64,000 nt of DNA from Bacteroidales bacterium (GTDB lineage: Bacteria; Bacteroidota; Bacteroidia; Bacteroidales; P3): positions 1,499 to 65,498 of the forward strand of contig JAFWQP010000044.1 in the NCBI GenBank assembly GCA_017509045.1, in the 5' to 3' direction. Each line of letters opens with the position of its first letter. The first letter of the stretch is position 1. The position numbers and the translations under genes were made by a program. Under the pieces are notes generated by a model. The model was not told the DNA's origin. It did not search any database and saw only the letters and a program-made list of their open reading frames with translations. Positions 1-64,000 of this stretch are shown piece by piece.

Positions 1-543
1 CACCACTTCGCGCGGCACCACGGAACAGTAGACCATGCCCAGCAGGCTGAGGAAGGGGCTGAAAGGTTGGCGGAGGTGAATGGCGAAGGTGGTGTCGTCA
101 AGGGCTTGGAAGTGGTCGACCTCCTCGAAGACCCACCGTCCGGGCGATGCTACATCGGGGTCGAGGATGCGACGGAAGCTGTAGAGGAAATCGTGTGCGG
201 TGACAGGGCGTGTGGAGTCGGGTGTATTAAAGAGTTCGTTCTTATGAAAGTAGACATCGTTGCGGAGGGTGAAAGTGTAGGTCTTGCCATCAGGGCTGAT
301 GGTCCAACGCTTGGCGATGCAGGGTTGGGGTTGCAGTTGCTCGTCGAGTCGGATAAGGCCGTTGTAGAGCTGGCTACATCCCCAGATGATGGCTTGGTCT
401 TTGGCAAAGGCGGGGTCGAGGGTGGCGATGCCTGCCGACTCGTTGTAGCGAAAGATTTGCTTGTCGCTGTTGTCGGGGATATGGCAGCTGGCGAGGAGTA
501 CGACTCCCAGTAAGCACCATGCGATATGACGAATTCGTTTCAT
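1..543 (-). CDS. ABC transporter substrate-binding protein, family 5 (peptide/nickel type), lipoprotein. The 3' end runs off the left edge of the window
   Basis: Absent from the ORF track because there is no stop in the window. My reverse-complement translation from the ATG at 543-541 reads MKRIRHIAWCLLGVVLLASCHIPDNSDKQIFRYNESAGIATLDPAFAKDQ...IAKRWTISPDGKTYTFTLRNDVYFH. This gives a lipobox (LLASC) plus an SBP family 5-like N-terminus. The ATG overlaps the TGA of the preceding gene (ATGA). Confidence 0.65.
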   Translation of the reverse strand, partial: MKRIRHIAWCLLGVVLLASCHIPDNSDKQIFRYNESAGIATLDPAFAKDQAIIWGCSQLYNGLIRLDEQLQPQPCIAKRWTISPDGKTYTFTLRNDVYFHKNELFNTPDSTRPVTAHDFLYSFRRILDPDVASPGRWVFEEVDHFQALDDTTFAIHLRQPFSPFLSLLGMVYCSVVPREVV

Positions 544-1721
544 TTCACATTTGCCGACTTGTAGACCACTTTGCCGTCGACCAAGGTCATGACTACGCTT
601 TCGCCGTGGGTGGCATAGATTAGGTTGGAAGTCGGGTGACTGCTTGATTCTATGGTTGTTGGTATGGGGCTGTTGAGCTTGACAAGGACCAAGCAAGCGG
701 GTTGTCCGGGGGCGACGGTGTGCCCTAGTGTGGCGAGGGAGAGTATCTGCTCGGCAGGGGCGACGGTGGGGTCGCCGCGCCAACCTTTCTGTAGCAGGGC
801 GGCGGTCTTCATCACCTCTATCATGTCGAGGTTGTTGCTGGACGCCGAGCCGTCGGTGCCAAGGGTGACACGGGCACCGGCATCAATTAGTTCGAGCATG
901 GGGAAGCGGAAGCCGCTGCCTAGTTTTAGGTTGGAATTGGGGCAGTGGACGCAGGTGATGTGGTGGTCGCCGATGAGTTTGATTTCGTTGTCGGAGAGGT
1001 GTAGTGTGTGGGCGGCTATGATGTTGGTTCCCAGTTGGTCGAGGATGCCCAGTTGGTCGAGGTATTCCCATGGGCGGCAGCCGTGCTCACGCAGGCAGTC
1101 GTCCACCTCCTTCAGGGTCTCATTCATGTGGATGTGCATGGGCACGTGCAGTTCGACACAGGCGTCGGCACAGCGGCGCAATCCTTTTGCGCTCACCGTG
1201 TAGACGGAGTGCGGCGCGATGGAGAATCGAGGATTGATGGTTGATGATTGAGAATTAAGGATTTCCTTTTTTATGTTTTCGATTTCGTCGCCATCACCGA
1301 AGATGTTGTACCCCAACATGGCACGTATGCCGCTGTCTTTCACTGCCTGTGCCATTGCCGGCAGGCGGAAGTACATGTCGTTGAAGGCGGTGGTGCCTGT
1401 GGCGAGCATTTCGCGGCAGGCTTGGAGGGTGCCTTGGTACACAAGCTCGTCGTTGAGCTTTTGTTCGGCCGGCCAGATGTATTGGTTGAGCCAGATGTCG
1501 AGCGGCTGGTCATCGCCAAGTCCGCGGAAGAGGGTCATGGGCGCATGAGAGTGCATGTTGCACAGGCCTGGAAAGATGGCCAGTTCGGAGCAGTCGATGA
1601 CTTCTGCCTCTTGCGGTAGGGGATTCTTATTTGTCTCTTCTACATTAGTAATAAGGCCGTTGTCAATGGTGATGTCAACGGCCTTATTGTTAAGAATTGC
1701 GTTTTGCAGTATGGTCTTCAT
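540..1721 (-). CDS. Amidohydrolase of the chlorohydrolase / MTA-SAH deaminase (MtaD-like) family
   Basis: 393-aa ORF with metal-binding HSHAPMTLFRGLGDD near the N-terminus, then HIHMNET and GTDGSASSNNLD motifs typical of this amidohydrolase subgroup. There is a 4-nt ATGA overlap with atpC. Confidence 0.8.
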   Translation of the reverse strand: MKTILQNAILNNKAVDITIDNGLITNVEETNKNPLPQEAEVIDCSELAIFPGLCNMHSHAPMTLFRGLGDDQPLDIWLNQYIWPAEQKLNDELVYQGTLQACREMLATGTTAFNDMYFRLPAMAQAVKDSGIRAMLGYNIFGDGDEIENIKKEILNSQSSTINPRFSIAPHSVYTVSAKGLRRCADACVELHVPMHIHMNETLKEVDDCLREHGCRPWEYLDQLGILDQLGTNIIAAHTLHLSDNEIKLIGDHHITCVHCPNSNLKLGSGFRFPMLELIDAGARVTLGTDGSASSNNLDMIEVMKTAALLQKGWRGDPTVAPAEQILSLATLGHTVAPGQPACLVLVKLNSPIPTTIESSSHPTSNLIYATHGESVVMTLVDGKVVYKSANVK

Positions 1722-1954
1722 TGTACCAAAATCAGGATATCGTTTTTTTGTCCTTTCACTACGCCGCCGCGGATGTCGAAGGTCTTCGTTTCGTCGCCGT
1801 CGGTAACAAGGCGCAGGGTGCCCTTGGCGAGTGACGAAATGATAGGTGCGTGATTCTGCAGTATCTCGAACAAACCACCTGTGCCAGGCAGCTGCAAGAG
1901 CTTAGCCTCGCCTTCGAAGAGGGTGGTGTCGGGTTTGGTGATTTTAACTTTCAT
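1718..1954 (-). CDS. atpC: F1 ATP synthase epsilon subunit, short form (beta-sandwich only)
   Basis: Product MKVKITKPDTTLFEGEAKLLQLPGTGGLFEILQNHAPIISSLAKG... resembles the epsilon N-terminal domain. The ATG at 1954 lies 15 nt after the atpD stop. The ORF-track start at 1969 is an upstream alternative. Confidence 0.8.
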   Translation of the reverse strand: MKVKITKPDTTLFEGEAKLLQLPGTGGLFEILQNHAPIISSLAKGTLRLVTDGDETKTFDIRGGVVKGQKNDILILVQ

Positions 1955-1969
1955 AGCGCAAGCCCTCAA

Positions 1970-3478
<1,509 letters not shown>

Positions 3479-3610
3479 TTATGTAGTATTTTTTGTTTGC
3501 AAAAAGAGGGGGCGCATGACCCATTTTGAAAGTGCGAAATTACAATTTTATTTGAAAATAGAAAAATTTTTAACACAAAAAAAATATTAACACTTTTCAA
3601 CCATCTAGTT

Positions 3611-4717
3611 CTATGATAGTTTATATATTCTCCCCGGAAGGCATCGGATGACTTTTTTTAGCTCTAATTCCAACATTATGGAGGCTATTTTGGGCAAAGG
3701 TAGGTCGCTTTGGCGGTCAATTTCGTCCATAGTCATCTCGTTGTTTAGGGTTAGAAGATCCACTATGGCCTGCTCGTTGGGGGAGAGGGTGGCAAAAAGG
3801 CTCTGCTGCTGTTCTTTACGACGGCGCTTGTCGAATGTGTTTTTCCATCCCATTTGGAAGTAGAGGTCGCCGGCGTTGCGTATCATTATCGCCTTGTTGT
3901 TGACAATAAGGTTGTTGCAGCCTTCGGATGTGGTGTCGTCCAACCGTCCCGGAACAGCAAAAACTTCGCGGTTGTAGCTGCTGGCTATGTTGGCAGTAAT
4001 TAATGCGCCGCCCCGCTCGGCAGCCTCTACTACCACGGTGGCATCGGCCAAGGCAGCTATGATGCGGTTGCGAGCAGGGAAGTTGGTTGGTTTTATCTCT
4101 GTGTGCAGCGGATATTCCGTGATGAGGGCGCCGCCTTGCTCCACGATGCGTTTGGCAAGGCCGCGGTTTTGGATAGGGTAGATGATGTCCAACCCATGCC
4201 CGAGCACTGCCACTGTGGGCAAGGCATTGTCGACTGCAGCGGTGTGTGCCGCTGTGTCGATACCATACGCAAGACCACTTACTATCAGAGGTTTGTCGGC
4301 CGACATCTCTTCGACAAGATGGGTGGTGGTGGTTCTTCCGTAGTCGGTTGCTTTGCGTGAGCCTACTAGCGCGACGTGGTGCTGCATGTTGAGGTCGCAC
4401 TGTCCGAGGCGGTATAGCAGCACGGGCGAATCCTCGCACCCCGCAGTGTTGAGCCGCTGGGGGTAGGCGGGGTCGGTGAAAAAGAGAATGTCGATATGGT
4501 ATTTTGCTGCCTCGGCGATGAACTTTTCGGCTTGAGGAAGAGTGGTTTTGTTGGCAATGGCATCGATGACTCCCTCGTGTTTGCCGAAGATTTCTTTCAA
4601 CTGAGGGCGCGACATAGCAAATAGGGCATCCACATCAGGGCTGATGTCAAGCAGCTGGCGGATGCTCTTGGAGCCAAGGCCAGGGATTAGGGTTAGGGAT
4701 ATGGGATAGGGAGACAA
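3611..4717 (-). CDS. dprA: DNA-processing protein DprA
   Basis: 368 aa with the DprA Rossmann core (VSGLAYGIDTAAHTAAV, NFPARNRIIAALADATVVVEAAERGGALITA) and a C-terminal winged-helix-like tail. The only start upstream of the conserved LTLIPGLG motif is the TTG at 4717. Confidence 0.88.
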   Translation of the reverse strand: MSPYPISLTLIPGLGSKSIRQLLDISPDVDALFAMSRPQLKEIFGKHEGVIDAIANKTTLPQAEKFIAEAAKYHIDILFFTDPAYPQRLNTAGCEDSPVLLYRLGQCDLNMQHHVALVGSRKATDYGRTTTTHLVEEMSADKPLIVSGLAYGIDTAAHTAAVDNALPTVAVLGHGLDIIYPIQNRGLAKRIVEQGGALITEYPLHTEIKPTNFPARNRIIAALADATVVVEAAERGGALITANIASSYNREVFAVPGRLDDTTSEGCNNLIVNNKAIMIRNAGDLYFQMGWKNTFDKRRRKEQQQSLFATLSPNEQAIVDLLTLNNEMTMDEIDRQSDLPLPKIASIMLELELKKVIRCLPGRIYKLS

Positions 4718-4718
4718 A

Positions 4719-4823
4719 TTAAATTGAGAATTGAGAATTTAGAATTGGCTGGCGCGTTTGTTTAATTGAGAATTTAGAATTGAGAATTGAGAATTGGCTG
4801 GCGCGTTTGTTTAATTGAGAATT
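4719..4823. repeat. GAGAATT heptamer tract containing a 49-bp tandem duplication
   Basis: agaattggctggcgcgtttgtttaattgagaatt occurs at 4741 and again at 4790, embedded in aattgagaattgagaatt heptamers between dprA and the NUDIX gene. Confidence 0.8.
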
Positions 4824-4855
4824 GCTTGTCTTTTTAGTTTTTTTGTTTATACTTT

Positions 4856-5461
4856 TCACTTTACTTTTGTGGCGACTAGTCGGAGGCTGGCGAAGGAGTG
4901 GATGAGGCGGTTGAGACATTCTTCTCGTGGCAGCCAAATGGCTTGTGTGATGCCCTCTTCGCGTTGTGGGATGGTTGTGTCTTTGTCGGGTGAGTTCATG
5001 GCAAACCAGCTGGTTTGCTTCAGATGCCAGCCACCATACTTGTCGTAGATGTGGTAGGTCTTTGTTATCAGGTGGTTGAGTGATGCATTGCGGATGCCTG
5101 TCTCTTCCGCCACTTCGCGGAGGGCGGCTTCTGCTAAGGTCTCACCAGGCTCCACCATTCCTTTGGGTAGGTCCCAACGGCCTTCGCGGAAGATCGCCAG
5201 CAACTCGCCGTCGGGGGCTTCCACGATACCTCCAGCCGCTTTGACAAAACGATAATGGGAGTTGAGGTAATTGTGTAAGTGTTTGATACCATGATTTCCA
5301 TGAAGCAAGACATTGTTGCCTTCGCACAGCTGGGCAAAACAGTCATCTAGCCGATTGTCGTCCATCACAACGCATGAGTTGCACACTGGATTTTGGCCGT
5401 CGCCATCACCGGTGTCGTAGAAGAGGTAGTTGTCGAGGTATGAAATGGTAATTGCTTTCAT
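4856..5461 (-). CDS. NUDIX hydrolase
   Basis: Nudix box GMVEPGETLAEAALREVAEETGI in a 201-aa ORF. Confidence 0.85.
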   Translation of the reverse strand: MKAITISYLDNYLFYDTGDGDGQNPVCNSCVVMDDNRLDDCFAQLCEGNNVLLHGNHGIKHLHNYLNSHYRFVKAAGGIVEAPDGELLAIFREGRWDLPKGMVEPGETLAEAALREVAEETGIRNASLNHLITKTYHIYDKYGGWHLKQTSWFAMNSPDKDTTIPQREEGITQAIWLPREECLNRLIHSFASLRLVATKVK

Positions 5462-5669
5462 CAGTAATTGATAACGGCCGCAGTGTAAAAATATTTTCCA
5501 TCATCAGAAAAAAACTCCTCTAGGAGGGCATACGGACATATTTCGGATGTGCCTAATAGTTTGATTCCAAAGTGAGAACGATTGACAGCTGGAGTGGGAG
5601 GGATGTGTTGCTGATGTCAAAAAAATAGACGTTTAGAATATAATTTTCTCACCAATGAAAAAAAATGTG

Positions 5670-5677
5670 TATCTTTG
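5670..5677 (+). promoter_or_regulatory. Bacteroidota -7 promoter box (TATCTTTG) for pyrE
   Basis: Exact match to TAnnTTTG, 23 nt upstream of the ATG at 5700. It lies inside the longer ORF-track reading frame. Confidence 0.55.
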
Positions 5678-5699
5678 CGGTATGAAAACTAACGACAAC

Positions 5700-6335
5700 A
5701 TGGCCGTGCAGATGGCCAATTTCTTACTGCAAGTCAAAGCGATAAAGCTTAACAACGAACATCCTTTCACATGGGCGTCGGGGCGCAAATCACCTATTTA
5801 TTGCGACAACCGAGTGACTCTGTCCTATCCCGAAATCCGTACCTTCATCCGTCAGAGTTTTGTGGAGGTGATCAATAAAACATGGTGTGGCATCGACGTG
5901 ATAGCCGGTGTGGCGACGGGTGGCATTGCCCAGGGCGCATTGGTTGCCCAGGAGCTGGGATTGCCCTTTGTATACGTGCGTTCCGAGGCAAAGAGCCACG
6001 GATTGACCAACCAGATTGAAGGTGAGATACACGAAGGTCAGTCGGTGGTGGTCATTGAGGACCTGGTGTCGACAGGCAAGAGCAGCCTTATCGCCGTCAA
6101 TGCGTTGAGAGAGCGCGGCTGCAACGTGAAGGGCATGGTGGCCATCTTCACATACGGCTTGGACGTGGCTGCAAAGAATTTCGAGGAAGCCAATGTAGAA
6201 CTGCATACGCTGACCAACTACGATACCTTGATTGACGTGGCGTGCCAAGAAGAGTATATCCGTGCTGCCGACCAAGAGTCGCTTGCCAACTGGCGCAAGA
6301 ACCCCGAGGCATGGAGCGACGCGCACATGGCATAG
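5700..6335 (+). CDS. pyrE: Orotate phosphoribosyltransferase
   Basis: MAVQMANFLLQVKAIKL...FTWASGRKSPIYCDNR plus PRPP-binding VVVIEDLVSTGKS. I chose the start at 5700 because the -7 box at 5670-5677 sits inside the 5655 extension. Confidence 0.9.
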   Translation: MAVQMANFLLQVKAIKLNNEHPFTWASGRKSPIYCDNRVTLSYPEIRTFIRQSFVEVINKTWCGIDVIAGVATGGIAQGALVAQELGLPFVYVRSEAKSHGLTNQIEGEIHEGQSVVVIEDLVSTGKSSLIAVNALRERGCNVKGMVAIFTYGLDVAAKNFEEANVELHTLTNYDTLIDVACQEEYIRAADQESLANWRKNPEAWSDAHMA

Positions 6336-6367
6336 CCGCTAGGCATTTAGAATCCTGCATACGTTAG

Positions 6368-7405
6368 ATGAAAAGACTGTCTGCCATATTGTTTTTGCTA
6401 GTCTGCAGCTATGCACTGTGGGCACAGAAGGTGACGGACGTGTCGTTTGTACTTAAAGGTGACACGCTGACAATCAGCTATTCGCTCGACAAACCTGCCG
6501 ATATCTGCGTCCGTGTAGCGATTGACAACGGGCGATATACTGAGCCACTCAAGGGGATGACAGGTGCAGTGGGCAAGGGTGTGAAGGCAGGCGAAGGGCT
6601 GACCATCACGGCGGTGAATCTGCCCGAGATACGTGGCGTGGAGCCGGAGGCATTGTCGTTTATGGTTGAAGTGGACGATGGTGCCTTGTTGGTGTATGTG
6701 GGTGACCGCTATTTCCGCATGATGCCGGTGGAGGGTGGCAGTTTTACGATGGGCTGCACGCATCCACGAGGCGAGAAACACACTTACGCCGATGAGCTGC
6801 CCACTCACCGTGTGACGCTGAACGGCTACTATATAGGACAATATGAGGTGACACAAGGGCTGTGGGCTTCGGTGATGGGTGAGAACCCCTCGAAATGGAC
6901 AGGCAACGACAGCCTTCCTGTGGAGCAGGTGTCGTGGAACGACGTGCAGATATTCATCGCACGACTGAGTCAGACGACCGGCTACCGCTTCCGTCTGCCG
7001 ACAGAGGCGGAATGGGAGTTTGCGGCACGTGGGGGTGTGCGAGGACACAACACCATCTATCCTGGCACTCAGAGCCAGCCGTGGGAAGTGTGCTGGTTTG
7101 GTACTAACAGCGGAGGACACAGCCATCCGGTAGGGCGTTTGAAACCTAACGAACTGGGTCTATACGACATGGGTGGCAACGTAATGGAGTGGTGTAGCGA
7201 CTGGATGAATGCATATACGTCGCAGCCGCAGAACTGTCCACAAGGCCCCAAAGAGGGTGAGAACCGCATACTGCGCGGTGGCTGCTTCAATAGCCCCACG
7301 TGGGGTTGCAGCGTGTTTGAGCGCAGCTGGTATCTGCCAGATTTCGGCTACAGCTTCTATGGCTTCCGTTTGGTACTCGACAGCGCCGAACGCGATGACG
7401 ACTAG
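6368..7405 (+). CDS. Secreted formylglycine-generating enzyme (FGE/SUMF1) family protein
   Basis: Signal peptide, then FGE-type motifs HRVTLNGYYIGQYEVTQGLW, LPTEAEWEFAARGG, NELGLYDMGGNVMEWCSDW and RILRGGCF. Confidence 0.85.
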   Translation: MKRLSAILFLLVCSYALWAQKVTDVSFVLKGDTLTISYSLDKPADICVRVAIDNGRYTEPLKGMTGAVGKGVKAGEGLTITAVNLPEIRGVEPEALSFMVEVDDGALLVYVGDRYFRMMPVEGGSFTMGCTHPRGEKHTYADELPTHRVTLNGYYIGQYEVTQGLWASVMGENPSKWTGNDSLPVEQVSWNDVQIFIARLSQTTGYRFRLPTEAEWEFAARGGVRGHNTIYPGTQSQPWEVCWFGTNSGGHSHPVGRLKPNELGLYDMGGNVMEWCSDWMNAYTSQPQNCPQGPKEGENRILRGGCFNSPTWGCSVFERSWYLPDFGYSFYGFRLVLDSAERDDD

Positions 7406-7436
7406 CATATTACCAACCACATAATAAACGCATACC

Positions 7437-7973
7437 ATGGAAAAAATCCAAGTTTTAGACAAGACTTTCCGCCTCTATATGCCGGAGGCTGAGATTCAGG
7501 CAACGGTTAAGCGCCTGGCTGACGAGCTGTCGCGCGACTTCAAAGGCAAAGACCCTATTTTATGTCCCGTTCTGACAGGTAGTTATCTGTTTGTGGCTGA
7601 CTTGACCCGTGAAATGGATTTCGACGCACAAGTGTCGTTTGTTCGCTACACCTCTTATGAAGGATTGGAGTCGACAGGCGAGGTGACCAAGGTGATGGGA
7701 TTTCCCGACAGATGTACAGGTCGCGATGTGATTATTGTTGAAGATATTGTGGATAGCGGCATCTCCATGGAGTTTATGATTAACGAGTTGAAAAAACGTG
7801 AACCTGCCAGCATTTCCATCTGCACCTTCTTCTTCAAACCAGGCAACTTCAAGAAGGACTTCAAGATTGACTATGTGGGTAAGTCGATAGCCAACGACTT
7901 TATTGTTGGCTATGGCCTTGACTACAGCGGGCAAGGCAGAACCTATCGTGACGTATATATTTTAGACAGATGA
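7437..7973 (+). CDS. hpt: Hypoxanthine phosphoribosyltransferase
   Basis: 178 aa with PRPP-binding motif DVIIVEDIVDSGIS and C-terminal FIVGYGLDY. Confidence 0.9.
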   Translation: MEKIQVLDKTFRLYMPEAEIQATVKRLADELSRDFKGKDPILCPVLTGSYLFVADLTREMDFDAQVSFVRYTSYEGLESTGEVTKVMGFPDRCTGRDVIIVEDIVDSGISMEFMINELKKREPASISICTFFFKPGNFKKDFKIDYVGKSIANDFIVGYGLDYSGQGRTYRDVYILDR

Positions 7974-8353
7974 AAAATAGGACATTAGCGGCATTGCTGC
8001 TGCTGGCGTTTATGCCGATGTTGCTTGTCAGTTGTACCGAAGAGGTGAAACCTGTGGAGGTAAATGACTCTTTGTTGATAGGCAAGTGGCAGAAAGAGAC
8101 CAATATGCAAGAGTATTGGCGTTACGATGCCGACTCCACGGGCGAGACATGGGACGAGTCAGAGGATGTACAGGAGGGCGAGGGCATCAAGTTCAATTGG
8201 TCGACAGAAGAAGACCAACTGCGCCTTGACTTCTACGGGGAGATGGGACAACATGTCTATTACGACTATACGGTGGTGACACAAACTGAGTCACGGCTGG
8301 AGTGGAAGGATATTTATGGCAATAAGCAGGTGTTTCTAAAGAAACTATCATGA
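7970..8353 (+). CDS. Small lipoprotein of unknown function
   Basis: Lipobox MLLVSC. 4-nt overlaps with hpt upstream and with the next gene downstream. Confidence 0.5.
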   Translation: MKNRTLAALLLLAFMPMLLVSCTEEVKPVEVNDSLLIGKWQKETNMQEYWRYDADSTGETWDESEDVQEGEGIKFNWSTEEDQLRLDFYGEMGQHVYYDYTVVTQTESRLEWKDIYGNKQVFLKKLS

Positions 8354-11300
8354 AAAAAGGTTGGAAAATAGCACTAATCTCACTAGGTTCTCTGTTGGGA
8401 TTGGTTGCGATAGTGGTGGCTGTGGCTTGTTGGCTGCTGTTCACCCCTGCGAGGCTGACTGCTATCGTCAATAAGTTGGCAGACGACCACTTATTGTGTG
8501 AGAATCATTTTGAACGGGTCGACCTGTCGCTTTTCAAAACATGGCCCAATGTGGGTGTGGAGGTGGAGAATGTGGTGCTGGTGAACCCATACGAATTGCC
8601 CAAAGACAACGCGTTGGCTGTTAACGCAGTGCAGAACGACACGTTGGCGCGCATCCGCTCGCTGACGGTGGGATTGGATTTGAAGGCATTCCTCAAAAAC
8701 CGTTCAATCATTGTGCGGCAGTTGAGAGTGGACGATGTGGTTGCCAATCTGTATACCGCACCCGATGGCTGGAGCAACCTCGACATATTCGCTAAGAACG
8801 AGGAGGAGGAAGAGGACACCACCAGCTCTGGCCTTCCCGAAACGATACAATTAGAAAAGATTGTGGTGAACAACCTTGCTGCACAGTACTGCAACCTGCA
8901 GCAACAGATGTTGGCAAGAGCCGAAAATCTCGACCTGAACCTGAAAGGGTCGTGGGTGGAGAAGCAAATCGATGCCGACCTGTCGTTGGATGTTGCCTGC
9001 TTGCTAGTGGACATGCGCGACAGTGTGGGAAATCCCAATATCTATGCCGAGTTGGACAATCCTGTGGTCGAGTTGGATGCCAAAGGTGGCATGAGCGATT
9101 TGGTGGGTAAGTTGAAGTTGATGCTGCCCGGTGGGAGTGTGGTGATGGGGGATAAGTCGTTTGTAACGGAGGCGATGAAGGACTCGCGTCACGACCTGCT
9201 GACGGTGAAGATGCCTTTCCGTGCCGACTTGGACAACAAGAAGATTACTTTGCAAGAGAAGAGCTCTATCTCTTTGCTTGATTATGATATAGACCTTGCG
9301 GGCGATGTGGCTCTTGCCAACAACAATGATCCGATGCGGGTGGATGTGAGCTATCGTCTCGACGATTGGAAAGTAGGCGAACTGCTTGAATTGCTGCCCA
9401 CGTTTGTCACACAAAGCCTGAAAGGCATGGATGTGGATGCTCGTTTGGGCATCAATGGTACCGCCCAAGGTGTGGTGGCTGAAGGCCGGCTGCCTATGAT
9501 TAATGCCGACGTGACACTGAAGAAAGGCTCATTTTCGGCACCTAAGATGTTGCCCATGCCTGTGAAGGACATCAATGCCGACTTGGGTGTAAAACTCTGT
9601 CTTTCCACTGCCGAAGGTTATGTGGTGGTGCCCTCGACAATAACAATCCGCAGTATCACTGCCAAGACAATGAAAAGCAACCTGGCAGTTGAAGGCACTG
9701 TGGATAAATATGAGGATATGTTGATTGATGCCCGCATCAAGGGCAACCTTAACCTACCCGATTTGCAGACGTTCTTGCCTGATACTATGCCTATTGCGCT
9801 TGAAGGCTCGTCGAAGATAAACCTGCATGTGAAAAGTTGGCTTGAGTCGCTCAAAAAGCTTAACTTAGAAAAGATTCATGCCAATGGCACGTTGGATTTC
9901 AGTAAACTGGATGTGCATTACGACAGCATTCATGCCACCTCGCAAAGCCTCAAGCTGGCTGTATCACTGCCCAAAGCAGGTGGCAAGACAAAAGCCAAAG
10001 TGCATGAATTGATTGGTGCCCGCATCACGGGTGGACAACTGAATGTGGAGATGGCACAGAATGGCTTAAACGCACATGTTGTCGACCCCGACATCAATGT
10101 GGGACTGCCTAATATCTTAGACAAGAAGCAGGCACTCGCCGCCGCTTTCGACATCAAATTCAGCAAGGTGAACGCCGAAATGGATTCGATGATTGTATAC
10201 TCCGACACGCTGAAACTGAAGGGCAGCGTGCGCAACGATAAGAATCAGAACAATGTATTGAAACAGTGGAATCCCGATGTGGACATCGACATATTGCGCG
10301 GCGTGTTGGCAATGAACAGCATGTCGGAGGCGGTGCGTTTGACCAACTTCGAGTTCAACTACAAGCCTGAGGTGTGCAACATCTCACGTGCCGACATCTT
10401 GTGGGGCGTATCGGATTACCACCTCTCGGGCAAGGTCTATGGCGTTGAAGATTGGCTCGACCACAAGGCAATGCTTCAGGGCACGCTTGATTTCGGCTCG
10501 CAATATGCCGACATCGACCAGTTGATGGGCATCCTCAGCGGCATGGATAGTGACGAAGACACCTTGCAGCAGCAACGTGTGGAAGACAATGTGCCCAAAG
10601 AGGCGAACCCCTTCATTGTTCCGAAGGATGTTGATGTGAAGCTTAATACTCATGTCACTAGATGTATAGCCTTTGGTAACGACCTTCATGATTTGGGAGG
10701 CTCCGTGACTGTCAACGATGGCACCGCCATTCTCGAACAGGTCGGTTTCACCTGTAAGGCAGCGCGTATGCAGCTGACAGGCATATATAGGTCACGCCGT
10801 GTAAACCATCTGGAAATAGGCCTCGACTTCCATTTGCTCGACATCGACATTGATGAGTTGCTCGACATGATACCCTCTATCGACACGGTGGTTCCTATGC
10901 TGGCAGCATTCAAGGGCAAGGCAAACTTCCACATGGCTGTCAACGGTGCGTTGGATGCTTTCTACAAACCTAAGATGAGCACACTTGTCGGTGCTGCTGC
11001 TATCAGTGGCAATGACTTAGTGGTTATGGACAACTCCACTGTCGCCACAATGGCTCGTTTACTACAATTCAAGAATTGGCGCGAAAAAGACAACAATATC
11101 TCTATCGACAGCATCAGTGTGGAAGCTACTGTGCTCCGCAAAGAAATCAAAGTGTATCCCTTCTTGCTGAACCTGCATAACTACCAGCTATGCATCGATG
11201 GTCGGCACTCGCTTGAGAACGATTGCAACTACCACCTCGAACTGCTTAAATGCCCGCTGCCGGCACGACTGGCCATCGATGTAGCGGGCAACATCAGCAA

Positions 11301-11433
11301 GCCCCAGATTTCATTAGGTAAGGTGATGTACCCCGAACTCTACCTGCCTGAGCCGAGCAACAAACTGTCGGCACGCACTTTGGAAATCAAAAATCTGGTG
11401 CGCCAAGCGTTAGAGAAGAATGTCAAGAAGTGA
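8350..11433 (+). CDS. AsmA/TamB-like large envelope protein
   Basis: 1027 aa with a single N-terminal TM anchor (IALISLGSLLGLVAIVVAVACWLLF) followed by a long beta-rich region. Assigned by overall organisation only. Confidence 0.55.
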   Translation: MKKGWKIALISLGSLLGLVAIVVAVACWLLFTPARLTAIVNKLADDHLLCENHFERVDLSLFKTWPNVGVEVENVVLVNPYELPKDNALAVNAVQNDTLARIRSLTVGLDLKAFLKNRSIIVRQLRVDDVVANLYTAPDGWSNLDIFAKNEEEEEDTTSSGLPETIQLEKIVVNNLAAQYCNLQQQMLARAENLDLNLKGSWVEKQIDADLSLDVACLLVDMRDSVGNPNIYAELDNPVVELDAKGGMSDLVGKLKLMLPGGSVVMGDKSFVTEAMKDSRHDLLTVKMPFRADLDNKKITLQEKSSISLLDYDIDLAGDVALANNNDPMRVDVSYRLDDWKVGELLELLPTFVTQSLKGMDVDARLGINGTAQGVVAEGRLPMINADVTLKKGSFSAPKMLPMPVKDINADLGVKLCLSTAEGYVVVPSTITIRSITAKTMKSNLAVEGTVDKYEDMLIDARIKGNLNLPDLQTFLPDTMPIALEGSSKINLHVKSWLESLKKLNLEKIHANGTLDFSKLDVHYDSIHATSQSLKLAVSLPKAGGKTKAKVHELIGARITGGQLNVEMAQNGLNAHVVDPDINVGLPNILDKKQALAAAFDIKFSKVNAEMDSMIVYSDTLKLKGSVRNDKNQNNVLKQWNPDVDIDILRGVLAMNSMSEAVRLTNFEFNYKPEVCNISRADILWGVSDYHLSGKVYGVEDWLDHKAMLQGTLDFGSQYADIDQLMGILSGMDSDEDTLQQQRVEDNVPKEANPFIVPKDVDVKLNTHVTRCIAFGNDLHDLGGSVTVNDGTAILEQVGFTCKAARMQLTGIYRSRRVNHLEIGLDFHLLDIDIDELLDMIPSIDTVVPMLAAFKGKANFHMAVNGALDAFYKPKMSTLVGAAAISGNDLVVMDNSTVATMARLLQFKNWREKDNNISIDSISVEATVLRKEIKVYPFLLNLHNYQLCIDGRHSLENDCNYHLELLKCPLPARLAIDVAGNISKPQISLGKVMYPELYLPEPSNKLSARTLEIKNLVRQALEKNVKK

Positions 11434-11470
11434 TTAACACATTAACCTAGTAACGCATTAACGTATTAAC
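11433..11470. repeat. 8-bp phased ATTAAC repeat, 5 copies
   Basis: attaac/agtaac begins at 11433, 11441, 11449, 11457 and 11465, between the stop of the AsmA-like gene and the next start. Confidence 0.7.
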
Positions 11471-11481
11471 ACATTCATAAT

Positions 11482-12879
11482 ATGACCTCTTTTGCCTCGA
11501 TGTCAGCTTGGGGATGGCTGATTCAGTTCTTTATCATTGTCCTCGCCCTATTGCTTGCCAACCTTATTCGCTGCAATGTGCCGCTGTTCAAACGCAGTTT
11601 GTTGCCTTCGGCGTTGTTGGCAGGTCTCATCATCCTTTGCTTGAAACCTTTCGGCTTCTTTGCCGAGCTGGTTAACAAGCCCTCCATGGAGATTATCACC
11701 TACCACGCCTTGGGTCTTGGCTTCGTCGCCATGGCTTTGAAAAACAAGAAAATCAAGAGTTCTACCACCACGATGAAGGTGGTGGAAACGGGTGCCGTCA
11801 CTGCCAGTTCCTACATTATTCAAGGCTTTGTAGGACTGCTGATTACCATTCCTCTATTCCTCCTATGGAACAACCGCGACTTCTTCTATGCCTCGGGTCT
11901 TTTGCTACCTATGGGTTATGGTCAGGGTCCTGGACAGGCCTTGAATTTCGGTGTCACCTACAGCCAGTGGGCATCGTCGCAGGGCATCAGCTTCCATGGT
12001 GCCGATTTTGGCCTTAGCATTGCTGCCACAGGCTTCATCGTGGGCAGCCTTGTGGGTGTGATATATATGAACATCTTGCGTCGCAAAGGCAAACTTAAGA
12101 TGAAAGGGGACAGCTACCGCGAGGTGTATACCCTCGAAGATTATGAGTCGGAGAACGAAATCCCGCACGCTGAATCTATCGACAAGCTCACCGTGCAGAT
12201 TAGCTTGGTGTTGATGGTCTATTTCTTGGTGTTCCTATTGATGTTTGGAGTGGAGAAACTCGATCTCGGCAACTTCGGCACCAAGACGCTCAAACCCATG
12301 GTATGGGGCTTCAACTTCTTGTGGGGTACGCTGCTAGGTGTGCTGGTCAAAATGGTTATCAACCGCCTGCGCAAACACCATTGGATGGAACGCGAGTATA
12401 TCAACAACTACACCCTCGACCGCATCGCGGGCACCTGCTTCGACTTTATGATTGTCGCGGGCACCGCCGCCATCGACTTCAACAACCTCCGCGGCATTTG
12501 GATGCCCTTGCTCCTTGTCTGCACCTTGGGTGCCTTGGTCACCTTTATTTATGTCAAGATTTGTGCCAAACATCTTTATCCCGAATATGAGTATGAGGGC
12601 TTCTTCTCCATGTTCGGCATGCTCACGGGTACCGCTAGCAATGGTATGATACTCCTCCGCGAGATTGACCCCAAGTTTGAGACTCCAGCCGCCAACAACC
12701 TTGTGTTGCAGACTATCCCCGCCATCGCCTTTGGCTTCCCCGTGCTGCTGCTCATGGGCTTCGGTCCGCAGAGCATGAAGGCATGCCTCATCACCCTCGG
12801 CATCCTCGCTGTGGCCTTCATCGCCTTTGTTTTGTTCATCTTTAGGAAGAAGATATTCTGCAAGAAAGCTAGGCGTTAG
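11482..12879 (+). CDS. Sodium/glutamate symporter (GltS-like) family transporter
   Basis: 465-aa polytopic membrane protein. The C-terminal FGMLTGTASNGMILLREIDPKF segment resembles the GltS FGLGATPTAIANM re-entrant region as I recall it. Confidence 0.55.
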   Translation: MTSFASMSAWGWLIQFFIIVLALLLANLIRCNVPLFKRSLLPSALLAGLIILCLKPFGFFAELVNKPSMEIITYHALGLGFVAMALKNKKIKSSTTTMKVVETGAVTASSYIIQGFVGLLITIPLFLLWNNRDFFYASGLLLPMGYGQGPGQALNFGVTYSQWASSQGISFHGADFGLSIAATGFIVGSLVGVIYMNILRRKGKLKMKGDSYREVYTLEDYESENEIPHAESIDKLTVQISLVLMVYFLVFLLMFGVEKLDLGNFGTKTLKPMVWGFNFLWGTLLGVLVKMVINRLRKHHWMEREYINNYTLDRIAGTCFDFMIVAGTAAIDFNNLRGIWMPLLLVCTLGALVTFIYVKICAKHLYPEYEYEGFFSMFGMLTGTASNGMILLREIDPKFETPAANNLVLQTIPAIAFGFPVLLLMGFGPQSMKACLITLGILAVAFIAFVLFIFRKKIFCKKARR

Positions 12880-13042
12880 CCAGATTAGTTTAGGCAACCT
12901 ATAATTATTACTTTCGAACACGAATAGCACGAATCTAACGAATTGATGGTTTGAATCTTCATGCAAGCATGATAACGAATAAAACGAATTTTTAGAAGTC
13001 CTCTTCTATTAGTTTGTTTTGCCCAATAAATACATTACCAAT

Positions 13043-14404
13043 ATGAAACGTTTCAAATTATTTCTTTTAGTTTTTACTTTTTATTTTTTAGTTTCTTCCG
13101 TTTCCACCGCCTTTGCCCAGGACAGTGCCAACGTGCGCCGTGGCTGGACATTCGGTGTCCTGCCTAGCTTTGCTTACGATGCCGACCTCGGTTTGCAGTT
13201 GGGCTTGCTGTCCAACGTCTATTATTTCGGTGACGGTGCCGTCTACCCCGATTATTACCATTCCTTCTATGTCGAGGCTGCCACCACCTCCAAGCACTAC
13301 GGTCTCTACCGTTTAGCGTATGATTCCAAGTACCTTATCCCCAATCATCGTCTGAGTATTGACCTCACCTACCTGCCCGATAAGATGTGCGACTTCTACG
13401 GCTTTAACGGCTATCCGTCCTACTACATTTCAGAATATGCCAATTCCTCCAGCGACCAATATTTGACCCGTGCCTACTACAAGTTCCAGCGCGACATGTT
13501 CCGCTTCAGTGCCGACTTGCAGGGCACAATCAGCAAGCCGTGGTTCTGGAATGTCGGAATAGGACTGCTGCACTATAATGTGGGCAGTGTGGATGTGGCA
13601 AGTCTGAATAAGTACACCAAGAAGGATGAGGATAAATTGCCAGAGAATGCCCCCACACTATACGACCAGTATGTGTCATGGGGATTTATCTCTCCTGCCG
13701 AGGCCAATGGCGGCTCCCATCCCTATCTTCACGGTGGTGTCACTTTCGACACCCGCGACCGTCAGCAGAACCCCCGTCGCGGCATCCACGCTGATGCGTT
13801 CCTTACCTATTATGCCGGACTTGGCGACATGGCCGACTACAATAATGTCAAGTTCAACGCCGCTTGGCGGCACTATGTGCCTATTCTTCCCAATCGTCTC
13901 ACTTTTGCCTATCGTTTTGGCACACAATTGAACTTGGCGGGCAACAGCCCCTTCTACCTCAACACCTACCTCAACCAGCTCTATATGCAGCGTGTTATCT
14001 ATGAGGGATTGGGAGGTGCCAATTCTGTCCGAGGCATCCTGCGCAACCGTATCGTTGCCCCTGGTGTAGCCTTTGCCAATGTCGAGTTTCGTGTGCAGGT
14101 GGCACATTTCAAAGTTGGCAAGGAGAATTTCTACATCGGTCTCAATCCCTTTATGGACGCCGGTATGGTTGTGCAGCCGACCGCTTGTCGTGTGATGAAG
14201 GATCCTCTTGTGTTTGATATAACAGATCCAGAATCCAACATCGACGAAAGCCGTCTCTACGCTCCCCACCTCTCCGCTGGCTGCGGCCTTAAGGTGGCGA
14301 TGAACGACAACTTCGTCCTCAGCGTCGATTGGGCCACCGCCCTCGACGAGCAGGACAATTCCAAGTTCAGCAACCTCTATATCAAGATGGGGTACATGTT
14401 TTAA
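13043..14404 (+). CDS. Outer-membrane beta-barrel protein (Omp85/surface-antigen-like)
   Basis: Signal peptide (FLVSSVSTAFAQ), alternating aromatic beta-strand pattern, and a terminal ...YIKMGYMF. Start taken at the ATG at 13043, since the track start at 13019 is a TTG. Confidence 0.5.
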   Translation: MKRFKLFLLVFTFYFLVSSVSTAFAQDSANVRRGWTFGVLPSFAYDADLGLQLGLLSNVYYFGDGAVYPDYYHSFYVEAATTSKHYGLYRLAYDSKYLIPNHRLSIDLTYLPDKMCDFYGFNGYPSYYISEYANSSSDQYLTRAYYKFQRDMFRFSADLQGTISKPWFWNVGIGLLHYNVGSVDVASLNKYTKKDEDKLPENAPTLYDQYVSWGFISPAEANGGSHPYLHGGVTFDTRDRQQNPRRGIHADAFLTYYAGLGDMADYNNVKFNAAWRHYVPILPNRLTFAYRFGTQLNLAGNSPFYLNTYLNQLYMQRVIYEGLGGANSVRGILRNRIVAPGVAFANVEFRVQVAHFKVGKENFYIGLNPFMDAGMVVQPTACRVMKDPLVFDITDPESNIDESRLYAPHLSAGCGLKVAMNDNFVLSVDWATALDEQDNSKFSNLYIKMGYMF

Positions 14405-14515
14405 ATTGAGAATTGAGAGTTGAGAAGGACATACCCCGCCACTATCGTGGCACCCCTCTCAAGAGGGGACGGGTGCGGCAGCCAAATTTTCAATTTTCAA
14501 TTTTCAATTAATAAT
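14404..14515 (+). repeat. Composite dispersed repeat: GAGAATT heptamer arm, GC-rich hairpin core, TTTTCAA heptamer arm
   Basis: aattgagaattgagagttgagaa (14404-14426), core with cccctc tcaa gagggg (14453-14468) and gggtgcggcagcc, then aaattttcaattttcaattttcaatt (14485-14510). Confidence 0.85.
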
Positions 14516-14520
14516 CGCCT

Positions 14521-15381
14521 ATGTCCTCCAAGGAAATCCCTTATTGGATTAAGGTGCCTGCCTATGGCATTTGCGCCATCAATAGTCTGGTACTGCTAGT
14601 CTTTATGGTCGACTGGCTCTTCTGCGAGGTAGACCTCTTCGGGCTTATTTGGATGTTGTCGGCCTTTGTGTTGTTATGGTCGGTGCCACTAGGTCTAATA
14701 ATATTCATCTATTCCCTGTTCCACCTACGGCAGCGGACAGGTAGGCGTATAGCCCTATGGAATGTGCTGATGGCGGTGGTCGCCTGCGTGACGTTATGGT
14801 TGCTCCCGCAGGGCCTTTCGCGTGTCCCCGCCAAGATGGAGCGACACTGTCTCAAATACGAGTCCACCATGCTCTCGGTTGCCAACCAGCTCTACGACCT
14901 CATGCCCGACAGCACCATGCTGGTATACACTCAGAAAGGCGAGGCTACGCTCCACAGCATTGACTCTCTCAATAACATTTTTGGATACCCATTCGTGGCC
15001 GATACCGACACCTTTGACGCGTCAGCCATCCCCTCTTTAGAGGGGTACCGCAAAGCGGGGGGGTATGTCTCCTCAACTCTCAATTCTCAATTATTAAAAT
15101 CCCTCCATTGCAAGAAACTGACCATCTACAAGCCCACAGGTCTGGCAACCTTCGACTATCTCTATAGTGGTTGGTCCAGATACTGGTTTGAGGTGTCGCT
15201 TAACCCCTATACAGAAGAGGCCCGACAGCGGCAGCTGGACACCTACAACGTCATCCCTTTCTCTTCCCACGTCTGCTTCCGCTTCGACGGCGGTGCTACC
15301 GACCACGATGGCCCCTTCCCCTACAAGGAGAAGTATTTGGAGGCAACATCAATCAAACACAGCCCTGAAAAGGCAAAATAA
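14521..15381 (+). CDS. Membrane protein of unknown function
   Basis: 286 aa with about 4 N-terminal TM segments. The reading frame runs straight through a repeat copy at 15021-15092. Confidence 0.5.
   Translation: MSSKEIPYWIKVPAYGICAINSLVLLVFMVDWLFCEVDLFGLIWMLSAFVLLWSVPLGLIIFIYSLFHLRQRTGRRIALWNVLMAVVACVTLWLLPQGLSRVPAKMERHCLKYESTMLSVANQLYDLMPDSTMLVYTQKGEATLHSIDSLNNIFGYPFVADTDTFDASAIPSLEGYRKAGGYVSSTLNSQLLKSLHCKKLTIYKPTGLATFDYLYSGWSRYWFEVSLNPYTEEARQRQLDTYNVIPFSSHVCFRFDGGATDHDGPFPYKEKYLEATSIKHSPEKAK
15021..15092 (+). repeat. Intragenic copy of the composite repeat (hairpin core plus AATTCTC heptamers)
   Basis: gtcagccatcccctctttagaggggtaccgcaaagcgggggggtatgtctcc followed by aactctcaattctcaatt. 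Roughly 85% identical by eye to 33079-33139. Confidence 0.8.
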
Positions 15382-15392
15382 TACGTGTATTC

Positions 15393-17501
15393 TCACTCGT
15401 CCTGTACAAGCCGTACCGACAGGCGTGTCAGCCGCTCTAAAGGGAGGATGAAACCAAGGTCGCCGAAACGGAAACAATAGCCCATCGCGTTGCGCTTATC
15501 ATATTGGATGGTAGTCCAATAATATCCTAAACCTTCATTCCATTCATACGGTTGCCTATATGCAAACTTTTTAGCCCATTCTCTTTTTTGTCTAATTCCG
15601 CCTGGCGTTTCCCCATCTATGTGTGAAGTTCCATAATCACCATAGTGGACACCTTCGGCTGGATTAGTATGGTCTACCCCGCCATTAGCTTGTTCCGCCA
15701 TCAGGCTCACTGGCGCAGCCGTTTCAGCACGGTCTGCAAATCCTGTGTTAATTCCCACCACCTCCATTTCGGCAGTCTGTGGTACTCCATAGTAATAATT
15801 GTTCAGTTTGGCATACCCTGCACAAGGCAGAAACACAGCACCCTCCCGCTCTATCTCAGTCCATTTGGCCGACGAGAACACGGGTATCATCCCCTGTTGC
15901 AACGTGTCGCCACCCTTCTCCAACCAATCGTCGGGTAGCAACAAGATGCCTTGATGGTCATTTATCAAGGCGGGCGACATCAGTAGCTGCGCATTGGGTC
16001 GACGCATCAGCAGATACGCCCACTCATTCACCGACAGCGTCCGCCACTGTCCTGCACGTTTGCCTCCGTTACTGATGGCATTGTACACTCCCCAGTCGTA
16101 ACTCGTCCTATCAATATTTCGCTTGCCATTCCCATAATTCATATTTTGTAGGGAGAAGTAGTACGATGGCCTGTTGCGGTAGCCGCTGGTGCCAAATGCA
16201 AACAAATCTATCCAACCCGCGTAATGCTCACCGTAATAGAAATTGTCGTATCCGATAACATCGTACTGATTCTCGGCAAAGCGCCACTGGTCCGCCACCG
16301 CATTGTACTGTAGGTTGCCCTTTGAGAAACGCACCCGCTGCGTGGGCGACACGCTGAACAGCCCCTCCAACGCCCCGTTGGCAAGCCGTGCCATGCTCTC
16401 CGTGGTCATTGACGAGTATGCCCTGCCTTCCGCCAACGAGTCCATTACATACTGGTTGGGCATCCAACCTGTAGCAGGAATGCTGTCGGCAGACAATACC
16501 AACCGGAACCCCAACACACTCAACTTCGTATTCGGCTGCCAGAAGTTGCGGTACGACACCCGCGCATCCCCTTCCACATCGGCCCACGAGCCTCCGCGTC
16601 CCACCTTCGTCACCCCGCTGACAGGGCCATTAGGCGATGCCGTCTCGAGAATGCACTCCACGATGGAACGCTCCTCTCCAATATTTACCAGATAGTCGCT
16701 CAACTGCTGCCGTCCCTGCACCGTAGGCGGAACATTGTAGTTCGATGCCACATCTCTGACGTATGCGTCTTCAGCATACCAGTCGCTGCACCACTCCCAC
16801 ACATTGCCTGTCATGTCGTACAGACCCAACTCGTTGGGCACCAAACCGCCCACTATATGTGTCGAATCCCCGCTATTAATCTGTGTCCACGACACATGCA
16901 TCAACTCATCCGAACCCGCAAAGGTCGTACTCTTAGCCTCCTTACCTCCTCTGGCGGCATACTCCCACTCTGCCTCTGTCGGTAAGCGGAAAGGCAACCC
17001 CGTCAGTTCGCGTAGCCGACTGATGAAGGTCTGCACCTCGTCGTAGCTCACCTGCTCCACGGGAAGCTCTTCGCCCACAAAGTTCGACGGATTGTAGCCC
17101 ATCACCGCCGTCCACAACGCCTGTGTCACCTCATAGCGACCCATATAGAAACTGCCCACCGACACCCCATGCCGCGGCATCTCGTCGTTCTTGCCTATCA
17201 GACCATTCTTTCGCACTGTCACCTTATTCATCCCATAAACCCTCCTGCCCTCGGCAAACGCACTGGCGGACAAACTCCAAAACTCGGGGTCGCACCCCAT
17301 CATATACGAACCGCCCCTCACCAGCACCATCTCAAACTTCTCGCCCTTCACCTGCACGGGCATTGTCTCCAATCGCACCTTGTCAGTGCGCTCGCTGCGG
17401 GCTCTGTTGCGCTTTCTTCCGCCAAACAATCCTTGACCTTCAGCCTCCAAACCCGTTAATATCAAGGTCAGCAGACAAACAACCGTTGTAATCTTTTTCA
17501 T
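15393..17501 (-). CDS. Secreted FGE/SUMF1-domain protein with a ~400-aa C-terminal extension
   Basis: The N-terminal half carries FGE motifs (YEVTQALW, LPTEAEWEYAARGG, NELGLYDMTGNVWEWCSDW, GRGGSW). The C-terminal half has LPCAGY and GYYWTT motifs reminiscent of Fibrobacter-type paralogous (FISUMP-like) domains. Confidence 0.75.
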   Translation of the reverse strand: MKKITTVVCLLTLILTGLEAEGQGLFGGRKRNRARSERTDKVRLETMPVQVKGEKFEMVLVRGGSYMMGCDPEFWSLSASAFAEGRRVYGMNKVTVRKNGLIGKNDEMPRHGVSVGSFYMGRYEVTQALWTAVMGYNPSNFVGEELPVEQVSYDEVQTFISRLRELTGLPFRLPTEAEWEYAARGGKEAKSTTFAGSDELMHVSWTQINSGDSTHIVGGLVPNELGLYDMTGNVWEWCSDWYAEDAYVRDVASNYNVPPTVQGRQQLSDYLVNIGEERSIVECILETASPNGPVSGVTKVGRGGSWADVEGDARVSYRNFWQPNTKLSVLGFRLVLSADSIPATGWMPNQYVMDSLAEGRAYSSMTTESMARLANGALEGLFSVSPTQRVRFSKGNLQYNAVADQWRFAENQYDVIGYDNFYYGEHYAGWIDLFAFGTSGYRNRPSYYFSLQNMNYGNGKRNIDRTSYDWGVYNAISNGGKRAGQWRTLSVNEWAYLLMRRPNAQLLMSPALINDHQGILLLPDDWLEKGGDTLQQGMIPVFSSAKWTEIEREGAVFLPCAGYAKLNNYYYGVPQTAEMEVVGINTGFADRAETAAPVSLMAEQANGGVDHTNPAEGVHYGDYGTSHIDGETPGGIRQKREWAKKFAYRQPYEWNEGLGYYWTTIQYDKRNAMGYCFRFGDLGFILPLERLTRLSVRLVQDE

Positions 17502-17926
17502 TGTTTATTATTGTTTTGAATAGTGTTGCAAAAAAACTACTTTTTCCCGACATTTTGCGTTTTCTTCCAGCAATACTTCAGATTCTCCGCCCATCCCCCA
17601 ACTACATTTCTCCGTTCTATTCCTAACAATCAAAAAGACGTGAACTTCTTATGCGTTTACCAAGGCAGCGTAGGAATCTCGCCTTTTCTCCCAATAAGTA
17701 GTCCACGCCAATCTACGTGAACACTACTATCACTTTGGGAGAACGTTCCTACACTAGAGGAAGCCTCATCTTATTTCCGCGAGTTGTATCCTTAAGTTTC
17801 CTACGCTTTCGGTAAACGCGAAATAATAGTAATGCTGTTAATATTCAATATTCGTTGGCTCACCGCTCTCGTGAGCCGCTATGTCGGCAATGCCACATGC
17901 CTAACGGTACGTGCCGTTACCGCTTG

Positions 17927-17934
17927 CAAAAATA
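17927..17934 (-). promoter_or_regulatory. Candidate -7 box (TATTTTTG on the minus strand)
   Basis: Plus-strand caaaaata. It would give a ~420-nt leader for the gene starting at 17501. Confidence 0.3.
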
Positions 17935-18212
17935 CTAAAATTTCCCCACATGGCAAATAAAAAGAGTAGAGGTTATTTATTATTCGCTGTTGCTCAGTAC
18001 GGTATACTTTTTATGCTGCCTCTCTAACCCCCGTTTAAAAGTCTCAAAACAAACCAATCTCTCCCTTTGTGCCCTCACTCTCTGGTTTTCAAATAACCAA
18101 TAGGGTGTTGGTATGAGAAAAATGTCAAAACACATTGCATGTAAAATCTAAAATCTTTGCAGCTATTTTATCTGTTTTTTGCAATGCATTCGGTTATACC
18201 GTCATGCAAAAA

Positions 18213-18370
18213 GTGTTCACTGTTCACTGTGTAATGCATATGTTTTTTTGCGCAATATGGGTATATTACTATATAAGATATTAATTATTAATTAATTATA
18301 TTAATAATTCTATATTATCTACCTATCAAAAAACCAAAATTCATTGCATTGTACAGTGAACAGTGAACAC
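18213..18370. repeat. 18-bp perfect inverted repeat flanking an AT-rich core
   Basis: gtgttcactgttcactgt (18213-18230) against acagtgaacagtgaacac (18353-18370). Adjacent taatgca/tgcattgta extend the match, and the core contains attaattattaattaattatattaat. Confidence 0.8.
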
Positions 18371-18491
18371 CTGAAAGTATGTAACTGTTGATCATTGTGT
18401 TTGCCCTGAAATTTGTGAGATGGGGTGTGAAATGGGAGTGAACAGTGGTCTCACACCTATTGTTATTGTTATTGTCATCGGGTGCCACTTT

Positions 18492-18522
18492 GGTGCCACT
18501 TTTTTTTCTCAAAAGTGGCACC
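18492..18522. repeat. Perfect 12-bp stem hairpin
   Basis: ggtgccactttt (18492-18503), a 7-nt loop, then aaaagtggcacc (18511-18522). The left arm is also directly duplicated at 18481. Confidence 0.7.
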
Positions 18523-18569
18523 CTAATTATGGGCTTTTTCGGTATAATATAATAGACGGTCGTCTCTGT

Positions 18570-18653
18570 TCTGCCTTCGCTCTGCCTTCGCTTTGCCTTC
18601 GCTCTGCCTCCACTCTTAAAGTGGAGGCAAGGTGGAGGCAAGGTGGAGGCAAG
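18570..18653 (+). repeat. Two opposed arrays of 11-bp tandem repeats forming a long hairpin
   Basis: Four copies of t[ct]tgcct[tc]c[ga]c (18570-18613), loop tcttaaa, then three copies of gtggaggcaag (18621-18653). Confidence 0.85.
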
Positions 18654-18717
18654 GCGTATCTAAAATGGGAGGAAACAGCTCTCAACATCACCTACCCGTT
18701 TGTCGGATGAACCATTA

Positions 18718-18911
18718 TCCCAAATCGGTCATTAGACCGACTTTTGGCTTAAATTCACTTTTTTAGGTCTGTTCATGGCATCTCAGCATTTCTTCCGGCC
18801 GCTTGTCCACATCGCTGTCTCGCCGTAGCCCGCTACGCCTTCGCCAGCGATGTGGCCAATCTGCTCGGAACGAATACTAATCTGCCATAAACCCTAATGA
18901 CCGATTTGGGA
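18718..18911. mobile_element. MITE-like non-autonomous element, 194 bp, 18-bp perfect terminal inverted repeats, TTA target duplication
   Basis: tcccaaatcggtcattag (18718-18735) against ctaatgaccgatttggga (18894-18911), flanked by tta at 18715-18717 and 18912-18914. The interior is itself an imperfect palindrome (ccacatcgctg ... cagcgatgtgg). Confidence 0.7.
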
Positions 18912-18954
18912 TTATTTGTGATTCGCTGGCGTAGTATGGGTATGTCATCTTGTA

Positions 18955-20178
18955 TCACATTTCTTCCTCATCCATGTCGTCGTGGCTGGGGTGGGTGAGG
19001 GCGCCGAAGCTGATGGTGTCGTCGCCGAAACGCTTGTTGAGTTCGTCGGCCACCTGCATCAGTTTGCGTCGGCGTTCGTCTTGGGGTTCGGTGAAGAGGT
19101 CGAGCTGCATGCCTTGTTCTTCGCTGATGTCGGTGAGGATGACGCCTGCCTGCTTGTAGAGGAAGCCTTGGCGGTAGAGCTGCTGTAGTGCGGCGAGGGC
19201 GGCTTTGATGATGGTAGGGGTGTCGGCGGTAGGGGAGGGGAGTTTGACGCTGCCGCTGTTGCGGTATTGTGCCAGGTCGTCGCGGTGGCGGTTGGTGGAG
19301 AGGAATACTGTCACCGCGCGGCACACGCTGTGCTGCTGCCGCAGATGTGCGGCACAGGCGGTGGCAAAGGTGCGGATGTACTGCTCGAGGTCGTCGAGGT
19401 GGTCGGTCATGTAGACGAAGGTACGGCTCTGCATGATGCTGCGCTGCTGTGCGGGGCGGTGGAGGTCGATGGAGGGAATGCCCTGTAGTTCGCGCCATGT
19501 GCGTATGCCGGCGATGGTGAAGAGCGACTCGATGTCCTTCTCATCGCAGTCGACGAAGTCTTGCGCGGTGCGAATGCCGCGGTCCTGTAGTTTCTTGCGG
19601 TTTTTGCGTCCGATGCCCCATACGTCGGCGATGTCGAGCATGGAGAGGGCTTTGTGGCGATTCTCGGGCGTGAGGACACAGATGCCGTTGTAGCCTTTGT
19701 AGTGCTTGGCATAGTGTGTGGCGACCTTGGCGAGGGTGTAGCTCTGCGAGCATCCGCAGCTGACGGGGATGCCGGTGGTGGAGGTTATCATCTCCTTTAC
19801 CTTGCGGGCGTAGAGACGTACCTCGTCGGGCTCTTCTACGGGCAGTGAGCCGAAGAACTCGTCGACGGAGTATTGCACGAAATCGAGCACGATGGCTTGC
19901 CGCTGCACCGCCTCCATGATTTGGCGCGAGATGCGGCGATACTTCTTGTGGTCGACGGGGCAGATGACCACGTTGTTGATCCGTATGAGGTTGCGTACCT
20001 TGAAGAGGGGTATGCCGCGTTTGAGTCCTAGCGCCTTAGCCTCGGCGGTGAGTGCGAGGATGATGCCTCCGCCAGCCTCGTTGTCGTTGGCAACCACCAC
20101 GGGTTTGCCCTCCAACCCTGGGCGGGTGGCGACTTCGCACGAGGCGAAATAACTATTGCAGTCGATGTGCAGGTACAT
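18955..20178 (-). CDS. Y-family DNA polymerase (UmuC/DinB-like)
   Basis: MYLHIDCNSYFASCEVA and the overall palm/finger/little-finger layout. I chose the ATG at 20178 because a -7 box overlaps the TTG at 20211. Confidence 0.88.
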   Translation of the reverse strand: MYLHIDCNSYFASCEVATRPGLEGKPVVVANDNEAGGGIILALTAEAKALGLKRGIPLFKVRNLIRINNVVICPVDHKKYRRISRQIMEAVQRQAIVLDFVQYSVDEFFGSLPVEEPDEVRLYARKVKEMITSTTGIPVSCGCSQSYTLAKVATHYAKHYKGYNGICVLTPENRHKALSMLDIADVWGIGRKNRKKLQDRGIRTAQDFVDCDEKDIESLFTIAGIRTWRELQGIPSIDLHRPAQQRSIMQSRTFVYMTDHLDDLEQYIRTFATACAAHLRQQHSVCRAVTVFLSTNRHRDDLAQYRNSGSVKLPSPTADTPTIIKAALAALQQLYRQGFLYKQAGVILTDISEEQGMQLDLFTEPQDERRRKLMQVADELNKRFGDDTISFGALTHPSHDDMDEEEM

Positions 20179-20208
20179 AGGGCGAGCGTGTGGTGTGCTA
20201 TCGGGATG

Positions 20209-20216
20209 CAAAAATA
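20209..20216 (-). promoter_or_regulatory. -7 promoter box (TATTTTTG on the minus strand) for the Y-family polymerase
   Basis: Plus-strand caaaaata, about 30 nt upstream of the ATG at 20178. Confidence 0.5.
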
Positions 20217-20318
20217 CAAATTTTTCTTCAGATGGGTGTATTTTTTTTGTGGAAATTTATGAATGTGGGGCAATAATTGTGGTGGCTCTTCGTTATAATA
20301 ACTAAAAAGCATTCCTAA

Positions 20319-21785
20319 ATGAACCGTTTAGTTTCTCTATTGAGCATTGTATTGTTGGTGGTCGGTGCCACGCAATTGGAGGCGCAGACCAATGTCACTA
20401 TCCGTGGCGAGGTGGTTAACGGCGCGGGCAAGGAGGTGACGCTGTATAAGTATAGCGACATGCTGACACGCACTGAGGTGATAGTGGACCATACTGTGAT
20501 AAGTGCGGGTCGCACCTTTGAGCTGAAGGCGTTTGCCAACTATCCCACGATGATGATGTTGCAGATAGAGAACTACAGCCAGTCGTTCTTTGTGGAGCCA
20601 GGTAGGGATTACGAGGTGTATGTGCCACGGTTTGACTGGGATGTGAACGAGAAGAAGAATGTGTTTTTGTCGCCAGAGGTGTTGCCGCTGGAGTTTGTGA
20701 ACATGCCTGCCGACGAGCTGAACGGCATGATTTCGAATTTCGAGGCGGTGGTGGCAGATTATATCGATGCCCATAGGGTCTATTTCGATGCTCGTTTTCG
20801 TCCGCAGAAACGCTATTTCGACAGCTTGGAACTGGAGGTGGCAAAGAAGGCTCCCGACACGCGTAACGAGTTCTTCAACCGCTACAAACGCTACCAACTG
20901 GCAAGTATGAAGTATAGCCTGCATTTCAGTACGCGCCGACAGATGGTGAACCGCTACATCAAGGGGCAGCCCATCATGTATTACGACGACAACTATATGG
21001 CATTCTTTACCACGCTGTTTGCCAACTGTGTGTCGAAGGGTACGAACAAGATACCGGCATGGCTGTTAGGCCATTGGGTGAACACGCTGAATGTTAAAGT
21101 GTATCTCGATTCGCTGGGTACGGACACACTGTTGAGGAACGAGCAGGTGAGGGAGCTGGTGGCGCTGGAGGCGCTGCAAGAGGCGTACTACCAGAACCGC
21201 TACTATGAGAGCGACAAGGTAGTGAAGATGATAGAGATGGTGGGTGCGCAGAGCAAATTTCCAGAGCATAAGGTGCTGGCGGAAAGGTTGGTGGCATCGT
21301 TGCGCCAACAGGAAGAAGGATCGGAGGTGCCAGCCTTTGAGCTGCCTGACTTGGACAAGCGGATGGTGCGGCTGGAGGACATGAAGGGGAAGTGGGTGTA
21401 TCTGGCATTTGTGAGAGTGGGCGACCCCAACTGTTTGGCAGAGATAGAGACGATGGCGCACTTCAAGGACAGTGTGTATGCCAAAAATAAGAATGTGGAG
21501 TTTGTGAGCGTCTGTTGCGACAGGGAGTTTCAGAAGATGTACCACTTCTTGAAGAATACCAAGAAGGGGCAGAAATATAATTGGACGTGGCTGCACTTCA
21601 ACGGCAACTACAAGTTGCTGGAACGCTACGGAGTGGTGTCGTATCCCCATTTTATCCTCATCAACCCAGAGGGCCAGCTGCAATACACCGTCACACCGCC
21701 GCCAGCTAGTGGCATCCTGCTTCACGGGCCTTGGCAGCCTAAGCCCCAGTACCAGAACGACGACCAGCCGTTTTTCTTGAGGTAG
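20319..21785 (+). CDS. Secreted TlpA/AhpC-like thioredoxin-fold protein with a long N-terminal domain
   Basis: C-terminal ~150 aa reads FELPDLDKRMVRLEDMKGKWVYLAFV...YGVVSYPHFILINPEGQ. The redox motif position reads GDPNCLAE, with a single Cys. Confidence 0.6.
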   Translation: MNRLVSLLSIVLLVVGATQLEAQTNVTIRGEVVNGAGKEVTLYKYSDMLTRTEVIVDHTVISAGRTFELKAFANYPTMMMLQIENYSQSFFVEPGRDYEVYVPRFDWDVNEKKNVFLSPEVLPLEFVNMPADELNGMISNFEAVVADYIDAHRVYFDARFRPQKRYFDSLELEVAKKAPDTRNEFFNRYKRYQLASMKYSLHFSTRRQMVNRYIKGQPIMYYDDNYMAFFTTLFANCVSKGTNKIPAWLLGHWVNTLNVKVYLDSLGTDTLLRNEQVRELVALEALQEAYYQNRYYESDKVVKMIEMVGAQSKFPEHKVLAERLVASLRQQEEGSEVPAFELPDLDKRMVRLEDMKGKWVYLAFVRVGDPNCLAEIETMAHFKDSVYAKNKNVEFVSVCCDREFQKMYHFLKNTKKGQKYNWTWLHFNGNYKLLERYGVVSYPHFILINPEGQLQYTVTPPPASGILLHGPWQPKPQYQNDDQPFFLR

Positions 21786-21800
21786 GGTGTTGGAGGACGA

Positions 21801-21836
21801 GTCGGACTAGTCGGACTAGTCGGACTAGTCGGACTA
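21801..21836. repeat. 9-bp tandem repeat gtcggacta, 4 copies
   Basis: Four perfect copies starting 16 nt after the stop at 21785. Confidence 0.9.
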
Positions 21837-21947
21837 ATTGGAGTTTTTGATTTCTAACATTTGGTTGTTTATAAAAGATGGCGGGAGGGTGCCGCCATTA
21901 TATTAATTATTAGTATTTTTACGTCTTGAATTAAGTAATCATTGTTT

Positions 21948-24900
21948 ATGCAACGGATTAAGTTTGTTATAGTTATTGCGGTATTGGCAATGCTGGTACC
22001 ATCGGTTTTCGCGCAGAAGTCGTCGTCGGACGAGGCATTGCGTCAGGTCTACCGTCAGGCGACAGACCTCTACCAAAAAGAAAAATATGCGTCGGCGCAG
22101 AATTTGTTTGACCAGCTGATGGCGGAGCCATTGGTTGATGAGGCGATGGCTTGCGAGGCACGCTACTATAGCGCGGTGTGTGCCGAGCGGCTGGGAAGCA
22201 ACGATGCCGACTTCAGGCTGACGGAGTTTTTGCGGCTGTATCCCCGCAGCAAGCACTGCAATATGGCGTATTTCTATCTAGGCAACTACCACTACGCCGC
22301 AGGCGACTACGAGAAGGCGTTGAAATACTACAAGAAAGTGCAGTCGCGCGAGGTGGAATATGGCCATCGCAGCGAGTATAACTTCAAAGTGGGCTATTGC
22401 CATTTCAACGACGAAGACTATGCCGAGGCGAAGAAATGCTTTGCACAGGAGATTAATGGAAAATCGAAATACACGACAGCAGCTCTGTACTACTATGCCC
22501 ACCTGCAATATATGGATGGCAAGTACGACCTAGCATTGCGCAACTTTGAGAAGCTGCAGTCGGACCACAGATTTGCCAAGATAGTGCCGTCGTACATTGC
22601 CCGCATCTATTACTACTTGGGCAAGAACGACGAGCTGCTGCAACTGGCACCGTCGCTGCTGCTGGAGGAGGATGTGTTTAAGAAAAACGAGATTCGCCAG
22701 ATGGTGGCAGAGGTGTATTTTAACCGCGGCGAGTATAAGAACGCACTCGACTACTATACTGCCGCCATGCGCAACAAAGACAACGGCGCTACCGACCCCA
22801 CCCAGACGGTGGCGCCAGGCACTACTCGCAAAGGCAAGAAGAGCAACAGTGCTGCCTTGGTGGCATCGTGCACCCCGCAGGACAGCTACTACCAGATAGG
22901 CTACTGCCACTATATGTTGCATCAGTACGACTCGGCACAGTACTATCTGTCGAAGAAGACGGTGTGTGTGGACAGCGTGGCACAGCATGCACTGTATGTG
23001 TTGGGCGATGTGGACATCAGGTTGGGACGTAAGAACGAGGCGCGAAGCATGTTCTTGCAGGCTTCGACCATGGATTTCGACCCCAAGATTAAGGAAGATG
23101 CCCTGTTCAATTACGCCAAACTATCGTACGAGTTGAACGCCAACCCCTATAACGAGTCGATACGCTCGTTTGAGGATTATTTGAAGAAATACCCCCGCAC
23201 CTCGCATAAGGCGGAGGTGCAGGAGATACTGACCTCGCTCTACTTCAGCACGCGCAACTATAAGGATGCACTGACGCTGATAGAGAAGATGCAAGAACGT
23301 AGCCCGCTGATGAATCAGGCATATCAGCGCATTGTCATCAACCGTGGTATCGAGGTGTTCAATACCGGCAATATGAAGTCGGCCGCCACCTATTTCCAGA
23401 AAGCATCGCAAATCAACGCCCTGCCGAAGTATACCACCGATGCCTACTACCTGTATGCCGAGTCGCGTTATAGGATGGGTGATGTGGATGCCGCTGCCAA
23501 GACACTCGACCGCTTTATGCTGAGTAGTAATGCCACCACCTCGCCCTACTATCGTCAGGCGTTGTACACTCACGGTTACATCTCGCTGAAGCGTAATAAT
23601 GTGTCGGACGCCATGGACGATTTCAAGATATTCCAACGCTTGGCAGACAAGAGCATCGACCAGCACCAGGTGAATGACGTGAACAATCGCTTGGGCGACT
23701 GCTACTATCTGGATAGCAAATATGCCGACGCTATTAAGTATTACGACAAAGTGATCGAAGCCAACGACCCTGATGCCGACTATGCCACCTATCAGAAGGC
23801 GCTGTCGTATGGAGCCATGGGCAAATATCATGAAAAGTTGAACAATCTGAACTTGATATTCGAGAAATACGGTGAATCGTCGTTGGCGCCCAAGGCCCTT
23901 TTCGAGGTGGGCAACACCTATCTGGTGTGCGACAACAACGATATGGCACTGCTGTACTTCAACAACTTCCGCAACAAATATCCTCAGAATACGTTGGTCA
24001 AGACGGCATTGCTTAACATGGGTCTTATCTACTACAACACCGACCGCAACAACGAGGCATTGGAGATGTTCGACCAGCTGCTGAACAACTATGCCGGCAC
24101 CGACGAGGCACGCGACGCACTGAGCACGGTGAAAAACATCTATGTGAGCCAAAATCGTGTGGACGAATACTTCAGCTATGTGAAACGCACCACCAAGACC
24201 AATGTCTCCACCGTCGAGCAGGACAGCACGCTGTATATGTCGGCAGAGAACCTCTATATGAATGGCGACTGCGAGAGCGCGGTGCGGAGTTTCGAGAACT
24301 ATTTGGACAAATTCCCCGAAGGTCTGTTCCATCTACAGGCACACTACTATGCTGCCGACTGCCTGTTCCGCAATGGCCAAAACGAGCAGGCGCTGCCACA
24401 CTATGAGGCAGTGGCTGCGGCGGGTAGAAACAGCTACACAGAACGTTCGCTGCACAATGCCGCCAATATAGCCTACAACCTCAACAACTTCACCAAGGCG
24501 CTAGACCTCTACAGCCAGTTGGTGACAGTGGCAGAAGGCGACAACAGCCGTGTGGCAGGCCGTGTGGGATATCTGCGCAGCTGGGTGCGGCTGGGACAAG
24601 CCGACAGCATCCGTGCTGCCGCCAACGCCCTGCTCGGCGATTACAAGATTACCGAAGAATTGCGCGACGAGGCCCGCATCTGCATTGCCCGCACCTATTA
24701 TGAAACGGGACACAACTACCGTCAGGCAGACAGCGTATACAGCCTGCTGAAGCACTCCACCAATGGCGACTACAGCGGTGAGGCGTCCTACCGCATAGCA
24801 GAGAGCCTTTTCCTACAGCAGCAATACGACGAGGCGGAGCGAGCCATTGAGGCCATCACTGCCGACCCTGCCAACGACTACTACCTTGCCAAGTCGTTTA

Positions 24901-25109
24901 TCCTGTGGGCTGACATCTTCTATGCCCGTGGCAACAACCTACAGGCAAAACAGACCCTACAGAGTATTATCGACAACTACGATGGCGAAGACCTTGTGCA
25001 GCTGGCCTTGCAGAAACGCAACGCCATACTCGAAGAGGAGAACCCTCCCCAGCAACCCGAAGAGGAGGAAATAGTCATCGAGCTTGAATCAGAAACCAGT
25101 GAGCAGTAA
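21948..25109 (+). CDS. Large secreted tetratricopeptide-repeat protein
   Basis: 1053 aa with a signal peptide and many TPR-like A..Y..G.Y..A repeats along its whole length. First ATG at 21948, since the track start is a TTG. Confidence 0.8.
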   Translation: MQRIKFVIVIAVLAMLVPSVFAQKSSSDEALRQVYRQATDLYQKEKYASAQNLFDQLMAEPLVDEAMACEARYYSAVCAERLGSNDADFRLTEFLRLYPRSKHCNMAYFYLGNYHYAAGDYEKALKYYKKVQSREVEYGHRSEYNFKVGYCHFNDEDYAEAKKCFAQEINGKSKYTTAALYYYAHLQYMDGKYDLALRNFEKLQSDHRFAKIVPSYIARIYYYLGKNDELLQLAPSLLLEEDVFKKNEIRQMVAEVYFNRGEYKNALDYYTAAMRNKDNGATDPTQTVAPGTTRKGKKSNSAALVASCTPQDSYYQIGYCHYMLHQYDSAQYYLSKKTVCVDSVAQHALYVLGDVDIRLGRKNEARSMFLQASTMDFDPKIKEDALFNYAKLSYELNANPYNESIRSFEDYLKKYPRTSHKAEVQEILTSLYFSTRNYKDALTLIEKMQERSPLMNQAYQRIVINRGIEVFNTGNMKSAATYFQKASQINALPKYTTDAYYLYAESRYRMGDVDAAAKTLDRFMLSSNATTSPYYRQALYTHGYISLKRNNVSDAMDDFKIFQRLADKSIDQHQVNDVNNRLGDCYYLDSKYADAIKYYDKVIEANDPDADYATYQKALSYGAMGKYHEKLNNLNLIFEKYGESSLAPKALFEVGNTYLVCDNNDMALLYFNNFRNKYPQNTLVKTALLNMGLIYYNTDRNNEALEMFDQLLNNYAGTDEARDALSTVKNIYVSQNRVDEYFSYVKRTTKTNVSTVEQDSTLYMSAENLYMNGDCESAVRSFENYLDKFPEGLFHLQAHYYAADCLFRNGQNEQALPHYEAVAAAGRNSYTERSLHNAANIAYNLNNFTKALDLYSQLVTVAEGDNSRVAGRVGYLRSWVRLGQADSIRAAANALLGDYKITEELRDEARICIARTYYETGHNYRQADSVYSLLKHSTNGDYSGEASYRIAESLFLQQQYDEAERAIEAITADPANDYYLAKSFILWADIFYARGNNLQAKQTLQSIIDNYDGEDLVQLALQKRNAILEEENPPQQPEEEEIVIELESETSEQ

Positions 25110-25137
25110 TACCCAATAACCATTCATACCGCATATC

Positions 25138-27006
25138 ATGAACAACTTAGTCAAAATAACCCTTGCCATCGTTGCTTCGCTAGCCTTTATTCCTGCGACA
25201 AAGGCACAGTCGGACAGCAACGTGTATAATGAGCGCGTCGTTGTTACCAGCCGCTACAAACCTGTGGTTGAAGAGACGCAGAAAATCAATGTGGCACCCA
25301 CTATCACAGACACTGTGGCCACCATGCCCAAGTCGTTCACTTACGACATCTCCACCCGCAGGCTTACGTCGCTCTACGAGCCTTCGCGCATCAAGGCGGC
25401 ACGTATCATTGGCGAACCTGCTACCAAGCTATACAACAACTATATAAAGCTTGGTTTCGGCAACTACCTATCGCCTTTGGCAGAGGTGTATTTCAACTCG
25501 TTGCGCAGTCCTGACAAGACTTACGGAATCCGAGCCACACACCGTTCGTCGTGGGGTACCATAGGCAGGGCTGCCTCTGACGACGAGCCCCCATCGTCCA
25601 CCCACTATGGCCAGGCTCCTTTCTCGCTCACCGACATCACCGCCTTCGGCAAGCTCATCACCAAGAGCCACCACCAGCTGAGTGCCGACCTTGGCTATCA
25701 AAACGACTTTAACCGTTACTACGGTTTCTCCGACAGCACGCTGCATAGTGTCATGGGGCTGATACGCGACTCTGTAAAGAAACCCTCCTACAGGGCATCA
25801 TACAACACCGTCGCGGCCAATTTTGGGCTCAAGACCCTCAACACCGATGTTCGAGCCCTAGGGTATGAAGCTAACGTCAACGTCACCGACCTCTTTGCAT
25901 CATACAATCAAAACGAGTTCAACATCAACTTCGACGGTAATATGCACTACGGCTTCATGATAGCCCAAAAGCATAAGGCCATCGCTTATTTGCATCTAAC
26001 CTACAATGGGTATATCAACAATTTCAACCCCACCGAACTACCCTTTGGTGCCGACTCCACCCTTGTGGCAGCACTGCCCGTAGAGGGGCAGCCTACCACC
26101 ACCTCCACCCTTAGCAGCCACTCTTACCTAGGACTCTATAAGGCAAACCCCTATATTGATTTCATCTTCTCGGGCTTCCAAATCCATGCGGGTGCAGTCA
26201 TCATGCTCGACGGCTACAACCATCCGGGCAGTGGTAAGGTGCATGTCTTTCCCGATGCCACGGTAGGCAAATCCTTTTTCAACGACCTTATCAATGCCAC
26301 CCTTGAGGCAAGGGGCAATATGGATGCCAACAGTTGGAATTACATCCGTACTATCAACCCATATATCGCTCCCAACAGCCCTGTGCGTGCCACCAGTCAT
26401 TTCGACCTTGCCGCCAAGGTTCGTCTCAATCTCAGCAAAAAAATCGATATTAACCTATATGGTATTTACAGCAATCTGAACGACGACCTCTCCTTCCGTC
26501 TCGACGACAGGTATCACCTCAACAATGTGTTCACGCCTGTCTACGACAGCCTTACCCGCATCAAGTTGGGCGGCAGTTTCGTATTCCTCAACGATGAAAT
26601 GCTACGCCTTGAAGCCAAGGGCAACTACTATTATATATACAGAAATAAGAAAACCCAGCTCGTGGGTGACAAGCGTGTGGGATTGCCATTGTACTACCGT
26701 CCAGACTTCGACGCGGGCATTTGCGCCACGGTCAATTACAACGACAAAGTGATCGGACGGCTCGAATTGCAGCTCCTCGGTCGCACACCCTATACCAGCG
26801 TTACGAACACCTATGGTGTTGATTCTACCCTCTACCTGCCTTTGCGCTATGGGCTGAATATGGAAGTCGAATACCGCCACAACAAAGCGCTCAGCTTCTT
26901 CCTCAAGGCCGACAACCTCCTCTTCCAACGTTATTACTACTGGCAGAACTACCCAAGCTATAGGGCTCTGTTTCTCCTAGGCCTCACTTACACCATTCCC
27001 AATTAG
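25138..27006 (+). CDS. Outer-membrane beta-barrel protein of unknown function
   Basis: Signal peptide (ASLAFIPATKAQS), alternating-strand pattern and an aromatic-rich C-terminus ...FLLGLTYTIPN. Lies 28 nt after the TPR gene. Confidence 0.5.
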   Translation: MNNLVKITLAIVASLAFIPATKAQSDSNVYNERVVVTSRYKPVVEETQKINVAPTITDTVATMPKSFTYDISTRRLTSLYEPSRIKAARIIGEPATKLYNNYIKLGFGNYLSPLAEVYFNSLRSPDKTYGIRATHRSSWGTIGRAASDDEPPSSTHYGQAPFSLTDITAFGKLITKSHHQLSADLGYQNDFNRYYGFSDSTLHSVMGLIRDSVKKPSYRASYNTVAANFGLKTLNTDVRALGYEANVNVTDLFASYNQNEFNINFDGNMHYGFMIAQKHKAIAYLHLTYNGYINNFNPTELPFGADSTLVAALPVEGQPTTTSTLSSHSYLGLYKANPYIDFIFSGFQIHAGAVIMLDGYNHPGSGKVHVFPDATVGKSFFNDLINATLEARGNMDANSWNYIRTINPYIAPNSPVRATSHFDLAAKVRLNLSKKIDINLYGIYSNLNDDLSFRLDDRYHLNNVFTPVYDSLTRIKLGGSFVFLNDEMLRLEAKGNYYYIYRNKKTQLVGDKRVGLPLYYRPDFDAGICATVNYNDKVIGRLELQLLGRTPYTSVTNTYGVDSTLYLPLRYGLNMEVEYRHNKALSFFLKADNLLFQRYYYWQNYPSYRALFLLGLTYTIPN

Positions 27007-27064
27007 TAATACTAATACTACTAGCATGACTAGTTATACTAGTTAGCCTATTCCCCCCAAAAAT

Positions 27065-28402
27065 ATGACCTACCAACAAACCCTTGAATACCTCTTCAAT
27101 TCCCTGCCCATGTACCACCGCATTGGGCAGGCAGCATATAAGGCCGACATAACTAACACCGTGCAGCTCATGGCGCACCTCGGCAATCCCGAGAAAAAGT
27201 TTCGTAGCATCCATGTGGCTGGCACCAATGGCAAAGGATCTGTCTCCCACATGCTCGCCTCCGTACTTATGCAGGCGGGCTATAAAGTGGGGCTCTATAC
27301 CTCGCCTCATCTGGTAGACTTTCGCGAGCGTATCCGCATCAATGGGCAGATGATACCTCAGGAGCTGGTGACCCACTTTGTGGAGCAGCACCGCGATTAC
27401 ATGCAAACGCTGCAACTGAGCTTTTTTGAGATGACGGTAGGGTTGGCATTCGACTATTTTGCTTCCGAGCAAGTAGATGTAGCAGTGGTTGAAGTAGGCA
27501 TGGGAGGCAGGCTCGACAGTACCAATGTTATCACTCCCGACCTTTGCATTATCACCAACATCGGATTCGACCATACCCAGTTTCTTGGTGATACCTTGTC
27601 GAAAATAGCCGCCGAAAAGGCAGGCATCATCAAGCAGCGTGTCCCAGTGGTGATAGGGGAGACCCATCCCGAAACCAAACCTGTATTCGAGCAGCGTGCC
27701 GCCGAAATGCAGGCTCCTATCTACTTTGCCGACGACCACTACCGTATCATTCCTATTGACGAACCTTCACCCTCATCCGATACCCTTGCTTTCCCTAATC
27801 TAAAATTCTCAATTCTCAACTCTCAATTCTCAACTTTCAATTCTCAATTCACCTGTCCCCTCACGGGCAGCTATCAGTTGAAAAATCTCGCCACCTTATT
27901 TCAGGCCTTGGAATTATTGCCAACGGTGGGCTACAACATTGCTGAACAGCACGTCCGCGACGGCATCGCCCGCGTAGTGGAAGACACAGGCCTTCATGGT
28001 CGTTGGGAGAAGATGGATGAGAAGCCTCTCACCATTTGTGAGACAGCTCACAATGCCGACGGAGTGGCAGCCATGCTGCACAAATTGTCCGAAATACCCT
28101 ACAGCCATCTGCATATCATCTACGGCTGTGTCAACGACAAAGACTTCCGCAGCATCCTGCGGATGCTTCCGCACGAGCGCACCACCTACTACTATTCCCA
28201 ACCCAGCGTGCCCCGTGCCCTGCCTGTCGGACAACTCGCCGCTGCCGCCACTGAATTAGGCATGAGGGGTGAATCCTTTCCCCAAGTCGCCGATGCCATA
28301 ACGGCTGCCCGTAGCCAAGCCGACCCCTTGCACGACCTAGTGCTAGTAACAGGCAGCATCTTCCTCGTCGCCGACGCGGTTAAATTGAAAATTGAAAGTT
28401 GA
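27065..28402 (+). CDS. folC: Folylpolyglutamate synthase / dihydrofolate synthase
   Basis: Mur-ligase P-loop HVAGTNGKGS, DVAVVEVGMGGRLDSTN and collinear FolC layout. Carries a heptamer-repeat segment in frame. Confidence 0.9.
   Translation: MTYQQTLEYLFNSLPMYHRIGQAAYKADITNTVQLMAHLGNPEKKFRSIHVAGTNGKGSVSHMLASVLMQAGYKVGLYTSPHLVDFRERIRINGQMIPQELVTHFVEQHRDYMQTLQLSFFEMTVGLAFDYFASEQVDVAVVEVGMGGRLDSTNVITPDLCIITNIGFDHTQFLGDTLSKIAAEKAGIIKQRVPVVIGETHPETKPVFEQRAAEMQAPIYFADDHYRIIPIDEPSPSSDTLAFPNLKFSILNSQFSTFNSQFTCPLTGSYQLKNLATLFQALELLPTVGYNIAEQHVRDGIARVVEDTGLHGRWEKMDEKPLTICETAHNADGVAAMLHKLSEIPYSHLHIIYGCVNDKDFRSILRMLPHERTTYYYSQPSVPRALPVGQLAAAATELGMRGESFPQVADAITAARSQADPLHDLVLVTGSIFLVADAVKLKIES
27804..27850 (-). 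repeat. Intragenic AATTCTC heptamer tract (about 6.7 copies) inside folC
   Basis: aattctc aattctc aactctc aattctc aactttc aattctc aattc, translated in frame as KFSILNSQFSTFNSQF. Confidence 0.85.
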
Positions 28403-28469
28403 TAATTGTCCGGGTGCGGCAGCTAAATTTTTATTTTTTTAATTTTTAATTATTAATTATTAATTTTTT
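28383..28469 (+). repeat. Composite repeat copy overlapping the folC stop codon
   Basis: aattgaaaattgaaagttgataattg (contains the TGA at 28400-28402), then cgggtgcggcagctaaatttt (matching 14470-14490), then an A/T heptamer-like arm. Confidence 0.7.
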
Positions 28470-28471
28470 CG

Positions 28472-28479
28472 TATCTTTG
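28472..28479 (+). promoter_or_regulatory. -7 promoter box (TATCTTTG), about 420 nt upstream of the T9SS surface-protein gene
   Basis: Exact TAnnTTTG match. No credible ORF lies between it and 28898. Confidence 0.5.
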
Positions 28480-28897
28480 CAACGGTGTATAATCTAATGA
28501 AATGTGAATATATATCGTTGTAATACACTGATTTTTAATACAATACCCCTCCCGTTTGGCGTACGGCTCGTCCTGCATAGGGTGAGACTCTTGGGTCGCC
28601 GAGGGGGCAGACTCCTTTTATCCACATACTTCAATACTGTGATTCGCGTCTTTGGAGGCGTGTCCGTTCTTTTTTCACATCCCTTTTTTACATTTCCCGT
28701 TTTACATATCCCCCGCCTATCGGACGTAAGTCCACTGGACCTCCTTAATCCCTTAGAAAAGGGGACGGCTGTCGCATCTTTTAGATGACGGTAAAAAAGT
28801 GTAGCAATGAATAAGACTATTTGCTTATATATCATCTTTAAACTATAAACATTAAACTATTTTTGCAAACGTAATTATTAATCAATACAATAACATC

Positions 28898-31800
28898 ATG
28901 AAAAAAACATTATTTTTTCTATTCTTAATCAGCCTCTTTGCTCCGTGGGCAACTTGGGGACAGTCGACAGAGCATACTCTAGCCCTTTACGCTGACGAAA
29001 CGGTAATAAATCAAAAAGTGCCGATACCAACCACGGACTGCCCTACTTACTGGACTAAGACAGAGTTTGTTTACCCTGCTGAGGATCTTCAGGAAATGCA
29101 GTATAGAAATATCACCCAAATTACGTTCTATGCTGCACCAGTCAATTTAAATTTATATAATAGTTCGAGTTTTGCCATTTATATGGTAGAGGTTCCTAAT
29201 GCCACTTTCTCTGAATTTGATACGTTACCTTATGGCCGTTCAGTATCTGTTTATGGTAATACTTCTTTTATTACTGAGGATGGGGTTGGTAGGCTGACTT
29301 TTACTTTTGGTGATGGTTATGAGTATCAAGGTGGTAACCTCCTTATTGGTTGTTACAACACTTCGAATGGATATTACGGCCCCCAGTGGTACTACTATGG
29401 GAAGGAAGCTCCTGGAGCTTCCATTAGCGATAGGTTGCATAAAGCCTACAGCAGCACTTATTACTATGCCACTTTTGATAATCCCGTCCAGCAAAACTTC
29501 CTACCTAGAATAACTTTCACCTATACAGGTTCTCCTCACGCTTGTCCCATACCGACCAACCTGTCTGTCGAATACAATGTGGATGATGCAACCTCTACTG
29601 CTACCGCCACTGCCACTTGGAGCGGCTCTGCCAGTTCGTACAACATTGAAGTGAATGGCACTGTCACCAACAACGTCTCCAGCCCATACACCTTCAACGT
29701 GACAGCAGAGACCCACTACACTGTGAGAGTACGTGCCGCCTGTGACAACGCTAATTCTTATTGGACACAGCCCGTGAGGTTCATCCCTTCCTCCCATACT
29801 CAAATCGGTTGGGGCACAGCCACCGACCTCAATAAGAGCCTACCCTTAAATAATACTCACAACTATTCTCTTACAGAACAAATTTATACCGCAAGGGAAC
29901 TAGACAGTACCGCAGCCACTTTCTATACCATCGACTTCTATAAAGTCGGTACGGGCGCATGCGAACGTAACATTGATATCTACATGGTCAATTCTTCTTT
30001 TAATAACTATGGAAATAGTAATAGTCACGTGAGAGCGAATCAGGCAGATCTTGTCTACAGTGGCACGGTTTCATTTGCCAACGATGCTTGGACCAGTATC
30101 GAACTAGAAACACCTTTCGAATATGACGGAATCCATGATCTAGCTATCCTTGTTGACGACAACACAGGGAGTGCTGGGGCTAATGATGAGAAATTCCTTA
30201 CTTACATTAGTGGCTTCCCTGGTCAGTCCAGTGCCACCCCTAAACGGGGTGTCTATCATTATTCAGATGACTTTAACTATAATCCAGATGTGCAGAATAT
30301 AAGTACTTGGGGCTATTCTGATACGAGTTTTACTTGGGTTAACAAAAACCAAATCCGCCTCCTTAAAGGTCCTGCACCCGCTTGTTTCAAACCTGTCAAT
30401 ATCACCATCAATGCGGATAATGTGACCGCAACCACGGCTACCCTTAGTTGGGAAGACCTGAACGGAGCTACAACATGGAAGGTGAAATATGCCACCAGCA
30501 TCGAATCATTACAGAATGCAGTTGAACAGACAGTAACAGGCAACCCAACCTACACGCTTGAGAATCTTACACCAGGATATACCCAATACTATGTCAGTGT
30601 ACAATCGGTCTGCAACCATGGCGACCCCACGGATCCCGATAACCAACCTGTTATGAGCGAGTGGTCTCGTCCCATCAGTTTCCACACCCCCCTCTGTGCT
30701 GATGAAGACAAATGCTTAATATCATGCGATCTATACGATAATGGGGGGCAAGGATGGGATGAGGCTGCCATTAATATCTATGATGATGCTTCGGGTATCT
30801 TCCTCTATTCATGGACTTGTGGAGCTACCGGCGGAGATGGAGGGGAAGATAAATCAGTAGCTTATCTATCAGGAACCGACAACCTCCGGGTCTGTCTCGA
30901 CCGTTCAATCCGGTTTGAGTGGGATAATTCGTACCATGTTAATGTAGAGGAATTCCCGTATGTTATCTATGACTTGAATAACTCAGTATTATTTTCTGGC
31001 ACAGGCGACGATATTCACAATATCACTCGTTCTACCGACTGTGTTGGAAGCACCTGTGGCAGTCCCACAAACTTCCGTGTCACATCGAGTGGTGATGGCG
31101 CAACGGTACAGTGGGGCGGCTCTAGCGATGTCACCTACAACCTCTATCTCAATGGTACGCTGTATGCCGAGAATGTCACCAGCCCCTACTCCCTTGAAAA
31201 TCTTGATTTGGCTACTACCTATCAGGTACAGTTGGAAGCAACGTGTGGCAGCGAGCCGAGCAAATGGTCCCGTGTGGTTAGATTTACCACCGATATCTGC
31301 CGATTAGAAGACCGATGCACAATCACATATGAGCTTAATGACGAAACTGGTGAGGGCATGAATTGGGTAGCCATCTGGGTTTATGATGATGCCACCAACA
31401 CACTCTTGGCCAGATGGGGTGGAAATGATTGGGAGTATGAGTATGACGAAGATCGCGATGGTTTCTTTTCTATGAGTGGCACACTCTCGGTGTGCACTGG
31501 TACTACTCTTCGGTTTGAATGGAATGATCAACCATGCTACACTTGTGGGTGGTCGTTCATTATTAAAGACAGAAATCAAGAGGAAACCGTTATCGACCTG
31601 AACGACCTATTTAGTAATAATGCGACTTATTATGTCGATTGCTATGAAACCTCCTGTCATAAACCCTCCAACTATGTTGTCGACTATGAAGGGGGTACAA
31701 CCGCCACGGCAACATGGACTATGGTCGATGGGATCTCCTATAACCTCAGGGTAAACGGCACTGTCATCAACAACGTCACAAGCCCATATTACCTTAACGA

Positions 31801-33484
31801 CCTTGATTATGCCACTCTGTATGAGGTGGCTTTGCAAGCTGATTGTGGCAACGAGGTAAGCCAGTGGTCTCGCAAGAGTTTTGCTACCGTCTGTTGCCCG
31901 CAAGATGAAATGTGCCAGATAAGCTATGAGCTTGGACATGTGAACAATTCGACTTCTTGGTATGGAACAAAAATACAGGTTGTGGACGACCTCACAGGTA
32001 TTGTTCTTGATAGCTGGACTATGGAAGGTGCATCTGGGTCATCAGTAGAAGGTACGCTCAGCGTATGCAATGGTCGCCCTATCCGTTTTGAATGGGTACA
32101 TGGATATGCTTATGACGGCAATCATACATATACTATTATGGGGTCGAATGGCGAGATAATACAATCTGGACAGGGTGCCTTTAGTGAGTCTTTCTCCTAC
32201 ACGCCCAACTGTATCAATGGCGTTATTGAGCCGTACGGATGGTATGCCATCTCGGCCTATACGCACGACGAGAACCAGACACAGAACTACTCCCTCAGCC
32301 TCAGCAACGTCAATGGCCTTATCCCCACAGAGACAGGCGTGGCATACGACCTCTTCCGCTACAACGAGGCAACTGCCACATGGGAGAACCAAAAGACCGA
32401 CAACAACGGCACTGGCTTCACTTCTCTCGAGGCTGGTCGAGGCTATATCTACCGCCGCTCAGAGGGAGTCACCCTCACCTTCAACGGCACCACCAATGAG
32501 GGCGGTTTCACTAGCAGCTATTCCATAACAAAAAGCAGCGCGTGTCCCGATGACAGTCTGAAGGGCTTCAACCTGATTGGCAACCCCTATAATCACCAGA
32601 TTTATAAAGGCGTTGACTTCGACAATGGCAATTTAGCCTATCTCGCAGACGGTTTCTATTCCTTGAACCTTGACGGCACATGGCTTGCCCGTCTGAACTC
32701 TGACCCCATCAACATTGGTGAAGGCATACTCGTCAAGGTGAAAAGCCTAATCAATACGACCCCGATAACCTTAACGTTTTCCGACAGCGAAGCGAAGAGT
32801 TCTGGTGGCGGAGTGCCCCAGCCCAAAGGCTCTGCCGACAAGGGTCTGCAGTTCACCGTCAGTGGCGGTGACCATACCGATGTGGCATACGCCATCCTCG
32901 ATGCTCAATCAGATGATTCCGAAGGTCTGCCCAAGATTGCTCACCTCACTGCCGAGGCTCCCATCCTCAGCATCCGTCAGGGCGGCACCGACTACGCCAT
33001 CGCTCATATCGACGGCACCACACAGGCCTTCCCGCTGAAGTTCCGCGCCTCCACTAACGGGGAGTATACAATTACTGCGTCAGCCGTCCCCGTCCCCTCT
33101 TTAGAGGGGTCCGCCGATAGGCGGGGGGTATGTTCCTCCATATCCTATCTCCACCTTGTCGACCACGCCACCGGCCGCGACATCGACCTGCTGCGTCAGC
33201 CCACATACACATTCAAACATGCAGGCAGTCAGGCATCGGCAAACCGCTTCACGGTCAGGCTCAGCCCCGACGGCGAGAGTGCTAGCGACATCTTCGCCTA
33301 CCAGAATGGCGACAAGATAGTGGTGGAGGGCACCGGCACGCTGCAAGTATACGACGTGTTGGGTCGCCAGTTGTTAACGCACGAGATAAACTCTCAATTC
33401 TCAATTCCCAATTCTCAATTCCCGAGCACGGGCGTGTATATCCTCCGTCTCAACGGAAAGTCACAGAAGTTAGTAATCAAATAA
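28898..33484 (+). CDS. Modular cell-surface protein with a T9SS C-terminal sorting domain
   Basis: Signal peptide. Four Fn3-like units start at Cys codons 29543, 30383, 31055 and 31655 (C.P.N...W.G...Y.L..NG....VTSPY.L..L...T.Y.V.....CG..S.WS). The last three are each followed by a C.I.Y.L.D..G.GW..I.V.DD module. The C-terminus ...LQVYDVLGRQLL...GVYILRLNGKSQKLVIK fits a Por/T9SS CTD. Confidence 0.8.
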   Translation: MKKTLFFLFLISLFAPWATWGQSTEHTLALYADETVINQKVPIPTTDCPTYWTKTEFVYPAEDLQEMQYRNITQITFYAAPVNLNLYNSSSFAIYMVEVPNATFSEFDTLPYGRSVSVYGNTSFITEDGVGRLTFTFGDGYEYQGGNLLIGCYNTSNGYYGPQWYYYGKEAPGASISDRLHKAYSSTYYYATFDNPVQQNFLPRITFTYTGSPHACPIPTNLSVEYNVDDATSTATATATWSGSASSYNIEVNGTVTNNVSSPYTFNVTAETHYTVRVRAACDNANSYWTQPVRFIPSSHTQIGWGTATDLNKSLPLNNTHNYSLTEQIYTARELDSTAATFYTIDFYKVGTGACERNIDIYMVNSSFNNYGNSNSHVRANQADLVYSGTVSFANDAWTSIELETPFEYDGIHDLAILVDDNTGSAGANDEKFLTYISGFPGQSSATPKRGVYHYSDDFNYNPDVQNISTWGYSDTSFTWVNKNQIRLLKGPAPACFKPVNITINADNVTATTATLSWEDLNGATTWKVKYATSIESLQNAVEQTVTGNPTYTLENLTPGYTQYYVSVQSVCNHGDPTDPDNQPVMSEWSRPISFHTPLCADEDKCLISCDLYDNGGQGWDEAAINIYDDASGIFLYSWTCGATGGDGGEDKSVAYLSGTDNLRVCLDRSIRFEWDNSYHVNVEEFPYVIYDLNNSVLFSGTGDDIHNITRSTDCVGSTCGSPTNFRVTSSGDGATVQWGGSSDVTYNLYLNGTLYAENVTSPYSLENLDLATTYQVQLEATCGSEPSKWSRVVRFTTDICRLEDRCTITYELNDETGEGMNWVAIWVYDDATNTLLARWGGNDWEYEYDEDRDGFFSMSGTLSVCTGTTLRFEWNDQPCYTCGWSFIIKDRNQEETVIDLNDLFSNNATYYVDCYETSCHKPSNYVVDYEGGTTATATWTMVDGISYNLRVNGTVINNVTSPYYLNDLDYATLYEVALQADCGNEVSQWSRKSFATVCCPQDEMCQISYELGHVNNSTSWYGTKIQVVDDLTGIVLDSWTMEGASGSSVEGTLSVCNGRPIRFEWVHGYAYDGNHTYTIMGSNGEIIQSGQGAFSESFSYTPNCINGVIEPYGWYAISAYTHDENQTQNYSLSLSNVNGLIPTETGVAYDLFRYNEATATWENQKTDNNGTGFTSLEAGRGYIYRRSEGVTLTFNGTTNEGGFTSSYSITKSSACPDDSLKGFNLIGNPYNHQIYKGVDFDNGNLAYLADGFYSLNLDGTWLARLNSDPINIGEGILVKVKSLINTTPITLTFSDSEAKSSGGGVPQPKGSADKGLQFTVSGGDHTDVAYAILDAQSDDSEGLPKIAHLTAEAPILSIRQGGTDYAIAHIDGTTQAFPLKFRASTNGEYTITASAVPVPSLEGSADRRGVCSSISYLHLVDHATGRDIDLLRQPTYTFKHAGSQASANRFTVRLSPDGESASDIFAYQNGDKIVVEGTGTLQVYDVLGRQLLTHEINSQFSIPNSQFPSTGVYILRLNGKSQKLVIK
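33079..33139 (+). repeat. Intragenic copy of the composite-repeat hairpin core
   Basis: gtcagccgtccccgtcccctctttagaggggtccgccgataggcggggggtatgttcctcc, in frame as SAVPVPSLEGSADRRGVCSS. Confidence 0.8.
33389..33423 (-). repeat. Intragenic AATTCTC heptamer tract (5 copies) inside the T9SS CTD
   Basis: aactctc aattctc aattccc aattctc aattccc, in frame as NSQFSIPNSQFP. Confidence 0.85.
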
Positions 33485-33497
33485 GGAGAAAAAAACT

Positions 33498-34394
33498 ATG
33501 AAAACAAGATATTCAATACTTATCATCTGCCTGCTGGCACTCTTTGCCACAGGCTGCAAGAAGGACAACAACCGCATCTACATCTTTGCCAAGAATATGA
33601 CAAGCGACAGCAAGATTAACATCAACCCTTCGACATGCGCCTCCACATGGATTGCGGGAGAATCTATCCTCCTCTATATCTTCGATGGCGAAGATGAAAG
33701 CTCTGATGCATACACTATTGAGGGCAACGACCAGAATGGTTTCTATATTAATGTTAACTCGCCAGGAGAGGTGAGGTCTGCCTTTTATCCCGCCGGCGGT
33801 TCCTCTGGTAACGACATCGTTGTTTCCGATGCCGGAATCCTTCTTAAGCGTCTTACCGTCAATTTCCATTCTGGCAATAGCACGCACGATGTTGTTTTCC
33901 CCATGGTGTCATTCCCAAGTGGAGTTGGAAACCGCTTGTATTTCGACCATGTTACCGCAGGTTTGAAACTAACTTTAATTTTGACTCCCAACAGCGACCC
34001 TGTGGAGGTGGCATCTGTCAAGATTGTAGCGCGGAACAATGCTCCAGTGACAGATGTGTCTTCTTCTGTCTGTAGTTGGGCAGTACAGGGGCCTACAGTG
34101 CCCACTGGCGACATCGGCATTGTTGGAGACCAAGAGGTGTCGTACTCTAGCGAGATGAACTTCGACTTCACTACAGATGGTGCCCCAGGTGCCACAGTTA
34201 CTTCCAACGGTCTCATATTCTGCATACCCATCACCATAGAATACTTGAACGACCTGACCGTCACAGGCTATTCTGCTAATGGTGAAGAACTGTTCCACAA
34301 GACCAAGCACCTCGACAGTCAGCTACAGCTTGAGTGTAACACGATGTACACCATTCCTGAAATATCGATTAACAACTCTCCAAACAACGACTAA
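33498..34394 (+). CDS. Lipoprotein of unknown function
   Basis: Lipobox LFATGC, 298 aa, 13 nt after the T9SS protein gene. Confidence 0.55.
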   Translation: MKTRYSILIICLLALFATGCKKDNNRIYIFAKNMTSDSKININPSTCASTWIAGESILLYIFDGEDESSDAYTIEGNDQNGFYINVNSPGEVRSAFYPAGGSSGNDIVVSDAGILLKRLTVNFHSGNSTHDVVFPMVSFPSGVGNRLYFDHVTAGLKLTLILTPNSDPVEVASVKIVARNNAPVTDVSSSVCSWAVQGPTVPTGDIGIVGDQEVSYSSEMNFDFTTDGAPGATVTSNGLIFCIPITIEYLNDLTVTGYSANGEELFHKTKHLDSQLQLECNTMYTIPEISINNSPNND

Positions 34395-34397
34395 GCC

Positions 34398-34586
34398 ATG
34401 AAAACAAAGAAACAATATACAACCCCCATCGTCAAGGTGGTTGCCTTCAAAGTAGAAGAAGTATTCCAGTCGCCCCTCCGTCTCGGACCAAATCCGGATG
34501 TGTCAGGTTACAACGACAAGGGCATGCAGACCTGGAATACGGGGGACAACGATAATAATAACAATAGTTTATTTGAGCGTTGGTAG
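34398..34586 (+). CDS. Small 62-aa protein or peptide of unknown function
   Basis: Starts 3 nt after the preceding stop. Basic N-terminus MKTKKQYTTPIVKVVAFKVEE and an N/D-rich tail. No signal peptide. Confidence 0.35.
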   Translation: MKTKKQYTTPIVKVVAFKVEEVFQSPLRLGPNPDVSGYNDKGMQTWNTGDNDNNNNSLFERW

Positions 34587-34620
34587 CCGTAATGCGTTAT
34601 GCCCAATTAAATTGAAAATT

Positions 34621-34737
34621 GAAAGGTGAAAATTGAAAGGTTAGAGGTTAGGGGTTAGAGTTGAGAGAATCAGTCACACCCAGATAACCTCTATCCCTTA
34701 ACCTCTAACCCATACCATAATTCAATTTTCACCTTTC
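34621..34737. repeat. 117-bp imperfect palindrome (long hairpin)
   Basis: gaaaggtgaaaattgaa (34621-34637) pairs perfectly with ttcaattttcacctttc (34721-34737). The inner pair ggttagaggttagggg / cccttaacctctaacc matches 15 of 16. Confidence 0.8.
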
Positions 34738-34763
34738 ATCTTTCTCTATTCTCAACACCCCTC

Positions 34764-34829
34764 TTACCGATTCTTACCGCATTTTACCGTAACTTACGGT
34801 TTCTTACCGATTCTTACCGTTTGTTACCG
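34764..34829. repeat. TTACCG motif repeated 7 times with exact 10-bp phasing
   Basis: ttaccg (one copy ttacgg) begins at 34764, 34774, 34784, 34794, 34804, 34814 and 34824. Confidence 0.9.
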
Positions 34830-34913
34830 ATTCGGGGGTACTTCTTCGCTCTATGGGCGAAGAAGGAACGGCCAAGGAGCGGCAAGGGAGCAGTGGTACG
34901 AGGGAGGCAGGAG

Positions 34914-35372
34914 TTACTGTACTTGAGCCGAGCCGAGGGCCTGTAGTAGCTGGATGATAGCGGTGGCGGTGCCGATGTTGTTGGTGATAGTGGCGGCATT
35001 GACGTTGAGCCCCGTCAGGTTGTTCATGGTATTGATGATGTTGCCCACGTTGTTGGCGGTGATAAGACCTGCGCCAGAGGCGACCATGCCTGCGGCAAAA
35101 GCCTTCTTGTAGTTGGCATCGGCCTGGTTGGTGCGGAAATTGGTGTAGGCTGTTGCGAGGCTGAGGGCGGCAGTGAGGTCGGTGGGGTTGCCAAGGTTGA
35201 CGGTGCCGGTGCTACGGTACGAGTTGTAGAGCGTAATGATTGATGTACCAGCGGCGCGGCCGTTGGACTTGGCTGCGGATGTGGTGGAGCTGTTGGCACT
35301 ACCGAGAGACGAACCGCACGAAACCAGAGCCAACGAAACGAAACACATCACAATGATACTTAACTTCTTCAT
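34914..35372 (-). CDS. Small Ala/Thr/Asn-rich lipoprotein
   Basis: MKKLSIIVMCFVSLALVSCGSS lipobox from the ATG at 35372. The longer track ORF (start 35459) begins at a TTG upstream of the -7 box at 35411-35418. Confidence 0.55.
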   Translation of the reverse strand: MKKLSIIVMCFVSLALVSCGSSLGSANSSTTSAAKSNGRAAGTSIITLYNSYRSTGTVNLGNPTDLTAALSLATAYTNFRTNQADANYKKAFAAGMVASGAGLITANNVGNIINTMNNLTGLNVNAATITNNIGTATAIIQLLQALGSAQVQ

Positions 35373-35410
35373 AGTAGATTGATGTTTTAGAATTGTTATT
35401 TTTTGTGCTG

Positions 35411-35418
35411 CAAAGATA
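35411..35418 (-). promoter_or_regulatory. -7 promoter box (TATCTTTG on the minus strand) for the lipoprotein gene
   Basis: Plus-strand caaagata, 39 nt upstream of the ATG at 35372. Confidence 0.5.
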
Positions 35419-35448
35419 CATTTTTTTTTGCATTTCGGAAAAAAATCG

Positions 35449-35456
35449 TACATTTG
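35449..35456 (+). promoter_or_regulatory. -7 promoter box (TACATTTG) for pruA
   Basis: Exact TAnnTTTG, 53 nt upstream of the ATG at 35509. Divergent from the box at 35411. Confidence 0.5.
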
Positions 35457-35508
35457 CAAATTGTTTTTTGGAATTAATTATAAATAAATACTAAAGTATT
35501 ACATTCTT

Positions 35509-37143
35509 ATGAACAACACTCTTTTCTCATTCCCAAAGCCTGAGAACGAACCTGTTCTCGGCTACAAACCAGGCAGTCCCGAACGTAAGGAAATCCGCAA
35601 GGCTCTCGACGAGTTGTATAACATGGTGACCGACATCCCCGCCATCATTGGTGGCAAGGAAGTTCGCACCGCCGAGACGGGTACCATTGTGATGCCTACT
35701 GAGAACCACCATGTGCTTGCAAAGTACTACAAGGTGGGCGAAAAGGAGGTGCAGATGGCCATCGATGCCGCTATGAAGGCACACGAAGAGTGGGCTAACA
35801 CCCCTTGGCTGGATCGTGCCAGTGTGATGTTGAAGATCGCAACCTTGATTAGCGGCAAGTATCGTTGGCTCATCAATGCTGCCACGATGCTGGGACAGGG
35901 CAAGACCACTATGCAGGCGGAGATTGACTCGGCATGTGAGTTGGTGGACTTCCTGCGCTACAACGCTTACTATGCCTCTCAGATATACAGCGACCAGCCT
36001 TGCAGCGACAAGGGTACACTGAACTATGTAACATACCGTCCTATGGAGGGTTTTGTGTTCGCCATCACGCCGTTCAACTTCACTTCTATTGCCAGTAACC
36101 TGTGCCTGTCGCCTGTGCTAATGGGTAACGTGTGTATCTGGAAGCCCAGCACCACCGCTATGCTCTCCAACTTCCTGCTGATGAAGATTTACAAGGAGGC
36201 CGGTCTTCCCGACGGCGTGGTCAACTTCCTGCCCGGTAGCGGCTCGCTGATTGGCAAGGTGGCATTTGCCGACAAGAACCTCTGTGGTGTCCACTTCACC
36301 GGTTCTACCGGCACCTTCAACAGTTTCTGGAAGTCGATAGGCGACAATATTGCCAACTATCGCACCTATCCTAAGATTGTTGGCGAAACTGGTGGTAAGG
36401 ACTTTATCTTTGCCCATAAAAGTGCCAATGCCGACCAAGTGGCTACCGCCATCGTGCGTGGAGCGTTTGAGTTCCAAGGTCAGAAGTGCTCGGCAGCCAG
36501 CCGTGCGTATGTGCCTGCCAGCCTGTGGCCCGAGGTGAAGCGTATCGTGGGCGAAATGCTGAAAGAAATCAAAGTGGGCGACGTGCGTGACTTTAGTGCT
36601 TTCGTCAATGCCGTTATCGACGAGGCTTCGTTCGACAACTGCATGCGTTATATCGAACATGCCAAGCAAAGCCCCGATGCCGAAATCGTGTTTGGCGGTA
36701 CGGGCGACAAGAGCCAGGGATGGTTCATCCAACCCACTGTAATCCTTGCCAAAGACCCGAAATACAAATCGATGTGCGAGGAGATTTTTGGCCCCATCAT
36801 CACCATCTTTGTCTATGACGACGATAAATACGAGGAGACATTGCACCTCTGCGACGAGACTTCGCCCTATGCTTTGACTGGTGCCATCTTTGCCAGCTGC
36901 CGCAAGGCTTTACGTACGGGTGCAGAGATACTGAAGTATGCTGCTGGTAACATCTACTACAATGACAAGCCCACAGGCGCAGTGGTAGGTCAACAGCCCT
37001 TTGGCGGTGCTCGCGCCAGCGGTACCAACGACAAGGCAGGTTCGTATCTGAACCTTATCCGCTGGACAAGCCCACAGGCAATCAAAGAGACTTTCGACCC
37101 AGCACACGATTACAAATATCCCTTTATCAGCGACGCTGAATAA
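35509..37143 (+). CDS. pruA: L-glutamate gamma-semialdehyde (1-pyrroline-5-carboxylate) dehydrogenase
   Basis: 544-aa aldehyde dehydrogenase with IVGETGGKDF and catalytic-Cys motif FEFQGQKCSAASR. Length and ends fit the PruA/RocA type. Confidence 0.88.
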   Translation: MNNTLFSFPKPENEPVLGYKPGSPERKEIRKALDELYNMVTDIPAIIGGKEVRTAETGTIVMPTENHHVLAKYYKVGEKEVQMAIDAAMKAHEEWANTPWLDRASVMLKIATLISGKYRWLINAATMLGQGKTTMQAEIDSACELVDFLRYNAYYASQIYSDQPCSDKGTLNYVTYRPMEGFVFAITPFNFTSIASNLCLSPVLMGNVCIWKPSTTAMLSNFLLMKIYKEAGLPDGVVNFLPGSGSLIGKVAFADKNLCGVHFTGSTGTFNSFWKSIGDNIANYRTYPKIVGETGGKDFIFAHKSANADQVATAIVRGAFEFQGQKCSAASRAYVPASLWPEVKRIVGEMLKEIKVGDVRDFSAFVNAVIDEASFDNCMRYIEHAKQSPDAEIVFGGTGDKSQGWFIQPTVILAKDPKYKSMCEEIFGPIITIFVYDDDKYEETLHLCDETSPYALTGAIFASCRKALRTGAEILKYAAGNIYYNDKPTGAVVGQQPFGGARASGTNDKAGSYLNLIRWTSPQAIKETFDPAHDYKYPFISDAE

Positions 37144-37155
37144 ACTTTCAACCAT

Positions 37156-37190
37156 GGGGCGCGAAGAGTTGCTTTGCGCCCCATTTTATT
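37156..37190 (+). terminator. Rho-independent terminator after pruA
   Basis: ggggcgcgaaga gtt gctttgcgcccc (11 of 12 stem pairs) followed by attttatt. Confidence 0.7.
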
Positions 37191-37197
37191 ATAATGC

Positions 37198-37929
37198 ATG
37201 AATAAAAGACTCTTTCTATTACTTTTGCTTGTGGCTGCATTTGTGCCAATGTGGGCACAGGAGGTCGAAGCACCCATGCAGCTAGACGAGCCTACGGTCG
37301 AGCGGAATCGGCATTGGAGTGTGGGTGTGACGGGCGGTATTGACCGTAACTACCACATCATTAACATGTCGTATATGAACGAGTATAGCTACTCGCCCTT
37401 TGCCGAGGGAAGCAGTTATGGTGTGCAACTCAGCTTTTCGCCTTTGAAATGGCTCACGCTACGTGTAGATGGGGTGATGCTGGATAAAAACTACTACCGC
37501 GACCATGTGGTGGGAGGCACTACCATGTCGCTGCCCGACACAACTTACAACAAGTATTTGAATGTGCCGGTGGTGCTGATGCTCAATGTGGGCAAGACGG
37601 TGCGCCTGCATGCCTTTGGTGGTGGCTATTGGGGACGTTGGTTGGAGAGTAGGCGCAAAGGTATTACCCAAGGTATGAATGGGTTGGTTTCCTATGATGA
37701 GACCGTTGATTTCGACACGCCTGAATCCCAGGTGCGAGACAATCGCACCGATGTCGGACTGGTATGGGGAGGAGGTCTCAGCGGAGTGGTAAAAAAACGA
37801 ATAGAAATAGGTGTTGAGGCCAGATGGTATTATGGGCTGTATGATATTCAGCAGGACTATATGGCGCATCTCAACCCTCGGTATAACACAACTCTCGTCT
37901 TCCAAGGAGGCATTAGTTATTGGTTCTGA
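37198..37929 (+). CDS. Small outer-membrane beta-barrel (porin-family/OmpA-barrel-like) protein
   Basis: Signal peptide, 243 aa, alternating strands, terminal ...FQGGISYWF. Confidence 0.6.
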   Translation: MNKRLFLLLLLVAAFVPMWAQEVEAPMQLDEPTVERNRHWSVGVTGGIDRNYHIINMSYMNEYSYSPFAEGSSYGVQLSFSPLKWLTLRVDGVMLDKNYYRDHVVGGTTMSLPDTTYNKYLNVPVVLMLNVGKTVRLHAFGGGYWGRWLESRRKGITQGMNGLVSYDETVDFDTPESQVRDNRTDVGLVWGGGLSGVVKKRIEIGVEARWYYGLYDIQQDYMAHLNPRYNTTLVFQGGISYWF

Positions 37930-37963
37930 CCAATTAAATTATTTATATTAGAACGGGAATAGC

Positions 37964-39310
37964 ATGAAGTATTCTTTCTACAAAACAGCAGTATTTTCTT
38001 TGATAATAATAGTGGGCATGTCATCCTGTCGCAAGGAGTCGGAGGTGTCGGAAATGGTGAATCCCAACAGTCGCACATGTAAGACTTATACACAGCAGTT
38101 TGAAGCAGTGTGGAACGGAATGAGCCAAGGGTATGTCTTTTGGGGACGTGACACGGTGGATTGGGATGCCCGTTACGAGCAGTTTAAGCCCGTGTTTGAG
38201 GAGTTCGATGCCCGTCCATCTAATAAACCTGTTTCGGAAGCAGAATATAATGCTGCCTATCAGGGGCTTTTTGAAGGTTTGCTCGATCACCATCTGTATG
38301 GTATGTTTACAGTGCCTAGGGCACAGTATGAGGCAATTGTAAGACCTGGAAAAAATGATTATGAACATAATATGGATCCCTATTCCGAAAGACGTGAAGA
38401 GCTGAGGGTGTTGCAACAGCGTTTAGACTATGTGCAAGGTTCGTTTTGCTCATACGACCCAGAGGACTATGGGGTATTCTCGATACCCGGTATGTATTTT
38501 GCACTGATAAAACTTAAGACAGGGAAAAATATAGCCTATTTCCGATTCACTAATTTCTACCTCTCTAATGTGCATGAATATTATTCAGTTATAAGTAGTG
38601 GCGAATCGGTTCAAGAACCGTTACGCAAGTTTTATGGCCCTCGTTATTGGGAAGGAATTAGCAGTGAGGGTAGTTTCGCTAATGACGAGTCGGTGGTGGG
38701 TTTGATTATCGACCTCCGTGGTAACGGGGGTGGCAGTACGGCTGATTTGATTCCTTTCATAGGGTCGCTTTCGCAGAGCTCCACCGTGGTGGGCTACACC
38801 CGTGTCAAGGATGGCTTCGGTCGGTTAGACTATAGCCCGTGGTCAGAATATAGGGTGGGGTGTCCCAGATTGCACCTAAAGTCGGACAAGCCTATTGTGG
38901 TGTTGGCGGATATTAATTCTGTCAGTTGCGCAGAACTGGCTACGATGTTGATTAAGAATCTTCCCAATGGCACCTTTATCGGTGAGCGTACATATGGAGC
39001 TGTGGGAGCCCTATGGCCCGATTCTCAGCACCAGCATGATTATTTCTACAGTGGCTGTTTTGGCGACTATGATTATTACCAGTATGGGAGAGATATGTAC
39101 AGGTATAAGGATATCTATCCATACTATGTGTATACTAGCACATACCACATGGTGGACTGTGACTATAAGGATATTGAAGGGGTTGGTGTACAACCCGACA
39201 TTGAGGTGCGGTTTAGCCGTGCTTCATTGATGGGCGACCATAAAGACCCGCAGATGAATCGCGCTGTGGACTATCTCCGCAAAGTATGCATCTGGGATCA
39301 GGCTAACTAA
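37964..39310 (+). CDS. S41-family (tail-specific protease-like) peptidase lipoprotein
   Basis: Lipobox GMSSC. IIDLRGNGGGS and VVLADINSVSCAELATML...GERTYGA match the S41 Ser/Lys catalytic region layout. Confidence 0.7.
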   Translation: MKYSFYKTAVFSLIIIVGMSSCRKESEVSEMVNPNSRTCKTYTQQFEAVWNGMSQGYVFWGRDTVDWDARYEQFKPVFEEFDARPSNKPVSEAEYNAAYQGLFEGLLDHHLYGMFTVPRAQYEAIVRPGKNDYEHNMDPYSERREELRVLQQRLDYVQGSFCSYDPEDYGVFSIPGMYFALIKLKTGKNIAYFRFTNFYLSNVHEYYSVISSGESVQEPLRKFYGPRYWEGISSEGSFANDESVVGLIIDLRGNGGGSTADLIPFIGSLSQSSTVVGYTRVKDGFGRLDYSPWSEYRVGCPRLHLKSDKPIVVLADINSVSCAELATMLIKNLPNGTFIGERTYGAVGALWPDSQHQHDYFYSGCFGDYDYYQYGRDMYRYKDIYPYYVYTSTYHMVDCDYKDIEGVGVQPDIEVRFSRASLMGDHKDPQMNRAVDYLRKVCIWDQAN

Positions 39311-39367
39311 ATGCTTGAATAATTGAGAGGGGGCACTCAAGCATTTTCACAATCAAACAATCATATT

Positions 39368-39439
39368 AATTGAAAATTGAAACCTGAAAATAACTGCCGC
39401 TCTCGGATAATTCTCAATTTTTTATTCTCAATTCTCAAT
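39368..39439 (-). repeat. Composite repeat copy in minus orientation, overlapping the stop codon of the downstream-strand gene
   Basis: aattgaaaattgaaa (39368-39382) ... ctgccgctctcgg ... aattctcaattttttattctcaattctcaat. The TGA of the 39435 gene lies in the heptamers. Confidence 0.75.
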
Positions 39440-40325
39440 GGTGTAGACGGTTGAAAAGGAATTGGATGGCTTCGGTATTGCGGGGTACTTGTAGGTCGAT
39501 AAGGCTACTTTCGATTGCTATCACACGTCCTTTTTTGACGGCATCCAGTTGGTTGTAGGGCGCCATGTTGCAGAATGAGGCACTGTCCTCTTTGCGAATG
39601 ATAATATATTCCGGATTCTGTTGCATTAGGTTTTCTAGGCTATAGCTCCAACCTGAAATGCCTTCGGCTATGTTGCGTCCTCCTGCCAGTCGGATGATGT
39701 CGTTGATGAAGGAGTCGCCTCCAGCGGTGAAATTGCCCGAGGCTCCGAACCCGACTACATAATATACGCTCTTGGGATGGCTGGAGGTTTGCACGTCGAG
39801 TTTTGCCAATCGGTCGCGAAGCACCGTATTGAGGCTGTCTGCGGCTTGGGTGCGACCAATGAGTTGTCCAATCTTGCTGATATTGTCGTATAGCCCTTCA
39901 TAGTGTTTCTGCTCAATTACACAGACGGTTGGCACACCCATCTTTTCCATCTGTATGGTACTCTTTTTGGGTATCATCGACCCACTGATGACTAGGTCGG
40001 GATTAAGCGACATGATACGTTCTATATTGAGGTTGCTGATGCCTCCTATACTTGTTATTTGTAGGGCATCGGAAGGGTATGTGCAGAAGTCGGTTCGCCC
40101 TACCAACAAATGACTTCCGCCAAGGGCGAAAATGATTTCTGTGACCGCAGGCGAGGTGCTGACGATACGTTGGGGATGAAGCGGTATTACGACGGTGCTA
40201 CCATAGTCGTCGGTGTATGTGACAGTTTTCTGGTTCTTGTTGTCGGTGTTTATGGGATGGTTGCAACCTACAAATACGAAAGTGGCTAGCAAGATGGCTA
40301 GCAAATGTGTAATGATTATTTTCAT
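39435..40325 (-). CDS. Periplasmic binding protein, BtuF/iron-siderophore (class 8) type
   Basis: Lipobox FVGC. RIVSTSPAVTEIIFALGGSHLLVGRTDFCTYP is the typical BtuF-like N-lobe. The ATG at 40325 lies 11 nt after the fabG stop. Confidence 0.75.
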   Translation of the reverse strand: MKIIITHLLAILLATFVFVGCNHPINTDNKNQKTVTYTDDYGSTVVIPLHPQRIVSTSPAVTEIIFALGGSHLLVGRTDFCTYPSDALQITSIGGISNLNIERIMSLNPDLVISGSMIPKKSTIQMEKMGVPTVCVIEQKHYEGLYDNISKIGQLIGRTQAADSLNTVLRDRLAKLDVQTSSHPKSVYYVVGFGASGNFTAGGDSFINDIIRLAGGRNIAEGISGWSYSLENLMQQNPEYIIIRKEDSASFCNMAPYNQLDAVKKGRVIAIESSLIDLQVPRNTEAIQFLFNRLHH

Positions 40326-40336
40326 AACGTTAAGGC

Positions 40337-41083
40337 TTATGCATCTTCCATTCCGCCGCATATTGGCAGAACTACGCTAGTGATATAAGGGCACATGTCG
40401 CTGGCAAGGAACAAGCATGCCTGTGCCACCTCGTCGGCAGTGCCGGGGCGCTTCATGGGGATGCGGCTGCACCAAGTGTTCATCAGCTCAGTAGGCACTT
40501 CTGCGGTCATCTCAGTTTCAATGAATCCAGGGCAGACTATATTGACCCGTATGTTTCGGGCAGCAAATTCTTTAGCACAGCTTTTGCTAAATCCGATGAT
40601 GCCAGCTTTGGAAGCGGCGTAGTTGGCCTGATTGTAATTGCCCGCTATGCCAACAACGGAGCCAATATTGACGATAGAGCCATGCCCCTGTTTCCACATA
40701 ATAGGCTGTATTGCCTTGGTCATGCAAAACACGCTCTTGAGGTTTACCCCAACAACGTGGTCAAACTGCTCTTCCGTCATGCGCTTGAGGGCAGAATCGT
40801 CGGTGATGCCGGCATTATTGACTAAGATGTCGATATGCCCAAAATCCTGCATCACTTCGGCTACAAAGGCTTGGGCTTCTTGGTAGTCAGCCACATTCAC
40901 AGCATAGCCCTTAGCCTGCACTCCAGTGTCGGCAAGTTCTTGCTCAACTTGAATCATTTTTTCATTCCGACTGCGGGCACAGAATGCTATCTGGCAGCCT
41001 TCTTTTGCAAAACGACGGGCGATGGCAAGGCCGATACCGCGCGTGGCACCCGTGATGATGGCAACTTTGTTTTCTAAAAGCAT
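40337..41083 (-). CDS. fabG: 3-oxoacyl-ACP reductase
   Basis: SDR motifs TGATRGIGLAIA, NNAGI and YAASKAG in 248 aa. Confidence 0.88.
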   Translation of the reverse strand: MLLENKVAIITGATRGIGLAIARRFAKEGCQIAFCARSRNEKMIQVEQELADTGVQAKGYAVNVADYQEAQAFVAEVMQDFGHIDILVNNAGITDDSALKRMTEEQFDHVVGVNLKSVFCMTKAIQPIMWKQGHGSIVNIGSVVGIAGNYNQANYAASKAGIIGFSKSCAKEFAARNIRVNIVCPGFIETEMTAEVPTELMNTWCSRIPMKRPGTADEVAQACLFLASDMCPYITSVVLPICGGMEDA

Positions 41084-41112
41084 AAGAGTATGGTCGGTTA
41101 TGATTATAAATA

Positions 41113-41141
41113 GGGAGCTGTCTCAAAATGAGGCAACTCCC
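41113..41141 (-). terminator. Candidate terminator hairpin after gap
   Basis: gggagctgtctca aaa tgaggcaactccc (11 of 13 pairs). The following U-tract on the minus strand is weak. Confidence 0.4.
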
Positions 41142-41171
41142 TTGGGTGATTTAATAATTTGACAGTTTTGA

Positions 41172-42179
41172 TTAGAGCAGAGTTGCCAGTTTGGCAGCCA
41201 GGTCGCCAACGCGGGTGCTGTAGCCCTTCTCGTTGTCGTACCAGCTGACAACCTTCACAAAGTTGCCATCCATCACCTGGGTCAGCAGGCTGTCGAAGAT
41301 GGAACTATGGGTGTTGTCGATGATGTCGACACTGACGATAGGCTCGTCAACATATTGCAGCACACCCTTCATGGAGCCTTCGGCGGCCTCCTTGATGGCA
41401 GCGTTGATTTCTTCTTTGGTGACGTTGCAGGCCATCTCGGCGGTCAGGTCGACAACAGAGCCGTCGGGAGTGGGGACGCGCATGGCGAAGCCGTCCAGCT
41501 TGCCCTTCAGTTCAGGGATAACCAGACCCACGGCCTTAGCAGCACCGCTGGAGGTGGGGATGATGGAGATGGCGGCAGCACGAGCACGGCGCAGGTCGCT
41601 GTGGGGCTGGTCGAGAATCTTCTGGTCGTTGGTGTAGCTGTGGATGGTGTTCATCAAACCGCGCTTGATACCGAATTTGTCGTTCAGCACTTTGGCAACG
41701 GGAGCCAAGCAGTTGGTGGTGCAGCTGGCGTTACTGACAAGTTGCATCTCCTTGGTCAGCACATTGTCGTTAACACCCATCACAACGGTAGCGTCCACAT
41801 CGTCGGCCTTGCCGGCGGGCACGGTGAGGATGACCTTCTTGGCACCAGCGTTGATGTGCTTCATCATCTGCTCTCTCTTCTTGAAGAGGCCGGTGGATTC
41901 GATTACGATGTCAACACCCAGTTCGCCCCAAGGCAGGTTCTGCGGGTCGCGCTCGGCATAGATTTTCACCTTCTTGCCATTCACCACGATGCAGTCGCCT
42001 TCGGCATGCACTTCACCCTCGAAATTGTCGTGGATGGAGTCGTATTTAAATAAATAGGCGAGCGTGTCAGCGCTTGTGAGGTCATTGATTGCTACGATGT
42101 CCAGCTCGGGGTGGTCAAGCATAGCACGGAAGGACATACGTCCAATTCGGCCGAAACCATTGATTGCAACTTTTGCCAT
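41172..42179 (-). CDS. gap: Glyceraldehyde-3-phosphate dehydrogenase
   Basis: INGFGRIGR, catalytic SNASCTTNCLAP and WYDNEKGYS in 335 aa. Confidence 0.96.
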   Translation of the reverse strand: MAKVAINGFGRIGRMSFRAMLDHPELDIVAINDLTSADTLAYLFKYDSIHDNFEGEVHAEGDCIVVNGKKVKIYAERDPQNLPWGELGVDIVIESTGLFKKREQMMKHINAGAKKVILTVPAGKADDVDATVVMGVNDNVLTKEMQLVSNASCTTNCLAPVAKVLNDKFGIKRGLMNTIHSYTNDQKILDQPHSDLRRARAAAISIIPTSSGAAKAVGLVIPELKGKLDGFAMRVPTPDGSVVDLTAEMACNVTKEEINAAIKEAAEGSMKGVLQYVDEPIVSVDIIDNTHSSIFDSLLTQVMDGNFVKVVSWYDNEKGYSTRVGDLAAKLATLL

Positions 42180-42230
42180 AATGTTGTATTTTAAATGTTT
42201 ATATATAAAATTACTTAATTTTTGGTTTTA

Positions 42231-42238
42231 CAAATATA
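42231..42238 (-). promoter_or_regulatory. -7 promoter box (TATATTTG on the minus strand) for gap
   Basis: Plus-strand caaatata, 52 nt upstream of the ATG at 42179. Confidence 0.5.
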
Positions 42239-42269
42239 CATTTTTTTTCTTATATTGATAAAAAAATAG

Positions 42270-42277
42270 TACTTTTG
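42270..42277 (+). promoter_or_regulatory. -7 promoter box (TACTTTTG) upstream of mtgA
   Basis: Exact TAnnTTTG, about 210 nt upstream of the ATG at 42488. Confidence 0.4.
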
Positions 42278-42487
42278 CACAAAGAAAATTATGCCAATCT
42301 CTATATAGCGTGTTAAGTGACAGTGAGAAAGAATAGTAAAAATGATGCTTCGCCAATAAAACTAGGAGAAAAAGAAGGTCGGGCGTATGGTACATATTCG
42401 CATACCCCTTTATCAAAATGGGTCATCTTGTGCTTATGGCATAGTCTTTTTTAACTTTCAAACAGTGAAACCTACTTTATTGACACT

Positions 42488-43363
42488 ATGTCGAAAAAGA
42501 ATACTAACAAAAAAAGCAAACGCAGACGTTCTGGACGCAAACGTTGGCGGCAACTAAGTTTCGGTGGCAAGATATGGCGCTTCTTATGGGTCACTTTCCT
42601 TGCCGTATGGGGTTTTACCATCTTTCAGGTGCTGTTTTGCGCCATTTTCAATCCACCGCTGACACCCCTCATGGTCAAACGGTTCTTCCAGCAGGTCAAA
42701 GACCCTGACCGCGTGGTGCGCTTTGAGCGCGACTTTGTGCCTATCGACGAGATTTCTCCCAATCTGGTCAATGCGGTTGTTGTCTCTGAGGACGGACTAT
42801 ACATGTACCATCACGGCTTCGACATCCGACAGATGAAAATGGCTTATGTCGAAGGCAAGAAAGGTCGTCGCCACCGTGGTGGCAGCACCATCAGCCAGCA
42901 GACTGCAAAAAACTGCTTCCTCACTCACAAGCACAGCATGGTGCGCAAAGGTGTGGAGGCTTACTATACCTCTCTTATCGAGCTTGTATGGGGCAAGAAA
43001 CGTATCATGGAGTGCTATCTCAACATTATCGAGTTTGGCGACGGCATCTATGGTTGCGAAGCCGCCAGCCAACACTATTTCGGCCATTCGGCCAGCAAGC
43101 TCACCAAACGTGAGGCTGCGCTGCTTGCGGTCTGCCTGCCCACCCCCTTGAAGAGCAACCCGGGCCGTCCCTCGGGTTACCTCAGCCGACAGGCATCAAC
43201 TATTCAGGGCCGAATGAACAGCTATGGCCGCATCAATCTCGATGCCAAGCGCGAAGACCTCACTCCCCGCTATGTGAAGATGATGGAGGAGGAGAACCTT
43301 TGGGACTTCTTCTGGTGGCTACTCACCGATGGCGAAAGCCTCAATAAGAAAACTAAAAGGTAA
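42488..43363 (+). CDS. mtgA: Monofunctional peptidoglycan glycosyltransferase
   Basis: N-terminal TM segment, and GT51 motifs EDGLYMYHHGFD and RGGSTISQQTAKN. Confidence 0.85.
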   Translation: MSKKNTNKKSKRRRSGRKRWRQLSFGGKIWRFLWVTFLAVWGFTIFQVLFCAIFNPPLTPLMVKRFFQQVKDPDRVVRFERDFVPIDEISPNLVNAVVVSEDGLYMYHHGFDIRQMKMAYVEGKKGRRHRGGSTISQQTAKNCFLTHKHSMVRKGVEAYYTSLIELVWGKKRIMECYLNIIEFGDGIYGCEAASQHYFGHSASKLTKREAALLAVCLPTPLKSNPGRPSGYLSRQASTIQGRMNSYGRINLDAKREDLTPRYVKMMEEENLWDFFWWLLTDGESLNKKTKR

Positions 43364-43409
43364 AAACTAAAACTTGTTAGATACAAATACTTTTTAGTTT
43401 TTACCTTTT
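43355..43409 (+). terminator. Perfect 18-bp stem hairpin spanning the mtgA stop codon
   Basis: aaaaggtaaaaactaaaa (43355-43372), a 19-nt loop, then ttttagtttttacctttt (43392-43409), followed by actttttactttaaaag. Confidence 0.55.
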
Positions 43410-43431
43410 ACTTTTTACTTTAAAAGAACGC

Positions 43432-44334
43432 ATGGACTGGCAAAGACACCTCCGCGACTTTGAAGCGCACCTACGACTAGAACGCAACCTGGCCGACAAC
43501 TCGGTGCAGGCCTACCTGCGCGACGTGGAGCACCTGCGCCGCTATGTCGAGCCTATGGGCGTCGAGGCGCAAGATGTCACACCCGTCCATATTCAGGGAC
43601 TCCTCAAGGAGCTCAACGAAGTGGGCATCGCCGTTGCCAGCCAGTGCCGTTTCCTTTCGGGGCTACGCACCTTCTACCGCATGTTGGTCATCGAGGATGT
43701 TGTGTCCGAAAATCCAGCCAGTTTGGTCGAGATGCCTAAGCGCCCACAACATCTGCCCGACGTGCTTACCGATGAGGATGTCTCCGCCCTGCAAGACACC
43801 TTCGACCGTAGCCTCCCCGGTCCTGCCCGCAACTACGTCATCGTCGAAATACTCTATGGGTGTGGTCTCCGGGTTTCCGAATTGGTCAATCTCCGCCTCT
43901 CCAACATCTATGTCGAAGAGGAGATGCTGCAGGTCATCGGCAAAGGCAATAAGGAACGTTGGGTGCCTATCAACAGCCATGCTCTCAGTCTACTGCAAGA
44001 CTACATCCTCACCATCCGCAGTCAGCTCACCCCTCAGCCAGGCGAAGAAAAATATGTATTCCTCAATCTTCGCGGCCACCATCTCTCGCGCGTTGCTGTC
44101 TTCCAGTTTATCAAAGAGGCTGTCGAAAAGGCTGGCCTGCACAAAAATGTCTCTCCCCACAGCCTCCGTCACAGTTTTGCTACCGAATTGGTGCAGAACG
44201 GTGCCGACCTCCGTGCTGTGCAAGAAATGCTGGGACACGAAAGCCTCTCCACCACCCAAATCTACACCCACCTCAGCCACCAGTACCTCCGCGACACTAT
44301 CACCACCTACCACCCACACTATAAGAAGAACTAA
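43432..44334 (+). CDS. xerD: Tyrosine recombinase XerD/XerC type
   Basis: 300 aa with GLRVSELVNL and HSLRHSFATELVQNGADLRAVQEMLGHESLSTTQIYTH (R-H-R-Y catalytic set). Confidence 0.85.
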   Translation: MDWQRHLRDFEAHLRLERNLADNSVQAYLRDVEHLRRYVEPMGVEAQDVTPVHIQGLLKELNEVGIAVASQCRFLSGLRTFYRMLVIEDVVSENPASLVEMPKRPQHLPDVLTDEDVSALQDTFDRSLPGPARNYVIVEILYGCGLRVSELVNLRLSNIYVEEEMLQVIGKGNKERWVPINSHALSLLQDYILTIRSQLTPQPGEEKYVFLNLRGHHLSRVAVFQFIKEAVEKAGLHKNVSPHSLRHSFATELVQNGADLRAVQEMLGHESLSTTQIYTHLSHQYLRDTITTYHPHYKKN

Positions 44335-44378
44335 AAGTAAGCAGTAACCCAATTCCCATTTTCCAATTATCAATTTCT

Positions 44379-45287
44379 ATGCAGTTCATCACATTCATGA
44401 TAGGTCCCCTTGTTGGCGCGGCGATTGGCGGTTTCACCAATCGTGTGGCCATACGCATGCTTTTCCGCCCCTATACCGCCAAATACATTGGCAAACTCCA
44501 TATTCCTCTCACTCCTGGCATAATCCCCAAGGAAAAGGCCAATATCGCCAAGGCCATCGGCTCCACCATTAGCGACAATCTGCTTAACAGTCAGGTTCTT
44601 TCCGCCACCCTTCTTTCCGATGATATGTGCGCCAAACTGTCCACCGCTGTCGACACCCTACAGACCCGTTTGCTTTCCTCACAGGCCAGTTTGCGCCATC
44701 ACCTGCTGCGCTACCTCACCCCCGACGAACTCGACAGCCTCTCCACTCAGCTGCAGTCCGATGCCACTCATGCCATCTATCTCAAACTTGCCGACAAGGC
44801 TCTGGGCGACAAAGTGGCATCACTGGCCATCGACCAAGTGATGCAACATCTCTCCGAGGGTTTTCTAGGTAGCATCAAGGCTGGCATCTTCGACCTCCTT
44901 CGCAATTCCATCCAGTCGCGCCTAGCCGACATTATCAACGAAATGCTCCACAACAACGCCCAACAGATGGTCGCCGACCTCCTCCACACCGAGGTCGACC
45001 GGCTGCTCTCAATGCCCGTATGCGACATCTGTCGGGGCAAAGAAGAACTCTTCGACCGCCTGCGCACCATCCTGCTAAAGGCTTATCGTATGATGGTCGA
45101 AAACAGCCTACCGCGTATGCTCGGCACCCTCAACATTCAGCGCATCGTCGAAGATCGTATCAACGATATGGACATGGCGGAGACCGAACAGCTTGTCACC
45201 ACCATTATGTCGAAAGAACTAAAGGCGTTGGTATGGTTCGGGGTGCTGTTGGGCTTCATCATGGGCTTCGTCACCAATATCATCTAG
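44379..45287 (+). CDS. DUF445-family membrane-associated protein
   Basis: N-terminal GPLVGAAIGGFTNRVAIRMLFRP and a C-terminal TM segment, as in the YheB/DUF445 family. Confidence 0.6.
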   Translation: MQFITFMIGPLVGAAIGGFTNRVAIRMLFRPYTAKYIGKLHIPLTPGIIPKEKANIAKAIGSTISDNLLNSQVLSATLLSDDMCAKLSTAVDTLQTRLLSSQASLRHHLLRYLTPDELDSLSTQLQSDATHAIYLKLADKALGDKVASLAIDQVMQHLSEGFLGSIKAGIFDLLRNSIQSRLADIINEMLHNNAQQMVADLLHTEVDRLLSMPVCDICRGKEELFDRLRTILLKAYRMMVENSLPRMLGTLNIQRIVEDRINDMDMAETEQLVTTIMSKELKALVWFGVLLGFIMGFVTNII

Positions 45288-45349
45288 CCACCATTAAGAT
45301 AACTTTCTTATTCATTCCATTCTTATTACGTAAAAATAGAACCCACCTA

Positions 45350-46312
45350 ATGGAAAAAGAACTCTATCTTGCCGCCGGCTGCTTTTGGGGCGCCGAGCAT
45401 TTTTTGAAACAAATCGAAGGTGTCACCTTTACCGAGGTGGGATTTGCCAACGGCAATACCCCTAATCCCACCTACAAAGAGGTCTATACCGACACCACAG
45501 GCTATGCCGAAACGGTGCATCTGCGCTACGACCCGCTGCGCGTCAGCCTGCGTTTCCTCTTGGAAATGTATTTCAAGGCCATCGACCCCACCAGCCTCAA
45601 TCAGCAGGGCGAAGACCGCGGCACCCGCTACCGCACCGGCATCTATTTTACCGACTCTGCCGACGAGCCCCTAGTCCGTTATATCATGTCCGAGGAGGCA
45701 AAACACTACGGCCTGCCCCTACAGGTAGAGGTGATGCCACTCGCCAACTTCTACCGTGCCGAGGACTACCATCAGGACTACCTCGTCAATAACCCCACTG
45801 GCTACTGCCACCTGCCTGTCGAGCTCTTTGCATACGCCCGCAACAATCGCGACACCGTCACTCTCGAAAAGTGCGAACGCTACAACCTGCTGTTGCGCCA
45901 ATTGTCAGCTTTGGCCGAAGGCGAAACCGACACCATTGCCCTAATGGCAAACACAGCCGCCATGCTTCACGACACCTTCCACTTCTGGTGGACGGGATTC
46001 TACCGCGTGGTGGGCGACGAACTGCTGCTTGGTCCCTTTCAAGGCCCCGTAGCCTGTATGCACATAGCCTTTGGTAGCGGCGTCTGTGGCACAGCTTGGC
46101 AGCAACGCCACACCCTTGTAGTCCCCGATGTGGAGGCATTTCCAGGCCACATCGCCTGCAGCGCCGCCTCGCGTAGCGAAATAGTGGTCCCTGTCTATGA
46201 CGGCGACAATGTCATAGCAGTGCTCGACATCGACAGCCAGCACTTCGCCACTTTCGACGACTGCGACCGCCACTTCCTTGAGCAACTAGTCGTGTTACTC
46301 AGCCCGGCATAG
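45350..46312 (+). CDS. msrA: Fusion of peptide-methionine (S)-S-oxide reductase MsrA with a GAF-type free methionine-(R)-sulfoxide reductase-like domain
   Basis: MEKELYLAAGCFWGAEHF (MsrA active site) through ...GYCHLP. This is followed by a ~155-aa GAF-like domain with GPVACMHIAFGSGVCGTAW and SEIVVPV. Confidence 0.82.
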   Translation: MEKELYLAAGCFWGAEHFLKQIEGVTFTEVGFANGNTPNPTYKEVYTDTTGYAETVHLRYDPLRVSLRFLLEMYFKAIDPTSLNQQGEDRGTRYRTGIYFTDSADEPLVRYIMSEEAKHYGLPLQVEVMPLANFYRAEDYHQDYLVNNPTGYCHLPVELFAYARNNRDTVTLEKCERYNLLLRQLSALAEGETDTIALMANTAAMLHDTFHFWWTGFYRVVGDELLLGPFQGPVACMHIAFGSGVCGTAWQQRHTLVVPDVEAFPGHIACSAASRSEIVVPVYDGDNVIAVLDIDSQHFATFDDCDRHFLEQLVVLLSPA

Positions 46313-46419
46313 CCGCAAGGGACTTAGTATATCAGCTATCGAATACAATCGCTTATGCTTACGAATCCTATTCCTGAAAAACCTAGTACGCAAATTTGCC
46401 ATATTGCATGTCAAAACAA

Positions 46420-47565
46420 TTATAATTTTTCAACAAAAACTATACAATATGGATTACTTCCATCTTCTCTGACATCGCACCAGATGCTTTCTTCTTCAAA
46501 TAATTCTATCTTTTTATAGTCCCAATCTTCATGTTCGTTCCTCCATATTTTAATACCCACCAACAAGGGAGATTCATTTTTGTTTATTATCTTTATGTTT
46601 TGCTGTTCATAATCTATTTTAAATGCTTTATTATACGTTGAAGTATTAATAATTGTAACAGAATCGGTGATAACATCAACTAATGTCCAATGTTCTTTTA
46701 TCAAATTCTCTTTCAAATTAAAGATAGTATAAACGAAATTACATAGTTTTGTCGAATAATTGCGCAGTTCGTAATTGCGCAGTTCGTAAATTGCTTGCAC
46801 GATAACAGATAAATTATGACCTCCTTCTCTCATAGTCAAATCTAACACAAACACCCATTTGCCATTTTTATTTGAAGAAGACTTAATGTTTACTTGCTGT
46901 AAATTGTTTTCATCAATTTTAAGATGCCATGAATTATTGAAAAAAGGATTATCTTCAGATCCTTTTAGTTTATGACCTTTTAGGTTTCTAAATATTTGTG
47001 ATTCATTTGGTTTTGCTGTTGGTATACATAACAAACAAAATTGAAATGAGTCGCTCTCAATAATTTTTTCAATAGTGGAATTGGCATCAAACGACGGATC
47101 CTTCAATGTTGCGTGAAATGATTTCTCAAACATTTTTTTTCTGTGCTTGTTCTCGTAATTTGCTTCTATTTTATCAAATTTAGCTTGTGCAGTTATCCGC
47201 TCTTGCTCATATTTTTTTTTATTTTTTTTGAGTATTTCTTTCAACGCTTGAGTCGCAATCTCCCTTGTCTCATATTTTACGTAGTCAAAAGTATCAATAA
47301 AATAATCTTTGTCATTATTCGTCTTTTCGACATATAGGTTCTGGTAATCGTTGATGCTTTTTGCTAGCTTCTCTCCCTCTAATTTAGCTTGATTGTCTCT
47401 TGAAATAGACAATACTAATATTCGAATACCTACAATCCCCCCAATGATAACCCCTAGATAAAGCAGCCATTTCAAGGAGTATCTATTATGGAGGCGCCTA
47501 CCACACATGTGGCAGTAAATTGCATAATTAGGATTATTTGCTTTACAAGTGTGACATCTCTTCAT
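46420..47565 (-). CDS. Zinc-ribbon, single TM, beta-rich C-terminal domain protein (island gene 16)
   Basis: MKRCHTCKANNPNYAIYCHMCGRRL (CxxC..CxxC), TM segment WLLYLGVIIGGIVGIRILVL, then ~320 aa of unknown fold. AT-rich codon usage. Confidence 0.6.
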   Translation of the reverse strand: MKRCHTCKANNPNYAIYCHMCGRRLHNRYSLKWLLYLGVIIGGIVGIRILVLSISRDNQAKLEGEKLAKSINDYQNLYVEKTNNDKDYFIDTFDYVKYETREIATQALKEILKKNKKKYEQERITAQAKFDKIEANYENKHRKKMFEKSFHATLKDPSFDANSTIEKIIESDSFQFCLLCIPTAKPNESQIFRNLKGHKLKGSEDNPFFNNSWHLKIDENNLQQVNIKSSSNKNGKWVFVLDLTMREGGHNLSVIVQAIYELRNYELRNYSTKLCNFVYTIFNLKENLIKEHWTLVDVITDSVTIINTSTYNKAFKIDYEQQNIKIINKNESPLLVGIKIWRNEHEDWDYKKIELFEEESIWCDVREDGSNPYCIVFVEKL

Positions 47566-47993
47566 GAGTAAAGTTGTTTGAGTTTTTTTGTATAGGTATA
47601 ACTCTCCAAAAGATGACGAGAACTCCAAAAAATATGCCCAATAAAGTTAATGTTAAGGAAATACATAACCATCTAATGTACAATAGTCCAACATCTGACT
47701 TCTCAAGTTCTTTAGGATAATACAAACAGAAGAGCACTTCTACATATTCTTTGTGGTTTTTCTTTTCCTTCCCAAATTCTTTTTTCGCAATATTGTTTGC
47801 GTATCTTCTTGCATCATATGCGGCTAACGTTCTTTCGAATTCGAATTTTCTTTATAATTTCTAACAGCCTAATGTCAAGCTCCGTTAATTCCTGTATATT
47901 AGGTTTTACAGATAGTTCTACTCCGTACTTATGACAAAATACCGCATCATGATCATGTTCTGTTATATTGCAATTAGGGTTCGGACATTTCAT
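47543..47993 (-). pseudogene. Frame-disrupted zinc-ribbon/TM gene (island gene 15)
   Basis: A 59-aa ORF at 47993-47814 (MKCPNPNCNITEHDHDAVFCHKYG...) stops at a TGA. A second frame is open from 47851 to 47543 and encodes ...KEYVEVLFCLYYPKEL... plus TM segment LCISLTLTLLGIFFGVLVIFW. The two frames overlap at a tcgaat tcgaat repeat. Confidence 0.45.
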
Positions 47994-48100
47994 TTTTATA
48001 GCTTTAAATAATCAAGCAGTAATGCATACTTTAAATAATTAGTCTATCAATATAAGATCTAGTCATTTCTTAGAAAACAACTAATTTTATTACATAAATT

Positions 48101-48311
48101 CACTAGTGTCTCTTAATTAAATTTGCAATTTCCATATTGCCTCTTATCCTCATGAGAATTGGATAAATGAAGGAATGGAGATGATTTCAAAACCTACGAT
48201 AGATTCTCACGGACGAATGTTATTTCAAGCCTCGGATACATGTTTTGATGCTTAAGTTGCTATAAATTATGTTACTATATATACATTAACAAAATTTCAG
48301 AGACACTAGTG
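48101..48311. repeat. 13-bp perfect inverted repeats bracketing a 185-bp AT-rich segment
   Basis: cactagtgtctct (48101-48113) against agagacactagtg (48299-48311). Both are adjoined by acataaatt(c). Confidence 0.75.
48118..48125 (+). promoter_or_regulatory. -7 box (TAAATTTG) inside the IR-bracketed segment, currently pointing away from the downstream island genes
   Basis: Exact TAnnTTTG on the plus strand, 5 nt inside the left IR. Confidence 0.35.
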
Positions 48312-48397
48312 ACATAAATTCTTTTTTTATATTTAATAATAGTAATCAAGATTTCTGAATATATGTTGAACGCTTAATTTCTATTAATAGAAAGTTT

Positions 48398-48745
48398 TTA
48401 TGTATTTCTTTTACGGCCACATCTATGGCAGTATTTAGAGTATGTCTGATAATAATGAGTGTGACACTGAGGACATTCTTGGTCTGCATCTATTAATACT
48501 TCCTTTTTATTATGTTCTTTGGTGTTTGAAATAGACGTAGGTGGCATAATAACATTATTCGAATTAGTGGATATTTTTTTTTCATTAGACGAAGAGCTGT
48601 CAATATCCTTTATCTCGGCACAATACATTTCAATAGACTGGCATCCATCATCCTTTGTGAGACAATTAAGACAATCATTAGGTTGGGAAATACTGGTACT
48701 AACTGAAGCTAGTTCTGTCATTTGGTTATTATCTATCTCTTCCAT
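48398..48745 (-). CDS. Small protein with a C-terminal zinc ribbon (island gene 14)
   Basis: 115 aa ending ...ECPQCHTHYYQTYSKYCHRCGRKRNT. Confidence 0.6.
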   Translation of the reverse strand: MEEIDNNQMTELASVSTSISQPNDCLNCLTKDDGCQSIEMYCAEIKDIDSSSSNEKKISTNSNNVIMPPTSISNTKEHNKKEVLIDADQECPQCHTHYYQTYSKYCHRCGRKRNT

Positions 48746-48813
48746 TTTATTATTATATTAGTATGAGTCAACATTTTCTCTAATGGCGAAATGACAGGTT
48801 TTTGTTTGTAGTG

Positions 48814-50379
48814 TTATTGCACATTTTTTAGCCTTTCACGAATAGTTAGACATTCGTCATCTTGGAGAGGTTTGATTTGATATGTGCGAGAGGGAGACCC
48901 ATCGCTATTAACGGTCAGTGACATCAAACCACTCTTGTCTCGACTGATTGAAAAATTCACTTGTGTTTCTTTTGTTGTGGCATTTGGATTGGAAAATGTG
49001 TATTGTTCATAGAAAATGCGGCGATCGATGTTTCGTTCCTGGTCTTCTATTGGAAATGGGAAATCCTCTTCATCACGTTCATTTTCCCATATATCTACAG
49101 ATACTGCAGGCTGTCCGTTCTCATGGGGATTAAAAACATAATCTTTACTGTATTCCATATTTTCTGAATACCGGATAAGGTTCTTAATGTAAAAATTGAC
49201 TTTGTCATGATATAAAGTACCATATGAGTGAGAGGATAATTCATAAATGGAAGCCTTATTACTTTCTAATAGATATGCATATATTGCTGCACCTTCTGCG
49301 ATGGCTTGTCCAGGATTACCTTGAGGAAACCATTGATAGGGATCGCCTGTTCCTATTCGTCCACCATAATTGCGCATAAGAGTGTTGCGTATCATTGGCA
49401 TATATGATGATCCTCCGACTGTTACAAATCTCATCTGACGAAGTTCTGTTTCAGACAGTCCACTACGACGAATAGCCTCATCAACAACTAGAAGACATTG
49501 TTGGGTAAGTTGCATGGTGAGATTCTCGAAATTACTTCTCGTAATAGTAAACTCTTTGTCACATCTTGGCAAAATATCCGTACAAGATTCATCATCAGTA
49601 AGATTTTTCTTCACCACTTCGGCCCTGTTCATTATTGCCGCACGAAGACAACGTTGGTCTCCTGTTGGGTTATCGAAATCAACATTTATGTCAGACTGGT
49701 TTGCTATCTCTTCTGCAAGAAGTCTGTCCCAATCTTGCCCACCAAGATAATGCCCCAAAACGCCATAATCGCTTGATGAAGCAAGAACCCGATATTTGCC
49801 AGCCTCATAATGATGAACAATACTTACATCAAGAGTCCCTCCTCCTAGGTCGAAAACGAGAATTCGTTCGCCCGCGTTAATATTAAATGAAAGAGCGGCA
49901 GCAGTCGGTTCGTGAATAAGGCCCAATACTTCTATACCTGCCAATTCGGCTGCTTGTTTGGTTGCTGCCCGTTGCCATCCAGTAAAGCCTGTTGGGATAG
50001 AGATAACTGCACGCGGACGTGCTGTAACACCATTGGCTTTATTCTGTTCGAGTACTGGAGAGATTAGTTTACGCAATATGCACGCAGATCCTTCGATGGG
50101 CGACACCTTGCGTGTACCATCATTTGACGGTATTGTTTGTTCACAGTACTGATGACCCATCTGACGCTTAAAAAGAGACAATACTTGATCTGCAGCAATA
50201 TTGGATTCAGCTTGCCGTTTAGCGGTAGCCCCCACAAGTATTTTCCCGTCCGGTTTGAACTGAACGACTGATGGTAGAAAGTTGTGTCCGTTTTCAGTTG
50301 GGATAACTGATGGACGGTTGTATCCTTCAAATTGAGCAATGCAGGAATATGTAGTTCCTAAATCTATTCCGTAAACCAT
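48814..50379 (-). CDS. Hsp70 (DnaK-like) family ATPase with a short divergent C-terminal domain (island gene 13)
   Basis: GIDLGTTYSCIA, VFDLGGGTLDVSIV and VTVGGSSYMPMI are the three Hsp70/actin-fold signature segments. 521 aa against about 640 for DnaK. Confidence 0.9.
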   Translation of the reverse strand: MVYGIDLGTTYSCIAQFEGYNRPSVIPTENGHNFLPSVVQFKPDGKILVGATAKRQAESNIAADQVLSLFKRQMGHQYCEQTIPSNDGTRKVSPIEGSACILRKLISPVLEQNKANGVTARPRAVISIPTGFTGWQRAATKQAAELAGIEVLGLIHEPTAAALSFNINAGERILVFDLGGGTLDVSIVHHYEAGKYRVLASSSDYGVLGHYLGGQDWDRLLAEEIANQSDINVDFDNPTGDQRCLRAAIMNRAEVVKKNLTDDESCTDILPRCDKEFTITRSNFENLTMQLTQQCLLVVDEAIRRSGLSETELRQMRFVTVGGSSYMPMIRNTLMRNYGGRIGTGDPYQWFPQGNPGQAIAEGAAIYAYLLESNKASIYELSSHSYGTLYHDKVNFYIKNLIRYSENMEYSKDYVFNPHENGQPAVSVDIWENERDEEDFPFPIEDQERNIDRRIFYEQYTFSNPNATTKETQVNFSISRDKSGLMSLTVNSDGSPSRTYQIKPLQDDECLTIRERLKNVQ

Positions 50380-50405
50380 AATTATTTATTATTTTTTTGA
50401 ATTAC

Positions 50406-51383
50406 TCACTCACAAAGTATTACTTTCTCAGGACTTAACATGCTTTCAGGAAGCCCAGAAGATGCACGCCAAACCAAACGAGGCAAAACGGTATATGCCA
50501 CAGTATTTGATTCTTGTCCCAGTATAGAAATGGGGACATGCTCATCATCCACCTCCATAGTTGATGCATCAAAAGCAGTTCCAAGCTTGGAAATAATCGC
50601 TGTCAAACCGATAGAATCAAGATTTCTTCTAAGAAAGCTGAGGATTAACTCCAATTCATTCCCGTCATATTCTGGGTTATTCTCTTTTTTGTATAACAAA
50701 CGTTTGGCCGTACGTTCATATAGTTTTACAGGCATTTCGACGAGTTTATACATTAGTCTCTGATAAACAGACTCCGCGCATAATTCATTACTATTGGAGG
50801 AACTGGATGTTTGTGCAGTTATTGTTCTCGACAATTGGTCAATATTAAAACTAATGTTGTTCAGTGTATTACTTAACTCAGTTGATAACTCATCTGTTTT
50901 TCTTGCTGTATTAACGGTCATTTCAGGTTGTTTTTTTTGCTGTAACTGATTTATATTATTCCTGATGCTGTCAGCCAATTGCGAAAAACCTGTTGCCAAT
51001 TTTTCTTGCAGTTCTTTAATAGTTTGGATTGTGTTTGTGACAACATCCAAAGATTGACCATTCGGTAATGAACAAACCAAATCATTCAATTTAGACAACT
51101 CAGTAAAGAAGCTATCTTGTTGTACTTTTATCTCCATGATACTATTCATCGAATTGAGTATTGACTTGACACCCTGGCAGACTTCATTTTCTGAAGCAAT
51201 CAATGCATCAATTTTGTTTGTCTCTACCTCAGCACTATTATTCTCCGATTGCACCTCTGGAACGGTTTGTTTCTGTATTAGCCAAGCTATCTGTTCAAGG
51301 CTTAGGGGTACATTGTAGTATTTTACGCCATCTTTTGTCGTAATCGAAACAATATAGTCTATAGTATTCATATCCGAAATCAT
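50406..51383 (-). CDS. Coiled-coil protein with a GrpE-like C-terminal domain, putative dedicated nucleotide-exchange factor (island gene 12)
   Basis: Long predicted coiled coil, then ...LDSIGLTAIISKLGTAFDASTMEVDD...NTVAYTVLPRLVWRAS...LSPEKVIL. This parallels GrpE ...FGVEVI...G.PFDP..H.A......V......GY......R.A.V.V as I recall it. The gene directly precedes the Hsp70 gene. Confidence 0.5.
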   Translation of the reverse strand: MISDMNTIDYIVSITTKDGVKYYNVPLSLEQIAWLIQKQTVPEVQSENNSAEVETNKIDALIASENEVCQGVKSILNSMNSIMEIKVQQDSFFTELSKLNDLVCSLPNGQSLDVVTNTIQTIKELQEKLATGFSQLADSIRNNINQLQQKKQPEMTVNTARKTDELSTELSNTLNNISFNIDQLSRTITAQTSSSSNSNELCAESVYQRLMYKLVEMPVKLYERTAKRLLYKKENNPEYDGNELELILSFLRRNLDSIGLTAIISKLGTAFDASTMEVDDEHVPISILGQESNTVAYTVLPRLVWRASSGLPESMLSPEKVILCE

Positions 51384-52204
51384 TTTTTCTTTATTATTAT
51401 TGTAACTTGACCGATGATAATTCTGTCATCGTGTTGTAGCGATATCTCGTGGGGCTTATGACCCATGTAATTATGGTTCCAATCCCCCTCTTGCAATGTT
51501 GCTTTGAGAGTGAACGTATTTGTCGTGGGATTTTGGACTGCCTTGATAATGAAATGATTCTTTTTTACTTCAGGATCTCCTGTTTGTAACTTGCAACGCT
51601 GAGATCCTTGCGGAATATCGATAGTTCCTTTCCCAACATAGGTATCACCATAATATATTGGATGAATATCGTTAAGGCTGTTGGCTTCAGTTCCTCCAAC
51701 GTATACAACCATATAGGCTAAAGGGGTTTTGTTGTCATTAGTGTTCGGAAATGATGGCGTTTGGCTGCTCCCTTCTTGAGTTGCCTTCATCTCTTCTATC
51801 AGTTTCTCTAATTGTGTTTTTTCATTACTCAATCTTTCTCGTTCTACAGAAACTGAATCTAATTGCTGCTGTTTTTCAATGATTTGATTGCGTAAACCGA
51901 CGTTCTCCTCCGCAATTGCATTCTGTCTCTCTATTTGGGTCTTGAAATTGGATATTTGTTGTTCTAGTTTCGTGATTTTCTCCTGAGCTTTACAATTGTT
52001 TTCCGTTAGGGTGTCGATTTGCTCTTTTGAGTTATTGATTAGTTCCCAATTCCTTTTGGCAATTTTAATTCTTTGTGCATCTATCTGCTGGATGACAGGA
52101 TTAGGTGTAGACACCAACATCTGTCTGTTTTCAAATCCACATGTAGGACAGATGGAAGAACTGTGTGTTTGTCCACATACAGGACAAGTAATGTGTTGAT
52201 CCAT
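51380..52204 (-). CDS. Zinc-ribbon, coiled-coil, FHA-like domain protein (island gene 11)
   Basis: N-terminal CPVCGQTHSSSICPTCG, ~110-aa heptad-rich middle, and a C-terminal beta domain ...YYGDTYVGKG...KKNHFIIKAV...ISLQHDDRIIIGQVTIIIK with an FHA-like pattern (divergent). Confidence 0.55.
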   Translation of the reverse strand: MDQHITCPVCGQTHSSSICPTCGFENRQMLVSTPNPVIQQIDAQRIKIAKRNWELINNSKEQIDTLTENNCKAQEKITKLEQQISNFKTQIERQNAIAEENVGLRNQIIEKQQQLDSVSVERERLSNEKTQLEKLIEEMKATQEGSSQTPSFPNTNDNKTPLAYMVVYVGGTEANSLNDIHPIYYGDTYVGKGTIDIPQGSQRCKLQTGDPEVKKNHFIIKAVQNPTTNTFTLKATLQEGDWNHNYMGHKPHEISLQHDDRIIIGQVTIIIKKK

Positions 52205-52206
52205 AA

Positions 52207-52842
52207 TTATATTTTTATTGGTAATCTATTAAGTCTTTGTGCATTATGTTGTCTATCTAATGGTGAATTTCGCAAGTAGTATATTGTTTCTTTATCGGAA
52301 GCAATGACGAGAATGATTTTGTTCTCTGAAAGTAATTGATGAATTTTATCGATGATGCCAAGTGGATTACAATCATCCTCCTGATTGCCTTTTTCTTCTA
52401 TTTGGAATAATTTACACAAGAAAGTTTTCTCCACTCTATAAAGCAAGAGGATACCATTGCGGTAGTGTTCTGGGGGTGGGATTAGGGAAGAGTCTCCATC
52501 AACCACAACAATATGGCCAAGAAAATCCCAATTCTTTTTCTTGATTCTTGTCGACAATTGGCGTAACAAAACAATAATGGACTCTTTATCAACCAAGTTG
52601 GTATAAAATAGCCTCTTTTCCATACTATTATGTCTTAAATATTGCCAAGTAACAATAATTAAAAACAAAATGACAACCCCAATAATGTATAACGACATGG
52701 TACTATTGGATGTATTATTTGAGACTATTGATTCTATGCTGTCTTGATTCACTTTAGATGAGACATCCAGTATCACGCAGGATGAGTCTCCGTTCAAAGC
52801 ATTTAATGAATCATATAATAATCTATTGGATGTATCATTCAT
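52207..52842 (-). CDS. Single-pass membrane protein of unknown function (island gene 10)
   Basis: TM segment LYIIGVVILFLIIVTWQYL at about aa 50-70, then a ~140-aa alpha/beta-looking domain. Confidence 0.5.
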   Translation of the reverse strand: MNDTSNRLLYDSLNALNGDSSCVILDVSSKVNQDSIESIVSNNTSNSTMSLYIIGVVILFLIIVTWQYLRHNSMEKRLFYTNLVDKESIIVLLRQLSTRIKKKNWDFLGHIVVVDGDSSLIPPPEHYRNGILLLYRVEKTFLCKLFQIEEKGNQEDDCNPLGIIDKIHQLLSENKIILVIASDKETIYYLRNSPLDRQHNAQRLNRLPIKI

Positions 52843-52862
52843 GATGATGAAAGTTGATTTTT

Positions 52863-55697
52863 TTATTGATTATTTTCCATCAAAGAAATCCCGTCTCGCA
52901 ATTCACTCACGGTGATTTGTTTAGAGGAATAACAGGCGTTTTGGACGCAAAAGGTACGGTGTGCGCTTATGATTTTGTCGACCAGATTGCGCACCCATCT
53001 GGCATTGTCTTTATTTGATATCACATAACCCATTAGTTCCTCTTTTGCATCATCGGTTAAAGTGTAACCTCTATTATCTAACATTGACGTGGCTATCTTA
53101 TACAATTCCTCCTTCGAATAGTCTCCTATGGTTATCCTATTTGGAAATCTACCAGACATTCCTGTGTTTACTTCATTCAAAAGTCGATCAATATTGTCTT
53201 TATAGCCAGCCATAATAACAACGATGTCATTACGATCATTCTCTAGGTATGAAACAAGCGTATTGACAGCCTCTATTCCACAGGAATCTTCCTTACCACG
53301 ATACAGAGAGTACGCTTCGTCAATGAATAGTACTCCTCCTTTTGCTGCCTGTATGCGTTGCGCCACATTGGGTGCCGTTTGCCCCTGGAAGCCAACAACT
53401 AGTTGTTCCCGCCTAACCTCAACAATATTTCGGCGAGGAAGAAGCCCCAATTCATAGTATATGTCTGCCAGCAGACGAGCAACAGTGGTCTTACCAGTTC
53501 CAGGATTTCCATACAAGATAAGGTGTTGTACTCCAAGGTCAGATGCTTTCCCTATGCGATGTCTGTATTCGGCATCATTTTTTAGCTGTTGCACATATTT
53601 CTTAACTTCCTGCATTCCAACAAGGTCTTCAAGCTGCTCAATTGCCGACCTAGTATCCTTTTGTCTAGCAGTTGTCAGTCCTGGGATAAAGCCATGTAGT
53701 TCCTCAATATCGGGTAGATTTCGAAAATCATCGAGAATAAGTCTATAGGGGTCTACCTCTGGGTTTTGAACACTGCGTATGGCAACTTTTGTTTCAACTG
53801 CACTCAATAAATTGCGAACCCACCTACCGTTACCAAAATTGTATGTTTCCTTTCGTTGTATACGTTGTTCATGATGATTATTGTCATTGATACGTTGGGC
53901 ATTAATGGATCTTACTTCGTCAGTACGTCTATCTTTGTATTCAATGACATAGCCCATCATATCGGAAAGCATTTGGTTAATCTCATCATTAATAACAAAA
54001 GAACGTTTTTGTGCCATCGAAACAAAGATTTGTTTCAATTCATCAGCCGAATAGTCGTCAAATAGGATGGTATGTTTAATACGACTTTTTAGACCAGGAT
54101 TGATGCTATAGAGAGATTTCATATTCTCTTCATAACCAGCAAAAATAACCACTAAGTCTTTTCGGTCGTTTTCCATCCTCGCCAAAAGAGTGTTGACGGC
54201 TTCGGCACCAAATTCGCGCGATCCACCCTCGGTAAGTCGATAAGCTTCATCAACGAAAAGCACGCCACCCATGGCGGAATCAATCACTTCGGATGTTTTT
54301 ATTGCTGTTTGGCCAACATATCCTGCAACAAGGTTTTCTGCACTTACCTCAATTAGTTGACCTTTGCTAACAACACCCAATTCTTTTAGTATTGCGGCAA
54401 CTATTCGTGCCACTGTAGTCTTACCTGTACCTGGATTACCTAAAAAAAGCATATGATTGCCATAATCGCCAACAGCATCTCTATTATTCCTCCTGTTGAG
54501 TTTTATTTGTGCCTTTATTCCGTCGATAGTTTCCTTTACTGACTGAAGACCTATTAAGTCATCTAGTTTTTGATTATTTTTCATTCCTAATTTCATTTTT
54601 CTTGTTTCCAATGAACTATAGTTTTCGAAACTGAGTGGATTATTTGAGGAGAGTGCTTGGTATGTTATATTTCTATGTTCTCTTAGCGAATGTTGATTAT
54701 CACCGGCAAGTGTTGCCAACACTGAAAGTTGGCGAGTCAATTCATCCAAAACGGCCCATTCGATATATGTGTTTGGATATTGAAGATGTTCCAGCTCAAT
54801 AATATTCTTAATGTCATTGGCTTGAGGTGCAGGTAAAAAAAAGGAATTATGGGAGAGACGTTTTATCGGTACTCCATCAGTGTCTTTAGGTGTCGAAATA
54901 TCATCAAGCATTGGTATGGTTTCTCTCCAAAGATTACAAAAATTTGTATTGGCAAAGAAAATACTTTGGGGCCTTTCCTTGAATATTTCACTCACAGCAT
55001 TGGTATTACCGCTGTCAACTGGCATTAACACGATGACCCTATTTTCAGCATTTGAGTTATGAGATTGACTTTCACCATATCTGCTTCCCAAAGTGTTAAC
55101 AAGAACATCATATAAATGGCTGCTGGTTGCTACTGAACATTCTCCTTCGTTGTAGTTAGAATCTATCACCAACACACTATTGGAAATACGCGTCAGGGAA
55201 TAGCATAGTTGCATAATGTTAGCATCTCGGTTTCCTCCTCTATGTTCTCTTGATTGTGACGAACTACTGCCTTTTCTCGTATATCTACTAATTTGGTCAT
55301 CATATAATATAACTTTTGATGGGTCCGTAACGACTGAAAGATTATCATTTATTAGGCTATTGTTGTCAGCCTGTTGCCTTGCACGACGAAATGGATTGCG
55401 TGGGTTTTCGCCTTTATTCATAGTTCTAGATTCCAACTCATCTGTATCTGCATTGACTTTTAAAGATTGGTCAGGATAAAGGAAATTGATTAACATCTCT
55501 TTGTCAAAACTGTTAGGGCCACTGACGGTACTATAGAAAATTATATTCTTATATCCCTCATGTTTCAGATATAGAAAAAGAGCCTTATGGATGTCGCCAT
55601 GTAAACGCAATGCAGAATCAATGAAGCAATCCGAGTAATAGAAGATTGCCGAAACCACAGGACGCTGACGTATATTAAGATTATTGAATCGATTCAT
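52863..55697 (-). CDS. Large ATPase with two SpoVK/CbxX/EccA-type AAA+ modules and a ~400-aa N-terminal region of unknown function (island gene 9)
   Basis: Two copies of the Walker A sequence GNPGTGKTTVAR, two Walker B motifs GGVLFVDEAY / GGVLFIDEAY, and NPGLKSRI / NTGMSGRF sensor regions. The ATG at 55697 lies 16 nt after the upstream stop, and the track start at 55781 is a TTG. Confidence 0.9.
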   Translation of the reverse strand: MNRFNNLNIRQRPVVSAIFYYSDCFIDSALRLHGDIHKALFLYLKHEGYKNIIFYSTVSGPNSFDKEMLINFLYPDQSLKVNADTDELESRTMNKGENPRNPFRRARQQADNNSLINDNLSVVTDPSKVILYDDQISRYTRKGSSSSQSREHRGGNRDANIMQLCYSLTRISNSVLVIDSNYNEGECSVATSSHLYDVLVNTLGSRYGESQSHNSNAENRVIVLMPVDSGNTNAVSEIFKERPQSIFFANTNFCNLWRETIPMLDDISTPKDTDGVPIKRLSHNSFFLPAPQANDIKNIIELEHLQYPNTYIEWAVLDELTRQLSVLATLAGDNQHSLREHRNITYQALSSNNPLSFENYSSLETRKMKLGMKNNQKLDDLIGLQSVKETIDGIKAQIKLNRRNNRDAVGDYGNHMLFLGNPGTGKTTVARIVAAILKELGVVSKGQLIEVSAENLVAGYVGQTAIKTSEVIDSAMGGVLFVDEAYRLTEGGSREFGAEAVNTLLARMENDRKDLVVIFAGYEENMKSLYSINPGLKSRIKHTILFDDYSADELKQIFVSMAQKRSFVINDEINQMLSDMMGYVIEYKDRRTDEVRSINAQRINDNNHHEQRIQRKETYNFGNGRWVRNLLSAVETKVAIRSVQNPEVDPYRLILDDFRNLPDIEELHGFIPGLTTARQKDTRSAIEQLEDLVGMQEVKKYVQQLKNDAEYRHRIGKASDLGVQHLILYGNPGTGKTTVARLLADIYYELGLLPRRNIVEVRREQLVVGFQGQTAPNVAQRIQAAKGGVLFIDEAYSLYRGKEDSCGIEAVNTLVSYLENDRNDIVVIMAGYKDNIDRLLNEVNTGMSGRFPNRITIGDYSKEELYKIATSMLDNRGYTLTDDAKEELMGYVISNKDNARWVRNLVDKIISAHRTFCVQNACYSSKQITVSELRDGISLMENNQ

Positions 55698-55713
55698 ATT
55701 CTTAACGTTTTTT

Positions 55714-57012
55714 TTACGGATTAATTGTGTGCTGACGTCGCTGAATACTGTGTCTTCGACTTGTTTCATCATTAATTTCAAGTGGTGAATTAATGTCTAT
55801 TGACTCTGGGTTGCATGGTGCCGAACTTGTCACTGTCATTCCACTGGCACGGAGATCTTCTAGTATTTCTTTCTCAAGAGTATCGAGTAGCTTTTGGTCA
55901 ATATAAGCACCACTGTCTACTCTCACAAGCGTATGAACATCCCCTTGTTCCTTGCCTGGACTGACTATTATTTCAACAATGGCCTTGTCAGACTGACGTA
56001 GCATTCTCAGGATGTAACTTTCTCGTTCATCATTGTGGACGAAACCTTCTGTAATAACTTGAAAATAATAGTCAGAAGACAAAATATCCCTTATGAAATC
56101 AGCTTGCTGATGTCGCAAAATGGATAGTTTGATTTCGGAGACGGTAGATGCTGCTTGCAATTCCTGCATTTTCTTCAATTCCACGAGACGAGTTAGGTCG
56201 GATTGTAATTGTTGCATTGAATAGGATGGCTGCAGATTAGCCGATTCCAACCTTCTTCTAATCTCGTTCAGTTCATCCTCTATTAATTTGTACTGTCCGT
56301 CAGTCCAATAATCAATATTGCTGGCGTGATGCTTCTCGTCGCCAAAAACAAAGGTGTTGTTGCGGTGTCCAGCCGCATCCGACAACATGGTATTTGACAA
56401 TTCTAGAGCCTCATTGAGTGTGTCATAGAATCGTATTCGTGCACTAGTGACCTCGCTGTCAGAAAGAAGTAAATCTGTCATGGCAGATTGCAACCTAGCA
56501 CGTTTGGCAAGAGGATTCATCTCTACAGAGGTTGCCTGATGAAGTGCGGCATCCACATTTAGAAGTCGTTGACTGGCAAATCTTTGGTAGTCTACATCTG
56601 ATTTAGCAATGCTAAATTCAATTTGTATTTGCTGATACAATTGTTCGGCATCTGAATAGTTGGCTGCTATCTGATTTGTTATGTCCGCCACATGTCTGGT
56701 GGATCTATCAATCTGTTCTTGCAATAGCTGTACTGAAGATGCCACTTGATTAATGTCTCCAACAATTTGATTATATTTTTTGATTCCCCTTCTTTCAATT
56801 TCATGCAAGGTATTGATATGGTGCTTCCGTTGTTCAGAAATATGCTGGTCTGTTTGCCCGATTCCATCCTGTATCTGTTTGAAAATAGCTTGTGCGCGAT
56901 TGACGGCTTGATCCATTACCCGTTTAGAAGCTTCGCCAGACCGTAGTCTTTCTATTTCATCCGTTATTGCAATATATTGCTCCGACTTAATTTTTGTTGT
57001 GTTTTCACTCAT
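55714..57012 (-). CDS. Coiled-coil protein, paralog B (island gene 8)
   Basis: 432 aa. Shares with paralog A the order coiled coil, IDYWT motif, helix, YYF-containing alpha/beta C-terminal domain. Confidence 0.6.
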   Translation of the reverse strand: MSENTTKIKSEQYIAITDEIERLRSGEASKRVMDQAVNRAQAIFKQIQDGIGQTDQHISEQRKHHINTLHEIERRGIKKYNQIVGDINQVASSVQLLQEQIDRSTRHVADITNQIAANYSDAEQLYQQIQIEFSIAKSDVDYQRFASQRLLNVDAALHQATSVEMNPLAKRARLQSAMTDLLLSDSEVTSARIRFYDTLNEALELSNTMLSDAAGHRNNTFVFGDEKHHASNIDYWTDGQYKLIEDELNEIRRRLESANLQPSYSMQQLQSDLTRLVELKKMQELQAASTVSEIKLSILRHQQADFIRDILSSDYYFQVITEGFVHNDERESYILRMLRQSDKAIVEIIVSPGKEQGDVHTLVRVDSGAYIDQKLLDTLEKEILEDLRASGMTVTSSAPCNPESIDINSPLEINDETSRRHSIQRRQHTINP

Positions 57013-57036
57013 GATAATTAATTGTATTATATATTG

Positions 57037-58398
57037 TTAATGAAAAAGTTTTTGAGCCTTAAGATGTTCTGATAAGTGTATTCTGTCTGTAGAGGGCACA
57101 ATCTCATCTTCATCCTGTTGTGACGAAAATGTTTGCCCTCTCTTTTCTGTTTCCGACAAGACTATTCCAAGATCTAAGAGAGTTTTTTTGATATCATCAT
57201 ATAACTTTTGTTCAATATTATAATCAATATATCTATTATATGCATAATGACAAATCGTATCTATATTATCACTTCCATGGACGGGATTTAGGACCAATCT
57301 TAAGTTTATGTTTAGCGCGGGATTATTAAGGTATACCACATAGCCCAATCGGTCATCGTCGTCATCGTACCCATCAAGTGTAAGCGTAAAGTAATATTGA
57401 CGTACAAGCTCGGAAGTTGCCAACAGAGCAAGCTGGACTCTGGTTTTCGAATTCCGCAATGAAGTTATTGCAAGTGGTACAATACGGTCTATCCGTTCTA
57501 TCTGTCCTTTCAACAATTCGCGGTCTTGCCTTAGGTTTTCGACCATGTACCCTGGAGTGATTGTCGAATTTCTCATTCTTGGAACTATCACTTCCCGGAT
57601 ATAGTGTACTAAGCTGGAGAATTCGTTGTATGTCCAATAATCAATATCGATTTTTTCCTGCGGGTTGTCAGAGTCACTGTCATAATACAAATCATTTTCA
57701 TAATGACTTATTAATTGTAATGCTTGGTCGATTTGTCCATTGGCTTGTGCCAATTCGCTCAAGTATTCAATGCGTTTATGGTCCACCTCTTTTTGCCCTG
57801 CCTTAATGACTGTCATGATGTCCAATGCTATTGTCTGAAGAACAACTGCGGGAGATGTGTTGTTAATCTGATTGACTTTGAGAACCAACTCATTCAAGTC
57901 TCGCACGTTATATTTCTTCCAATAAGGATCTTCTTTTATGGAGTCGAACATCTCTATTGCCTGTTGGCAATTGAGATGTGCAATTTGTTTGTCTCGATCT
58001 GCTTCACGTTCTATTGCATCAATGTTTCGTTTTAGTTCTTGTTGTTGCTCTTGTTGCCGTTTTATTTGCTGCCTTATGTTTGATATTTCTTTTGCTAACA
58101 AGTCGTACTGTTTCTTCCCTTCAGAATACAGTCTATTTAACTCTTCTTCGCATTCTGCCAGTATTTGATCAATTACAGTCTGGTATTGTTGTCGTTCTCT
58201 ATCCCAAGTTTGCTGCATTTGGGCAATGAGATCAAGCATTCTTTGGGGATTCGCCTTTTGTGGTTTCTTACGAAGAACAGACAACTCATGCATGAGTCTA
58301 TCATAAGCATTATTGTCCAGATAAATATCGCTGTGGGTTTCTGGATTCCAATGCCCCCATATATATCTGTCATATTCGCTTCTGGTTCGTTTAGCCAT
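57037..58398 (-). CDS. Coiled-coil protein, paralog A (island gene 7)
   Basis: 453 aa. Contains IDIDYWTYNEF and ...VRQYYFTLTLDGY, compared with NIDYWTDGQY and ...SSDYYFQVITEGF in paralog B. Confidence 0.6.
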   Translation of the reverse strand: MAKRTRSEYDRYIWGHWNPETHSDIYLDNNAYDRLMHELSVLRKKPQKANPQRMLDLIAQMQQTWDRERQQYQTVIDQILAECEEELNRLYSEGKKQYDLLAKEISNIRQQIKRQQEQQQELKRNIDAIEREADRDKQIAHLNCQQAIEMFDSIKEDPYWKKYNVRDLNELVLKVNQINNTSPAVVLQTIALDIMTVIKAGQKEVDHKRIEYLSELAQANGQIDQALQLISHYENDLYYDSDSDNPQEKIDIDYWTYNEFSSLVHYIREVIVPRMRNSTITPGYMVENLRQDRELLKGQIERIDRIVPLAITSLRNSKTRVQLALLATSELVRQYYFTLTLDGYDDDDDRLGYVVYLNNPALNINLRLVLNPVHGSDNIDTICHYAYNRYIDYNIEQKLYDDIKKTLLDLGIVLSETEKRGQTFSSQQDEDEIVPSTDRIHLSEHLKAQKLFH

Positions 58399-58414
58399 AT
58401 AATGATAGTTTGTT

Positions 58415-59008
58415 TTAAATGTATTTTTCCCGTGGTGGTGCGATACCTACCGATATCATCTCCTCGTCGGAAAGGAGAAATAGTTGGCGTCTGGGATGAG
58501 GATGGCTTTCGAGTTCTTTCGCAAATGGTTGCAGACGTTCCGTAAAAAAATAGTATTTCTGGTTGGAACTGCCTCTTAGTCCTAAGTCATCGTTCAGGCT
58601 ATCAATATACGGTCCGTCTATAAGCAAGTCGACCAAGGTGGAAAGTTTAGAGCGTATGTTGTTGTCTATTTCGTCAAACAAAAATCCTGTGAAGAGAATG
58701 ATGTCCCATTCGGGGAGGAAAATACGAACATCTTGCAAAAGTGAAAATACAGACTGAGCCTGAATTAGTGGTTCTCCCCCACTAACGGTTAATCCACTGC
58801 AGTTACTCTGTTTCATGAGTTCAATTAACTCGACAGTTGAGTAGAATACACCTCCAGTCGTAGACTGCAAGTTTGGTGATGCGCAGCGAAAGCAACTACG
58901 ATTACACCCTTTTGTCCATAGCACGAAACGGTTGCCTGGTCCAAGAGAGTTTACTGGAAAGCAATAATATCCAATTTTGATTCTATATTCAAGTGGTTTA
59001 TTATTCAT
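58415..59008 (-). CDS. NrdG-like radical SAM activating enzyme (island gene 6)
   Basis: SLGPGNRFVLWTKGCNRSCFRCASP (CX3CX2C), SGGEPL, ILFTGFLFDEI and DGPYIDSLNDDLGLRGSSNQ. These parallel E. coli NrdG GPG..C..CPGC, SGGDP, VWTGYKLDEL and RGSSNQ as I recall them. Confidence 0.82.
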   Translation of the reverse strand: MNNKPLEYRIKIGYYCFPVNSLGPGNRFVLWTKGCNRSCFRCASPNLQSTTGGVFYSTVELIELMKQSNCSGLTVSGGEPLIQAQSVFSLLQDVRIFLPEWDIILFTGFLFDEIDNNIRSKLSTLVDLLIDGPYIDSLNDDLGLRGSSNQKYYFFTERLQPFAKELESHPHPRRQLFLLSDEEMISVGIAPPREKYI

Positions 59009-59037
59009 CTAGACCAATTTGGTTAATTGGATGTACA

Positions 59038-59541
59038 CTAGTAACTGAGAGATTCCATTGGCAGATTTCTACGTTTATTCACCTCTTCTTTTAAAATCTC
59101 TTCAACTGAGGATAGCTTCGATTCGATTTCAGAGAAAATGTTTTTTATTGCATCATTGTCTTTTAGATTATCCAACTGTTCAGAAACTTTTTTGACGAGT
59201 TCTTCGTGTTGCCGTATTCCTGACATTCGGTCATCGCATGCCGTGATAACCTCATTCCACTCTTTGTTTTTCAAATTAATGATGTTATTTTGTCTTTCTA
59301 TTTGTATCTTTATCATATCAGCAAAACGAGATTCTAGATCACAGAGATTTTGTTCATTAAGAGCAGCGTTTGAATACTCGGCCAAAATCTTTAATGCAAA
59401 CAAACGATGCAACGCATCATCATCTTTCAGCAAGAGATTTACAATATTATGAATCTGACCCTCAATATCAGAAAGTGTCAGTGTTGAGATTTCAGGCAGA
59501 TTCTCAATTAGAGATTCTATTTGATTTTGAATTGTAGACAT
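59038..59541 (-). CDS. Small coiled-coil protein (island gene 5)
   Basis: 167 aa, largely helical and heptad-like, with no recognisable motif. Confidence 0.5.
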   Translation of the reverse strand: MSTIQNQIESLIENLPEISTLTLSDIEGQIHNIVNLLLKDDDALHRLFALKILAEYSNAALNEQNLCDLESRFADMIKIQIERQNNIINLKNKEWNEVITACDDRMSGIRQHEELVKKVSEQLDNLKDNDAIKNIFSEIESKLSSVEEILKEEVNKRRNLPMESLSY

Positions 59542-59611
59542 GTGTGTGTCATTTATTGTTACTATTGGGTTATTTGCTATATCGTTTTAAAAAATGACAA
59601 AAGTCTAAAAA

Positions 59612-60700
59612 TCATACCATTAATAAATCTTTGGTATTAGTTTCGTTTTCTGGAAACTTGACATCGTTTGATTGAGCTGAATTAATATCGGCAGTATCAT
59701 CTTTTTCATTAGTATCTGTGTTTGGAGTTATAACTTCATTATTGGGAAACAATACAACATCTTTGTTTAGTTCATTAGACGTAGTAATGTTAATTACGGT
59801 TTGTCCAAATACGTTTGTAGTACTATGTAGAGAAAAACAGAAGTATTTTACGCCTGACATCTCAATGTTGGGTACGGAATCATACACAAATTGCGACAGC
59901 GGGACTTTGGGTAAAAGGAAAAGATAATCCATATCTGTACCGTCAGGGACATACACAAGTTGTGTCGTTTCTGGTGTTAAGTAGCCATGGTGAATATCTG
60001 ATTCAGATACTGATGTCATTAGGCAAACTCGGTGATTAGATGGCACAGCACACATTTCTCTGCGGAATTCGGAAATAAGCTCATTGCTACAACAATCGAA
60101 TGGCGTTTTTTGAATTAGCAGCGATACTGTTGCACGTACCTGAAGTGCGAATGCCAGAGGTAATATCCTGCCGTCCTCTGACAGAATGATGACTTCTGCA
60201 TCAGTCGGCAAAGAACTTACTGCCTTGCTGCAAGAGTCCAATAATTGGTGAAATTTTATCTCGCTCGAATCATTAACGAACAATTCGTCGTACTTCTCAT
60301 CGTATCGTATTTTCCGCAACGGTTCATCCGGATAATGTCTAAAACACATTTTCCACCATTTGTCAGTACGAACCACGTCATATAGTTCACCAAGAATACC
60401 ATACAGCTCAGTCAACGCCTTTGGCATTGTTGGAAAAGAAACATTGAAATTGCCCTGTCCAATTGATTCTGAAAAAGGAATAAAATTGAAAGCGATAGTT
60501 TCCAACCTGTTTTTTAATGATAGAAATAATAAAATATTTTTGTTCGAAATATTCTCACAAAGGCCATTCTTCCATAGGATTGCCAATGCCGCTTCGGAAC
60601 TATGTACCACCCCACAATTCGACTCTCCGTTTGAGCAAGTGGAGGTTGGTAACTGCCTTAGCCATTGGCAATAATTGCTATATTCGTTTATTAGTCTCAT
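59612..60700 (-). CDS. Hypothetical protein with an N/T/D-rich tail (island gene 4)
   Basis: 362 aa with no motif I recognise. The last ~60 aa are low-complexity (NNEVITPNTDTNEKDDTADINSAQSND). Confidence 0.5.
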   Translation of the reverse strand: MRLINEYSNYCQWLRQLPTSTCSNGESNCGVVHSSEAALAILWKNGLCENISNKNILLFLSLKNRLETIAFNFIPFSESIGQGNFNVSFPTMPKALTELYGILGELYDVVRTDKWWKMCFRHYPDEPLRKIRYDEKYDELFVNDSSEIKFHQLLDSCSKAVSSLPTDAEVIILSEDGRILPLAFALQVRATVSLLIQKTPFDCCSNELISEFRREMCAVPSNHRVCLMTSVSESDIHHGYLTPETTQLVYVPDGTDMDYLFLLPKVPLSQFVYDSVPNIEMSGVKYFCFSLHSTTNVFGQTVINITTSNELNKDVVLFPNNEVITPNTDTNEKDDTADINSAQSNDVKFPENETNTKDLLMV

Positions 60701-60728
60701 CGTTATTTTCTATATGTAATACAACAGA

Positions 60729-61007
60729 TCATGTTAATAGTTCCATTATTTCCCTTGCATTCCGTTTGCTAAAACCACATGCACGCACTTCTTTGCCGCC
60801 AGTACTTTCAATTATGATATCTGCGAACAGAAGTCCCGCAGCAATTCGTACACTTGATATGTTCGCCTTAGCGATGAATGCTTGTCGATAACCAACTATT
60901 GTCCCTTTGAAATAGGTGACATTACCATTTTCATCATCTATTTCTAAGCGGTCTGGGAATACAACATTGTCGTTCCCTGATATTCTGCTGGCCACGTATG
61001 TTGGCAT
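60729..61007 (-). CDS. Small protein, possibly a bacterial PH-like (bPH) domain (island gene 3)
   Basis: 92 aa. ...ISSVRIAAGLLFADIIIESTGGKEVRACGFSKRNAREIMELL resembles the YdbS/YdbT-type bPH C-terminal strand-helix pattern. Tentative. Confidence 0.4.
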   Translation of the reverse strand: MPTYVASRISGNDNVVFPDRLEIDDENGNVTYFKGTIVGYRQAFIAKANISSVRIAAGLLFADIIIESTGGKEVRACGFSKRNAREIMELLT

Positions 61008-61008
61008 A

Positions 61009-61299
61009 TTAAGGTTGTTTTGAGAGTTCTATGAAATAGTATATAACTTTAAAGAAGTGTATAATGAATGCGAATGCGGCGGTTACTAAACCCAATGTAA
61101 AAAACAAGAGCATCTTTAAAACGACCCCTACTCCCTCATACTTCATAAATGATGTTCCTTCAAACAAGTTCGTCATCCAAATTGGGCGCACACTTTCCAT
61201 AAAGAGAGCAGCTAGCCCTAATGTGAGAACTACAATTAGCGAAGACTTCCTTTTCTCACGGATTTCTTCTGAATAAACATTGACGGGCAGAACAATCAA
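61009..61299 (-). CDS. Two-TM small membrane protein (island gene 2)
   Basis: TM segments SLIVVLTLGLAALF and LLFFTLGLVTAAFAFIIHFF. A 1-nt gap separates it from the next gene. Confidence 0.5.
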   Translation of the reverse strand: MIVLPVNVYSEEIREKRKSSLIVVLTLGLAALFMESVRPIWMTNLFEGTSFMKYEGVGVVLKMLLFFTLGLVTAAFAFIIHFFKVIYYFIELSKQP

Positions 61300-61532
61300 T
61301 CATATGGATAATACTTATATACCCCTTGATGCTCTTGACATAAACTTGCTGCAAGTTCTGGATCCGAACAGTATTCCATGATGCTGATGACAGATTCATC
61401 ACCGTACCGTCCCTCAAAATAGAGTTTGTCTGAATCTTGGTAATCTTGATACATTTTGTTATACAAATGATTCTTAGCATCCTCGTATTTTTGTTCTGAT
61501 GGGAAAAAATATGTGCTTCTTCTTTTTGACAT
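61296..61532 (-). CDS. Small Tyr-rich protein (island gene 1)
   Basis: 78 aa, first ORF of the operon, with a 4-nt overlap with gene 2. Confidence 0.4.
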   Translation of the reverse strand: MSKRRSTYFFPSEQKYEDAKNHLYNKMYQDYQDSDKLYFEGRYGDESVISIMEYCSDPELAASLCQEHQGVYKYYPYD

Positions 61533-61545
61533 AATATTTATTTCT

Positions 61546-61557
61546 ATCTAGCTAGAT
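61546..61557. promoter_or_regulatory. Perfect 12-bp palindrome atctagctagat just upstream of the first island gene
   Basis: Lies 14 nt upstream of the ATG at 61532. Possible operator. Confidence 0.25.
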
Positions 61558-61632
61558 TATACAGGGGACTTCTAATTCAATTCCTCCGAATCTGTTGAAG
61601 TCGGTTAAACATGGTTCGTCTGAATCACGATG

Positions 61633-61640
61633 CAAAATTA
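61633..61640 (-). promoter_or_regulatory. Candidate -7 box (TAATTTTG on the minus strand) for the island operon
   Basis: Plus-strand caaaatta, about 100 nt upstream of the ATG at 61532. I saw no clear -33 TTTG. Confidence 0.35.
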
Positions 61641-61828
61641 CAACTTTTTTTTGAATATTTGTAGTCTTTTCTCTTCTTTTTTTTGTTGATAGTAGTAAAA
61701 GTGTTAACAATTAGTGTTTTGTAAATTCCAGTACGCATCTGCTTACATGATTAATTCACATAAGTTTGTCTTGTGAACCAAGTCCTTTGGGGTGTCTTGA
61801 ACGGAATTAACTTGACACATTTTTGCAC

Positions 61829-61982
61829 AAAAAAGGGTCTAAGGGCCATTTTGCAGGCTGGGACAAGTCACTAACGCATATATATATATATATATTAGGC
61901 GTTTCAAGCAATTCAAAACAATTTGACAAAAAAATGCTTGAGAAAAAAGCTCTATGGGTCATTTTTCAGGCAGGGACTTGCC
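61829..61982 (+). repeat. Two ~40-bp imperfect direct repeats separated by an (AT)9 microsatellite
   Basis: aaaaaagggtctaagggccattttgcaggctgggacaagtc (61829) against aaaaaagctctatgggtcatttttcaggcagggacttgcc (61943). (at)9 at 61878-61895. Confidence 0.65.
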
Positions 61983-62000
61983 TGAATGTAAGGGATTGCG

Positions 62001-62008
62001 TATCTTTG
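62001..62008 (+). promoter_or_regulatory. -7 box (TATCTTTG) upstream of the transposase remnant
   Basis: Exact TAnnTTTG, 68 nt upstream of the ATG at 62076. Confidence 0.4.
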
Positions 62009-62075
62009 CAGAAATATAAATGTACGATATGCACAAAAAAAAGTTCGTCCTGTGGGTCGTAAATAACCAAAAGAA

Positions 62076-62760
62076 ATGGTGTCAGAAATGAAGTCAGAAG
62101 AGGAATACGGTTGTACAAATGCCAGACGTGCGAATACCAGTTCCGGGCAGAAAGGAGAGGTGTCAGACGAGGAACTTTGGACTATGTACATGGACGGGAA
62201 ACATACGATAGAGGAATTGGCGTGTGCTACAGGTATCATCCGTTCCACAATGAAGCGTCGCTTTAAACGCATAGAGAAGGATTCGGGGCAGCCCAGTCTT
62301 TCTGGAGGGGGGCGTCCATATCGACGCCACCTACTGGAGCACAACTGGGGAATCATTCTGGCGATTGACGACGCCACATCCACTGTGTTGTACCTGTCCT
62401 TCCTCTGGTATGAGACTGTCGAGGACTACTTCACAGCCATCGTCTCAATCGAGGAGCGCGGATACGTCATCAGGGGCATTGTGTTCGATGAAATGCAAAA
62501 CCTGTTCAAGGAGTTTTCGCGATACAACCTGTAGATGAGCCATTTCCTCATGATATGCATCACCCGTAAGTATTTGACGAAAAATCTGAGGCTGCGCACC
62601 GTAAAAGAGTTGAAACGCATAGCGTTCACCATCACCGACACGGACAAGGACACTTTCGAGAGGGAGCTTCTCGACAGGAAAAAGGCTTTCGCCGCTACCA
62701 TCAACAGGCGCTCTGTATCAAAGCGCACTGGTGAGGGCCATTACAAAAAAACGTCGTGGC
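62076..62760 (+). pseudogene. Degenerate transposase-like gene, interrupted by a frame shift and an in-frame stop
   Basis: N-terminal HTH-like segment (IEELACATGIIRSTMKRRFKR). HIDATYW is readable in another frame at about 62316, then ...GIILAIDDATSTVLYLSFLWYETVEDY...IRGIVFDEMQNLFKEF, a TAG at 62532, and it continues as MSHFLMICITRKYLTKNLRL. The family is not identified. Confidence 0.4.
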
Positions 62761-62797
62761 CGTATTCTCAGCATAGTGCCACTACGGTCGGCAGTGG

Positions 62798-63073
62798 CTA
62801 TTTTTTGCCCATCATGCCGCCGGCGAAGTTCTTCAACTGTTTGGTTAGCTCGGCTTTCTCGGCATCGGTCAGTTTTTTGTCCTTCAAGGCATCAACGGCT
62901 GTAGAGATGAGGTGCTGCACCTCGTTTTCGTTCTTGGCACTGGCCAGTTTGGTCATAAACTCCTTGTTGCCGGTCAGCGACTTCAGAATTTCCATGATGT
63001 TGGCATTGCCCAGTAGAGCTTCGGCCTGCTGGATAATGTTCTTGTTACCAAGTAATTTGTCGAATAAACCCAT
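62798..63073 (-). CDS. Small helical protein of unknown function
   Basis: 91 aa, with its own -7 box upstream and core-like GC content. Confidence 0.5.
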   Translation of the reverse strand: MGLFDKLLGNKNIIQQAEALLGNANIMEILKSLTGNKEFMTKLASAKNENEVQHLISTAVDALKDKKLTDAEKAELTKQLKNFAGGMMGKK

Positions 63074-63099
63074 GACTAATTGTTTTTAAATTCCGTTTG

Positions 63100-63107
63100 C
63101 AAATATA
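63100..63107 (-). promoter_or_regulatory. -7 box (TATATTTG on the minus strand)
   Basis: Plus-strand caaatata, 27 nt upstream of the ATG at 63073. Confidence 0.5.
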
Positions 63108-63183
63108 CAAATAAAAAAACACTTCTAAGTGTTAAAAAAGTAGTCAAAAGAAAAAAAAAGTGTCATATTTTAAAAAAAAAAAG

Positions 63184-63191
63184 TATATTTG
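63184..63191 (+). promoter_or_regulatory. -7 box (TATATTTG)
   Basis: Exact TAnnTTTG, 27 nt upstream of the ATG at 63218. Confidence 0.5.
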
Positions 63192-63217
63192 CAACGGTAT
63201 TACAAACAACTGTAGCT

Positions 63218-64000
63218 ATGAAAGATTTGAAATTCAGTATTTTATTTATTGTGCTATTGATGCTGATGGGTGAAGCTTTGGGGCAAGGTACGTATAACGA
63301 AATATTGTCGACACCCGAAAGCACGGAAGCAACCAAGTCAATCACCCGAGCATGGGGAGACAATGCGCAGATAACATATATCGAGGATATAGAATACGCC
63401 CCATTCTATCCGGATGTGATAAATAGTATCACGGCCAAGTTTGTGTATTACGACCCGACCGAAGAAAACGAATACAAGGTGGCTGAGTTTGACAATAGCC
63501 TTTGGCCGAGAGTAACGGATATGGAAGTATTGGAGGATACGCTCTACTTCTGCGGGTATGCGAACGTGGCTGCGTCAAGCACTTCGCCACAATACTTAGG
63601 TTACATCGGCTATTTCTGCATTCCGCAACTGTTTGGCGGCACAGATTTTATTCATGTGCTTACATTTAACCAGCAACCAGGTACGCCTGACGCGCCTTCA
63701 TATTGGTTCGTAAATGAGCCCTGCAAGATTGAAGTATTCAAGGTTTCCAATGGTATCCATGCCATTTGTACTGGGGGGTGGAGCACCTCACGGGGTTCTC
63801 TTTTTAGTGGAGGTCAATTCGTGGCAGACGTAGTGCATGAATTTTCAACAGGCGACTGGTGGTACTATATTCATCGAGGAGATGGGACGGAAATATTCTC
63901 TGATGTGGCGGTAACAGACAATTATGTCATGACCGTCGCACCAAAAGCCACGCTAAAACATTTATATATGAGGGTGTTCACCAAGCCCCAGAGTGTGAGC
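63218..64000 (+). CDS. Secreted protein of unknown function. The 3' end runs off the right edge
   Basis: Absent from the ORF track because there is no stop. My translation MKDLKFSILFIVLLMLMGEALGQGTYNEILSTPESTEATKS... stays open for 261 codons to position 64000. Confidence 0.6.
   Translation, partial: MKDLKFSILFIVLLMLMGEALGQGTYNEILSTPESTEATKSITRAWGDNAQITYIEDIEYAPFYPDVINSITAKFVYYDPTEENEYKVAEFDNSLWPRVTDMEVLEDTLYFCGYANVAASSTSPQYLGYIGYFCIPQLFGGTDFIHVLTFNQQPGTPDAPSYWFVNEPCKIEVFKVSNGIHAICTGGWSTSRGSLFSGGQFVADVVHEFSTGDWWYYIHRGDGTEIFSDVAVTDNYVMTVAPKATLKHLYMRVFTKPQSVS

Follow-up and report, generated by a model that had tools for sequence, protein, structure and literature searches.

A horizontally acquired Hsp70, AAA+ and radical SAM gene island in a Bacteroidales genome, possibly a composite conflict system

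We analyzed a 64,000-nt window of a Bacteroidales genome in which 16 open reading frames (ORFs), lettered A to P from left to right, lie between a housekeeping gene and an insertion sequence (IS) remnant. All of these ORFs are on the minus strand, as a sequence-only reading had stated. From the right flank to the left, in the direction of transcription of the cluster, the features are as follows:

62076-63089, plus strand: right-flank transposase, IS256 family (Zn-variant), split into two ORFs
61296-61532, minus strand: P, Tyr-rich small protein of 78 aa, the cluster's first gene
61009-61299, minus strand: O, 96 aa, three predicted membrane helices (hydropathy scan)
60729-61007, minus strand: N, very conserved small protein of 92 aa with a C-terminal VRACGF motif
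59612-60700, minus strand: M, 362-aa protein of unrecognized fold, conserved in Bacteroidales versions
59038-59541, minus strand: L, 167-aa helical protein (family alignment)
58415-59008, minus strand: K, 197-aa radical SAM (rSAM) enzyme of the glycyl-radical-enzyme activase (NrdG/PflA) type
57037-58398, minus strand: J, 453-aa coiled-coil protein, paralogue of I
55714-57012, minus strand: I, coiled-coil protein of 432 aa ending in a small alpha/beta domain, the hallmark of module A
52863-55697, minus strand: H, 944-aa ATPase, an N-terminal domain plus two AAA+ modules of CbbX/EccA/SpoVK type
52207-52842, minus strand: G, 211 aa, single predicted membrane helix, variable accessory gene
51380-52204, minus strand: F, 274 aa, N-terminal zinc ribbon, coiled coil and C-terminal FHA-like beta domain, opening module B
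50406-51383, minus strand: E, coiled-coil protein of 325 aa whose C-terminal domain is conserved, candidate GrpE-like exchange factor
48814-50379, minus strand: D, 521-aa divergent Hsp70 with an intact ATPase domain and a beta substrate-binding domain, without the helical lid
48398-48745, minus strand: C, 115 aa, low-complexity N-terminal part and C-terminal zinc ribbon
47814-47993, minus strand: B, ORF of 59 aa whose zinc ribbon is degenerate
46420-47565, minus strand: A, 381 aa, zinc ribbon, one predicted membrane helix and a 330-aa outer domain, the island's last gene
45020-46312, plus strand: left-flank MsrA-GAF fusion, housekeeping (PF01625 1.1e-54 plus GAF)

GC content falls from 50.5% in the left flank (1-46312) to 37.3% across 46313-61800 and rises to 44.8% in the right flank. 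Scanned in 100-nt steps, the composition changes at ~46,300-46,400 and 62,000-62,100, so that the low-GC stretch runs from ~46.35 to 62.05 kb and overshoots the right end first proposed by ~250 nt. The earlier GC counts for 60-nt lines agree with our recomputed values of 31.7% (47101), 36.7% (53881), and 55.0% (45901). Across the left 46 kb, no other stretch of 15.5 kb drops below 48.2% GC, and GC3 is 0.28-0.40 in island genes compared to 0.49-0.73 in flank genes (n = 9). Both GC and GC3 therefore break sharply at the island edges, supporting the claim of a compositionally foreign island. On the left, GC is 55-61% up to 46,300, and the stop codon of msrA, here fused to GAF, directly adjoins the island start. 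On the right, GC is back to ~50% at 62,100, and adjacent ORFs match NF048019 (4e-28 at profile positions 14-161 and 5.4e-10 at positions 164-234), making the IS remnant reported earlier a broken IS256-family transposase. Because of the composition breaks, the IS remnant at the edge, and the mobile contexts of relatives described below, we read the 15-kb island as foreign, mobile DNA and as a horizontally acquired, low-GC operon. The intergenic spacings from C to P (68, 26, -4, 2, 20, 16, 24, 16, 29, 70, 28, 1, and -4 nt) match the description of a core with gaps of at most 70 nt, two 4-nt overlaps, and 1-2-nt spacings.

The gene content is essentially as first stated, but what had been proposed as a single 16-gene unit is instead made up of two modules, each of them portable. 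Module A consists of (L), the rSAM enzyme, the I/J coiled-coil protein or proteins, and the multi-AAA+ ATPase. L is always immediately 5' of the rSAM gene, with HMM searches placing it beside K in the related loci L001, L003, L006, L009, L015, and L017, and the L and K reading frames overlap in L003 and L006. The NrdG-like call for K was borne out (PF13353 2.4e-28; TIGR02491 NrdG 1.8e-24, with 86.5 bits where the cut-off is 126.1), and its best PDB sequence match is PflA (8fo0, 2.2e-12). C35/C39/C42 (CxxxCxxC), GGEP, DG.Y, and GLRGS.NQ are invariant across five homologues, and K is 36.5% identical to a Calothrix plasmid protein. No cognate glycyl-radical enzyme was found near K. Glycyl-radical-type enzymes are oxygen-sensitive, which fits anaerobic Bacteroidales and is odd for the plasmid of an oxygenic cyanobacterium.

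I and J are novel coiled-coil proteins. They were correctly described as paralogues (BLASTP 22% identity, E 2e-5) and have the motifs DYW(T/S) and G(F/Y)D..D.R..Y in common, and J orthologues occur in L001, L003, L009, L015, and L017. The AlphaFold model of I (pLDDT 75.8) shows helical hairpins at 10-315 and a domain of four strands plus a helix at 318-389; with this model, Foldseek returned nothing at E <0.001 in the PDB and BFVD. In the I lineage, as in single-copy relatives, the last helix is followed by a conserved Cys. A pattern scan of 185,579 species representatives gave only one match, so close I relatives are rare, while a profile search among 1.84 billion entries shows a wider family (235 representative clusters at E<=1e-3, 97 at E<=1e-10).

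The double AAA+ ATPase likewise proved to be as called. TIGR02881 (1.5e-132), TIGR03922 EccA (3.9e-123), and TIGR02880 CbbX (2e-112) each match H in two stretches, and its PDB matches include CbbX (3zuh, 1e-48) and EccA1 (9lur, 1.7e-45). GNPGTGKT and DEAY each occur twice, with both Walker A and Walker B intact. The N-terminal domain of ~365 aa is conserved and its fold is unrecognized; hhalign gives 100% for D1 against D2 and <0.5% for the N-domain against either. H aligns over its full length, N-domain included, with a Calothrix protein (30% identity, 8e-102). Because the alignments of relatives begin there, the start is most likely the ATG at 55697 (944 aa) rather than an upstream TTG.

Module B is the zinc-ribbon/coiled-coil/FHA-like protein F, then GrpE-like E, then the lidless Hsp70 D, without a J-protein; none of the island proteins contains an HPD (J-domain) motif. 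We also assign C, the small protein with a tail zinc ribbon, to this module. The zinc ribbon of F reads CPVC...CPTC. The FHA-like and GrpE-like labels given earlier keep a tentative standing, as their matches are all sub-threshold. F reaches E 0.03 and 15.2 bits against PF00498 FHA (cut-off 20.7) and E 0.028 against PF16697, and the canonical FHA residues G-R and S-x-x-H are lost in its family alignment. Pfam GrpE (PF01025) matches two of seven E-family members (best E 3.1e-4), with the window's E unmatched, and a PDB profile search with E found coiled coils only. Against an approximate E. coli GrpE sequence, hhalign gives the E family 0.6%, though the register looks plausible. E is always directly 5' of the Hsp70 gene, and by HMM F is directly 5' of E-Hsp70 in every Bacteroidales locus with this Hsp70 subfamily; an F-like zinc-ribbon/coiled-coil gene also lies 3' of the AAA+ gene in Calothrix. 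The Hsp70 call for D holds (PF00012 5.6e-63, model positions 1-441 of 599), at 208 bits against a cut-off of 648 for the DnaK NCBIfam model. GIDLGT, K71, EPTAAA, D.GGGT.D, and GGS are invariant among 20 members of the D family, and ~100 related clusters span 510-567 aa at 34-67% identity. C carries a CPQC...CHRC ribbon with a weak PF12773 match; in L005 and L007, too, an analogous gene with a tail ribbon comes after Hsp70. By eye, the C ribbon ('YSKYCHRCGRKR') resembles the C-terminal ribbon of an L015 Ser/Thr kinase ('YSKFCHMCGKARK').

Because the phosphate-binding motifs of the Hsp70, the Walker motifs of H, and the cluster and SAM motifs of the rSAM enzyme are kept, all three enzymes look active. 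An apparently active Hsp70 with a GrpE-like partner and CbbX-type AAA+ modules, horizontally acquired and next to the oxidative-repair gene msrA, could suggest a transmissible protein-quality-control or stress-tolerance island, whose extra chaperones would guard the proteome when heat, oxidation, or another stress strikes. Proteobacteria would offer an analogue in their horizontally transferred loci for heat resistance. We consider this very unlikely. Besides a J-protein, the cluster lacks a small heat-shock protein, a Clp/Lon/FtsH protease, and a thioredoxin; its Hsp70 falls far below DnaK thresholds and is lidless; and its chaperones are interspersed with zinc-ribbon proteins, coiled-coil proteins, and an rSAM enzyme. 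Moreover, msrA is outside the island by composition, related loci are rare and patchy in distribution, and a kinase/phosphatase/vWA triad occupies the Hsp70 slot of a sister locus.

Lineage-specific accessory genes surround the two modules, with P, O, N, and M on the 5' side and the membrane proteins G and A elsewhere. P overlaps O by 4 nt and has homologues at 55-90% identity in L008, L009, and L015, the last with an additional paralogue. P is missing 5' of M in L010, and we therefore regard it as specific to the window's subclade. O is 72% identical in L015, and neither P nor O matched any family model, PADLOC included. N is 76-77% identical in L008, L009, and L015, whereas the adjoining M is only 43-48% identical. 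N passed a crude membrane-helix threshold (hydropathy score 1.62, threshold 1.6), but with a below-threshold match to PF14470 bPH_3 (E 0.0036) we read it as a putative small soluble protein of bacterial-PH-like type. Of the four membrane proteins claimed, A (one helix), G (one), and O (three) stand as candidates. N also carries an R-x-C-G-[YF] motif, which we take to resemble the NrdD glycyl-radical loop; N is absent from L010, though L010 has the rSAM gene.

M has homologues in L001, L003/L010, L006, L008, L009, and L015 and no match in Pfam, NCBIfam, PADLOC, PHROGs, or PDB sequences; its AlphaFold model (pLDDT 40.5) is unusable. Against the Hsp70 family, hhalign gives M a probability of 0.04%. 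A G homologue occurs only in L001/L002 (43% identity), and L003 has a second E-like gene where the window has G. Four zinc-ribbon proteins had been counted; the ribbons of A, C, and F hold, but that of B is degenerate, its second CxxC being lost (FCHKYG). Given this and its isolation between gaps of 248 and 404 nt, B is probably a gene remnant. Its N-terminus resembles the ribbons of A, of the A-like protein in L015, and of a Zn-ribbon::FGE-sulfatase protein in L006. A matched no family model in searches that included PADLOC, NCBIfam, and PHROGs. Its homologue (33% identity over 382 aa, 7e-57) closes the L015 sister operon, and A would therefore belong with the system in this subclade.

The small conserved P and N beside membrane protein O, the large extracytoplasmic domain of A, and the EccA-like AAA+ modules could also fit a machine for the maturation or assembly of a modified protein or peptide product, or of a secreted or surface structure. 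A small protein (P, N, or L) would then be modified by the rSAM enzyme and escorted by Hsp70 and the EccA-like AAA+ to O, G, and A for export, resembling peptide maturation or type VII secretion. The HXS antiphage system provides a precedent in its rSAM-matured periplasmic effector (PMC13128918). Yet we detected neither a transporter nor an FtsK/EccC-type ATPase, and likewise no WXG100-like substrate, no exporter containing a peptidase, and no rSAM of the SPASM type. Only the closest relatives have P, O, and N; remoter versions lack them but still carry the rSAM gene, and the rSAM itself is of the activase rather than the peptide-modifying type. We therefore judge such a machine quite improbable.

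To compare gene order, we used 12 independent related loci and 11 contexts of D's Hsp70 subfamily. Linkage, which the sequence-only reading had named beforehand as what could refute it if absent, is conserved in Bacteroidales metagenome contigs (Hsp70 identity down to 35%) and on plasmid pCAL6303.02 of Calothrix sp. PCC 6303. This plasmid carries Hsp70, a TPR-repeat protein, rSAM, an I-like protein, an H homologue, and a zinc-ribbon/coiled-coil gene, and GTPase paralogues adjoin the locus. A P-loop motif is visible by eye in the TPR-repeat protein. F-E-Hsp70 adjacency and order are kept in all 11 contexts, and K adjoins I/J in all rSAM-bearing loci.

The modules are also found apart. L005, L007, L012, and L019 have the Hsp70 triad but no rSAM block. 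In L015, the genes from P through H share 43-90% identity with those of the window, but a TerY-P triad (vWA, PP2C, Ser/Thr kinase-Zn ribbon) replaces the Hsp70 module: the E-D-C slot holds a vWA protein (PADLOC TerY 1.2e-12), a PP2C (2.6e-17), and two zinc-ribbon Ser/Thr kinases (STK_OB 1.4e-34 and 1.1e-32), then the A homologue, with no Hsp70 within 10 kb downstream. Gene order varies as well: Hsp70 leads in L006 and Calothrix but comes last in the window. The rSAM/coiled-coil/AAA+ block, the zinc-ribbon/GrpE-like/Hsp70 block, and the zinc-ribbon membrane genes may therefore be neighboring systems, two or three in number, each working alone and co-traveling because conflict genes cluster in islands. 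Still, we find this explanation rather unlikely. Modules A and B occur together in 7 of the 11 contexts (the window, L001, L003, L006, L011, L017, and L018) at 35-67% Hsp70 identity, and again across phyla in Calothrix. The H-G-F junction has gaps of 20 and 2 nt, within a C-P array where no gap exceeds 70 nt. In L006, a single AAA+ module is fused to the GrpE-like E domain, joining the two blocks, and in L015 and L013, where Hsp70 is absent or lies far off, the AAA+ gene is still followed by an F-like zinc-ribbon/coiled-coil gene.

Relatives differ in their associated genes and settings. L006, L011, and L018 encode AAA+::trypsin fusions, and the protease part in L011 matches protease domains of PADLOC defense models. 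Some relatives carry glycine-rich membrane proteins or a TPR-repeat NTPase. In L005 and L007, operons of NERD, kinase, PP2C, and FHA genes lie beside a minimal Hsp70 module; L012 has dynamin-like GTPases with an ATPase-domain-only Hsp70; and HEPN/nucleotidyltransferase pairs are near some loci. The settings include a conjugative element (L006, adjoining TraM, DUF4138, and TraG), a mobilizable plasmid (L013), and chromosomes (L018 adjoins rimP-nusA-infB).

The claim that this is not a named system stands for PADLOC, NCBIfam, PHROGs, and the full-text literature searched. No island protein passed a defense-protein model in the three collections, with only generic AAA+, coiled-coil, and Hsp70 similarity. 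Although the combined Hsp70-AAA+-radical SAM island is uncataloged, its components have been seen before. SpoVK-type AAA+, TerY-P, and the pairing of Hsp70 and GrpE are each described in predicted conflict systems (PMC7159879, PMC11090510), whose grammar comprises Hsp70 plus GrpE, zinc ribbons, NTPase "thresholding," and variable effectors (PMC7159879). TerY-P is a phosphorylation switch, and related TerY-P-like modules act as stand-alone antiphage systems (PMC11090510, citing Anantharaman 2012 and Gao 2020). CoCoNuT operons also have SpoVK-type tandem AAA+ and Hsp70-like proteins.

Circumstantial evidence is consistent with the conflict module proposed earlier: the loci are patchily distributed and sit in mobile contexts, their effector-like genes vary, and the TerY-P triad takes the Hsp70 slot in a sister locus. 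Our preferred reading, held with middling confidence, is a composite conflict system of the defense or abortive-infection type that is mobile and whose gate is a set of chaperones driven by NTP. The domain identities, intact catalytic motifs, conserved gene order, and modular exchanges are observed, whereas the defense role is inferred, like the order of events, clients, and effector that follow. In such a conflict system, an I/J coiled-coil assembly would be the platform or substrate remodeled by H, much as CbbX and EccA each work on particular clients. The rSAM enzyme could prime or modify a component of this assembly or make a small molecule. F as adaptor, together with an Hsp70 ATP/ADP cycle reset by the GrpE-like E, might form a sensing or thresholding switch that times the firing of the machine. 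Several observations weigh against this reading: the window version has no recognizable nuclease, NADase, pore-former, or protease; no island protein passed a defense-protein model; the GrpE-like and FHA-like matches are sub-threshold; the modules also occur apart; and an oxygen-sensitive type of enzyme is odd on a cyanobacterial plasmid. Membrane proteins are present as claimed, but their role as sensors was a guess, and they could equally be effectors. Output would pass through variable effectors, probably the membrane proteins A, G, and O in the window; in relatives, this part would fall to glycine-rich membrane proteins or to the trypsin-like protease of an AAA+ fusion.

The island, whose genes run from A at the 3' end to P at the 5' end, is foreign in composition, and the break at its edges is real and sharp. 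GC content was 50.5% in the left 46.3 kb, 37.3% in 46313-61800, and 44.8% in the right flank, and every other 15.5-kb window to the left stood at 48.2% or above. In 100-nt steps, GC dropped from 0.55-0.61 to 0.31 from 46,200 to 46,400 and rose from 0.34 to 0.51 between 62,000 and 62,100. GC3 was 0.28-0.40 in fifteen island genes vs. 0.49-0.73 in nine flank genes. An abrupt discontinuity had already been claimed by a sequence-only reading of this DNA, and recomputing its three single-line counts (31.7%, 36.7%, and 55.0%) reproduced them. The low-GC zone ran on to ~62,050, beyond the end assigned by that reading, and a second short dip (36%) occurred at 42000-42499, between the GAPDH and transglycosylase genes, in what appears to be intergenic DNA.

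All sixteen ORFs lie on the minus strand, and the spacings from C to P (68, 26, −4, 2, 20, 16, 24, 16, 29, 70, 28, 1, and −4 nt) agree with the tight packing previously described and are what an operon looks like. A scan for sigma-70 promoters and terminators, which does not cover Bacteroidales promoters, performed no better than on shuffled sequence. The flanking genes were also as claimed, with msrA on the left and an insertion sequence (IS) remnant on the right:

45020-46312, plus strand: MsrA with a C-terminal GAF domain, left flank
62076-63089, plus strand: IS256-family (Zn-binding variant) transposase in two adjacent ORFs (62076-62534 and 62535-63089), right flank

The MsrA-GAF fusion (PF01625, 1.1e-54) sits among housekeeping genes for GAPDH, a FabG-like reductase, a transglycosylase, an XerD-like recombinase, and a DUF445 protein. 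Because its longest ORF shares 268 nt with the DUF445 gene before it, translation probably begins at a later start codon. The two transposase ORFs jointly span only profile positions 14-234 of 304, indicating a pseudogene or remnant at the right edge of the island. Gene P and this remnant are separated by 540 nt of non-coding DNA, in which there is an (AT)n microsatellite or palindrome (61871-61898). A 16-nt imperfect direct repeat occurs at both edges (46406-46421, GCATGTCAAAACAATT; 61908-61923, GCAATTCAAAACAATT; 14/16 identical) and could be a target duplication or chance; because the pair is indistinguishable from chance, we claim no att site. We found no other flanking repeats, and scans of the window returned no tRNA genes or Rfam matches. 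The XerD-like tyrosine recombinase (43432-44334, plus strand; Phage_integrase 2.4e-47, N-terminal SAM-like domain) is encoded 2 kb to the left of the island. Its GC is normal, which makes it more likely to be the chromosomal Xer recombinase than an integrase of the island. Further left, a 1528-aa ORF (28898-33484, plus strand) with fibronectin type III as its sole Pfam match is possibly a large surface protein unrelated to the island.

Gene D encodes an Hsp70 whose catalytic and phosphate-binding residues are intact, with a PF00012 match of 5.6e-63 and with GIDLGT, K71, EPTAAA, D.GGGT.D, and GGS unchanged in all 20 members of the family compared. The Pfam match runs out at position 441 of the 599-position model, and D, only 521 aa long, lacks the helical lid. 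D also scored far below the DnaK/HscA family cut-offs (NCBIfam DnaK, 208 bits vs. a cut-off of 648), and by architecture and score it does not appear to be a full-length DnaK. Its subfamily comprises ~100 clusters of 510-567 aa. No J-domain co-chaperone was detected, with neither a DnaJ Pfam match nor an HPD tripeptide in any of the 16 island proteins, though a J-protein may be encoded elsewhere in the genome. A scan of genome contigs with the Hsp70 peptides alone gave no match. Immediately upstream of the Hsp70 gene in every locus is E, a coiled coil with a conserved C-terminal domain. The sequence-only reading had paired the Hsp70 with a GrpE-like factor; the Hsp70 stands, and the GrpE-like label is sub-threshold for the E of the window. 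PF01025 matched two of seven E-family members (best E 3.1e-4), the window's E not among them; the E profile matched only coiled coils in PDB; and hhalign against an E. coli GrpE sequence gave 0.6%. We therefore keep "GrpE-like" as a plausible but weak label. F combines a zinc ribbon, a coiled coil, and an FHA-like beta domain. The FHA label proposed for a zinc-ribbon protein here did not survive in its functional sense, as F scored 15.2 bits vs. a cut-off of 20.7 against PF00498 (E 0.03), and its family alignment shows GK or GS at the G-R site, and [N/D/E]-H-F without a conserved Ser. The canonical phosphothreonine-binding residues are thus lost, and the fold of F may still be FHA-like. Zinc ribbons are also carried by C and A.

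H carries two AAA+ modules of the CbbX/EccA/SpoVK type, with Walker A and B intact in both, and so matches the double SpoVK/CbbX-type ATPase previously claimed. TIGR02881 (1.5e-132), TIGR03922 (3.9e-123), and TIGR02880 (2e-112) each matched in two stretches, the CbbX structure 3zuh in PDB matched at 1e-48, and similarity to CbbX/EccA/SpoVK ranged from 1e-45 to 1e-132, with AAA_lid_6 present. Modules, motifs, and similarity all point to membership of this subfamily. H differs in that its two tandem modules stand behind a conserved 365-aa N-terminal domain that is not detectably AAA+, and some of its relatives are fused to a trypsin-like protease. The idea that the N-domain is itself a third, degenerate module of this type was rejected (hhalign 0.3-0.4% against both modules; nothing by phmmer against PDB). 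CbbX is the activase of red-type Rubisco and EccA the AAA+ protein of type VII secretion; no Rubisco, ESX/type VII secretion, or sporulation genes were found in the window or related loci. By analogy with CbbX, EccA, and SpoVK, the modules of H should act as rings pulling on the tail of a specific client.

The best characterised matches of K are the glycyl-radical activases NrdG and PflA, with which it shares the compact radical SAM fold family PF13353 (2.4e-28). All five homologues compared conserve the CxxxCxxC motif (C35, C39, and C42) and GGEP, and the C-terminal signature 'DG.Y...GLRGS.NQ' is common to NrdG/PflA-type activases; K has their radical SAM cluster and SAM-binding motifs. Still, it scored below the curated cut-offs (TIGR02491, 86.5 vs. 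126.1 bits; TIGR02493, 43 vs. 231.75 bits) and has an extra 45-aa C-terminal extension. Pfam and NCBIfam revealed no cognate glycyl-radical enzyme (NrdD, PFL, ribonucleotide reductase, or other) in the island or related loci, in line with the earlier description of an orphan NrdG-like enzyme. In contrast to the NrdG/PflA context, the constant neighbours of K are the helical protein L, which is directly upstream of K wherever it is found, the coiled-coil proteins I/J, and the AAA+ protein. The island is thus not a canonical DnaK/DnaJ/GrpE set, an NrdG/PflA activase with its cognate enzyme, or a CbbX/EccA/SpoVK protein in its usual functional context.

I and J are paralogues (E 2e-5). The AlphaFold model of I (pLDDT 75.8) consists of long helical hairpins followed by a small domain of four strands and a helix, and it had no structural relatives at E <0.001 in PDB or BFVD. 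When 1.84 billion proteins were searched with an I/J profile, 235 representative clusters matched (E<=1e-3), indicating a real family of modest size, and no I homologues were found in the phage and viral collections INPHARED and IMG/VR. O has three predicted membrane helices, and G and A have one each. B is a degenerate zinc ribbon that resembles the N-terminal ribbon of a zinc-ribbon::FGE-sulfatase protein in related locus L006, and is probably a gene remnant. No relatives of known function and no PDB sequence match were detected for M. The by-eye idea that M is a degenerate Hsp70 paralogue was dropped (hhalign 0.04%; the AlphaFold model, at pLDDT 40.5, was unusable), as was homology of L to the C-terminal coiled coil of a TPR protein in the Calothrix locus described below (hhalign 0.2%), the two being analogous in position alone. 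P, O, and N are confined to this subclade and are absent from L010, whose upstream region is complete. An EccA-like AAA+ protein together with small conserved proteins might suggest a maturation or export machine. We consider this very unlikely, as the island has no transporter, FtsK-type ATPase, or SPASM-type radical SAM enzyme, and the small proteins are not conserved together with K.

The window's proteins are identical to those of a Bacteroidales bacterium MAG in NCBI. To place the island among its relatives, we drew on 12 independent related loci (17 contigs, most of them metagenome contigs). Eleven distinct contexts of the D subfamily, and three loci reached through M or I, were scored with HMMs from our own alignments; L011, L012, L013, L015, L017, L018, and L019 lay outside the training sets. 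F, E, and the Hsp70 (module B, with C as a small zinc-ribbon tail) were adjacent and in that order in 11/11 contexts. Module A, comprising K, I/J, and the multi-AAA+ protein H, sometimes preceded by L, was present in seven of them (the window, L001, L003/L010, L006, L011, L017, and L018). In the other four (L005, L007, L012, and L019), module B occurred without module A and with other partners, which in L012 were two dynamin-like GTPases and an ATPase-domain-only Hsp70 and in L019 a single AAA+. The AAA+ component was itself variable, with three modules fused to a trypsin-like protease in L006 and L018, two modules plus trypsin in L011, and a separate AAA+ fused to an E domain in L006. Rather than being scattered, which would have refuted the sequence-only reading, the orthologs therefore keep a conserved linkage, to which a Calothrix plasmid adds. 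The settings of the related loci include a conjugative element, a plasmid, and the chromosome. Close relatives were rare and patchily distributed, with one match to I among 185,579 species representatives. Megablast of the island against E. coli genomes gave no match. An AAA+ match (H3) on a Bacteroides finegoldii 'plasmid' proved to be an unrelated stand-alone AAA+.

In L005 and L007, a NERD-kinase-PP2C-FHA operon adjoins module B. In these regions (L005, 12041-21611; L007, 13727-21704; minus strand), the operon is oriented opposite to the module and encodes NERD, Ser/Thr kinase, PP2C, FHA, and >1700-aa proteins. A HEPN RNase as first gene of these two minimal Hsp70 modules, suggested by an 'RNxSSH' motif seen by eye, is not claimed, as Pfam and PADLOC gave no match. 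Other genes also vary among the loci. Zinc-ribbon proteins are fused to FGE-sulfatase-type domains at the 3' end of L006 (20066-21548) and L019 (18938-21563); according to PMC7159879, domains of this type serve conflict systems as hypervariable modules for binding. In L003 (11676-14004), the two genes after the Hsp70 have long Gly/Ala-rich hydrophobic stretches that look glycine-zipper-like by eye and no Pfam match, making their products candidate membrane-disrupting effectors.

The cross-phylum instance is on the mobilizable plasmid pCAL6303.02 of Calothrix sp. PCC 6303 (L013), found by tblastn of I against PLSDB. Its genes, in order, encode:

Gene 1: Hsp70 family protein
Gene 2: 1316-aa TPR-repeat protein with a P-loop NTPase-like motif by eye
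Gene 3: radical SAM enzyme, 36.5% identity to K, 7e-34
Gene 4: I-like protein, 1e-12
Gene 5: AAA+ protein, 30% identity to H over its full length including the N-domain, 8e-102
Gene 6: zinc-ribbon/coiled-coil protein

By eye, the second of the phosphate motifs is altered in the Calothrix Hsp70 ('CNMGSSSFN'). The Hsp70, radical SAM, and AAA+ genes are flanked on the opposite strand (NC_019728.1, 16354-22024) by genes for three small GTPase-like paralogues and for another two paralogues of unknown function. These paralogues resemble the double-GTPase conflict systems described in PMC7159879, which are nearly absent from cyanobacteria according to the same paper. That modules A and B do occur apart could mean that they are independent neighbouring systems and not one machine. 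We hold this to be unlikely given that the modules co-occur across 35-67% identity and across phyla, meet at 2- and 20-nt junctions in the window, and are joined in the AAA+::E-domain fusion of L006.

The sister locus L015 (JAEEGL011870201.1) adds an exchange of modules. Nine of its proteins, P through H, show 43-90% identity to their counterparts in the window, and the genes after H encode, in order:

F-type protein, first 140 residues common to the window's F, 51% identity
vWA protein with a DxSxS MIDAS motif, PADLOC TerY 1.2e-12
PP2C phosphatase, 2.6e-17
Ser/Thr kinase with a C-terminal zinc ribbon and, by eye, a hydrophobic C-terminal tail, STK_OB 1.4e-34
253-aa protein
Second kinase with a zinc ribbon, 1.1e-32
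Homologue of the window's A, 33% over 382 aa, 7e-57

The vWA, PP2C, and kinase genes are a TerY-P triad, which is described as a phosphorylation-dependent switch, and related TerY-P-like modules are antiphage on their own (PMC11090510, citing Anantharaman 2012 and Gao 2020). The triad occupies the slot of E-D-C in the window, between an F-type adaptor and an A-type membrane protein, so the GrpE-like/Hsp70 and kinase/phosphatase/vWA units look interchangeable as regulatory modules, and A belongs with the system. The operon adjoining module B in L005 and L007 would be a second link of this Hsp70 family to kinase/phosphatase signalling, and the zinc ribbon of C resembles, by eye, the C-terminal ribbon of the L015 kinase. 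Both TerY-P and the Hsp70/GrpE-like module are plausible nucleotide-driven switches, through phosphorylation in the former and chaperone cycling in the latter. The window itself has no PADLOC or Pfam match to a vWA, phosphatase, or kinase domain and is not a TerY-P system. The swap also bears on the idea that the island, with its chaperones, is a transmissible proteostasis or stress island. We find this highly improbable, as a kinase triad can take the Hsp70 slot and no J-protein, small heat-shock protein, or protease is present. Upstream of the cluster in L015 and in L008 (4609-9078) are genes for a ClpB-like AAA_2 protein, a 316-aa protein, and one or two LytTR DNA-binding proteins. The window lacks this set of genes of the closest relatives and has the IS remnant at that place instead, and tblastn detected no remnants of the set there.

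The sequence-only reading could not place the combination in any named system, and the island likewise matched no defence system in the catalogues searched. PADLOC-DB v2.0.0 gave no defined-system match and only generic similarity, namely H to IetA/TRIP13 AAA+ (6.5e-22), F to LmuB/JetC coiled coils, the Hsp70 to PDC-M61B (6.1e-07 over 170 residues), and K to pVip (0.0067); eleven island proteins had no match at all. There was also no system-level match in NCBIfam or PHROGs, and our full-text literature search found no paper describing an Hsp70 + radical SAM + SpoVK-type AAA+ system.

Besides TerY-P triads, two described groups come closest. The GTPase-centric systems of Kaur, Burroughs, Iyer, and Aravind (2020 eLife, PMC7159879) share with the island mobile multi-gene neighbourhoods with an Hsp70 and a GrpE-type factor (putative in the island), zinc ribbons, membrane components, and NTPases or partners that come as paralogous pairs. 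Their effector genes are likewise highly variable, trypsin-like peptidases being one example, and they are predicted to provide NTP-dependent thresholding of an effector. Among the related loci, the dynamin-like GTPases and reduced Hsp70 of L012 and the Calothrix GTPase paralogues add to this likeness. However, the island has no GTPase or FNIII-repeat protein and uses a tandem CbbX/EccA-type AAA+ as its NTPase, and the radical SAM enzyme and I/J coiled-coil proteins do not figure among the systems that the available text describes. No island protein matched a GTPase domain, so membership of the DO-GTPase/GAP1 systems, which have one or two TRAFAC-clade GTPases plus a GAP1 protein, is not indicated, and no Pfam or NCBIfam match pointed to GAP1 or GASH, in libraries without a GAP1 model. 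CoCoNuT systems (McrBC-derived Type IV restriction; 2024 eLife, PMC11090510) similarly bring together, in a single predicted operon, Hsp70-like NBD/SBD proteins, tandem SpoVK-family AAA+ proteins, zinc ribbons, long coiled coils, glycine-zipper membrane proteins, and TerY-P triads; the Hsp70-like, SpoVK-AAA+, and glycine-zipper genes are accessories of Type III-A CoCoNuTs. By contrast, only the C-terminal ATPase is intact in CoCoNuT SpoVK homologues and their Hsp70-like domains have degenerate ATPase motifs, whereas both ATPases of H and the motifs of D are intact. Pfam detected no McrB GTPase, McrC/DUF2357, helicase, or HEPN domain in the island, which is therefore not a CoCoNuT. Chaperone/NTPase-gated multi-gene conflict systems are a known kind, to which the island would belong, and its module A core of K, I/J, and H has no described counterpart.

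Taken together, we give roughly even chances to the island being a composite, mobile conflict system gated by NTP-driven chaperones. This reading draws on the foreign composition, the mobile and variable settings, the rarity and patchiness of relatives, the cross-phylum linkage of the modules, the exchange with a defence-type triad, the variable effector-like parts, and the intact catalytic motifs in three enzyme classes. In such a system, I/J would serve as a platform or client remodelled by the CbbX/EccA-like ATPase, K could prime or modify a component or make a small molecule, and F with the Hsp70/GrpE-like cycle would set the firing threshold. Output might pass through membrane proteins (A, G, and O here; the proteins of L003 that look glycine-rich by eye) or proteases.

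A more specific and quite improbable extension has K target one of the system's own proteins, leaving on it a glycyl radical, a thiyl radical, or a radical-derived cross-link. The tandem AAA+ and J-less Hsp70/GrpE would then arm, thread, or discharge the modified protein, as a radical-based, chaperone-gated immune or suicide switch. Candidate targets would be a conserved Cys in the C-terminal tail of the I lineage, after its last helix, and, in this subclade, Gly78 in the 'VRACGF' loop of N; we treat both as leads only. N is a very conserved, small (92-aa) protein with a weak bacterial-PH match, and its loop is the sole match in the island to an RVxG[YF]-type motif, under a broader regex that we estimate would match by chance in ~40% of like-sized protein sets. 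As a glycyl-radical substrate of K, N was set aside as a low-probability idea, being PH-like and absent from L010, where K is kept. If such a switch were true, it would be without precedent among prokaryotic conflict systems and would give glycyl-radical activases a new substrate class.

If the conflict-system reading is right, the island represents an undescribed mobile family in gut-type Bacteroidales and cyanobacteria, for which the I/J family, with its 235 clusters and no structural relative, offers a marker for a census. Three types of housekeeping machine would have been recruited together: a J-less Hsp70 with its own exchange factor, a tandem Rubisco-activase/EccA-type AAA+, and a partnerless glycyl-radical-activase-type radical SAM enzyme. 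The orphan activase would hint at a radical chemistry, with proteins or nucleotides as targets, that is unexplored in conflict systems. The system would also extend the prediction, made in PMC7159879, that NTP-driven chaperones gate prokaryotic immune effectors in parallel to eukaryotic innate-immunity complexes. Finally, with the Hsp70/GrpE-like module and the TerY-P triad filling one slot in two sister loci, phosphorylation and chaperone cycling may do equivalent work as thresholding switches.

Follow-up and report, generated by a model that had tools for sequence, protein, structure and literature searches.

Hsp70 cycles normally depend on two co-chaperones, a J-protein that sets off ATP hydrolysis and an exchange factor that returns the chaperone to its starting state. 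The stretch of DNA analysed here, 64,000 nucleotides of a Bacteroidales genome from gut or rumen (referred to as the window), encodes an Hsp70 next to a gene annotated as hypothetical. This raises the question of whether the Hsp70 has an exchange factor of its own, and how its cycle might run where no J-protein is encoded nearby.

Gene Organization of the Island

The two genes lie in a low-GC island (GC 0.36–0.39 compared to ~0.50 in the flanks), in which all genes and protein segments located below are on the (−) strand. The Hsp70 gene (521 aa, 48814..50379) and the gene of its upstream partner (325 aa, 50406..51383) are exact open reading frames (ORFs), and direct reading of the sequence revealed an A/T-rich spacer of 26 nt between them (50380..50405), confirming both ORFs and the gap as given in a preliminary description of this DNA. 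An alternative start of the partner gene at 51371 would yield 321 aa and corresponds to the NCBI model (P0001, 321 aa), which begins four codons later than the 325-aa ORF. By the same direct reading, the ATG of the partner gene overlaps the TGA of the gene upstream. This conserved neighbour of the pair (51380..52204) encodes a 274-aa zinc-ribbon/coiled-coil/FHA-like protein with a CxxC...CxxC motif at its N-terminus; FHA was matched at 0.0034 with the isolated domain and by three out of eight orthologs, and the gene type was also found in L001, L003, L006, L007, L008 and L009. Directly downstream of Hsp70, the gene for a small low-complexity protein of 115 aa with a C-terminal zinc ribbon (48398..48745, DZR 0.0066) has counterparts in L007 (11608–11973) and L009 (11707–12033), and its product is a candidate client or adaptor. 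Beyond it lie a zinc-ribbon ORF of 59 aa that is doubtful as a real gene (47814..47993) and the last gene of the island, encoding a zinc-ribbon and membrane-helix protein of ~381 aa as counted from an internal ATG (46420..47628, DZR 0.011).

Upstream of the 274-aa neighbour, the next gene (52207..52842) encodes 211 aa with a single predicted membrane helix; its product was ruled out as a GrpE-like paralog by a family-HMM scan of the window ORFs. The adjacent gene specifies a 972-aa protein (52863..55781) composed of an N-terminus of ~390 aa with no assigned function and two AAA+ modules of the CbbX/EccA1/SpoVK type. It was matched by PF00004 twice at 6.4e-37, by TIGR02881, TIGR03922 and TIGR02880 and, in the PDB, by CbbX (7e-48) and EccA1 (3e-45); as its TTG ORF overlaps the gene upstream, the true start is uncertain. 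Two coiled-coil proteins follow, one of 432 aa (55714..57012), whose gene keeps the same position in L001 and L003 and which is a distant paralog (BLASTP 2e-5) of the other, of 453 aa (57037..58398). An NrdG-like radical-SAM activase of 197 aa (58415..59008) matched Fer4_12 at 2.4e-28 and TIGR02491 at 1.8e-24, the latter score lying under the model's cut-off, and is kept in L001, L003, L006 and L008. Its gene is always preceded by that of a 167-aa helical protein (59038..59541), an order observed in the window and in the same four loci. The conserved cluster begins with the gene of a 362-aa protein (59612..60700) with positional equivalents in L001 and L003, for which no match was obtained in Pfam, NCBIfam, PADLOC, PHROG or the PDB.

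An Hsp70 with a Single Lid Helix and an Altered J-Domain Interface

The 521-aa protein matched PF00012 over residues 2–436 (HMMER; 5.6e-63, 213.5 bits, gathering cut-off 20.6). The catalytic residues D8, K70, E171, D194, T199 and D201 (DnaK numbering) are kept without exception by the window protein and all 60 family members; in the protein's own numbering, the residues invariant in alignment A4 are D6, K71, E157, D177, T182 and D184. The AF2 model (pLDDT 94.3, pTM 0.93) superposed on ATP-state two-domain structures of DnaK and BiP with TM-scores of 0.74–0.77 over ~560 columns (Foldseek). Alignment to DnaK structures placed the nucleotide-binding domain (NBD) at residues ~1–372 (49264..50379), and the Gly32 loop has kept the length it has in DnaK. 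The substrate-binding beta domain (SBD-beta) extends over residues ~377–505 (48865..49251), with beta strands at 377–501 in the AF2 model; its sequence aligned with that of DnaK (window TQVNFSISRDKSGLMSLTV with DnaK IEVTFDIDANGIVNVSA; MAFFT), HMMER reaching residue 436 and MAFFT running to the end. A single C-terminal helix (residues 507–517, 48829..48861; AF2 model and MAFFT) corresponds to the first lid helix. The C-terminus maps to approximately DnaK residue 524, and the helical lid past the first helix is missing, as is the C-terminal tail.

With 521 aa compared to 638 aa in E. coli DnaK, the protein is 117 aa shorter, which agrees with the difference of about 120 aa given in the preliminary description, as does its assignment to Hsp70. 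In the same description the C-terminal region had looked unrelated to the canonical substrate-binding lid. The region is instead a canonical SBD-beta that lacks the lid past its first helix. Judged by sequence and model, the 521-aa protein is a true Hsp70 in which the catalytic residues and SBD-beta are complete.

A neighbour-joining tree separated the 60 members of the Hsp70 family, as a clade of their own with 100/100 bootstrap support, from DnaK, HscA and HscC; a position within the DnaK/HscC clades, named in the preliminary description as counter-evidence, was thus not observed. Identity of the window protein was 28% to E. coli DnaK and 27–28% to HscA/HscC, and its scores remained far below the thresholds of the DnaK equivalogs (NF001413/TIGR02350, 208.4 bits versus 648 and 206.1 versus 822.55) and of the HscA equivalog (TIGR01991, 205.7 bits versus 708.55). 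Arg167, a J-domain contact, is replaced in 60 out of 60 members (G in 52, A in five and Q in three) and N170 is changed to H or Q in 55 of them; L392 has become E in 31, and the hydrophobic linker (VLLLD) has not been preserved. R167 and N170 are retained in DnaK, HscA and HscC alike. The R167/N170 patch and the VLLLD linker are what we take to be the J-domain interface of DnaK (PDB 5NRO; R167H suppressor genetics), and at the level of sequence this Hsp70 clade is devoid of a J-protein docking site. Consistent with the absence of a J-protein noted before, no HPD tripeptide was found in any stop-to-stop frame of at least 50 aa between 46000 and 62000, and none of the 13 island proteins gave a DnaJ match in Pfam.

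A Cryptic GrpE-Like Partner

The partner itself yielded no GrpE match in Pfam (even at E ≤ 10), NCBIfam or PDB sequence searches. Nevertheless, the five best PDB matches of its AF2 model were all GrpE or GrpEL1 (Foldseek; E 1.7e-3 to 6.4e-3, probability 0.98–1.00), and the next PDB match followed only at E 0.18. The GrpE matches spanned ~173 columns, with targets 158–164 residues long, at TM-scores of 0.25 (query-normalised) and 0.45 (target-normalised); these low values and the high RMSD are explained by the stalk being modelled folded back. The model contains the stalk helix, bundle helices and C-terminal beta domain of the GrpE fold, the architecture and mechanism of which are reviewed elsewhere (PMC4753570). 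An N-terminal beta-hairpin and helix (residues 7–38, 51270..51365) are common only to the closest homologs P0002 and P0003. Three helices form a long stalk (residues 54–194, 50802..51224; DSSP of the AF2 model), a region with weak matches of coiled-coil type only. The GrpE-homology region (residues ~200–325, 50409..50786; pLDDT >90) consists of helices 200–235 and 242–257 followed by a six-stranded beta domain (260–324).

The C-terminal ~125 aa define a rare family, with 84 clusters among 1.84 billion representatives; canonical GrpEs were absent from these 84 clusters, which were retrieved by the family profile. Among the homologs, GrpE was the sole recurrent Pfam family, matched by 3/10, 15/37 and 6/73 members. 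The matches (19.9–25.2 bits, E 1.4e-5 to 6e-4) were collinear and covered profile positions 6–144 of 165, the best of them (1.4e-5, 25.2 bits) falling short of the gathering score of 25.8, which no member reaches. For P0128, a precomputed PF01025 match is on record. When the window clade was left out of a family HMM, the model still recognised the partner at 3e-17 and gave no other match among the 383 window ORFs. Comparison with three GrpEs by hhalign was collinear (P 0.0065) with probabilities below 10%, and full-length profiles of the partner drew mostly designed coiled coils. The best-conserved stretch of the family, G..FD...ME...V...P...EKV, is the motif that had been aligned with GrpE by eye in the preliminary description, which had also described a long coiled coil ending in this segment; in the model, long helices are likewise followed by a compact C-terminal domain. 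The conserved G-x-x-F-D-P-x-x-H motif with which the beta domain of GrpE begins appears in the family as G-T-x-F-D-x-x-x-M, in which the G is nearly invariant and the His is replaced by an invariant Met; the Pro occurs in some members only. The relation to PF01025 that had been proposed was thus not visible in the partner by direct HMM search but was recovered through its modelled fold and its homologs. Taken together, family, fold and linkage to Hsp70 point to the upstream protein being a strongly diverged GrpE, as far as sequences and model allow it to be placed.

Conserved Linkage and Genomic Context

The GrpE-like gene was found directly upstream of Hsp70 in 12 out of 12 loci, comprising the window, L001, L003, L006, L007, L008, L009 and five independently retrieved metagenome loci (5/5). 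Both proteins have diverged together (r 0.95, Mantel p 2e-4), as linkage alone would also bring about. The pair belongs to a syntenic cluster of 10–13 genes, which also encodes AAA+ and radical-SAM proteins as well as zinc-ribbon and FHA-like ones. In L008, P0159, P0160 and P0165 the GrpE-like module is fused to AAA+, in L006 to an FHA-like domain, and the AAA+ protein of relatives bears a trypsin-like protease fusion. L008 adjoins conjugative-transposon genes, and other loci adjoin HEPN-MNT pairs, NERD/kinase/PP2C/FHA clusters and a giant UvrD helicase. No named anti-phage system of PADLOC-DB v2 was matched by the island proteins; only generic or partial matches were obtained, to PDC-M61B (6e-7, with part of the Hsp70) and an IetA-type AAA (6.5e-22), together with coiled-coil noise to LmuB.

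Proposed Mechanism and Alternative Explanations

We consider it fairly probable that the pair is a dedicated Hsp70 and exchange factor within a conserved, horizontally mobile conflict-type system of Bacteroidota, which is probably anti-invader or otherwise defence-related. Most likely, the partner would serve a J-independent Hsp70 in the 10–13-gene system both as its dedicated exchange factor and as a tether. The Hsp70 would be a competent ATPase, as its sequence suggests, with a peptide-binding beta domain that is intact in the model. With the lid gone, clients would be bound and released fast rather than trapped, and with the Arg167/Asn170 patch and the linker lost, the route by which J-domains trigger hydrolysis should be gone as well. 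The partner, modelled with bundle helices between a helical stalk and a beta 'wedge' domain, would by analogy with GrpE form dimers, push this beta domain into the nucleotide cleft of Hsp70 and reset the ADP state. As the GrpE-like module is fused in relatives to a SpoVK/CbbX-type AAA+ or an FHA-like domain, it probably also acts as a handle coupling Hsp70 to the AAA+ ATPase and to the zinc-ribbon/FHA-like proteins. The part of a J-protein, in handing over clients or setting off hydrolysis, would then fall to these zinc-ribbon/FHA-like or AAA+ proteins. The preliminary description had suggested a private cycle in which other island proteins, possibly those with zinc ribbons or FHA domains, recruit the clients; this is rendered more plausible by the conserved synteny and the fusions to FHA-like and AAA+ domains.

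A GrpE descendant might, on the other hand, have given up exchange and serve solely as a tether or regulator that parks Hsp70 on a coiled-coil/AAA+ scaffold or holds it nucleotide-free until a trigger arrives. Such a protein would fit a divergence from GrpE so extreme that direct HMM searches give no match, and also the invariant Met in place of the FDPxxH histidine, the fusions to AAA+ and FHA-like domains and the much extended stalk of three long helices. However, its beta 'wedge' domain is the best conserved and best modelled part, as expected if selection acts on the contact with the nucleotide cleft, and an Hsp70 that keeps all catalytic residues should cycle and need ADP release. Exchange and tethering are also compatible, BAG-type nucleotide exchange factors (NEFs) doing both (PMC4753570), and we regard a partner devoid of exchange activity as unlikely.

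Even less credit is due to the idea that the likeness to GrpE arose by chance or convergence and that the upstream gene simply adds one to the coiled-coil proteins of the island, its small beta domain being unrelated. Every sequence match is sub-threshold, and the low hhalign probabilities, the low TM-scores and the designed coiled coils drawn by full-length profiles could be read in this way; yet independent methods, run against 24,736 Pfam models and 350,542 PDB chains, singled out the same family, the matches are collinear across the helix, bundle and beta regions, and linkage to Hsp70 in all 12 loci would be unexpected for a random coiled-coil protein. A mobile accessory proteostasis module that backs up DnaK/GrpE of the host during heat or oxidative stress, with no link to conflict or defence, would account for the intact ATPase and peptide-binding domain, the mobile context and the lack of a recognised defence system. 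Classical Hsp70 folding activity needs J-proteins, though; this Hsp70 has no lid, and the interface for J-proteins is gone in 60/60 members. The syntenic cluster with AAA+, radical-SAM, zinc-ribbon and FHA-like proteins, the protease fusions in relatives, neighbours of the defence-island type and the great rarity of the family (84 clusters in 1.84 billion representatives) also argue against general proteostasis, which appears quite improbable to us.

With the engine and a putative exchange factor kept but the lid and J-interface gone in all 60 members sampled, this clade offers a natural test of J-domain-free triggering. One may speculate further, with considerable doubt, that the lid-less J-independent Hsp70 is a fast sensor of foreign or aberrant polypeptides and that a GrpE-derived module has become the general handle by which it is docked to the other parts: an AAA+ unfoldase of tandem CbbX/EccA type, which is protease-fused in relatives, adaptors of the zinc-ribbon/FHA-like kind and a radical-SAM enzyme. 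Such a chaperone-based immune or conflict machine would be of a kind not described before, and its Hsp70 cycle would be the first in bacteria to run without any J-domain protein. Should the 10–13-gene cluster be a defence system, chaperone-based sensing would join bacterial immunity in a dominant gut phylum.

Comparison with Known Systems

The pair shares with DnaK-GrpE(-DnaJ) of E. coli (PDB 1DKG, 4B9Q, 5NRO) the catalytic residues of the NBD, SBD-beta and the stalk, bundle and beta plan of GrpE. It differs in an Hsp70 that is 28% identical, forms a separate clade, lacks all but the first helix of the lid, has R167/N170 changed and the VLLLD linker lost, and is accompanied by no J-protein in the island. 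The partner, unlike GrpE, stays under every GrpE HMM threshold, its stalk is three times as long, and its N-terminus bears a further mini-domain; the pair, unlike the housekeeping one, is encoded in a low-GC island with at least 10 other genes.

GAP1-N2 GTPase-centric conflict loci of actinobacteria and firmicutes have their own HSP70, a recognisable GrpE and DnaJ-fused FNIII (PMC7159879), and resemble the island in placing Hsp70 and GrpE inside a conflict locus rather than a housekeeping one. The GTPase core and the FNIII with DnaJ/TPR that characterise them are lacking here, as no GTPase, FNIII, DnaJ or TPR match was obtained among the 13 island proteins. The island and its relatives have Bacteroidota as hosts, an Hsp70 with no lid and a cryptic GrpE, and the partners are a tandem CbbX-type AAA+, radical-SAM and zinc-ribbon/FHA-like proteins. 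A lid-less DnaK-like domain also occurs on EACC1-protease death-effector modules, where it was proposed to be a sensor and not a refolder (PMC12642450). Missing lid helices and an immunity-type context are common to both, and relatives of the window locus bear a trypsin-like protease on AAA+; however, that domain forms one polypeptide with the protease, shares ~50% identity with canonical DnaK and has no GrpE described (PMC12642450), whereas the window Hsp70 is free-standing, 28% identical to DnaK and has an obligatory GrpE-like neighbour.

HscA/HscB and HscC/DjlB/DjlC of E. coli are likewise specialised Hsp70s encoded beside their own co-chaperones, and HscC is also short (556 aa). HscA and HscC require J-proteins of their own and work independently of GrpE (PMC4753570); they also keep R167. 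The logic in the window is the opposite one, its Hsp70 having neither R167 nor a J-protein but a GrpE-like partner. For CnuD and the Hsp70-like NBD-SBD units of type III CoCoNuT McrBC systems, SpoVK-type ATPases in extended operons have been described; CnuD has degenerate Walker-like motifs, predicted RNA binding and a predicted low ATPase activity, is linked to McrB/McrC and has no GrpE reported (PMC11090510). In the window, by contrast, the catalytic residues are invariant and the island contains no McrBC genes.

The eukaryotic BAG-domain NEFs, finally, combine an exchange module with varied domains and recruit Hsp70 to particular machines through these extra domains (PMC4753570). The BAG domain has an unrelated fold (a three-helix bundle) and no homology is implied, but the combination would parallel the way in which the GrpE-like module is joined to AAA+ or FHA-like domains. 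The GrpE fold can apparently drift past HMM recognition and, in relatives of this locus, appears to be reused as a fusion module in the manner of BAG domains.

Genomic Context of the Hsp70 Gene and Its Partner

The Hsp70 gene (48814-50379, minus strand, 521 aa) and the gene of its GrpE-like partner directly upstream (50406-51383, minus strand, 325 aa) are located in a low-GC island of ~46.3-61.9 kb with sharp edges (GC 0.36-0.39 compared to ~0.50 for the background of the window), in which all sizeable genes are encoded on the minus strand. Direct reading of the sequence showed an A/T-rich spacer of 26 nt between the two genes, and the start codon of the partner and the stop codon of the gene before it overlap (ATGA); the NCBI model of the partner starts 4 codons later. 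Both proteins are present verbatim in public data, as 'MAG: Hsp70 family protein [Bacteroidales bacterium]' and 'MAG: hypothetical protein IKH33_03405 [Bacteroidales bacterium]', respectively. The left edge of the island adjoins an MsrA-GAF (methionine sulfoxide reductase) gene (45020-46312), the listed ORF of which carries an implausible N-terminal extension of ~110 aa, and transposase-like ORF fragments are found at the right edge (61952-63089). No tRNA gene was detected anywhere in the 64-kb window. Four separate zinc-ribbon ORFs are present in the island (46420-47628, 47814-47993, 48398-48745, and 51380-52204); in ORF 46420-47565, the ribbon is accompanied by a membrane helix and by a large C-terminal part of no assigned fold.

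Identity and Domain Structure of the Hsp70

The Hsp70 matched the Pfam HSP70 profile with 5.6e-63 (residues 2-436, profile positions 1-441 of 599) and the PDB sequences of DnaK, BiP, and Ssb structures with 1e-45 to 1e-36. Since the NCBIfam scores for DnaK (208 bits, cut-off 648) and HscA (206 bits, cut-off 709) were far below the respective cut-offs, the protein is neither a DnaK nor an HscA equivalog. The same short architecture was found in ~100 clusters at 90% identity, 490-567 aa in length and nearly all metagenomic. A neighbour-joining tree was constructed from 60 of these short Hsp70s, seven metagenomic DnaKs, and E. coli DnaK, HscA, and HscC. The short Hsp70s formed one clade in 100 out of 100 bootstraps, placing the island Hsp70, which shares 27-28% identity with each of the E. 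coli paralogs, outside DnaK, HscA, and HscC. A housekeeping identity as one of these three chaperones was ruled out by the NCBIfam scores and the tree.

An AlphaFold2 model built on 63 sequences (pLDDT 94.3, pTM 0.93) comprises an actin-like nucleotide-binding domain, a beta-sandwich (residues 377-501), and one last helix (507-517) at the end of the chain. It superposed on BiP and on two-domain ATP-state DnaK (4B9Q and 5NRO, the latter being the complex of DnaK with a J-domain) with TM-scores of 0.74-0.77 over ~560 columns. The C-terminal region had been described as ~120 aa shorter than that of DnaK, which agrees with the lengths of 521 and 638 aa; the additional impression that it is unrelated to the canonical domain was not borne out by alignment and model. 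As the segment 'TQVNFSISRDKSGLMSLTV' aligned with 'IEVTFDIDANGIVNVSA' of DnaK and the terminal helix with the first helix of the lid, the C-terminus is a canonical substrate-binding beta domain with the lid deleted.

Loss of the J-Domain Interface

The six catalytic residues checked, D8, K70, E171, D194, T199, and D201 (DnaK numbering), were invariant in all 60 Hsp70s of the clade. Arg167, which is kept in DnaK, HscA, and HscC, was replaced by Gly (52), Ala (5), or Gln (3), and Asn170 by His or Gln in 55 of the 60 proteins. The hydrophobic VLLLD linker was exchanged for polar or acidic residues, for example, L392 for Glu in 31 out of 60. In DnaK, the J-domain makes contact through its HPD loop with Arg167 and Asn170, and the linker belongs to the same allosteric trigger. 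The basis for this is the complex of DnaK with a J-domain (5NRO) and the DnaK R167H exchange, reportedly a suppressor of DnaJ D35N. The systematic loss of both residues and of the linker fits an Hsp70 that is no longer responsive to J-proteins. In agreement with this, no HPD tripeptide was found in any open frame of at least 50 aa between 46 and 62 kb, and none of 13 island proteins showed a DnaJ match in Pfam, confirming the earlier observation that the island contains no DnaJ-like HPD protein.

Pairing and Co-Inheritance with the GrpE-Like Gene

The GrpE-like module is located upstream of the Hsp70 gene in six related loci from other contigs, identified through Hsp70 homologs (L001, L003, L006, L007, L008, and L009). 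A metagenome collection was additionally scanned with a DNA pattern for the clade-specific Hsp70 motif 'G-L-[ILV]-x-EPTAAA', and all ORFs of the 120 loci retrieved were classified with HMMs of the Hsp70 and partner families. Five of these loci encoded a clade Hsp70 with more than 600 bits, each with a GrpE-like ORF immediately upstream, resulting in 12 out of 12 loci including the window. Pairwise distances of Hsp70 and partner in the 12 loci were correlated (r = 0.95, Mantel p = 2e-4), with faster evolution of the partner (maximum distance 0.84 compared to 0.66 for the Hsp70). The correlation shows that the two genes are inherited together; it does not in itself show an interaction.

Searching with the partner alignment yielded one genome locus (L005), whose contig type matches that of L003. 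Viral contigs contained no relatives and PHROG matches were generic only, on which grounds a phage origin of the pair was rejected. In a neighbouring Hsp70 subgroup (L044 286-1578 and 1606-3159; L118 8328-11201), which scores 488 bits against the clade HMM, the ORF upstream of the Hsp70 ends in '...IRQEEVIKLK'. It may represent an even more diverged GrpE-like partner; its partner-HMM match is unreliable (10 bits, high bias).

Evidence for a Diverged GrpE

Searches with the partner alone against Pfam (E<=0.1 and E<=10, full length and C-terminal half), NCBIfam, PADLOC, PHROGs, and PDB sequences retrieved neither GrpE nor anything meaningful, and the GrpE HMM (PF01025) did not match the protein at E values up to 10. 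Only three close homologs exist among 5.8 billion proteins. The last ~125 residues recur in the product of the gene that directly precedes related Hsp70s in other contigs (BLASTP 3e-12 over 80 residues for the L003 gene), and a family HMM built without the window clade matched exactly one of the 383 window ORFs, the partner (3.2e-17). Since a family-profile search of 1.84 billion representative proteins returned 84 clusters only, the family is rare. Pfam scans of its members revealed GrpE (PF01025) as the only recurrent family (3 of 10, 15 of 37, and 6 of 73 members), with collinear matches to profile positions 6-144 of 165 at 1.4e-5 to 6e-4 and 19.9-25.2 bits (gathering score 25.8); one member already carried a precomputed PF01025 match. 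Alignment with hhalign to one or three GrpE sequences was collinear in the expected regions but weak (single-comparison P 0.0065 with three GrpEs, GrpE 38-188; further values 0.063, 0.009, and global 0.11), providing minor support.

The full-length family profile matched only designed coiled coils and heptad repeats of viral spikes in the PDB, which were dismissed as artefacts of the stalk composition, and the C-terminal profile found no GrpE among PDB sequences, only Mediator Med7 (E 0.29). For the 211-aa membrane protein at 52207-52842, identity as a further GrpE-like paralog, of the kind seen in L003 and L006, was considered and rejected, as no HMM match was obtained even at E<=10.

The AlphaFold2 model of the partner consists, from the N- to the C-terminus, of a small hairpin-helix, three long helices (54-194), two shorter helices (200-235 and 242-257), and a beta domain (260-324), with pLDDT >90 over the last ~120 residues. 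Comparing it with 350,542 PDB chains by Foldseek, the best five matches were human GrpEL1, E. coli GrpE (1DKG), T. thermophilus GrpE, and a GrpE-DnaK model (E 1.7e-3 to 6.4e-3, probability 0.98-1.00, ~173 aligned columns for targets of 158-164 residues); the sixth match had an E of 0.18. The modelled architecture corresponds to the textbook description of GrpE (PMC4753570). Back-folding of the stalk in the monomer model kept the Foldseek TM-scores low.

Pfam recurrence, structure, hhalign, and gene context are four independent lines that point the same way, towards a relation of the partner family to GrpE. All sequence scores for GrpE stay below the curated thresholds, the family profile does not recover canonical GrpEs, and the histidine of the GrpE FDPxxH motif is an invariant methionine in the family. 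Owing to these weaknesses and the low TM-scores, we regard the partner as probably a diverged GrpE homolog and do not assign it to PF01025. The proposed GrpE-like coiled-coil partner is upheld by structure, family matches, and context, whereas a direct HMM match was not obtained. Apart from the account of the Hsp70 C-terminus, the preliminary observations were confirmed. The core of the preliminary description, in which the Hsp70 of the island has a GrpE-like partner of its own but no J-protein, holds at the level of sequence and predicted structure.

Conserved Gene Neighbourhood and Fusions

L001 and L003, at 42-67% Hsp70 identity, retain the order of the genes around the pair. The cluster encodes a protein of ~310-365 aa with no assigned function, a helical protein of ~167 aa, an NrdG-like radical-SAM activase, two paralogous coiled-coil proteins, a protein of ~900-970 aa with two AAA+ modules of the CbbX/EccA1/SpoVK type, a zinc-ribbon/coiled-coil/FHA-like protein, the GrpE-like protein followed by the Hsp70, and often a small disordered protein with a terminal zinc ribbon. 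The FHA assignment is weak (best Pfam E 0.0034, 3 of 8 orthologs matching), and the profile of this domain had no matches among PDB sequences.

The activase matches Fer4_12 with 2.4e-28 and scores below the NrdG equivalog cut-off. It is always preceded by the helical protein of 143-168 aa (window 58415-59541; L001 974-2104; L003 1193-2204; L006 989-1998; L008 12140-13158), and no glycyl-radical enzyme or other obvious substrate is encoded near it in these five loci. The coiled-coil proteins (55714-57012 and 57037-58398) are adjacent distant paralogs (BLASTP 2e-5 over ~220 residues) with a common C-terminal alpha/beta region and no family matches. In the AAA+ protein (52863-55781), an N-terminus of ~390 aa without known family precedes the two CbbX/EccA1-type modules (PDB matches 3zuh, 7e-48, and 9lur, 3e-45); its homologs in L006 (3382-6750, 1122 aa) and L008 (14970-20021, 1683 aa) carry an additional trypsin-like protease domain. 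The small low-complexity protein with a terminal CxxC...CxxC ribbon directly downstream of the Hsp70 (window 48398-48745; L007 11608-11973; L009 11707-12033) could act as a client or adaptor.

Tandem copies of the GrpE-like module occur in L003 (8627-9250 and 9263-9961) and L006 (7729-8865 and 8858-9994). In L006 (7729-8865) the module is fused to an FHA-like domain, whereas in L008 (8449-9978) and in three individual homologs (P0159, P0160, and P0165) its fusion partner is an N-terminal SpoVK-type AAA+ domain.

Related loci are flanked by conjugative-transposon TraM/TraG genes, HEPN-MNT pairs, a NERD/kinase/PP2C/FHA cluster, and a UvrD-type helicase of 1607 aa, which are typical of mobile and defence regions. 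The NERD/kinase/PP2C/FHA cluster is divergent and conserved beside the Hsp70 module in L007 (12041-21611) and L009 (13727-21704), where it comprises NERD, Ser/Thr kinase, PP2C, FHA, two small proteins, and a giant of >1,700 aa, and has the appearance of a second conflict-type system. In these two loci, the zinc-ribbon/FHA-like gene is preceded by a gene (L007 7795-8664; L009 7682-9070, fused in the latter) that encodes an R-N-x-S-S-H (Rx4H) motif reminiscent of HEPN RNases (Pfam HEPN_Apea only E 0.063).

Proposed Mechanism and Comparison with Known Systems

For the functional cycle and client recruitment, we infer the following scheme as the most economical reading. The Hsp70 would be an active ATPase which, lacking a lid, would sample peptides rapidly, and its ADP state would be reset by the private GrpE-like dimer. 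The GrpE-like module would tether the Hsp70 to the AAA+ and zinc-ribbon/FHA-like components, and these would replace J-proteins as client source or trigger of hydrolysis. Judged from its context, the cluster may serve in defence or conflict; PADLOC recognised no system in the island, and no description of this Bacteroidales cluster was found in the literature covered, which is incomplete.

Dedicated pairs of HSP70 and GrpE in conflict systems have already been described (PMC7159879), and the island pair would be a variant of such a pair, co-opted by a conflict-type locus. The systems described there are built around a GTPase, are found in actinobacteria and firmicutes, and include DnaJ. A lid-less DnaK-like domain on EACC1-protease modules differs in the absence of GrpE and in ~50% identity to DnaK (PMC12642450), and the Hsp70-like units of CoCoNuT systems have degenerate ATPase motifs (PMC11090510). 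E. coli HscA and HscC follow the opposite logic, being J-dependent and GrpE-independent (PMC4753570). What is unusual in the island pair is the loss of the J-interface across a whole clade, the cryptic GrpE, and the fusions of the GrpE module, and for these reasons the pair merits experimental follow-up.

What the first reader, a model, noticed from the sequence alone, without database searches (positions are those of the whole stretch)
58415..59008. Orphan NrdG-like glycyl-radical activase with no class III RNR or other glycyl-radical enzyme nearby
The 197-aa product has CX3CX2C (CNRSCFRC), SGGEP and a C-terminal RGSSNQ-type motif that I associate with anaerobic ribonucleotide reductase activase. 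NrdG normally sits beside nrdD. No island protein shows a canonical RV[SCA]GY glycyl-radical motif or NrdD-like length. The enzyme may generate a radical on, or modify, another island protein or a nucleic acid or nucleotide. That would be a plausible effector or modification step.
Basis: partly seen in the sequence, partly recalled or inferred. Interest (0 to 1): 0.7.

Follow-up and report, generated by a model that had tools for sequence, protein, structure and literature searches.

The report
NrdG-derived radical SAM enzyme, AAA+/Hsp70 island
The gene is a real radical-SAM enzyme descended from the activase of anaerobic ribonucleotide reductase, but it belongs to a large unstudied subfamily that has lost the glycine-gripping residues and always sits in an operon with coiled-coil proteins and a protein-threading AAA+ ATPase (often with an Hsp70), which looks like an undescribed conflict or defence system.

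Summary
Window 58415-59008 on the minus strand encodes a 197-aa protein with C35-x3-C39-x2-C42, SGGEP (76-80) and RGSSNQ (145-150). It matches Pfam Fer4_12 at E 2.4e-28. No NrdD homologue and no canonical glycyl-radical motif occurs anywhere in the 64 kb.

It is not housekeeping NrdG.
- It scores 86.5 bits against the NrdG equivalog model, whose cut-off is 126.1.
- It falls outside the single clade formed by NrdD-adjacent NrdGs.
- It carries Leu and Ser where PFL-AE and true NrdGs have the Asp and Asn that anchor the substrate glycine.
- It has an extra C-terminal tail of about 45 aa (a helix plus a beta-hairpin).

These traits define a subfamily of roughly 1,150 clusters at 50% identity. Its gene order is conserved from Bacteroidota to Bacillota and Cyanobacteria: a small coiled-coil protein, the rSAM, one or two ~450-aa coiled-coil proteins, then a tandem SpoVK/CbbX-type AAA+ ATPase. 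Hsp70, FHA/PP2C/kinase or trypsin modules are often added. One relative has the rSAM fused to an AAA+ module.

My best reading is a radical-generating subunit of an undescribed conflict system that acts on a protein delivered by the AAA+ ATPase. The substrate and the chemistry are inferred, not shown.

The parts
58415..59008 (-). NrdG-derived radical SAM enzyme, 197 aa. It has cluster cysteines C35/C39/C42, SGGEP 76-80 and RGSSNQ 145-150. Its subfamily hallmarks are Leu22, Trp31 and Ala43-Ser44, plus a C-terminal extension of about residues 155-197 (a helix and a beta-hairpin ending in V-G188-I-A-P).
59038..59541 (-). Small coiled-coil protein of 167 aa, immediately upstream of the rSAM. A protein of 135-414 aa, mostly coiled-coil-rich, occupies this position in related loci. 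Its 'RMSGI' glycine is not conserved.
59612..60700 (-). Globular protein of 362 aa with no family match. It is the first gene of the conserved block. It is conserved in the closest relative L091 (E 4.5e-102), and proteins of similar size hold this position in more distant loci.
57037..58398 (-). Coiled-coil protein of 453 aa ('cc5' family, paralogue A), immediately downstream of the rSAM.
55714..57012 (-). Coiled-coil protein of 432 aa ('cc5' family, paralogue B). It has long helices over residues 10-315, a conserved D-Y-W-T-x-G motif around 233-239, and a small C-terminal beta4-alpha-beta domain at 317-397. It has no solved-structure relative.
52863..55781 (-). Tandem SpoVK/CbbX/EccA-type AAA+ ATPase. 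The ORF is 972 aa from a TTG codon. The likely true start is Met30 at 55694, giving 943 aa, because homologues begin at 'MNRF'. It has an N-terminal degenerate domain of about 400 aa, Walker A motifs at 448 and 758, Walker B motifs VLFVDEAY and VLFIDEAY, and pore-loop-like GYVG and GFQG.
52207..52842 (-). Protein of 211 aa with a hydrophobic, apparently membrane-spanning stretch (LYIIGVVILFLIIVTWQYL). It is a variable accessory gene.
51380..52204 (-). Protein of 274 aa with an N-terminal zinc ribbon (CPVCG...CPTCG), a coiled coil and a weak C-terminal FHA-like match (E 0.03). Homologues follow the AAA+ gene in L002, L091, L093 and L094.
50406..51383 (-). Helical protein of 325 aa with no family match, lying between the FHA-like gene and the Hsp70 gene.
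48814..50379 (-). Hsp70-like protein of 521 aa. It matches Hsp70/DnaK/HscA over residues 2-436 and scores below the DnaK and HscA equivalog cut-offs. An Hsp70 gene is present in about half of the related loci.
60729..61532 (-). Three small upstream genes: p92 (weak bacterial PH domain, 60729-61007), p96 (hydrophobic, 61009-61299) and p78 (61296-61532). All three are conserved only in the closest relative L091, so they are accessory.
46420..48745 (-). Two zinc-ribbon proteins at the low-GC island's left end: 402 aa at 46420-47628 and 115 aa at 48398-48745. Whether they belong to the system is not established.

Best explanation
The gene encodes a catalytically competent radical SAM enzyme that evolved from the class III RNR activase NrdG. 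It now works as a dedicated subunit of a multi-protein system carried on a low-GC island. The system has a small coiled-coil protein, the rSAM, two paralogous ~450-aa coiled-coil proteins and a tandem SpoVK/CbbX-type AAA+ ATPase. It also has a membrane protein, a zinc-ribbon/FHA-like protein and an Hsp70-like ATPase.

Proposed mechanism: the [4Fe-4S] cluster cleaves SAM to the 5'-deoxyadenosyl radical, as in PFL-AE and NrdG. That radical abstracts a hydrogen atom from a polypeptide segment, and the AAA+ motor (with the Hsp70) extracts or presents that segment. The target is not a canonical R-V-x-G-Y glycine loop. The modification or radical then arms, matures or constitutes the output of a conflict system, probably an anti-phage one.

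Shown: family, fold, intact catalytic motifs, loss of the glycine anchors, the extra C-terminal module, the conserved partners and the fusion to an AAA+ module.

Inferred: a protein substrate, the role of the AAA+ ATPase as presenter, and a defence function.
For: 1. Catalytic apparatus
- CX3CX2C, GGE and RGSSNQ are invariant in a 33-member alignment.
- The model has pLDDT 93 and the PFL-AE fold.

2. Not NrdG
- It scores 86.5 bits against a cut-off of 126.1.
- NrdD-adjacent NrdGs form one clade that excludes it.

3. Substrate site changed
- The PFL-AE Asp16 and Asn38 anchors (PMC9326890) align to Leu22 and Ser44.
- In the window clade the Asp16-equivalent is L or I in 19/19, and the Asn38-equivalent is N in 1/19.
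- True NrdGs have D/N plus H-N in 10/10.
- In 229 family members Leu occurs 222 times, and a tail of at least 35 aa is present in 215 of 218.

4. Obligatory partners
- The order rSAM, coiled-coil protein, multi-AAA+ recurs in Bacteroidota, Bacillota, Cyanobacteria and others.
- An AAA+ gene lies next to the rSAM in 17 of 21 loci of this clade.
- All 4 loci retrieved with the p432 profile carry rSAM-p453-p432-AAA.
- In L005 the genes overlap by 4 nt.

5. Rosetta-stone fusion: P0207 is the rSAM fused to a SpoVK-type AAA+ module, and it sits in an otherwise syntenic locus.

6. The partner repertoire is protein-centred
- The AAA+ ATPase has intact Walker A and B motifs and GYVG and GFQG pore-loop-like motifs.
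- Partners include Hsp70, trypsin fused to the AAA+ ATPase, and FHA/PP2C/kinase modules.
- No nucleotide-metabolism genes were seen.

7. Conflict-system setting
- The island has GC 0.37 against 0.50 for the flanks.
- Neighbours in relatives include SLFN_AlbA_2, HerA, a CAP12-PCTIR TIR protein and DO-GTPase genes.
- The AAA+ ATPase weakly resembles the anti-phage ATPase IetA/IteA.

8. Precedent: in the HXS system, rSAM enzymes mature a protein effector for phage defence (PMC13128918).
Against: - No substrate was identified.
- No partner has an invariant glycine or another obviously targeted residue. The coiled-coil family's G239 is replaced by Asn in p453 and in L014. The p167 glycine is not conserved. 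The N-terminal region of the AAA+ ATPase has no conserved loop.
- The loss of the peptide-backbone anchors could equally mean a switch to a non-protein substrate.
- QueE and viperins are the next structural neighbours.
- No experimental or literature link to phage defence was found. PADLOC has no model for the rSAM or the coiled-coil proteins.
- Hsp70 is present in only about half of the loci.
- The fusion evidence rests on one representative sequence.
Confidence: 0.45

Rival explanations
1. Small-molecule or nucleotide-directed radical SAM effector or signal generator, analogous to viperin making ddhCTP or QueE rearranging CPH4. The AAA+, Hsp70 and coiled-coil proteins would act only as sensors or regulators that switch it on.
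For: - The peptide-anchoring Asp and Asn are replaced by Leu and Ser/Thr/Ala.
- The added C-terminal helix and hairpin supply a further beta/alpha unit beyond the shorter true NrdGs. I infer, without testing the model geometry, that this could narrow the open side that activases use to admit a protein.
- QueE and viperins are the next best structural matches after PFL-AE.
- No protein substrate could be pinpointed.
Against: - Family scores for QueE (18 bits against 300) and viperin (12 against 180) are negligible.
- The G-P-G-x-R loop typical of activases is kept, rather than QueE's nucleotide-type loop (the QueE motif is from my own knowledge).
- No kinase for nucleotides, Nudix, cyclase or nucleotide-binding receptor appears among the conserved neighbours.
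- The conserved partners and the AAA+ fusion point to protein handling.
Confidence: 0.2
2. A true glycyl-radical activase for a non-canonical glycyl-radical protein encoded in the operon. Candidates are the coiled-coil family's D-Y-W-T-x-G loop, p432 'RASGM' or p92 'RACGF'.
For: - Its closest relatives by sequence and structure are glycyl-radical activases.
- G239 of the coiled-coil family is at least 90% conserved in alignment A3.
- p92 carries R-A-C-G-F, conserved in the 77%-identical homologue of L091.
Against: - The glycine anchors are lost.
- G239 is Asn in p453 and in L014, which is the pattern of a turn residue.
- The p432 'RASGM' glycine is N or D in some homologues.
- p92 is absent from all distant loci. 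I read its motif as part of the C-terminal segment of a bacterial PH domain, supported only by a weak bPH_3 match at E 0.0036.
- No partner resembles a 10-stranded glycyl-radical barrel or GrcA.
- The subfamily is common in aerobes such as Pseudomonas, Streptomyces, Bradyrhizobium and cyanobacteria, where a stored glycyl radical would be oxygen-labile.
Confidence: 0.12
3. Ordinary housekeeping NrdG that serves an nrdD gene located elsewhere in the genome.
For: - NrdG is the top family hit and the RGSSNQ motif is present.
- Some public records name relatives 'anaerobic ribonucleoside-triphosphate reductase activating protein'.
- The host is a Bacteroidales MAG, so it is probably an anaerobe that needs class III RNR. 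That last point is my own inference.
Against: - It scores below both NrdG equivalog cut-offs: 86.5 against 126.1, and 63.1 against 199.
- It lies outside the NrdD-adjacent clade.
- It lacks the D/N and H-N residues found in 10/10 true NrdGs, and it has a 47-aa tail against 13-21 aa.
- It sits in a foreign low-GC island.
- It is embedded in the same operon in many phyla.
Confidence: 0.03
4. Nucleic-acid-directed radical enzyme (DNA or RNA modification or damage), or a mainly non-catalytic sensor or decoy derived from NrdG that recognises a phage protein such as phage NrdD.
For: - Phages commonly encode NrdD and NrdG. Most of the 79 viral-contig hits are of the short NrdG type, and 27 have a detectable NrdD nearby.
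- Related NrdG-like clades sit next to SF1 helicases.
Against: - All catalytic residues are invariant, which argues against a decoy.
- The window system has no nuclease, methylase, helicase or other nucleic-acid-binding domain. It has only zinc ribbons.
- The subfamily occurs in aerobes whose phages rarely carry class III RNR. That last point is my own knowledge.
Confidence: 0.08

Closest known systems
NrdG, the class III (anaerobic) ribonucleotide reductase activase (TIGR02491 / PRK11121)
   Same: - It is the best sequence family, at E 1.8e-24.
- Both have a G-x-G-x-R loop followed by GC-x3-C-x2-C.
- Both have SGGEP, D-G-x-[YF] and R-G-S-S-N-Q.
- Both have a compact core of about 150 aa.
   Different: - It scores below the curated cut-off.
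- No nrdD is adjacent.
- It belongs to a separate clade.
- It has Leu where NrdG has Asp/Asn, and Ala-Ser where NrdG has His-Asn.
- It has Trp31.
- It has an extra C-terminal helix-hairpin of 40-60 aa.
[quoted passage not shown]
   Same: - It is the best solved-structure match (Foldseek E about 8e-8, TM 0.54-0.57).
- It shares the partial TIM-barrel radical SAM fold.
- It has the same N-terminal loop and cluster motif.
   Different: - PFL-AE anchors Gly734 of its substrate with Asp16 and Asn38 (PMC9326890). Neither residue is kept here.
- There is no PFL or other glycyl-radical enzyme partner.
- The PFLA model scores 43 bits against a cut-off of 232.
HXS antiphage system (HxsB/HxsC radical SAM maturases acting on the effector HxsA; Nat Commun 2026, PMC13128918)
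   Same: - It is a precedent for radical SAM enzymes maturing a protein effector in phage defence.
- HxsC is among the weak family hits, at 41 bits.
   Different: - The score is far below the HxsC cut-off of 268.
- No His-Xaa-Ser repeat protein is present.
- There is no second rSAM.
- The partners here are AAA+, coiled-coil and Hsp70 proteins.
Prokaryotic viperins (pVips) and QueE
   Same: - They are radical SAM enzymes used in antiviral defence or nucleotide chemistry.
- They are the next structural neighbours.
   Different: - Family scores are negligible, and the PADLOC pVip match is only E 0.007.
- They have different substrate loops.
- They stand alone, whereas this gene is embedded in an 8-13-gene operon.
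IetAS / SpoVK-CbbX-EccA type AAA+ modules of conflict systems, and the NTPase-centred 'ternary' systems of Kaur et al. 2020 (PMC7159879)
   Same: - The system's ATPase is of this type, and its match to IetA/IteA is E 1e-20 to 1e-22.
- The architecture pairs a constant NTPase core with variable accessory modules.
- DO-GTPase systems are neighbours in L088 and L090.
   Different: - None of the described systems contains an NrdG-like rSAM or the ~450-aa coiled-coil family.
- In the papers I could read, radical SAM is mentioned only for a different FtsH/vWA system.

Membership tests
Radical SAM superfamily | CX3CX2C motif binding a [4Fe-4S] cluster | tested here: met
   C35, C39 and C42 are invariant in 33 homologues.
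Radical SAM superfamily | SAM-binding GGE motif and a partial TIM-barrel fold | tested here: met
   S76-G-G-E-P80 is invariant. The AF2 model has pLDDT 93.3 with alternating beta/alpha units. Foldseek's top hits are PFL-AE, QueE and viperin.
Radical SAM superfamily | Reductive cleavage of SAM to 5'-deoxyadenosine | not testable with these tools
   This needs a biochemical assay.
NrdG (TIGR02491 equivalog) | Score at or above the curated cut-off | tested here: not met
   It scores 86.5 bits against 126.1 for TIGR02491, and 63.1 against 199 for PRK11121.
NrdG (TIGR02491 equivalog) | Genomic pairing with nrdD | tested here: not met
   No NrdD homologue occurs in the six-frame translation of the 64-kb window. 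In genome loci, the NrdD-adjacent proteins form a separate clade. The rest of the MAG could not be searched.
NrdG (TIGR02491 equivalog) | C-terminal R-G-S-S-N-Q motif near the end of a protein of about 155-175 aa | tested here: inconclusive
   The motif is present at 145-150. It is followed by 47 more residues, against 13-21 in NrdD-adjacent NrdGs.
Glycyl-radical enzyme activating enzymes (PFL-AE / NrdG type) | Asp16 and Asn38 equivalents that hydrogen-bond the substrate glycine (D-G-x-G-x-R and C-H-N) | tested here: not met
   The equivalents here are Leu22 and Ser44 (alignment). The roles of Asp16 and Asn38 come from PMC9326890. The Asp16-equivalent is Leu in 222 of 229 family members, and the Asn38-equivalent is Asn in 5 of 229.
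Glycyl-radical enzyme activating enzymes (PFL-AE / NrdG type) | A cognate protein with an R-V-x-G-[YFW] glycyl-radical loop | tested here: not met
   No island protein has a strict match. The loose matches are either not conserved or restricted to the closest relative.
QueE (7-carboxy-7-deazaguanine synthase) | Family model score | tested here: not met
   It scores 18.5 against 300 for TIGR04349, and 18.3 against 260 for TIGR03963.
Viperin / pVip | Family model score | tested here: not met
   It scores 12.3 against 180 for NF038283. The PADLOC pVip match is E 0.0067 at 14 bits.
HxsC (HXS antiphage system) | Family model score plus a His-Xaa-Ser repeat substrate | tested here: not met
   It scores 41.1 against 267.9. 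No island protein has tandem HxS repeats.
Known anti-phage defence systems (PADLOC-DB v2.0.0) | Match of the core genes to a defined system | tested here: not met
   Only the AAA+ ATPase matches, weakly, to IetA, TRIP13 and DolB. The Hsp70 matches PDC-M61B at 6e-7. The rSAM, the coiled-coil proteins and p362 have no meaningful hits.

The most novel reading that the evidence does not exclude
This would be a previously unrecognised class of immune or conflict machinery. A tandem AAA+ unfoldase, often working with a dedicated Hsp70, would feed a host or phage polypeptide to an NrdG-derived radical SAM enzyme. That enzyme would abstract a backbone or side-chain hydrogen from a non-glycine site. 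The result would be a covalent change that fires the response, such as epimerisation, a crosslink, or oxygen-dependent chain cleavage. Sister clades of the same enzyme are wired to Clp-like ATPases with Ser/Thr kinases, to SF1 helicases and to WD40 proteins. That would imply a broad family of radical-based effector or maturation modules across bacteria.
Probability: 0.25. Interest if true: 0.85.

Novelty: new variant of a known kind. Interest (0 to 1): 0.66.

Why it matters
Radical SAM chemistry is known in prokaryotic immunity from a few cases only, namely viperins, 7-deazaguanine pathways and the recently described HXS system.

This case is different in scale. It is a compact NrdG-derived enzyme subfamily of about 1,150 clusters at 50% identity, with thousands more in sister clades. 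Public records routinely label these proteins 'anaerobic RNR activase' or '4Fe-4S single cluster domain protein'. In fact they are hard-wired to protein-remodelling ATPases in islands that look like defence loci, from gut Bacteroidales to Pseudomonas, Streptomyces and cyanobacteria.

If the proposed role holds, three things would follow:
- It would define a new enzymatic logic for conflict systems.
- It would give activase enzymologists a natural example of retargeted substrate recognition (Asp to Leu, Asn to Ser, and an added beta-hairpin).
- It would correct a widespread annotation error.

It is directly testable with cluster-cysteine mutants, phage challenge assays and mass spectrometry of co-expressed partners.

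Tried and rejected
**Housekeeping NrdG.** Rejected on score, phylogeny, anchor residues, the tail, synteny and island composition.

**p167 as a GrcA-like radical carrier via 'RMSGI'.** The glycine is not conserved in homologues.

**p92 'RACGF' as an NrdD-like motif.** It is conserved in L091. However, p92 gives only a weak bacterial PH-domain match and is missing from all distant loci.

**A conserved target loop in the N-terminal domain of the AAA+ ATPase.** That region has only a variable, disordered linker.

**Homology between the coiled-coil family (cc5), the 440-aa coiled-coil protein of the Clp/kinase clade (cc9) and DUF1257-like proteins (c7).** This was meant to identify a universal partner. 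hhalign E-values ranged from 0.16 to 0.0006 with probabilities below 30%, so it is not demonstrable.

**Structural identification of p432.** The model has pLDDT 80, but no Foldseek match in the PDB was below E 0.1. A profile search of PDB sequences returned only coiled-coil noise.

**PDB sequence relatives of p362 and p325.** None were found.

**Apparent long N-terminal 'fusions' of the rSAM in high-GC genomes (L016, L061, L067).** They have no homologues elsewhere and are probably over-extended ORFs.

**Island boundaries, attachment repeats, promoters and terminators.** Nothing exceeded chance.

**Literature.** Eight searches found no description of this system. ARMADA, CoCoNuT, the DO-GTPase and MoxR-vWA ternary systems and HXS are all different.

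**Other searches.**
- E. coli genomes and plasmids hold no close DNA relative.
- A narrower alignment gave only 4 loci.
Full report
**1. The observation**

Window 58415-59008 holds a 197-aa ORF on the minus strand. The plus-strand frame is broken by stop codons.
- The protein has C35-x3-C39-x2-C42, S76-G-G-E-P80 and R145-G-S-S-N-Q150.
- Pfam assigns it to Fer4_12 at E 2.4e-28.
- The best NCBIfam model is NrdG TIGR02491, but at 86.5 bits against a curated cut-off of 126.1.
- PflA, HxsC, QueE and viperin models score far lower.
- The best PHROG is the phage 'anaerobic RNR small subunit'.
- An AlphaFold2 model built on 33 homologues has mean pLDDT 93.3.
- Its best solved-structure matches are PFL-activating enzyme entries 3c8f, 8fo0 and 3cb8 (E about 8e-8), followed by QueE and the viperins.
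- No NrdG entry appeared among the PDB matches.

The 'orphan' claim also holds. Nine NrdD sequences taken from real nrdDG loci find nothing in the six-frame translation of the whole window, and there is only one NrdG-like ORF. No island protein carries R[VIT][SCAT]G[YFW].

**2. Setting**

The gene lies in a low-GC block of about 46-62 kb (GC 0.36-0.39) within sequence of about 0.50 GC.
- The host is a Bacteroidales MAG. The neighbouring protein p432 is 100% identical to 'IKH33_03425 [Bacteroidales bacterium]'.
- E. coli genomes and plasmids hold no close DNA relative.

On the minus strand the genes run as follows:
- p78, p96 (hydrophobic) and p92 (weak PH domain)
- p362 (no family)
- p167 (coiled coil)
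- the rSAM
- p453 and p432, which are paralogous coiled-coil proteins (BLASTP E 1e-11)
- a tandem SpoVK/CbbX/EccA-type AAA+ ATPase
- a 211-aa protein with a hydrophobic segment
- a protein with a zinc ribbon, a coiled coil and an FHA-like region
- p325
- an Hsp70-like protein

Details of the ATPase:
- Its Walker A motifs are at 448 and 758.
- Both Walker B motifs read hhhhDEAY, and the pore-loop-like motifs are GYVG and GFQG.
- Its true start is probably Met30, because homologues begin there.

**3. The neighbourhood is conserved across phyla**

Relatives of the rSAM have the same arrangement at several levels of identity:
- 65% identity: P0005, locus L091
- 44% identity: P0026 (locus L002) and P0019 (locus L087)
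- 37-41% identity: P0074, P0098 and P0116

The arrangement is one or two upstream proteins, the rSAM, one or two proteins of 440-540 aa, then a multi-AAA+ protein of 620-2,200 aa. These are often accompanied by Hsp70 genes, by FHA, PP2C or kinase genes, or by a trypsin domain fused to the ATPase.

A scan of one genome per species returned 80 loci. I clustered their ORFs.
- In the window's rSAM clade, the downstream 450-540-aa proteins form one single-linkage family with p453 and p432.
- A SpoVK-type AAA+ gene is adjacent in 17 of 21 loci with enough sequence.
- In the reverse direction, all four metagenome loci retrieved with a p432 profile carry rSAM-p453-p432-AAA in that order.
- In L005 the small coiled-coil gene, the rSAM and the 501-aa gene overlap by 4 nt. 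I read this as translational coupling.
- One representative, P0207, is a natural fusion of the rSAM to a SpoVK-type AAA+ module, and it sits in an otherwise syntenic locus.

**4. It is not NrdG, and probably not a glycine activase**

In a neighbour-joining tree of about 80 NrdG-like proteins, all those next to a bona fide NrdD form one clade. These NrdD proteins are about 756 aa and end in a zinc ribbon and R-I-T-G-Y.

The window protein belongs to a different clade. Further clades are tied to other contexts:
- Clp-like ATPases with Ser/Thr kinases and a 440-aa coiled-coil protein
- SF1 helicases
- WD40, Hsp70 and DUF1257-like proteins

In PFL-AE, Asp16 (of D-G-x-G-x-R) and Asn38 (of C-H-N) hydrogen-bond the substrate Gly734 (PMC9326890). 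HMMER aligns these positions to Leu22 and Ser44 of the window protein.

| Group | Asp16-equivalent | Asn38-equivalent | Residues after RGSSNQ |
|---|---|---|---|
| NrdD-adjacent NrdGs | D/N in 10/10 | H-N in 10/10 | 13-21 |
| Window clade | L/I in 19/19 | Asn in 1/19 | 40-62 |
| Clp/kinase clade | L in 13/13 | S or A (no Asn) | 60-76 |
| Remaining clades | E/N | Asn retained | 40-77 |

Across 229 members, drawn from the top 120 homologues and 147 representatives at 50% identity, the counts are:
- Leu at the first position in 222
- His at the His37-equivalent in none
- Asn at the second position in 5
- a tail of at least 35 aa in 215 of 218

In the model the tail is a helix (159-167) plus a beta-hairpin (174-186) ending in an invariant Gly188.

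A profile search of 1.84 billion representatives gives 13,888 proteins at E <= 1e-3, 5,954 at E <= 1e-10 and 1,150 at E <= 1e-30. The top 150 almost all match the full length, including the tail. In viral contigs the short NrdG type dominates and the window type is rare.

**5. Search for the substrate**

None of the conserved partners offers a convincing glycyl-radical site.
- The coiled-coil family has a conserved D-Y-W-T-x-G motif, but the Gly is Asn in p453 and in L014, which is the pattern of a turn residue.
- The 'RMSGI' glycine of p167 is not conserved.
- The N-terminal region of the AAA+ ATPase has only a variable linker.
- 'RACGF' in p92 is conserved in the nearest relative. However, p92 gives only a weak PH-domain match and is absent from distant loci.
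- The p432 model (pLDDT 80) shows long helices and a small beta4-alpha-beta C-terminal domain, with no significant PDB match.
- I could not demonstrate homology between this family and the coiled-coil or DUF1257-like partners of the sister clades.

**6. Interpretation**

Established:
- It is an intact radical SAM enzyme of NrdG ancestry.
- Its substrate-contact residues have been retargeted, and it has gained an added module.
- It forms a large distinct subfamily.
- It is genetically locked to coiled-coil proteins and a threading-type AAA+ ATPase, and in one case fused to one. It often occurs with Hsp70.

Inferred:
- It abstracts hydrogen from a polypeptide presented by the ATPase.
- The whole assembly is a conflict or defence system.

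The defence inference rests on three things:
- the foreign low-GC island
- variable accessory modules (trypsin, FHA/PP2C/kinase, membrane proteins)
- neighbours in relatives such as SLFN_AlbA_2, HerA, a CAP12-PCTIR TIR protein and DO-GTPase systems (Kaur et al. 2020)

The HXS system shows that radical SAM maturation of a protein effector is used in phage defence (PMC13128918). This protein is not HxsC, and no HxS repeats are present.

The main rival is a small-molecule or nucleotide substrate. The loss of the peptide anchors is compatible with that reading. The protein-centred partner set and the retained G-P-G-x-R loop argue against it.

**7. Literature and novelty**

Eight full-text searches and targeted reading found no description of this gene set.
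- NCBIfam (June 2026) has no dedicated model for the rSAM, and Pfam offers only the general Fer4_12 domain.
- NCBIfam, Pfam and PADLOC-DB (2023) have no model for the coiled-coil partners.
- Some public records call relatives 'anaerobic ribonucleoside-triphosphate reductase activating protein', which the evidence here contradicts.

I rate the enzyme as a new variant of a known kind. The system around it appears undescribed, with the caveat that most papers in subscription journals were not searchable.

Noticed in passing
L032, L036, L052, L054, L062, L075, L082 (genome loci; e.g. L082:3698-9400): A sister clade of NrdG-like rSAMs (214-226 aa, also with Leu in place of Asp16) sits in a different conserved operon. 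That operon has a 440-aa coiled-coil protein, a ~620-aa Clp-like AAA+ ATPase, the rSAM, and a Ser/Thr kinase protein of 800-2,100 aa. It occurs in Pseudomonas, Undibacterium, Bradyrhizobium, Comamonadaceae and actinomycetes.
   Followed up: partly
L028, L042, L044, L050 and L024, L026, L078, L085: Further NrdG-like clades, which retain Asn38 but have the C-terminal tail, are linked to two other gene sets. One has a ~1,100-aa SF1 helicase and two unknown proteins. The other has an AAA+ ATPase, an Hsp70, a small DUF1257-like protein (Pfam E 0.003) and a ~750-aa WD40 protein.
   Followed up: partly
L090:854-2305 (protein P0207): This is a natural fusion of the subfamily rSAM to a SpoVK-type AAA+ module (483 aa). 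It is followed by a 496-aa protein and an AAA-AAA-trypsin protein, with a DO-GTPase gene downstream.
   Followed up: yes
L023:4643-6536: Three tandem TerD-like paralogues (201-210 aa, with GDDEQI motifs) lie directly upstream of the rSAM in a Lachnospiraceae locus. This hints at a link to Ter-type stress or conflict modules.
   Followed up: no
window 60729-61007 (-): The 92-aa protein has a weak bacterial PH-domain match and the sequence V-R-A-C-G-F, which resembles the NrdD glycyl-radical motif. It is 77% identical in L091, which is more conserved than the rSAM itself (65%), but it is absent from distant loci.
   Followed up: partly
window 46000-62000 versus flanks: The GC content drops sharply, from about 0.50 to 0.36-0.39. 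No flanking direct repeats or tRNA gene were found. A XerD-like tyrosine recombinase ORF (43432-44334) lies about 2 kb to the left of the island; I recognised it from its sequence alone and ran no family search on it.
   Followed up: partly
window 61950-63100: Overlapping, broken ORFs on both strands lie at the island's right edge. These include 62076-62534 (weak HTH matches) and 62535-63089. They look like remnants of a transposase or insertion sequence.
   Followed up: no
window 55694-55781: The mechanical AAA+ ORF starts at a TTG codon that overlaps the end of p432 by 68 nt. Homologues start at the 'MNRF' methionine (Met30, nt 55694), so the annotated start should probably be moved.
   Followed up: partly
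L005, L006, L007, L009, L089, L090: In these relatives the tandem AAA+ ATPase carries a C-terminal trypsin-like protease domain. This suggests a proteolytic output in some versions of the system. The window version lacks it and instead has membrane, FHA-like and Hsp70 genes.
   Followed up: partly
window 1-46000: I did not examine the host-like part of the window, which includes large ORFs such as 28898-33484 (1,528 aa), beyond its composition and a check for NrdD and rSAM homologues.
   Followed up: no
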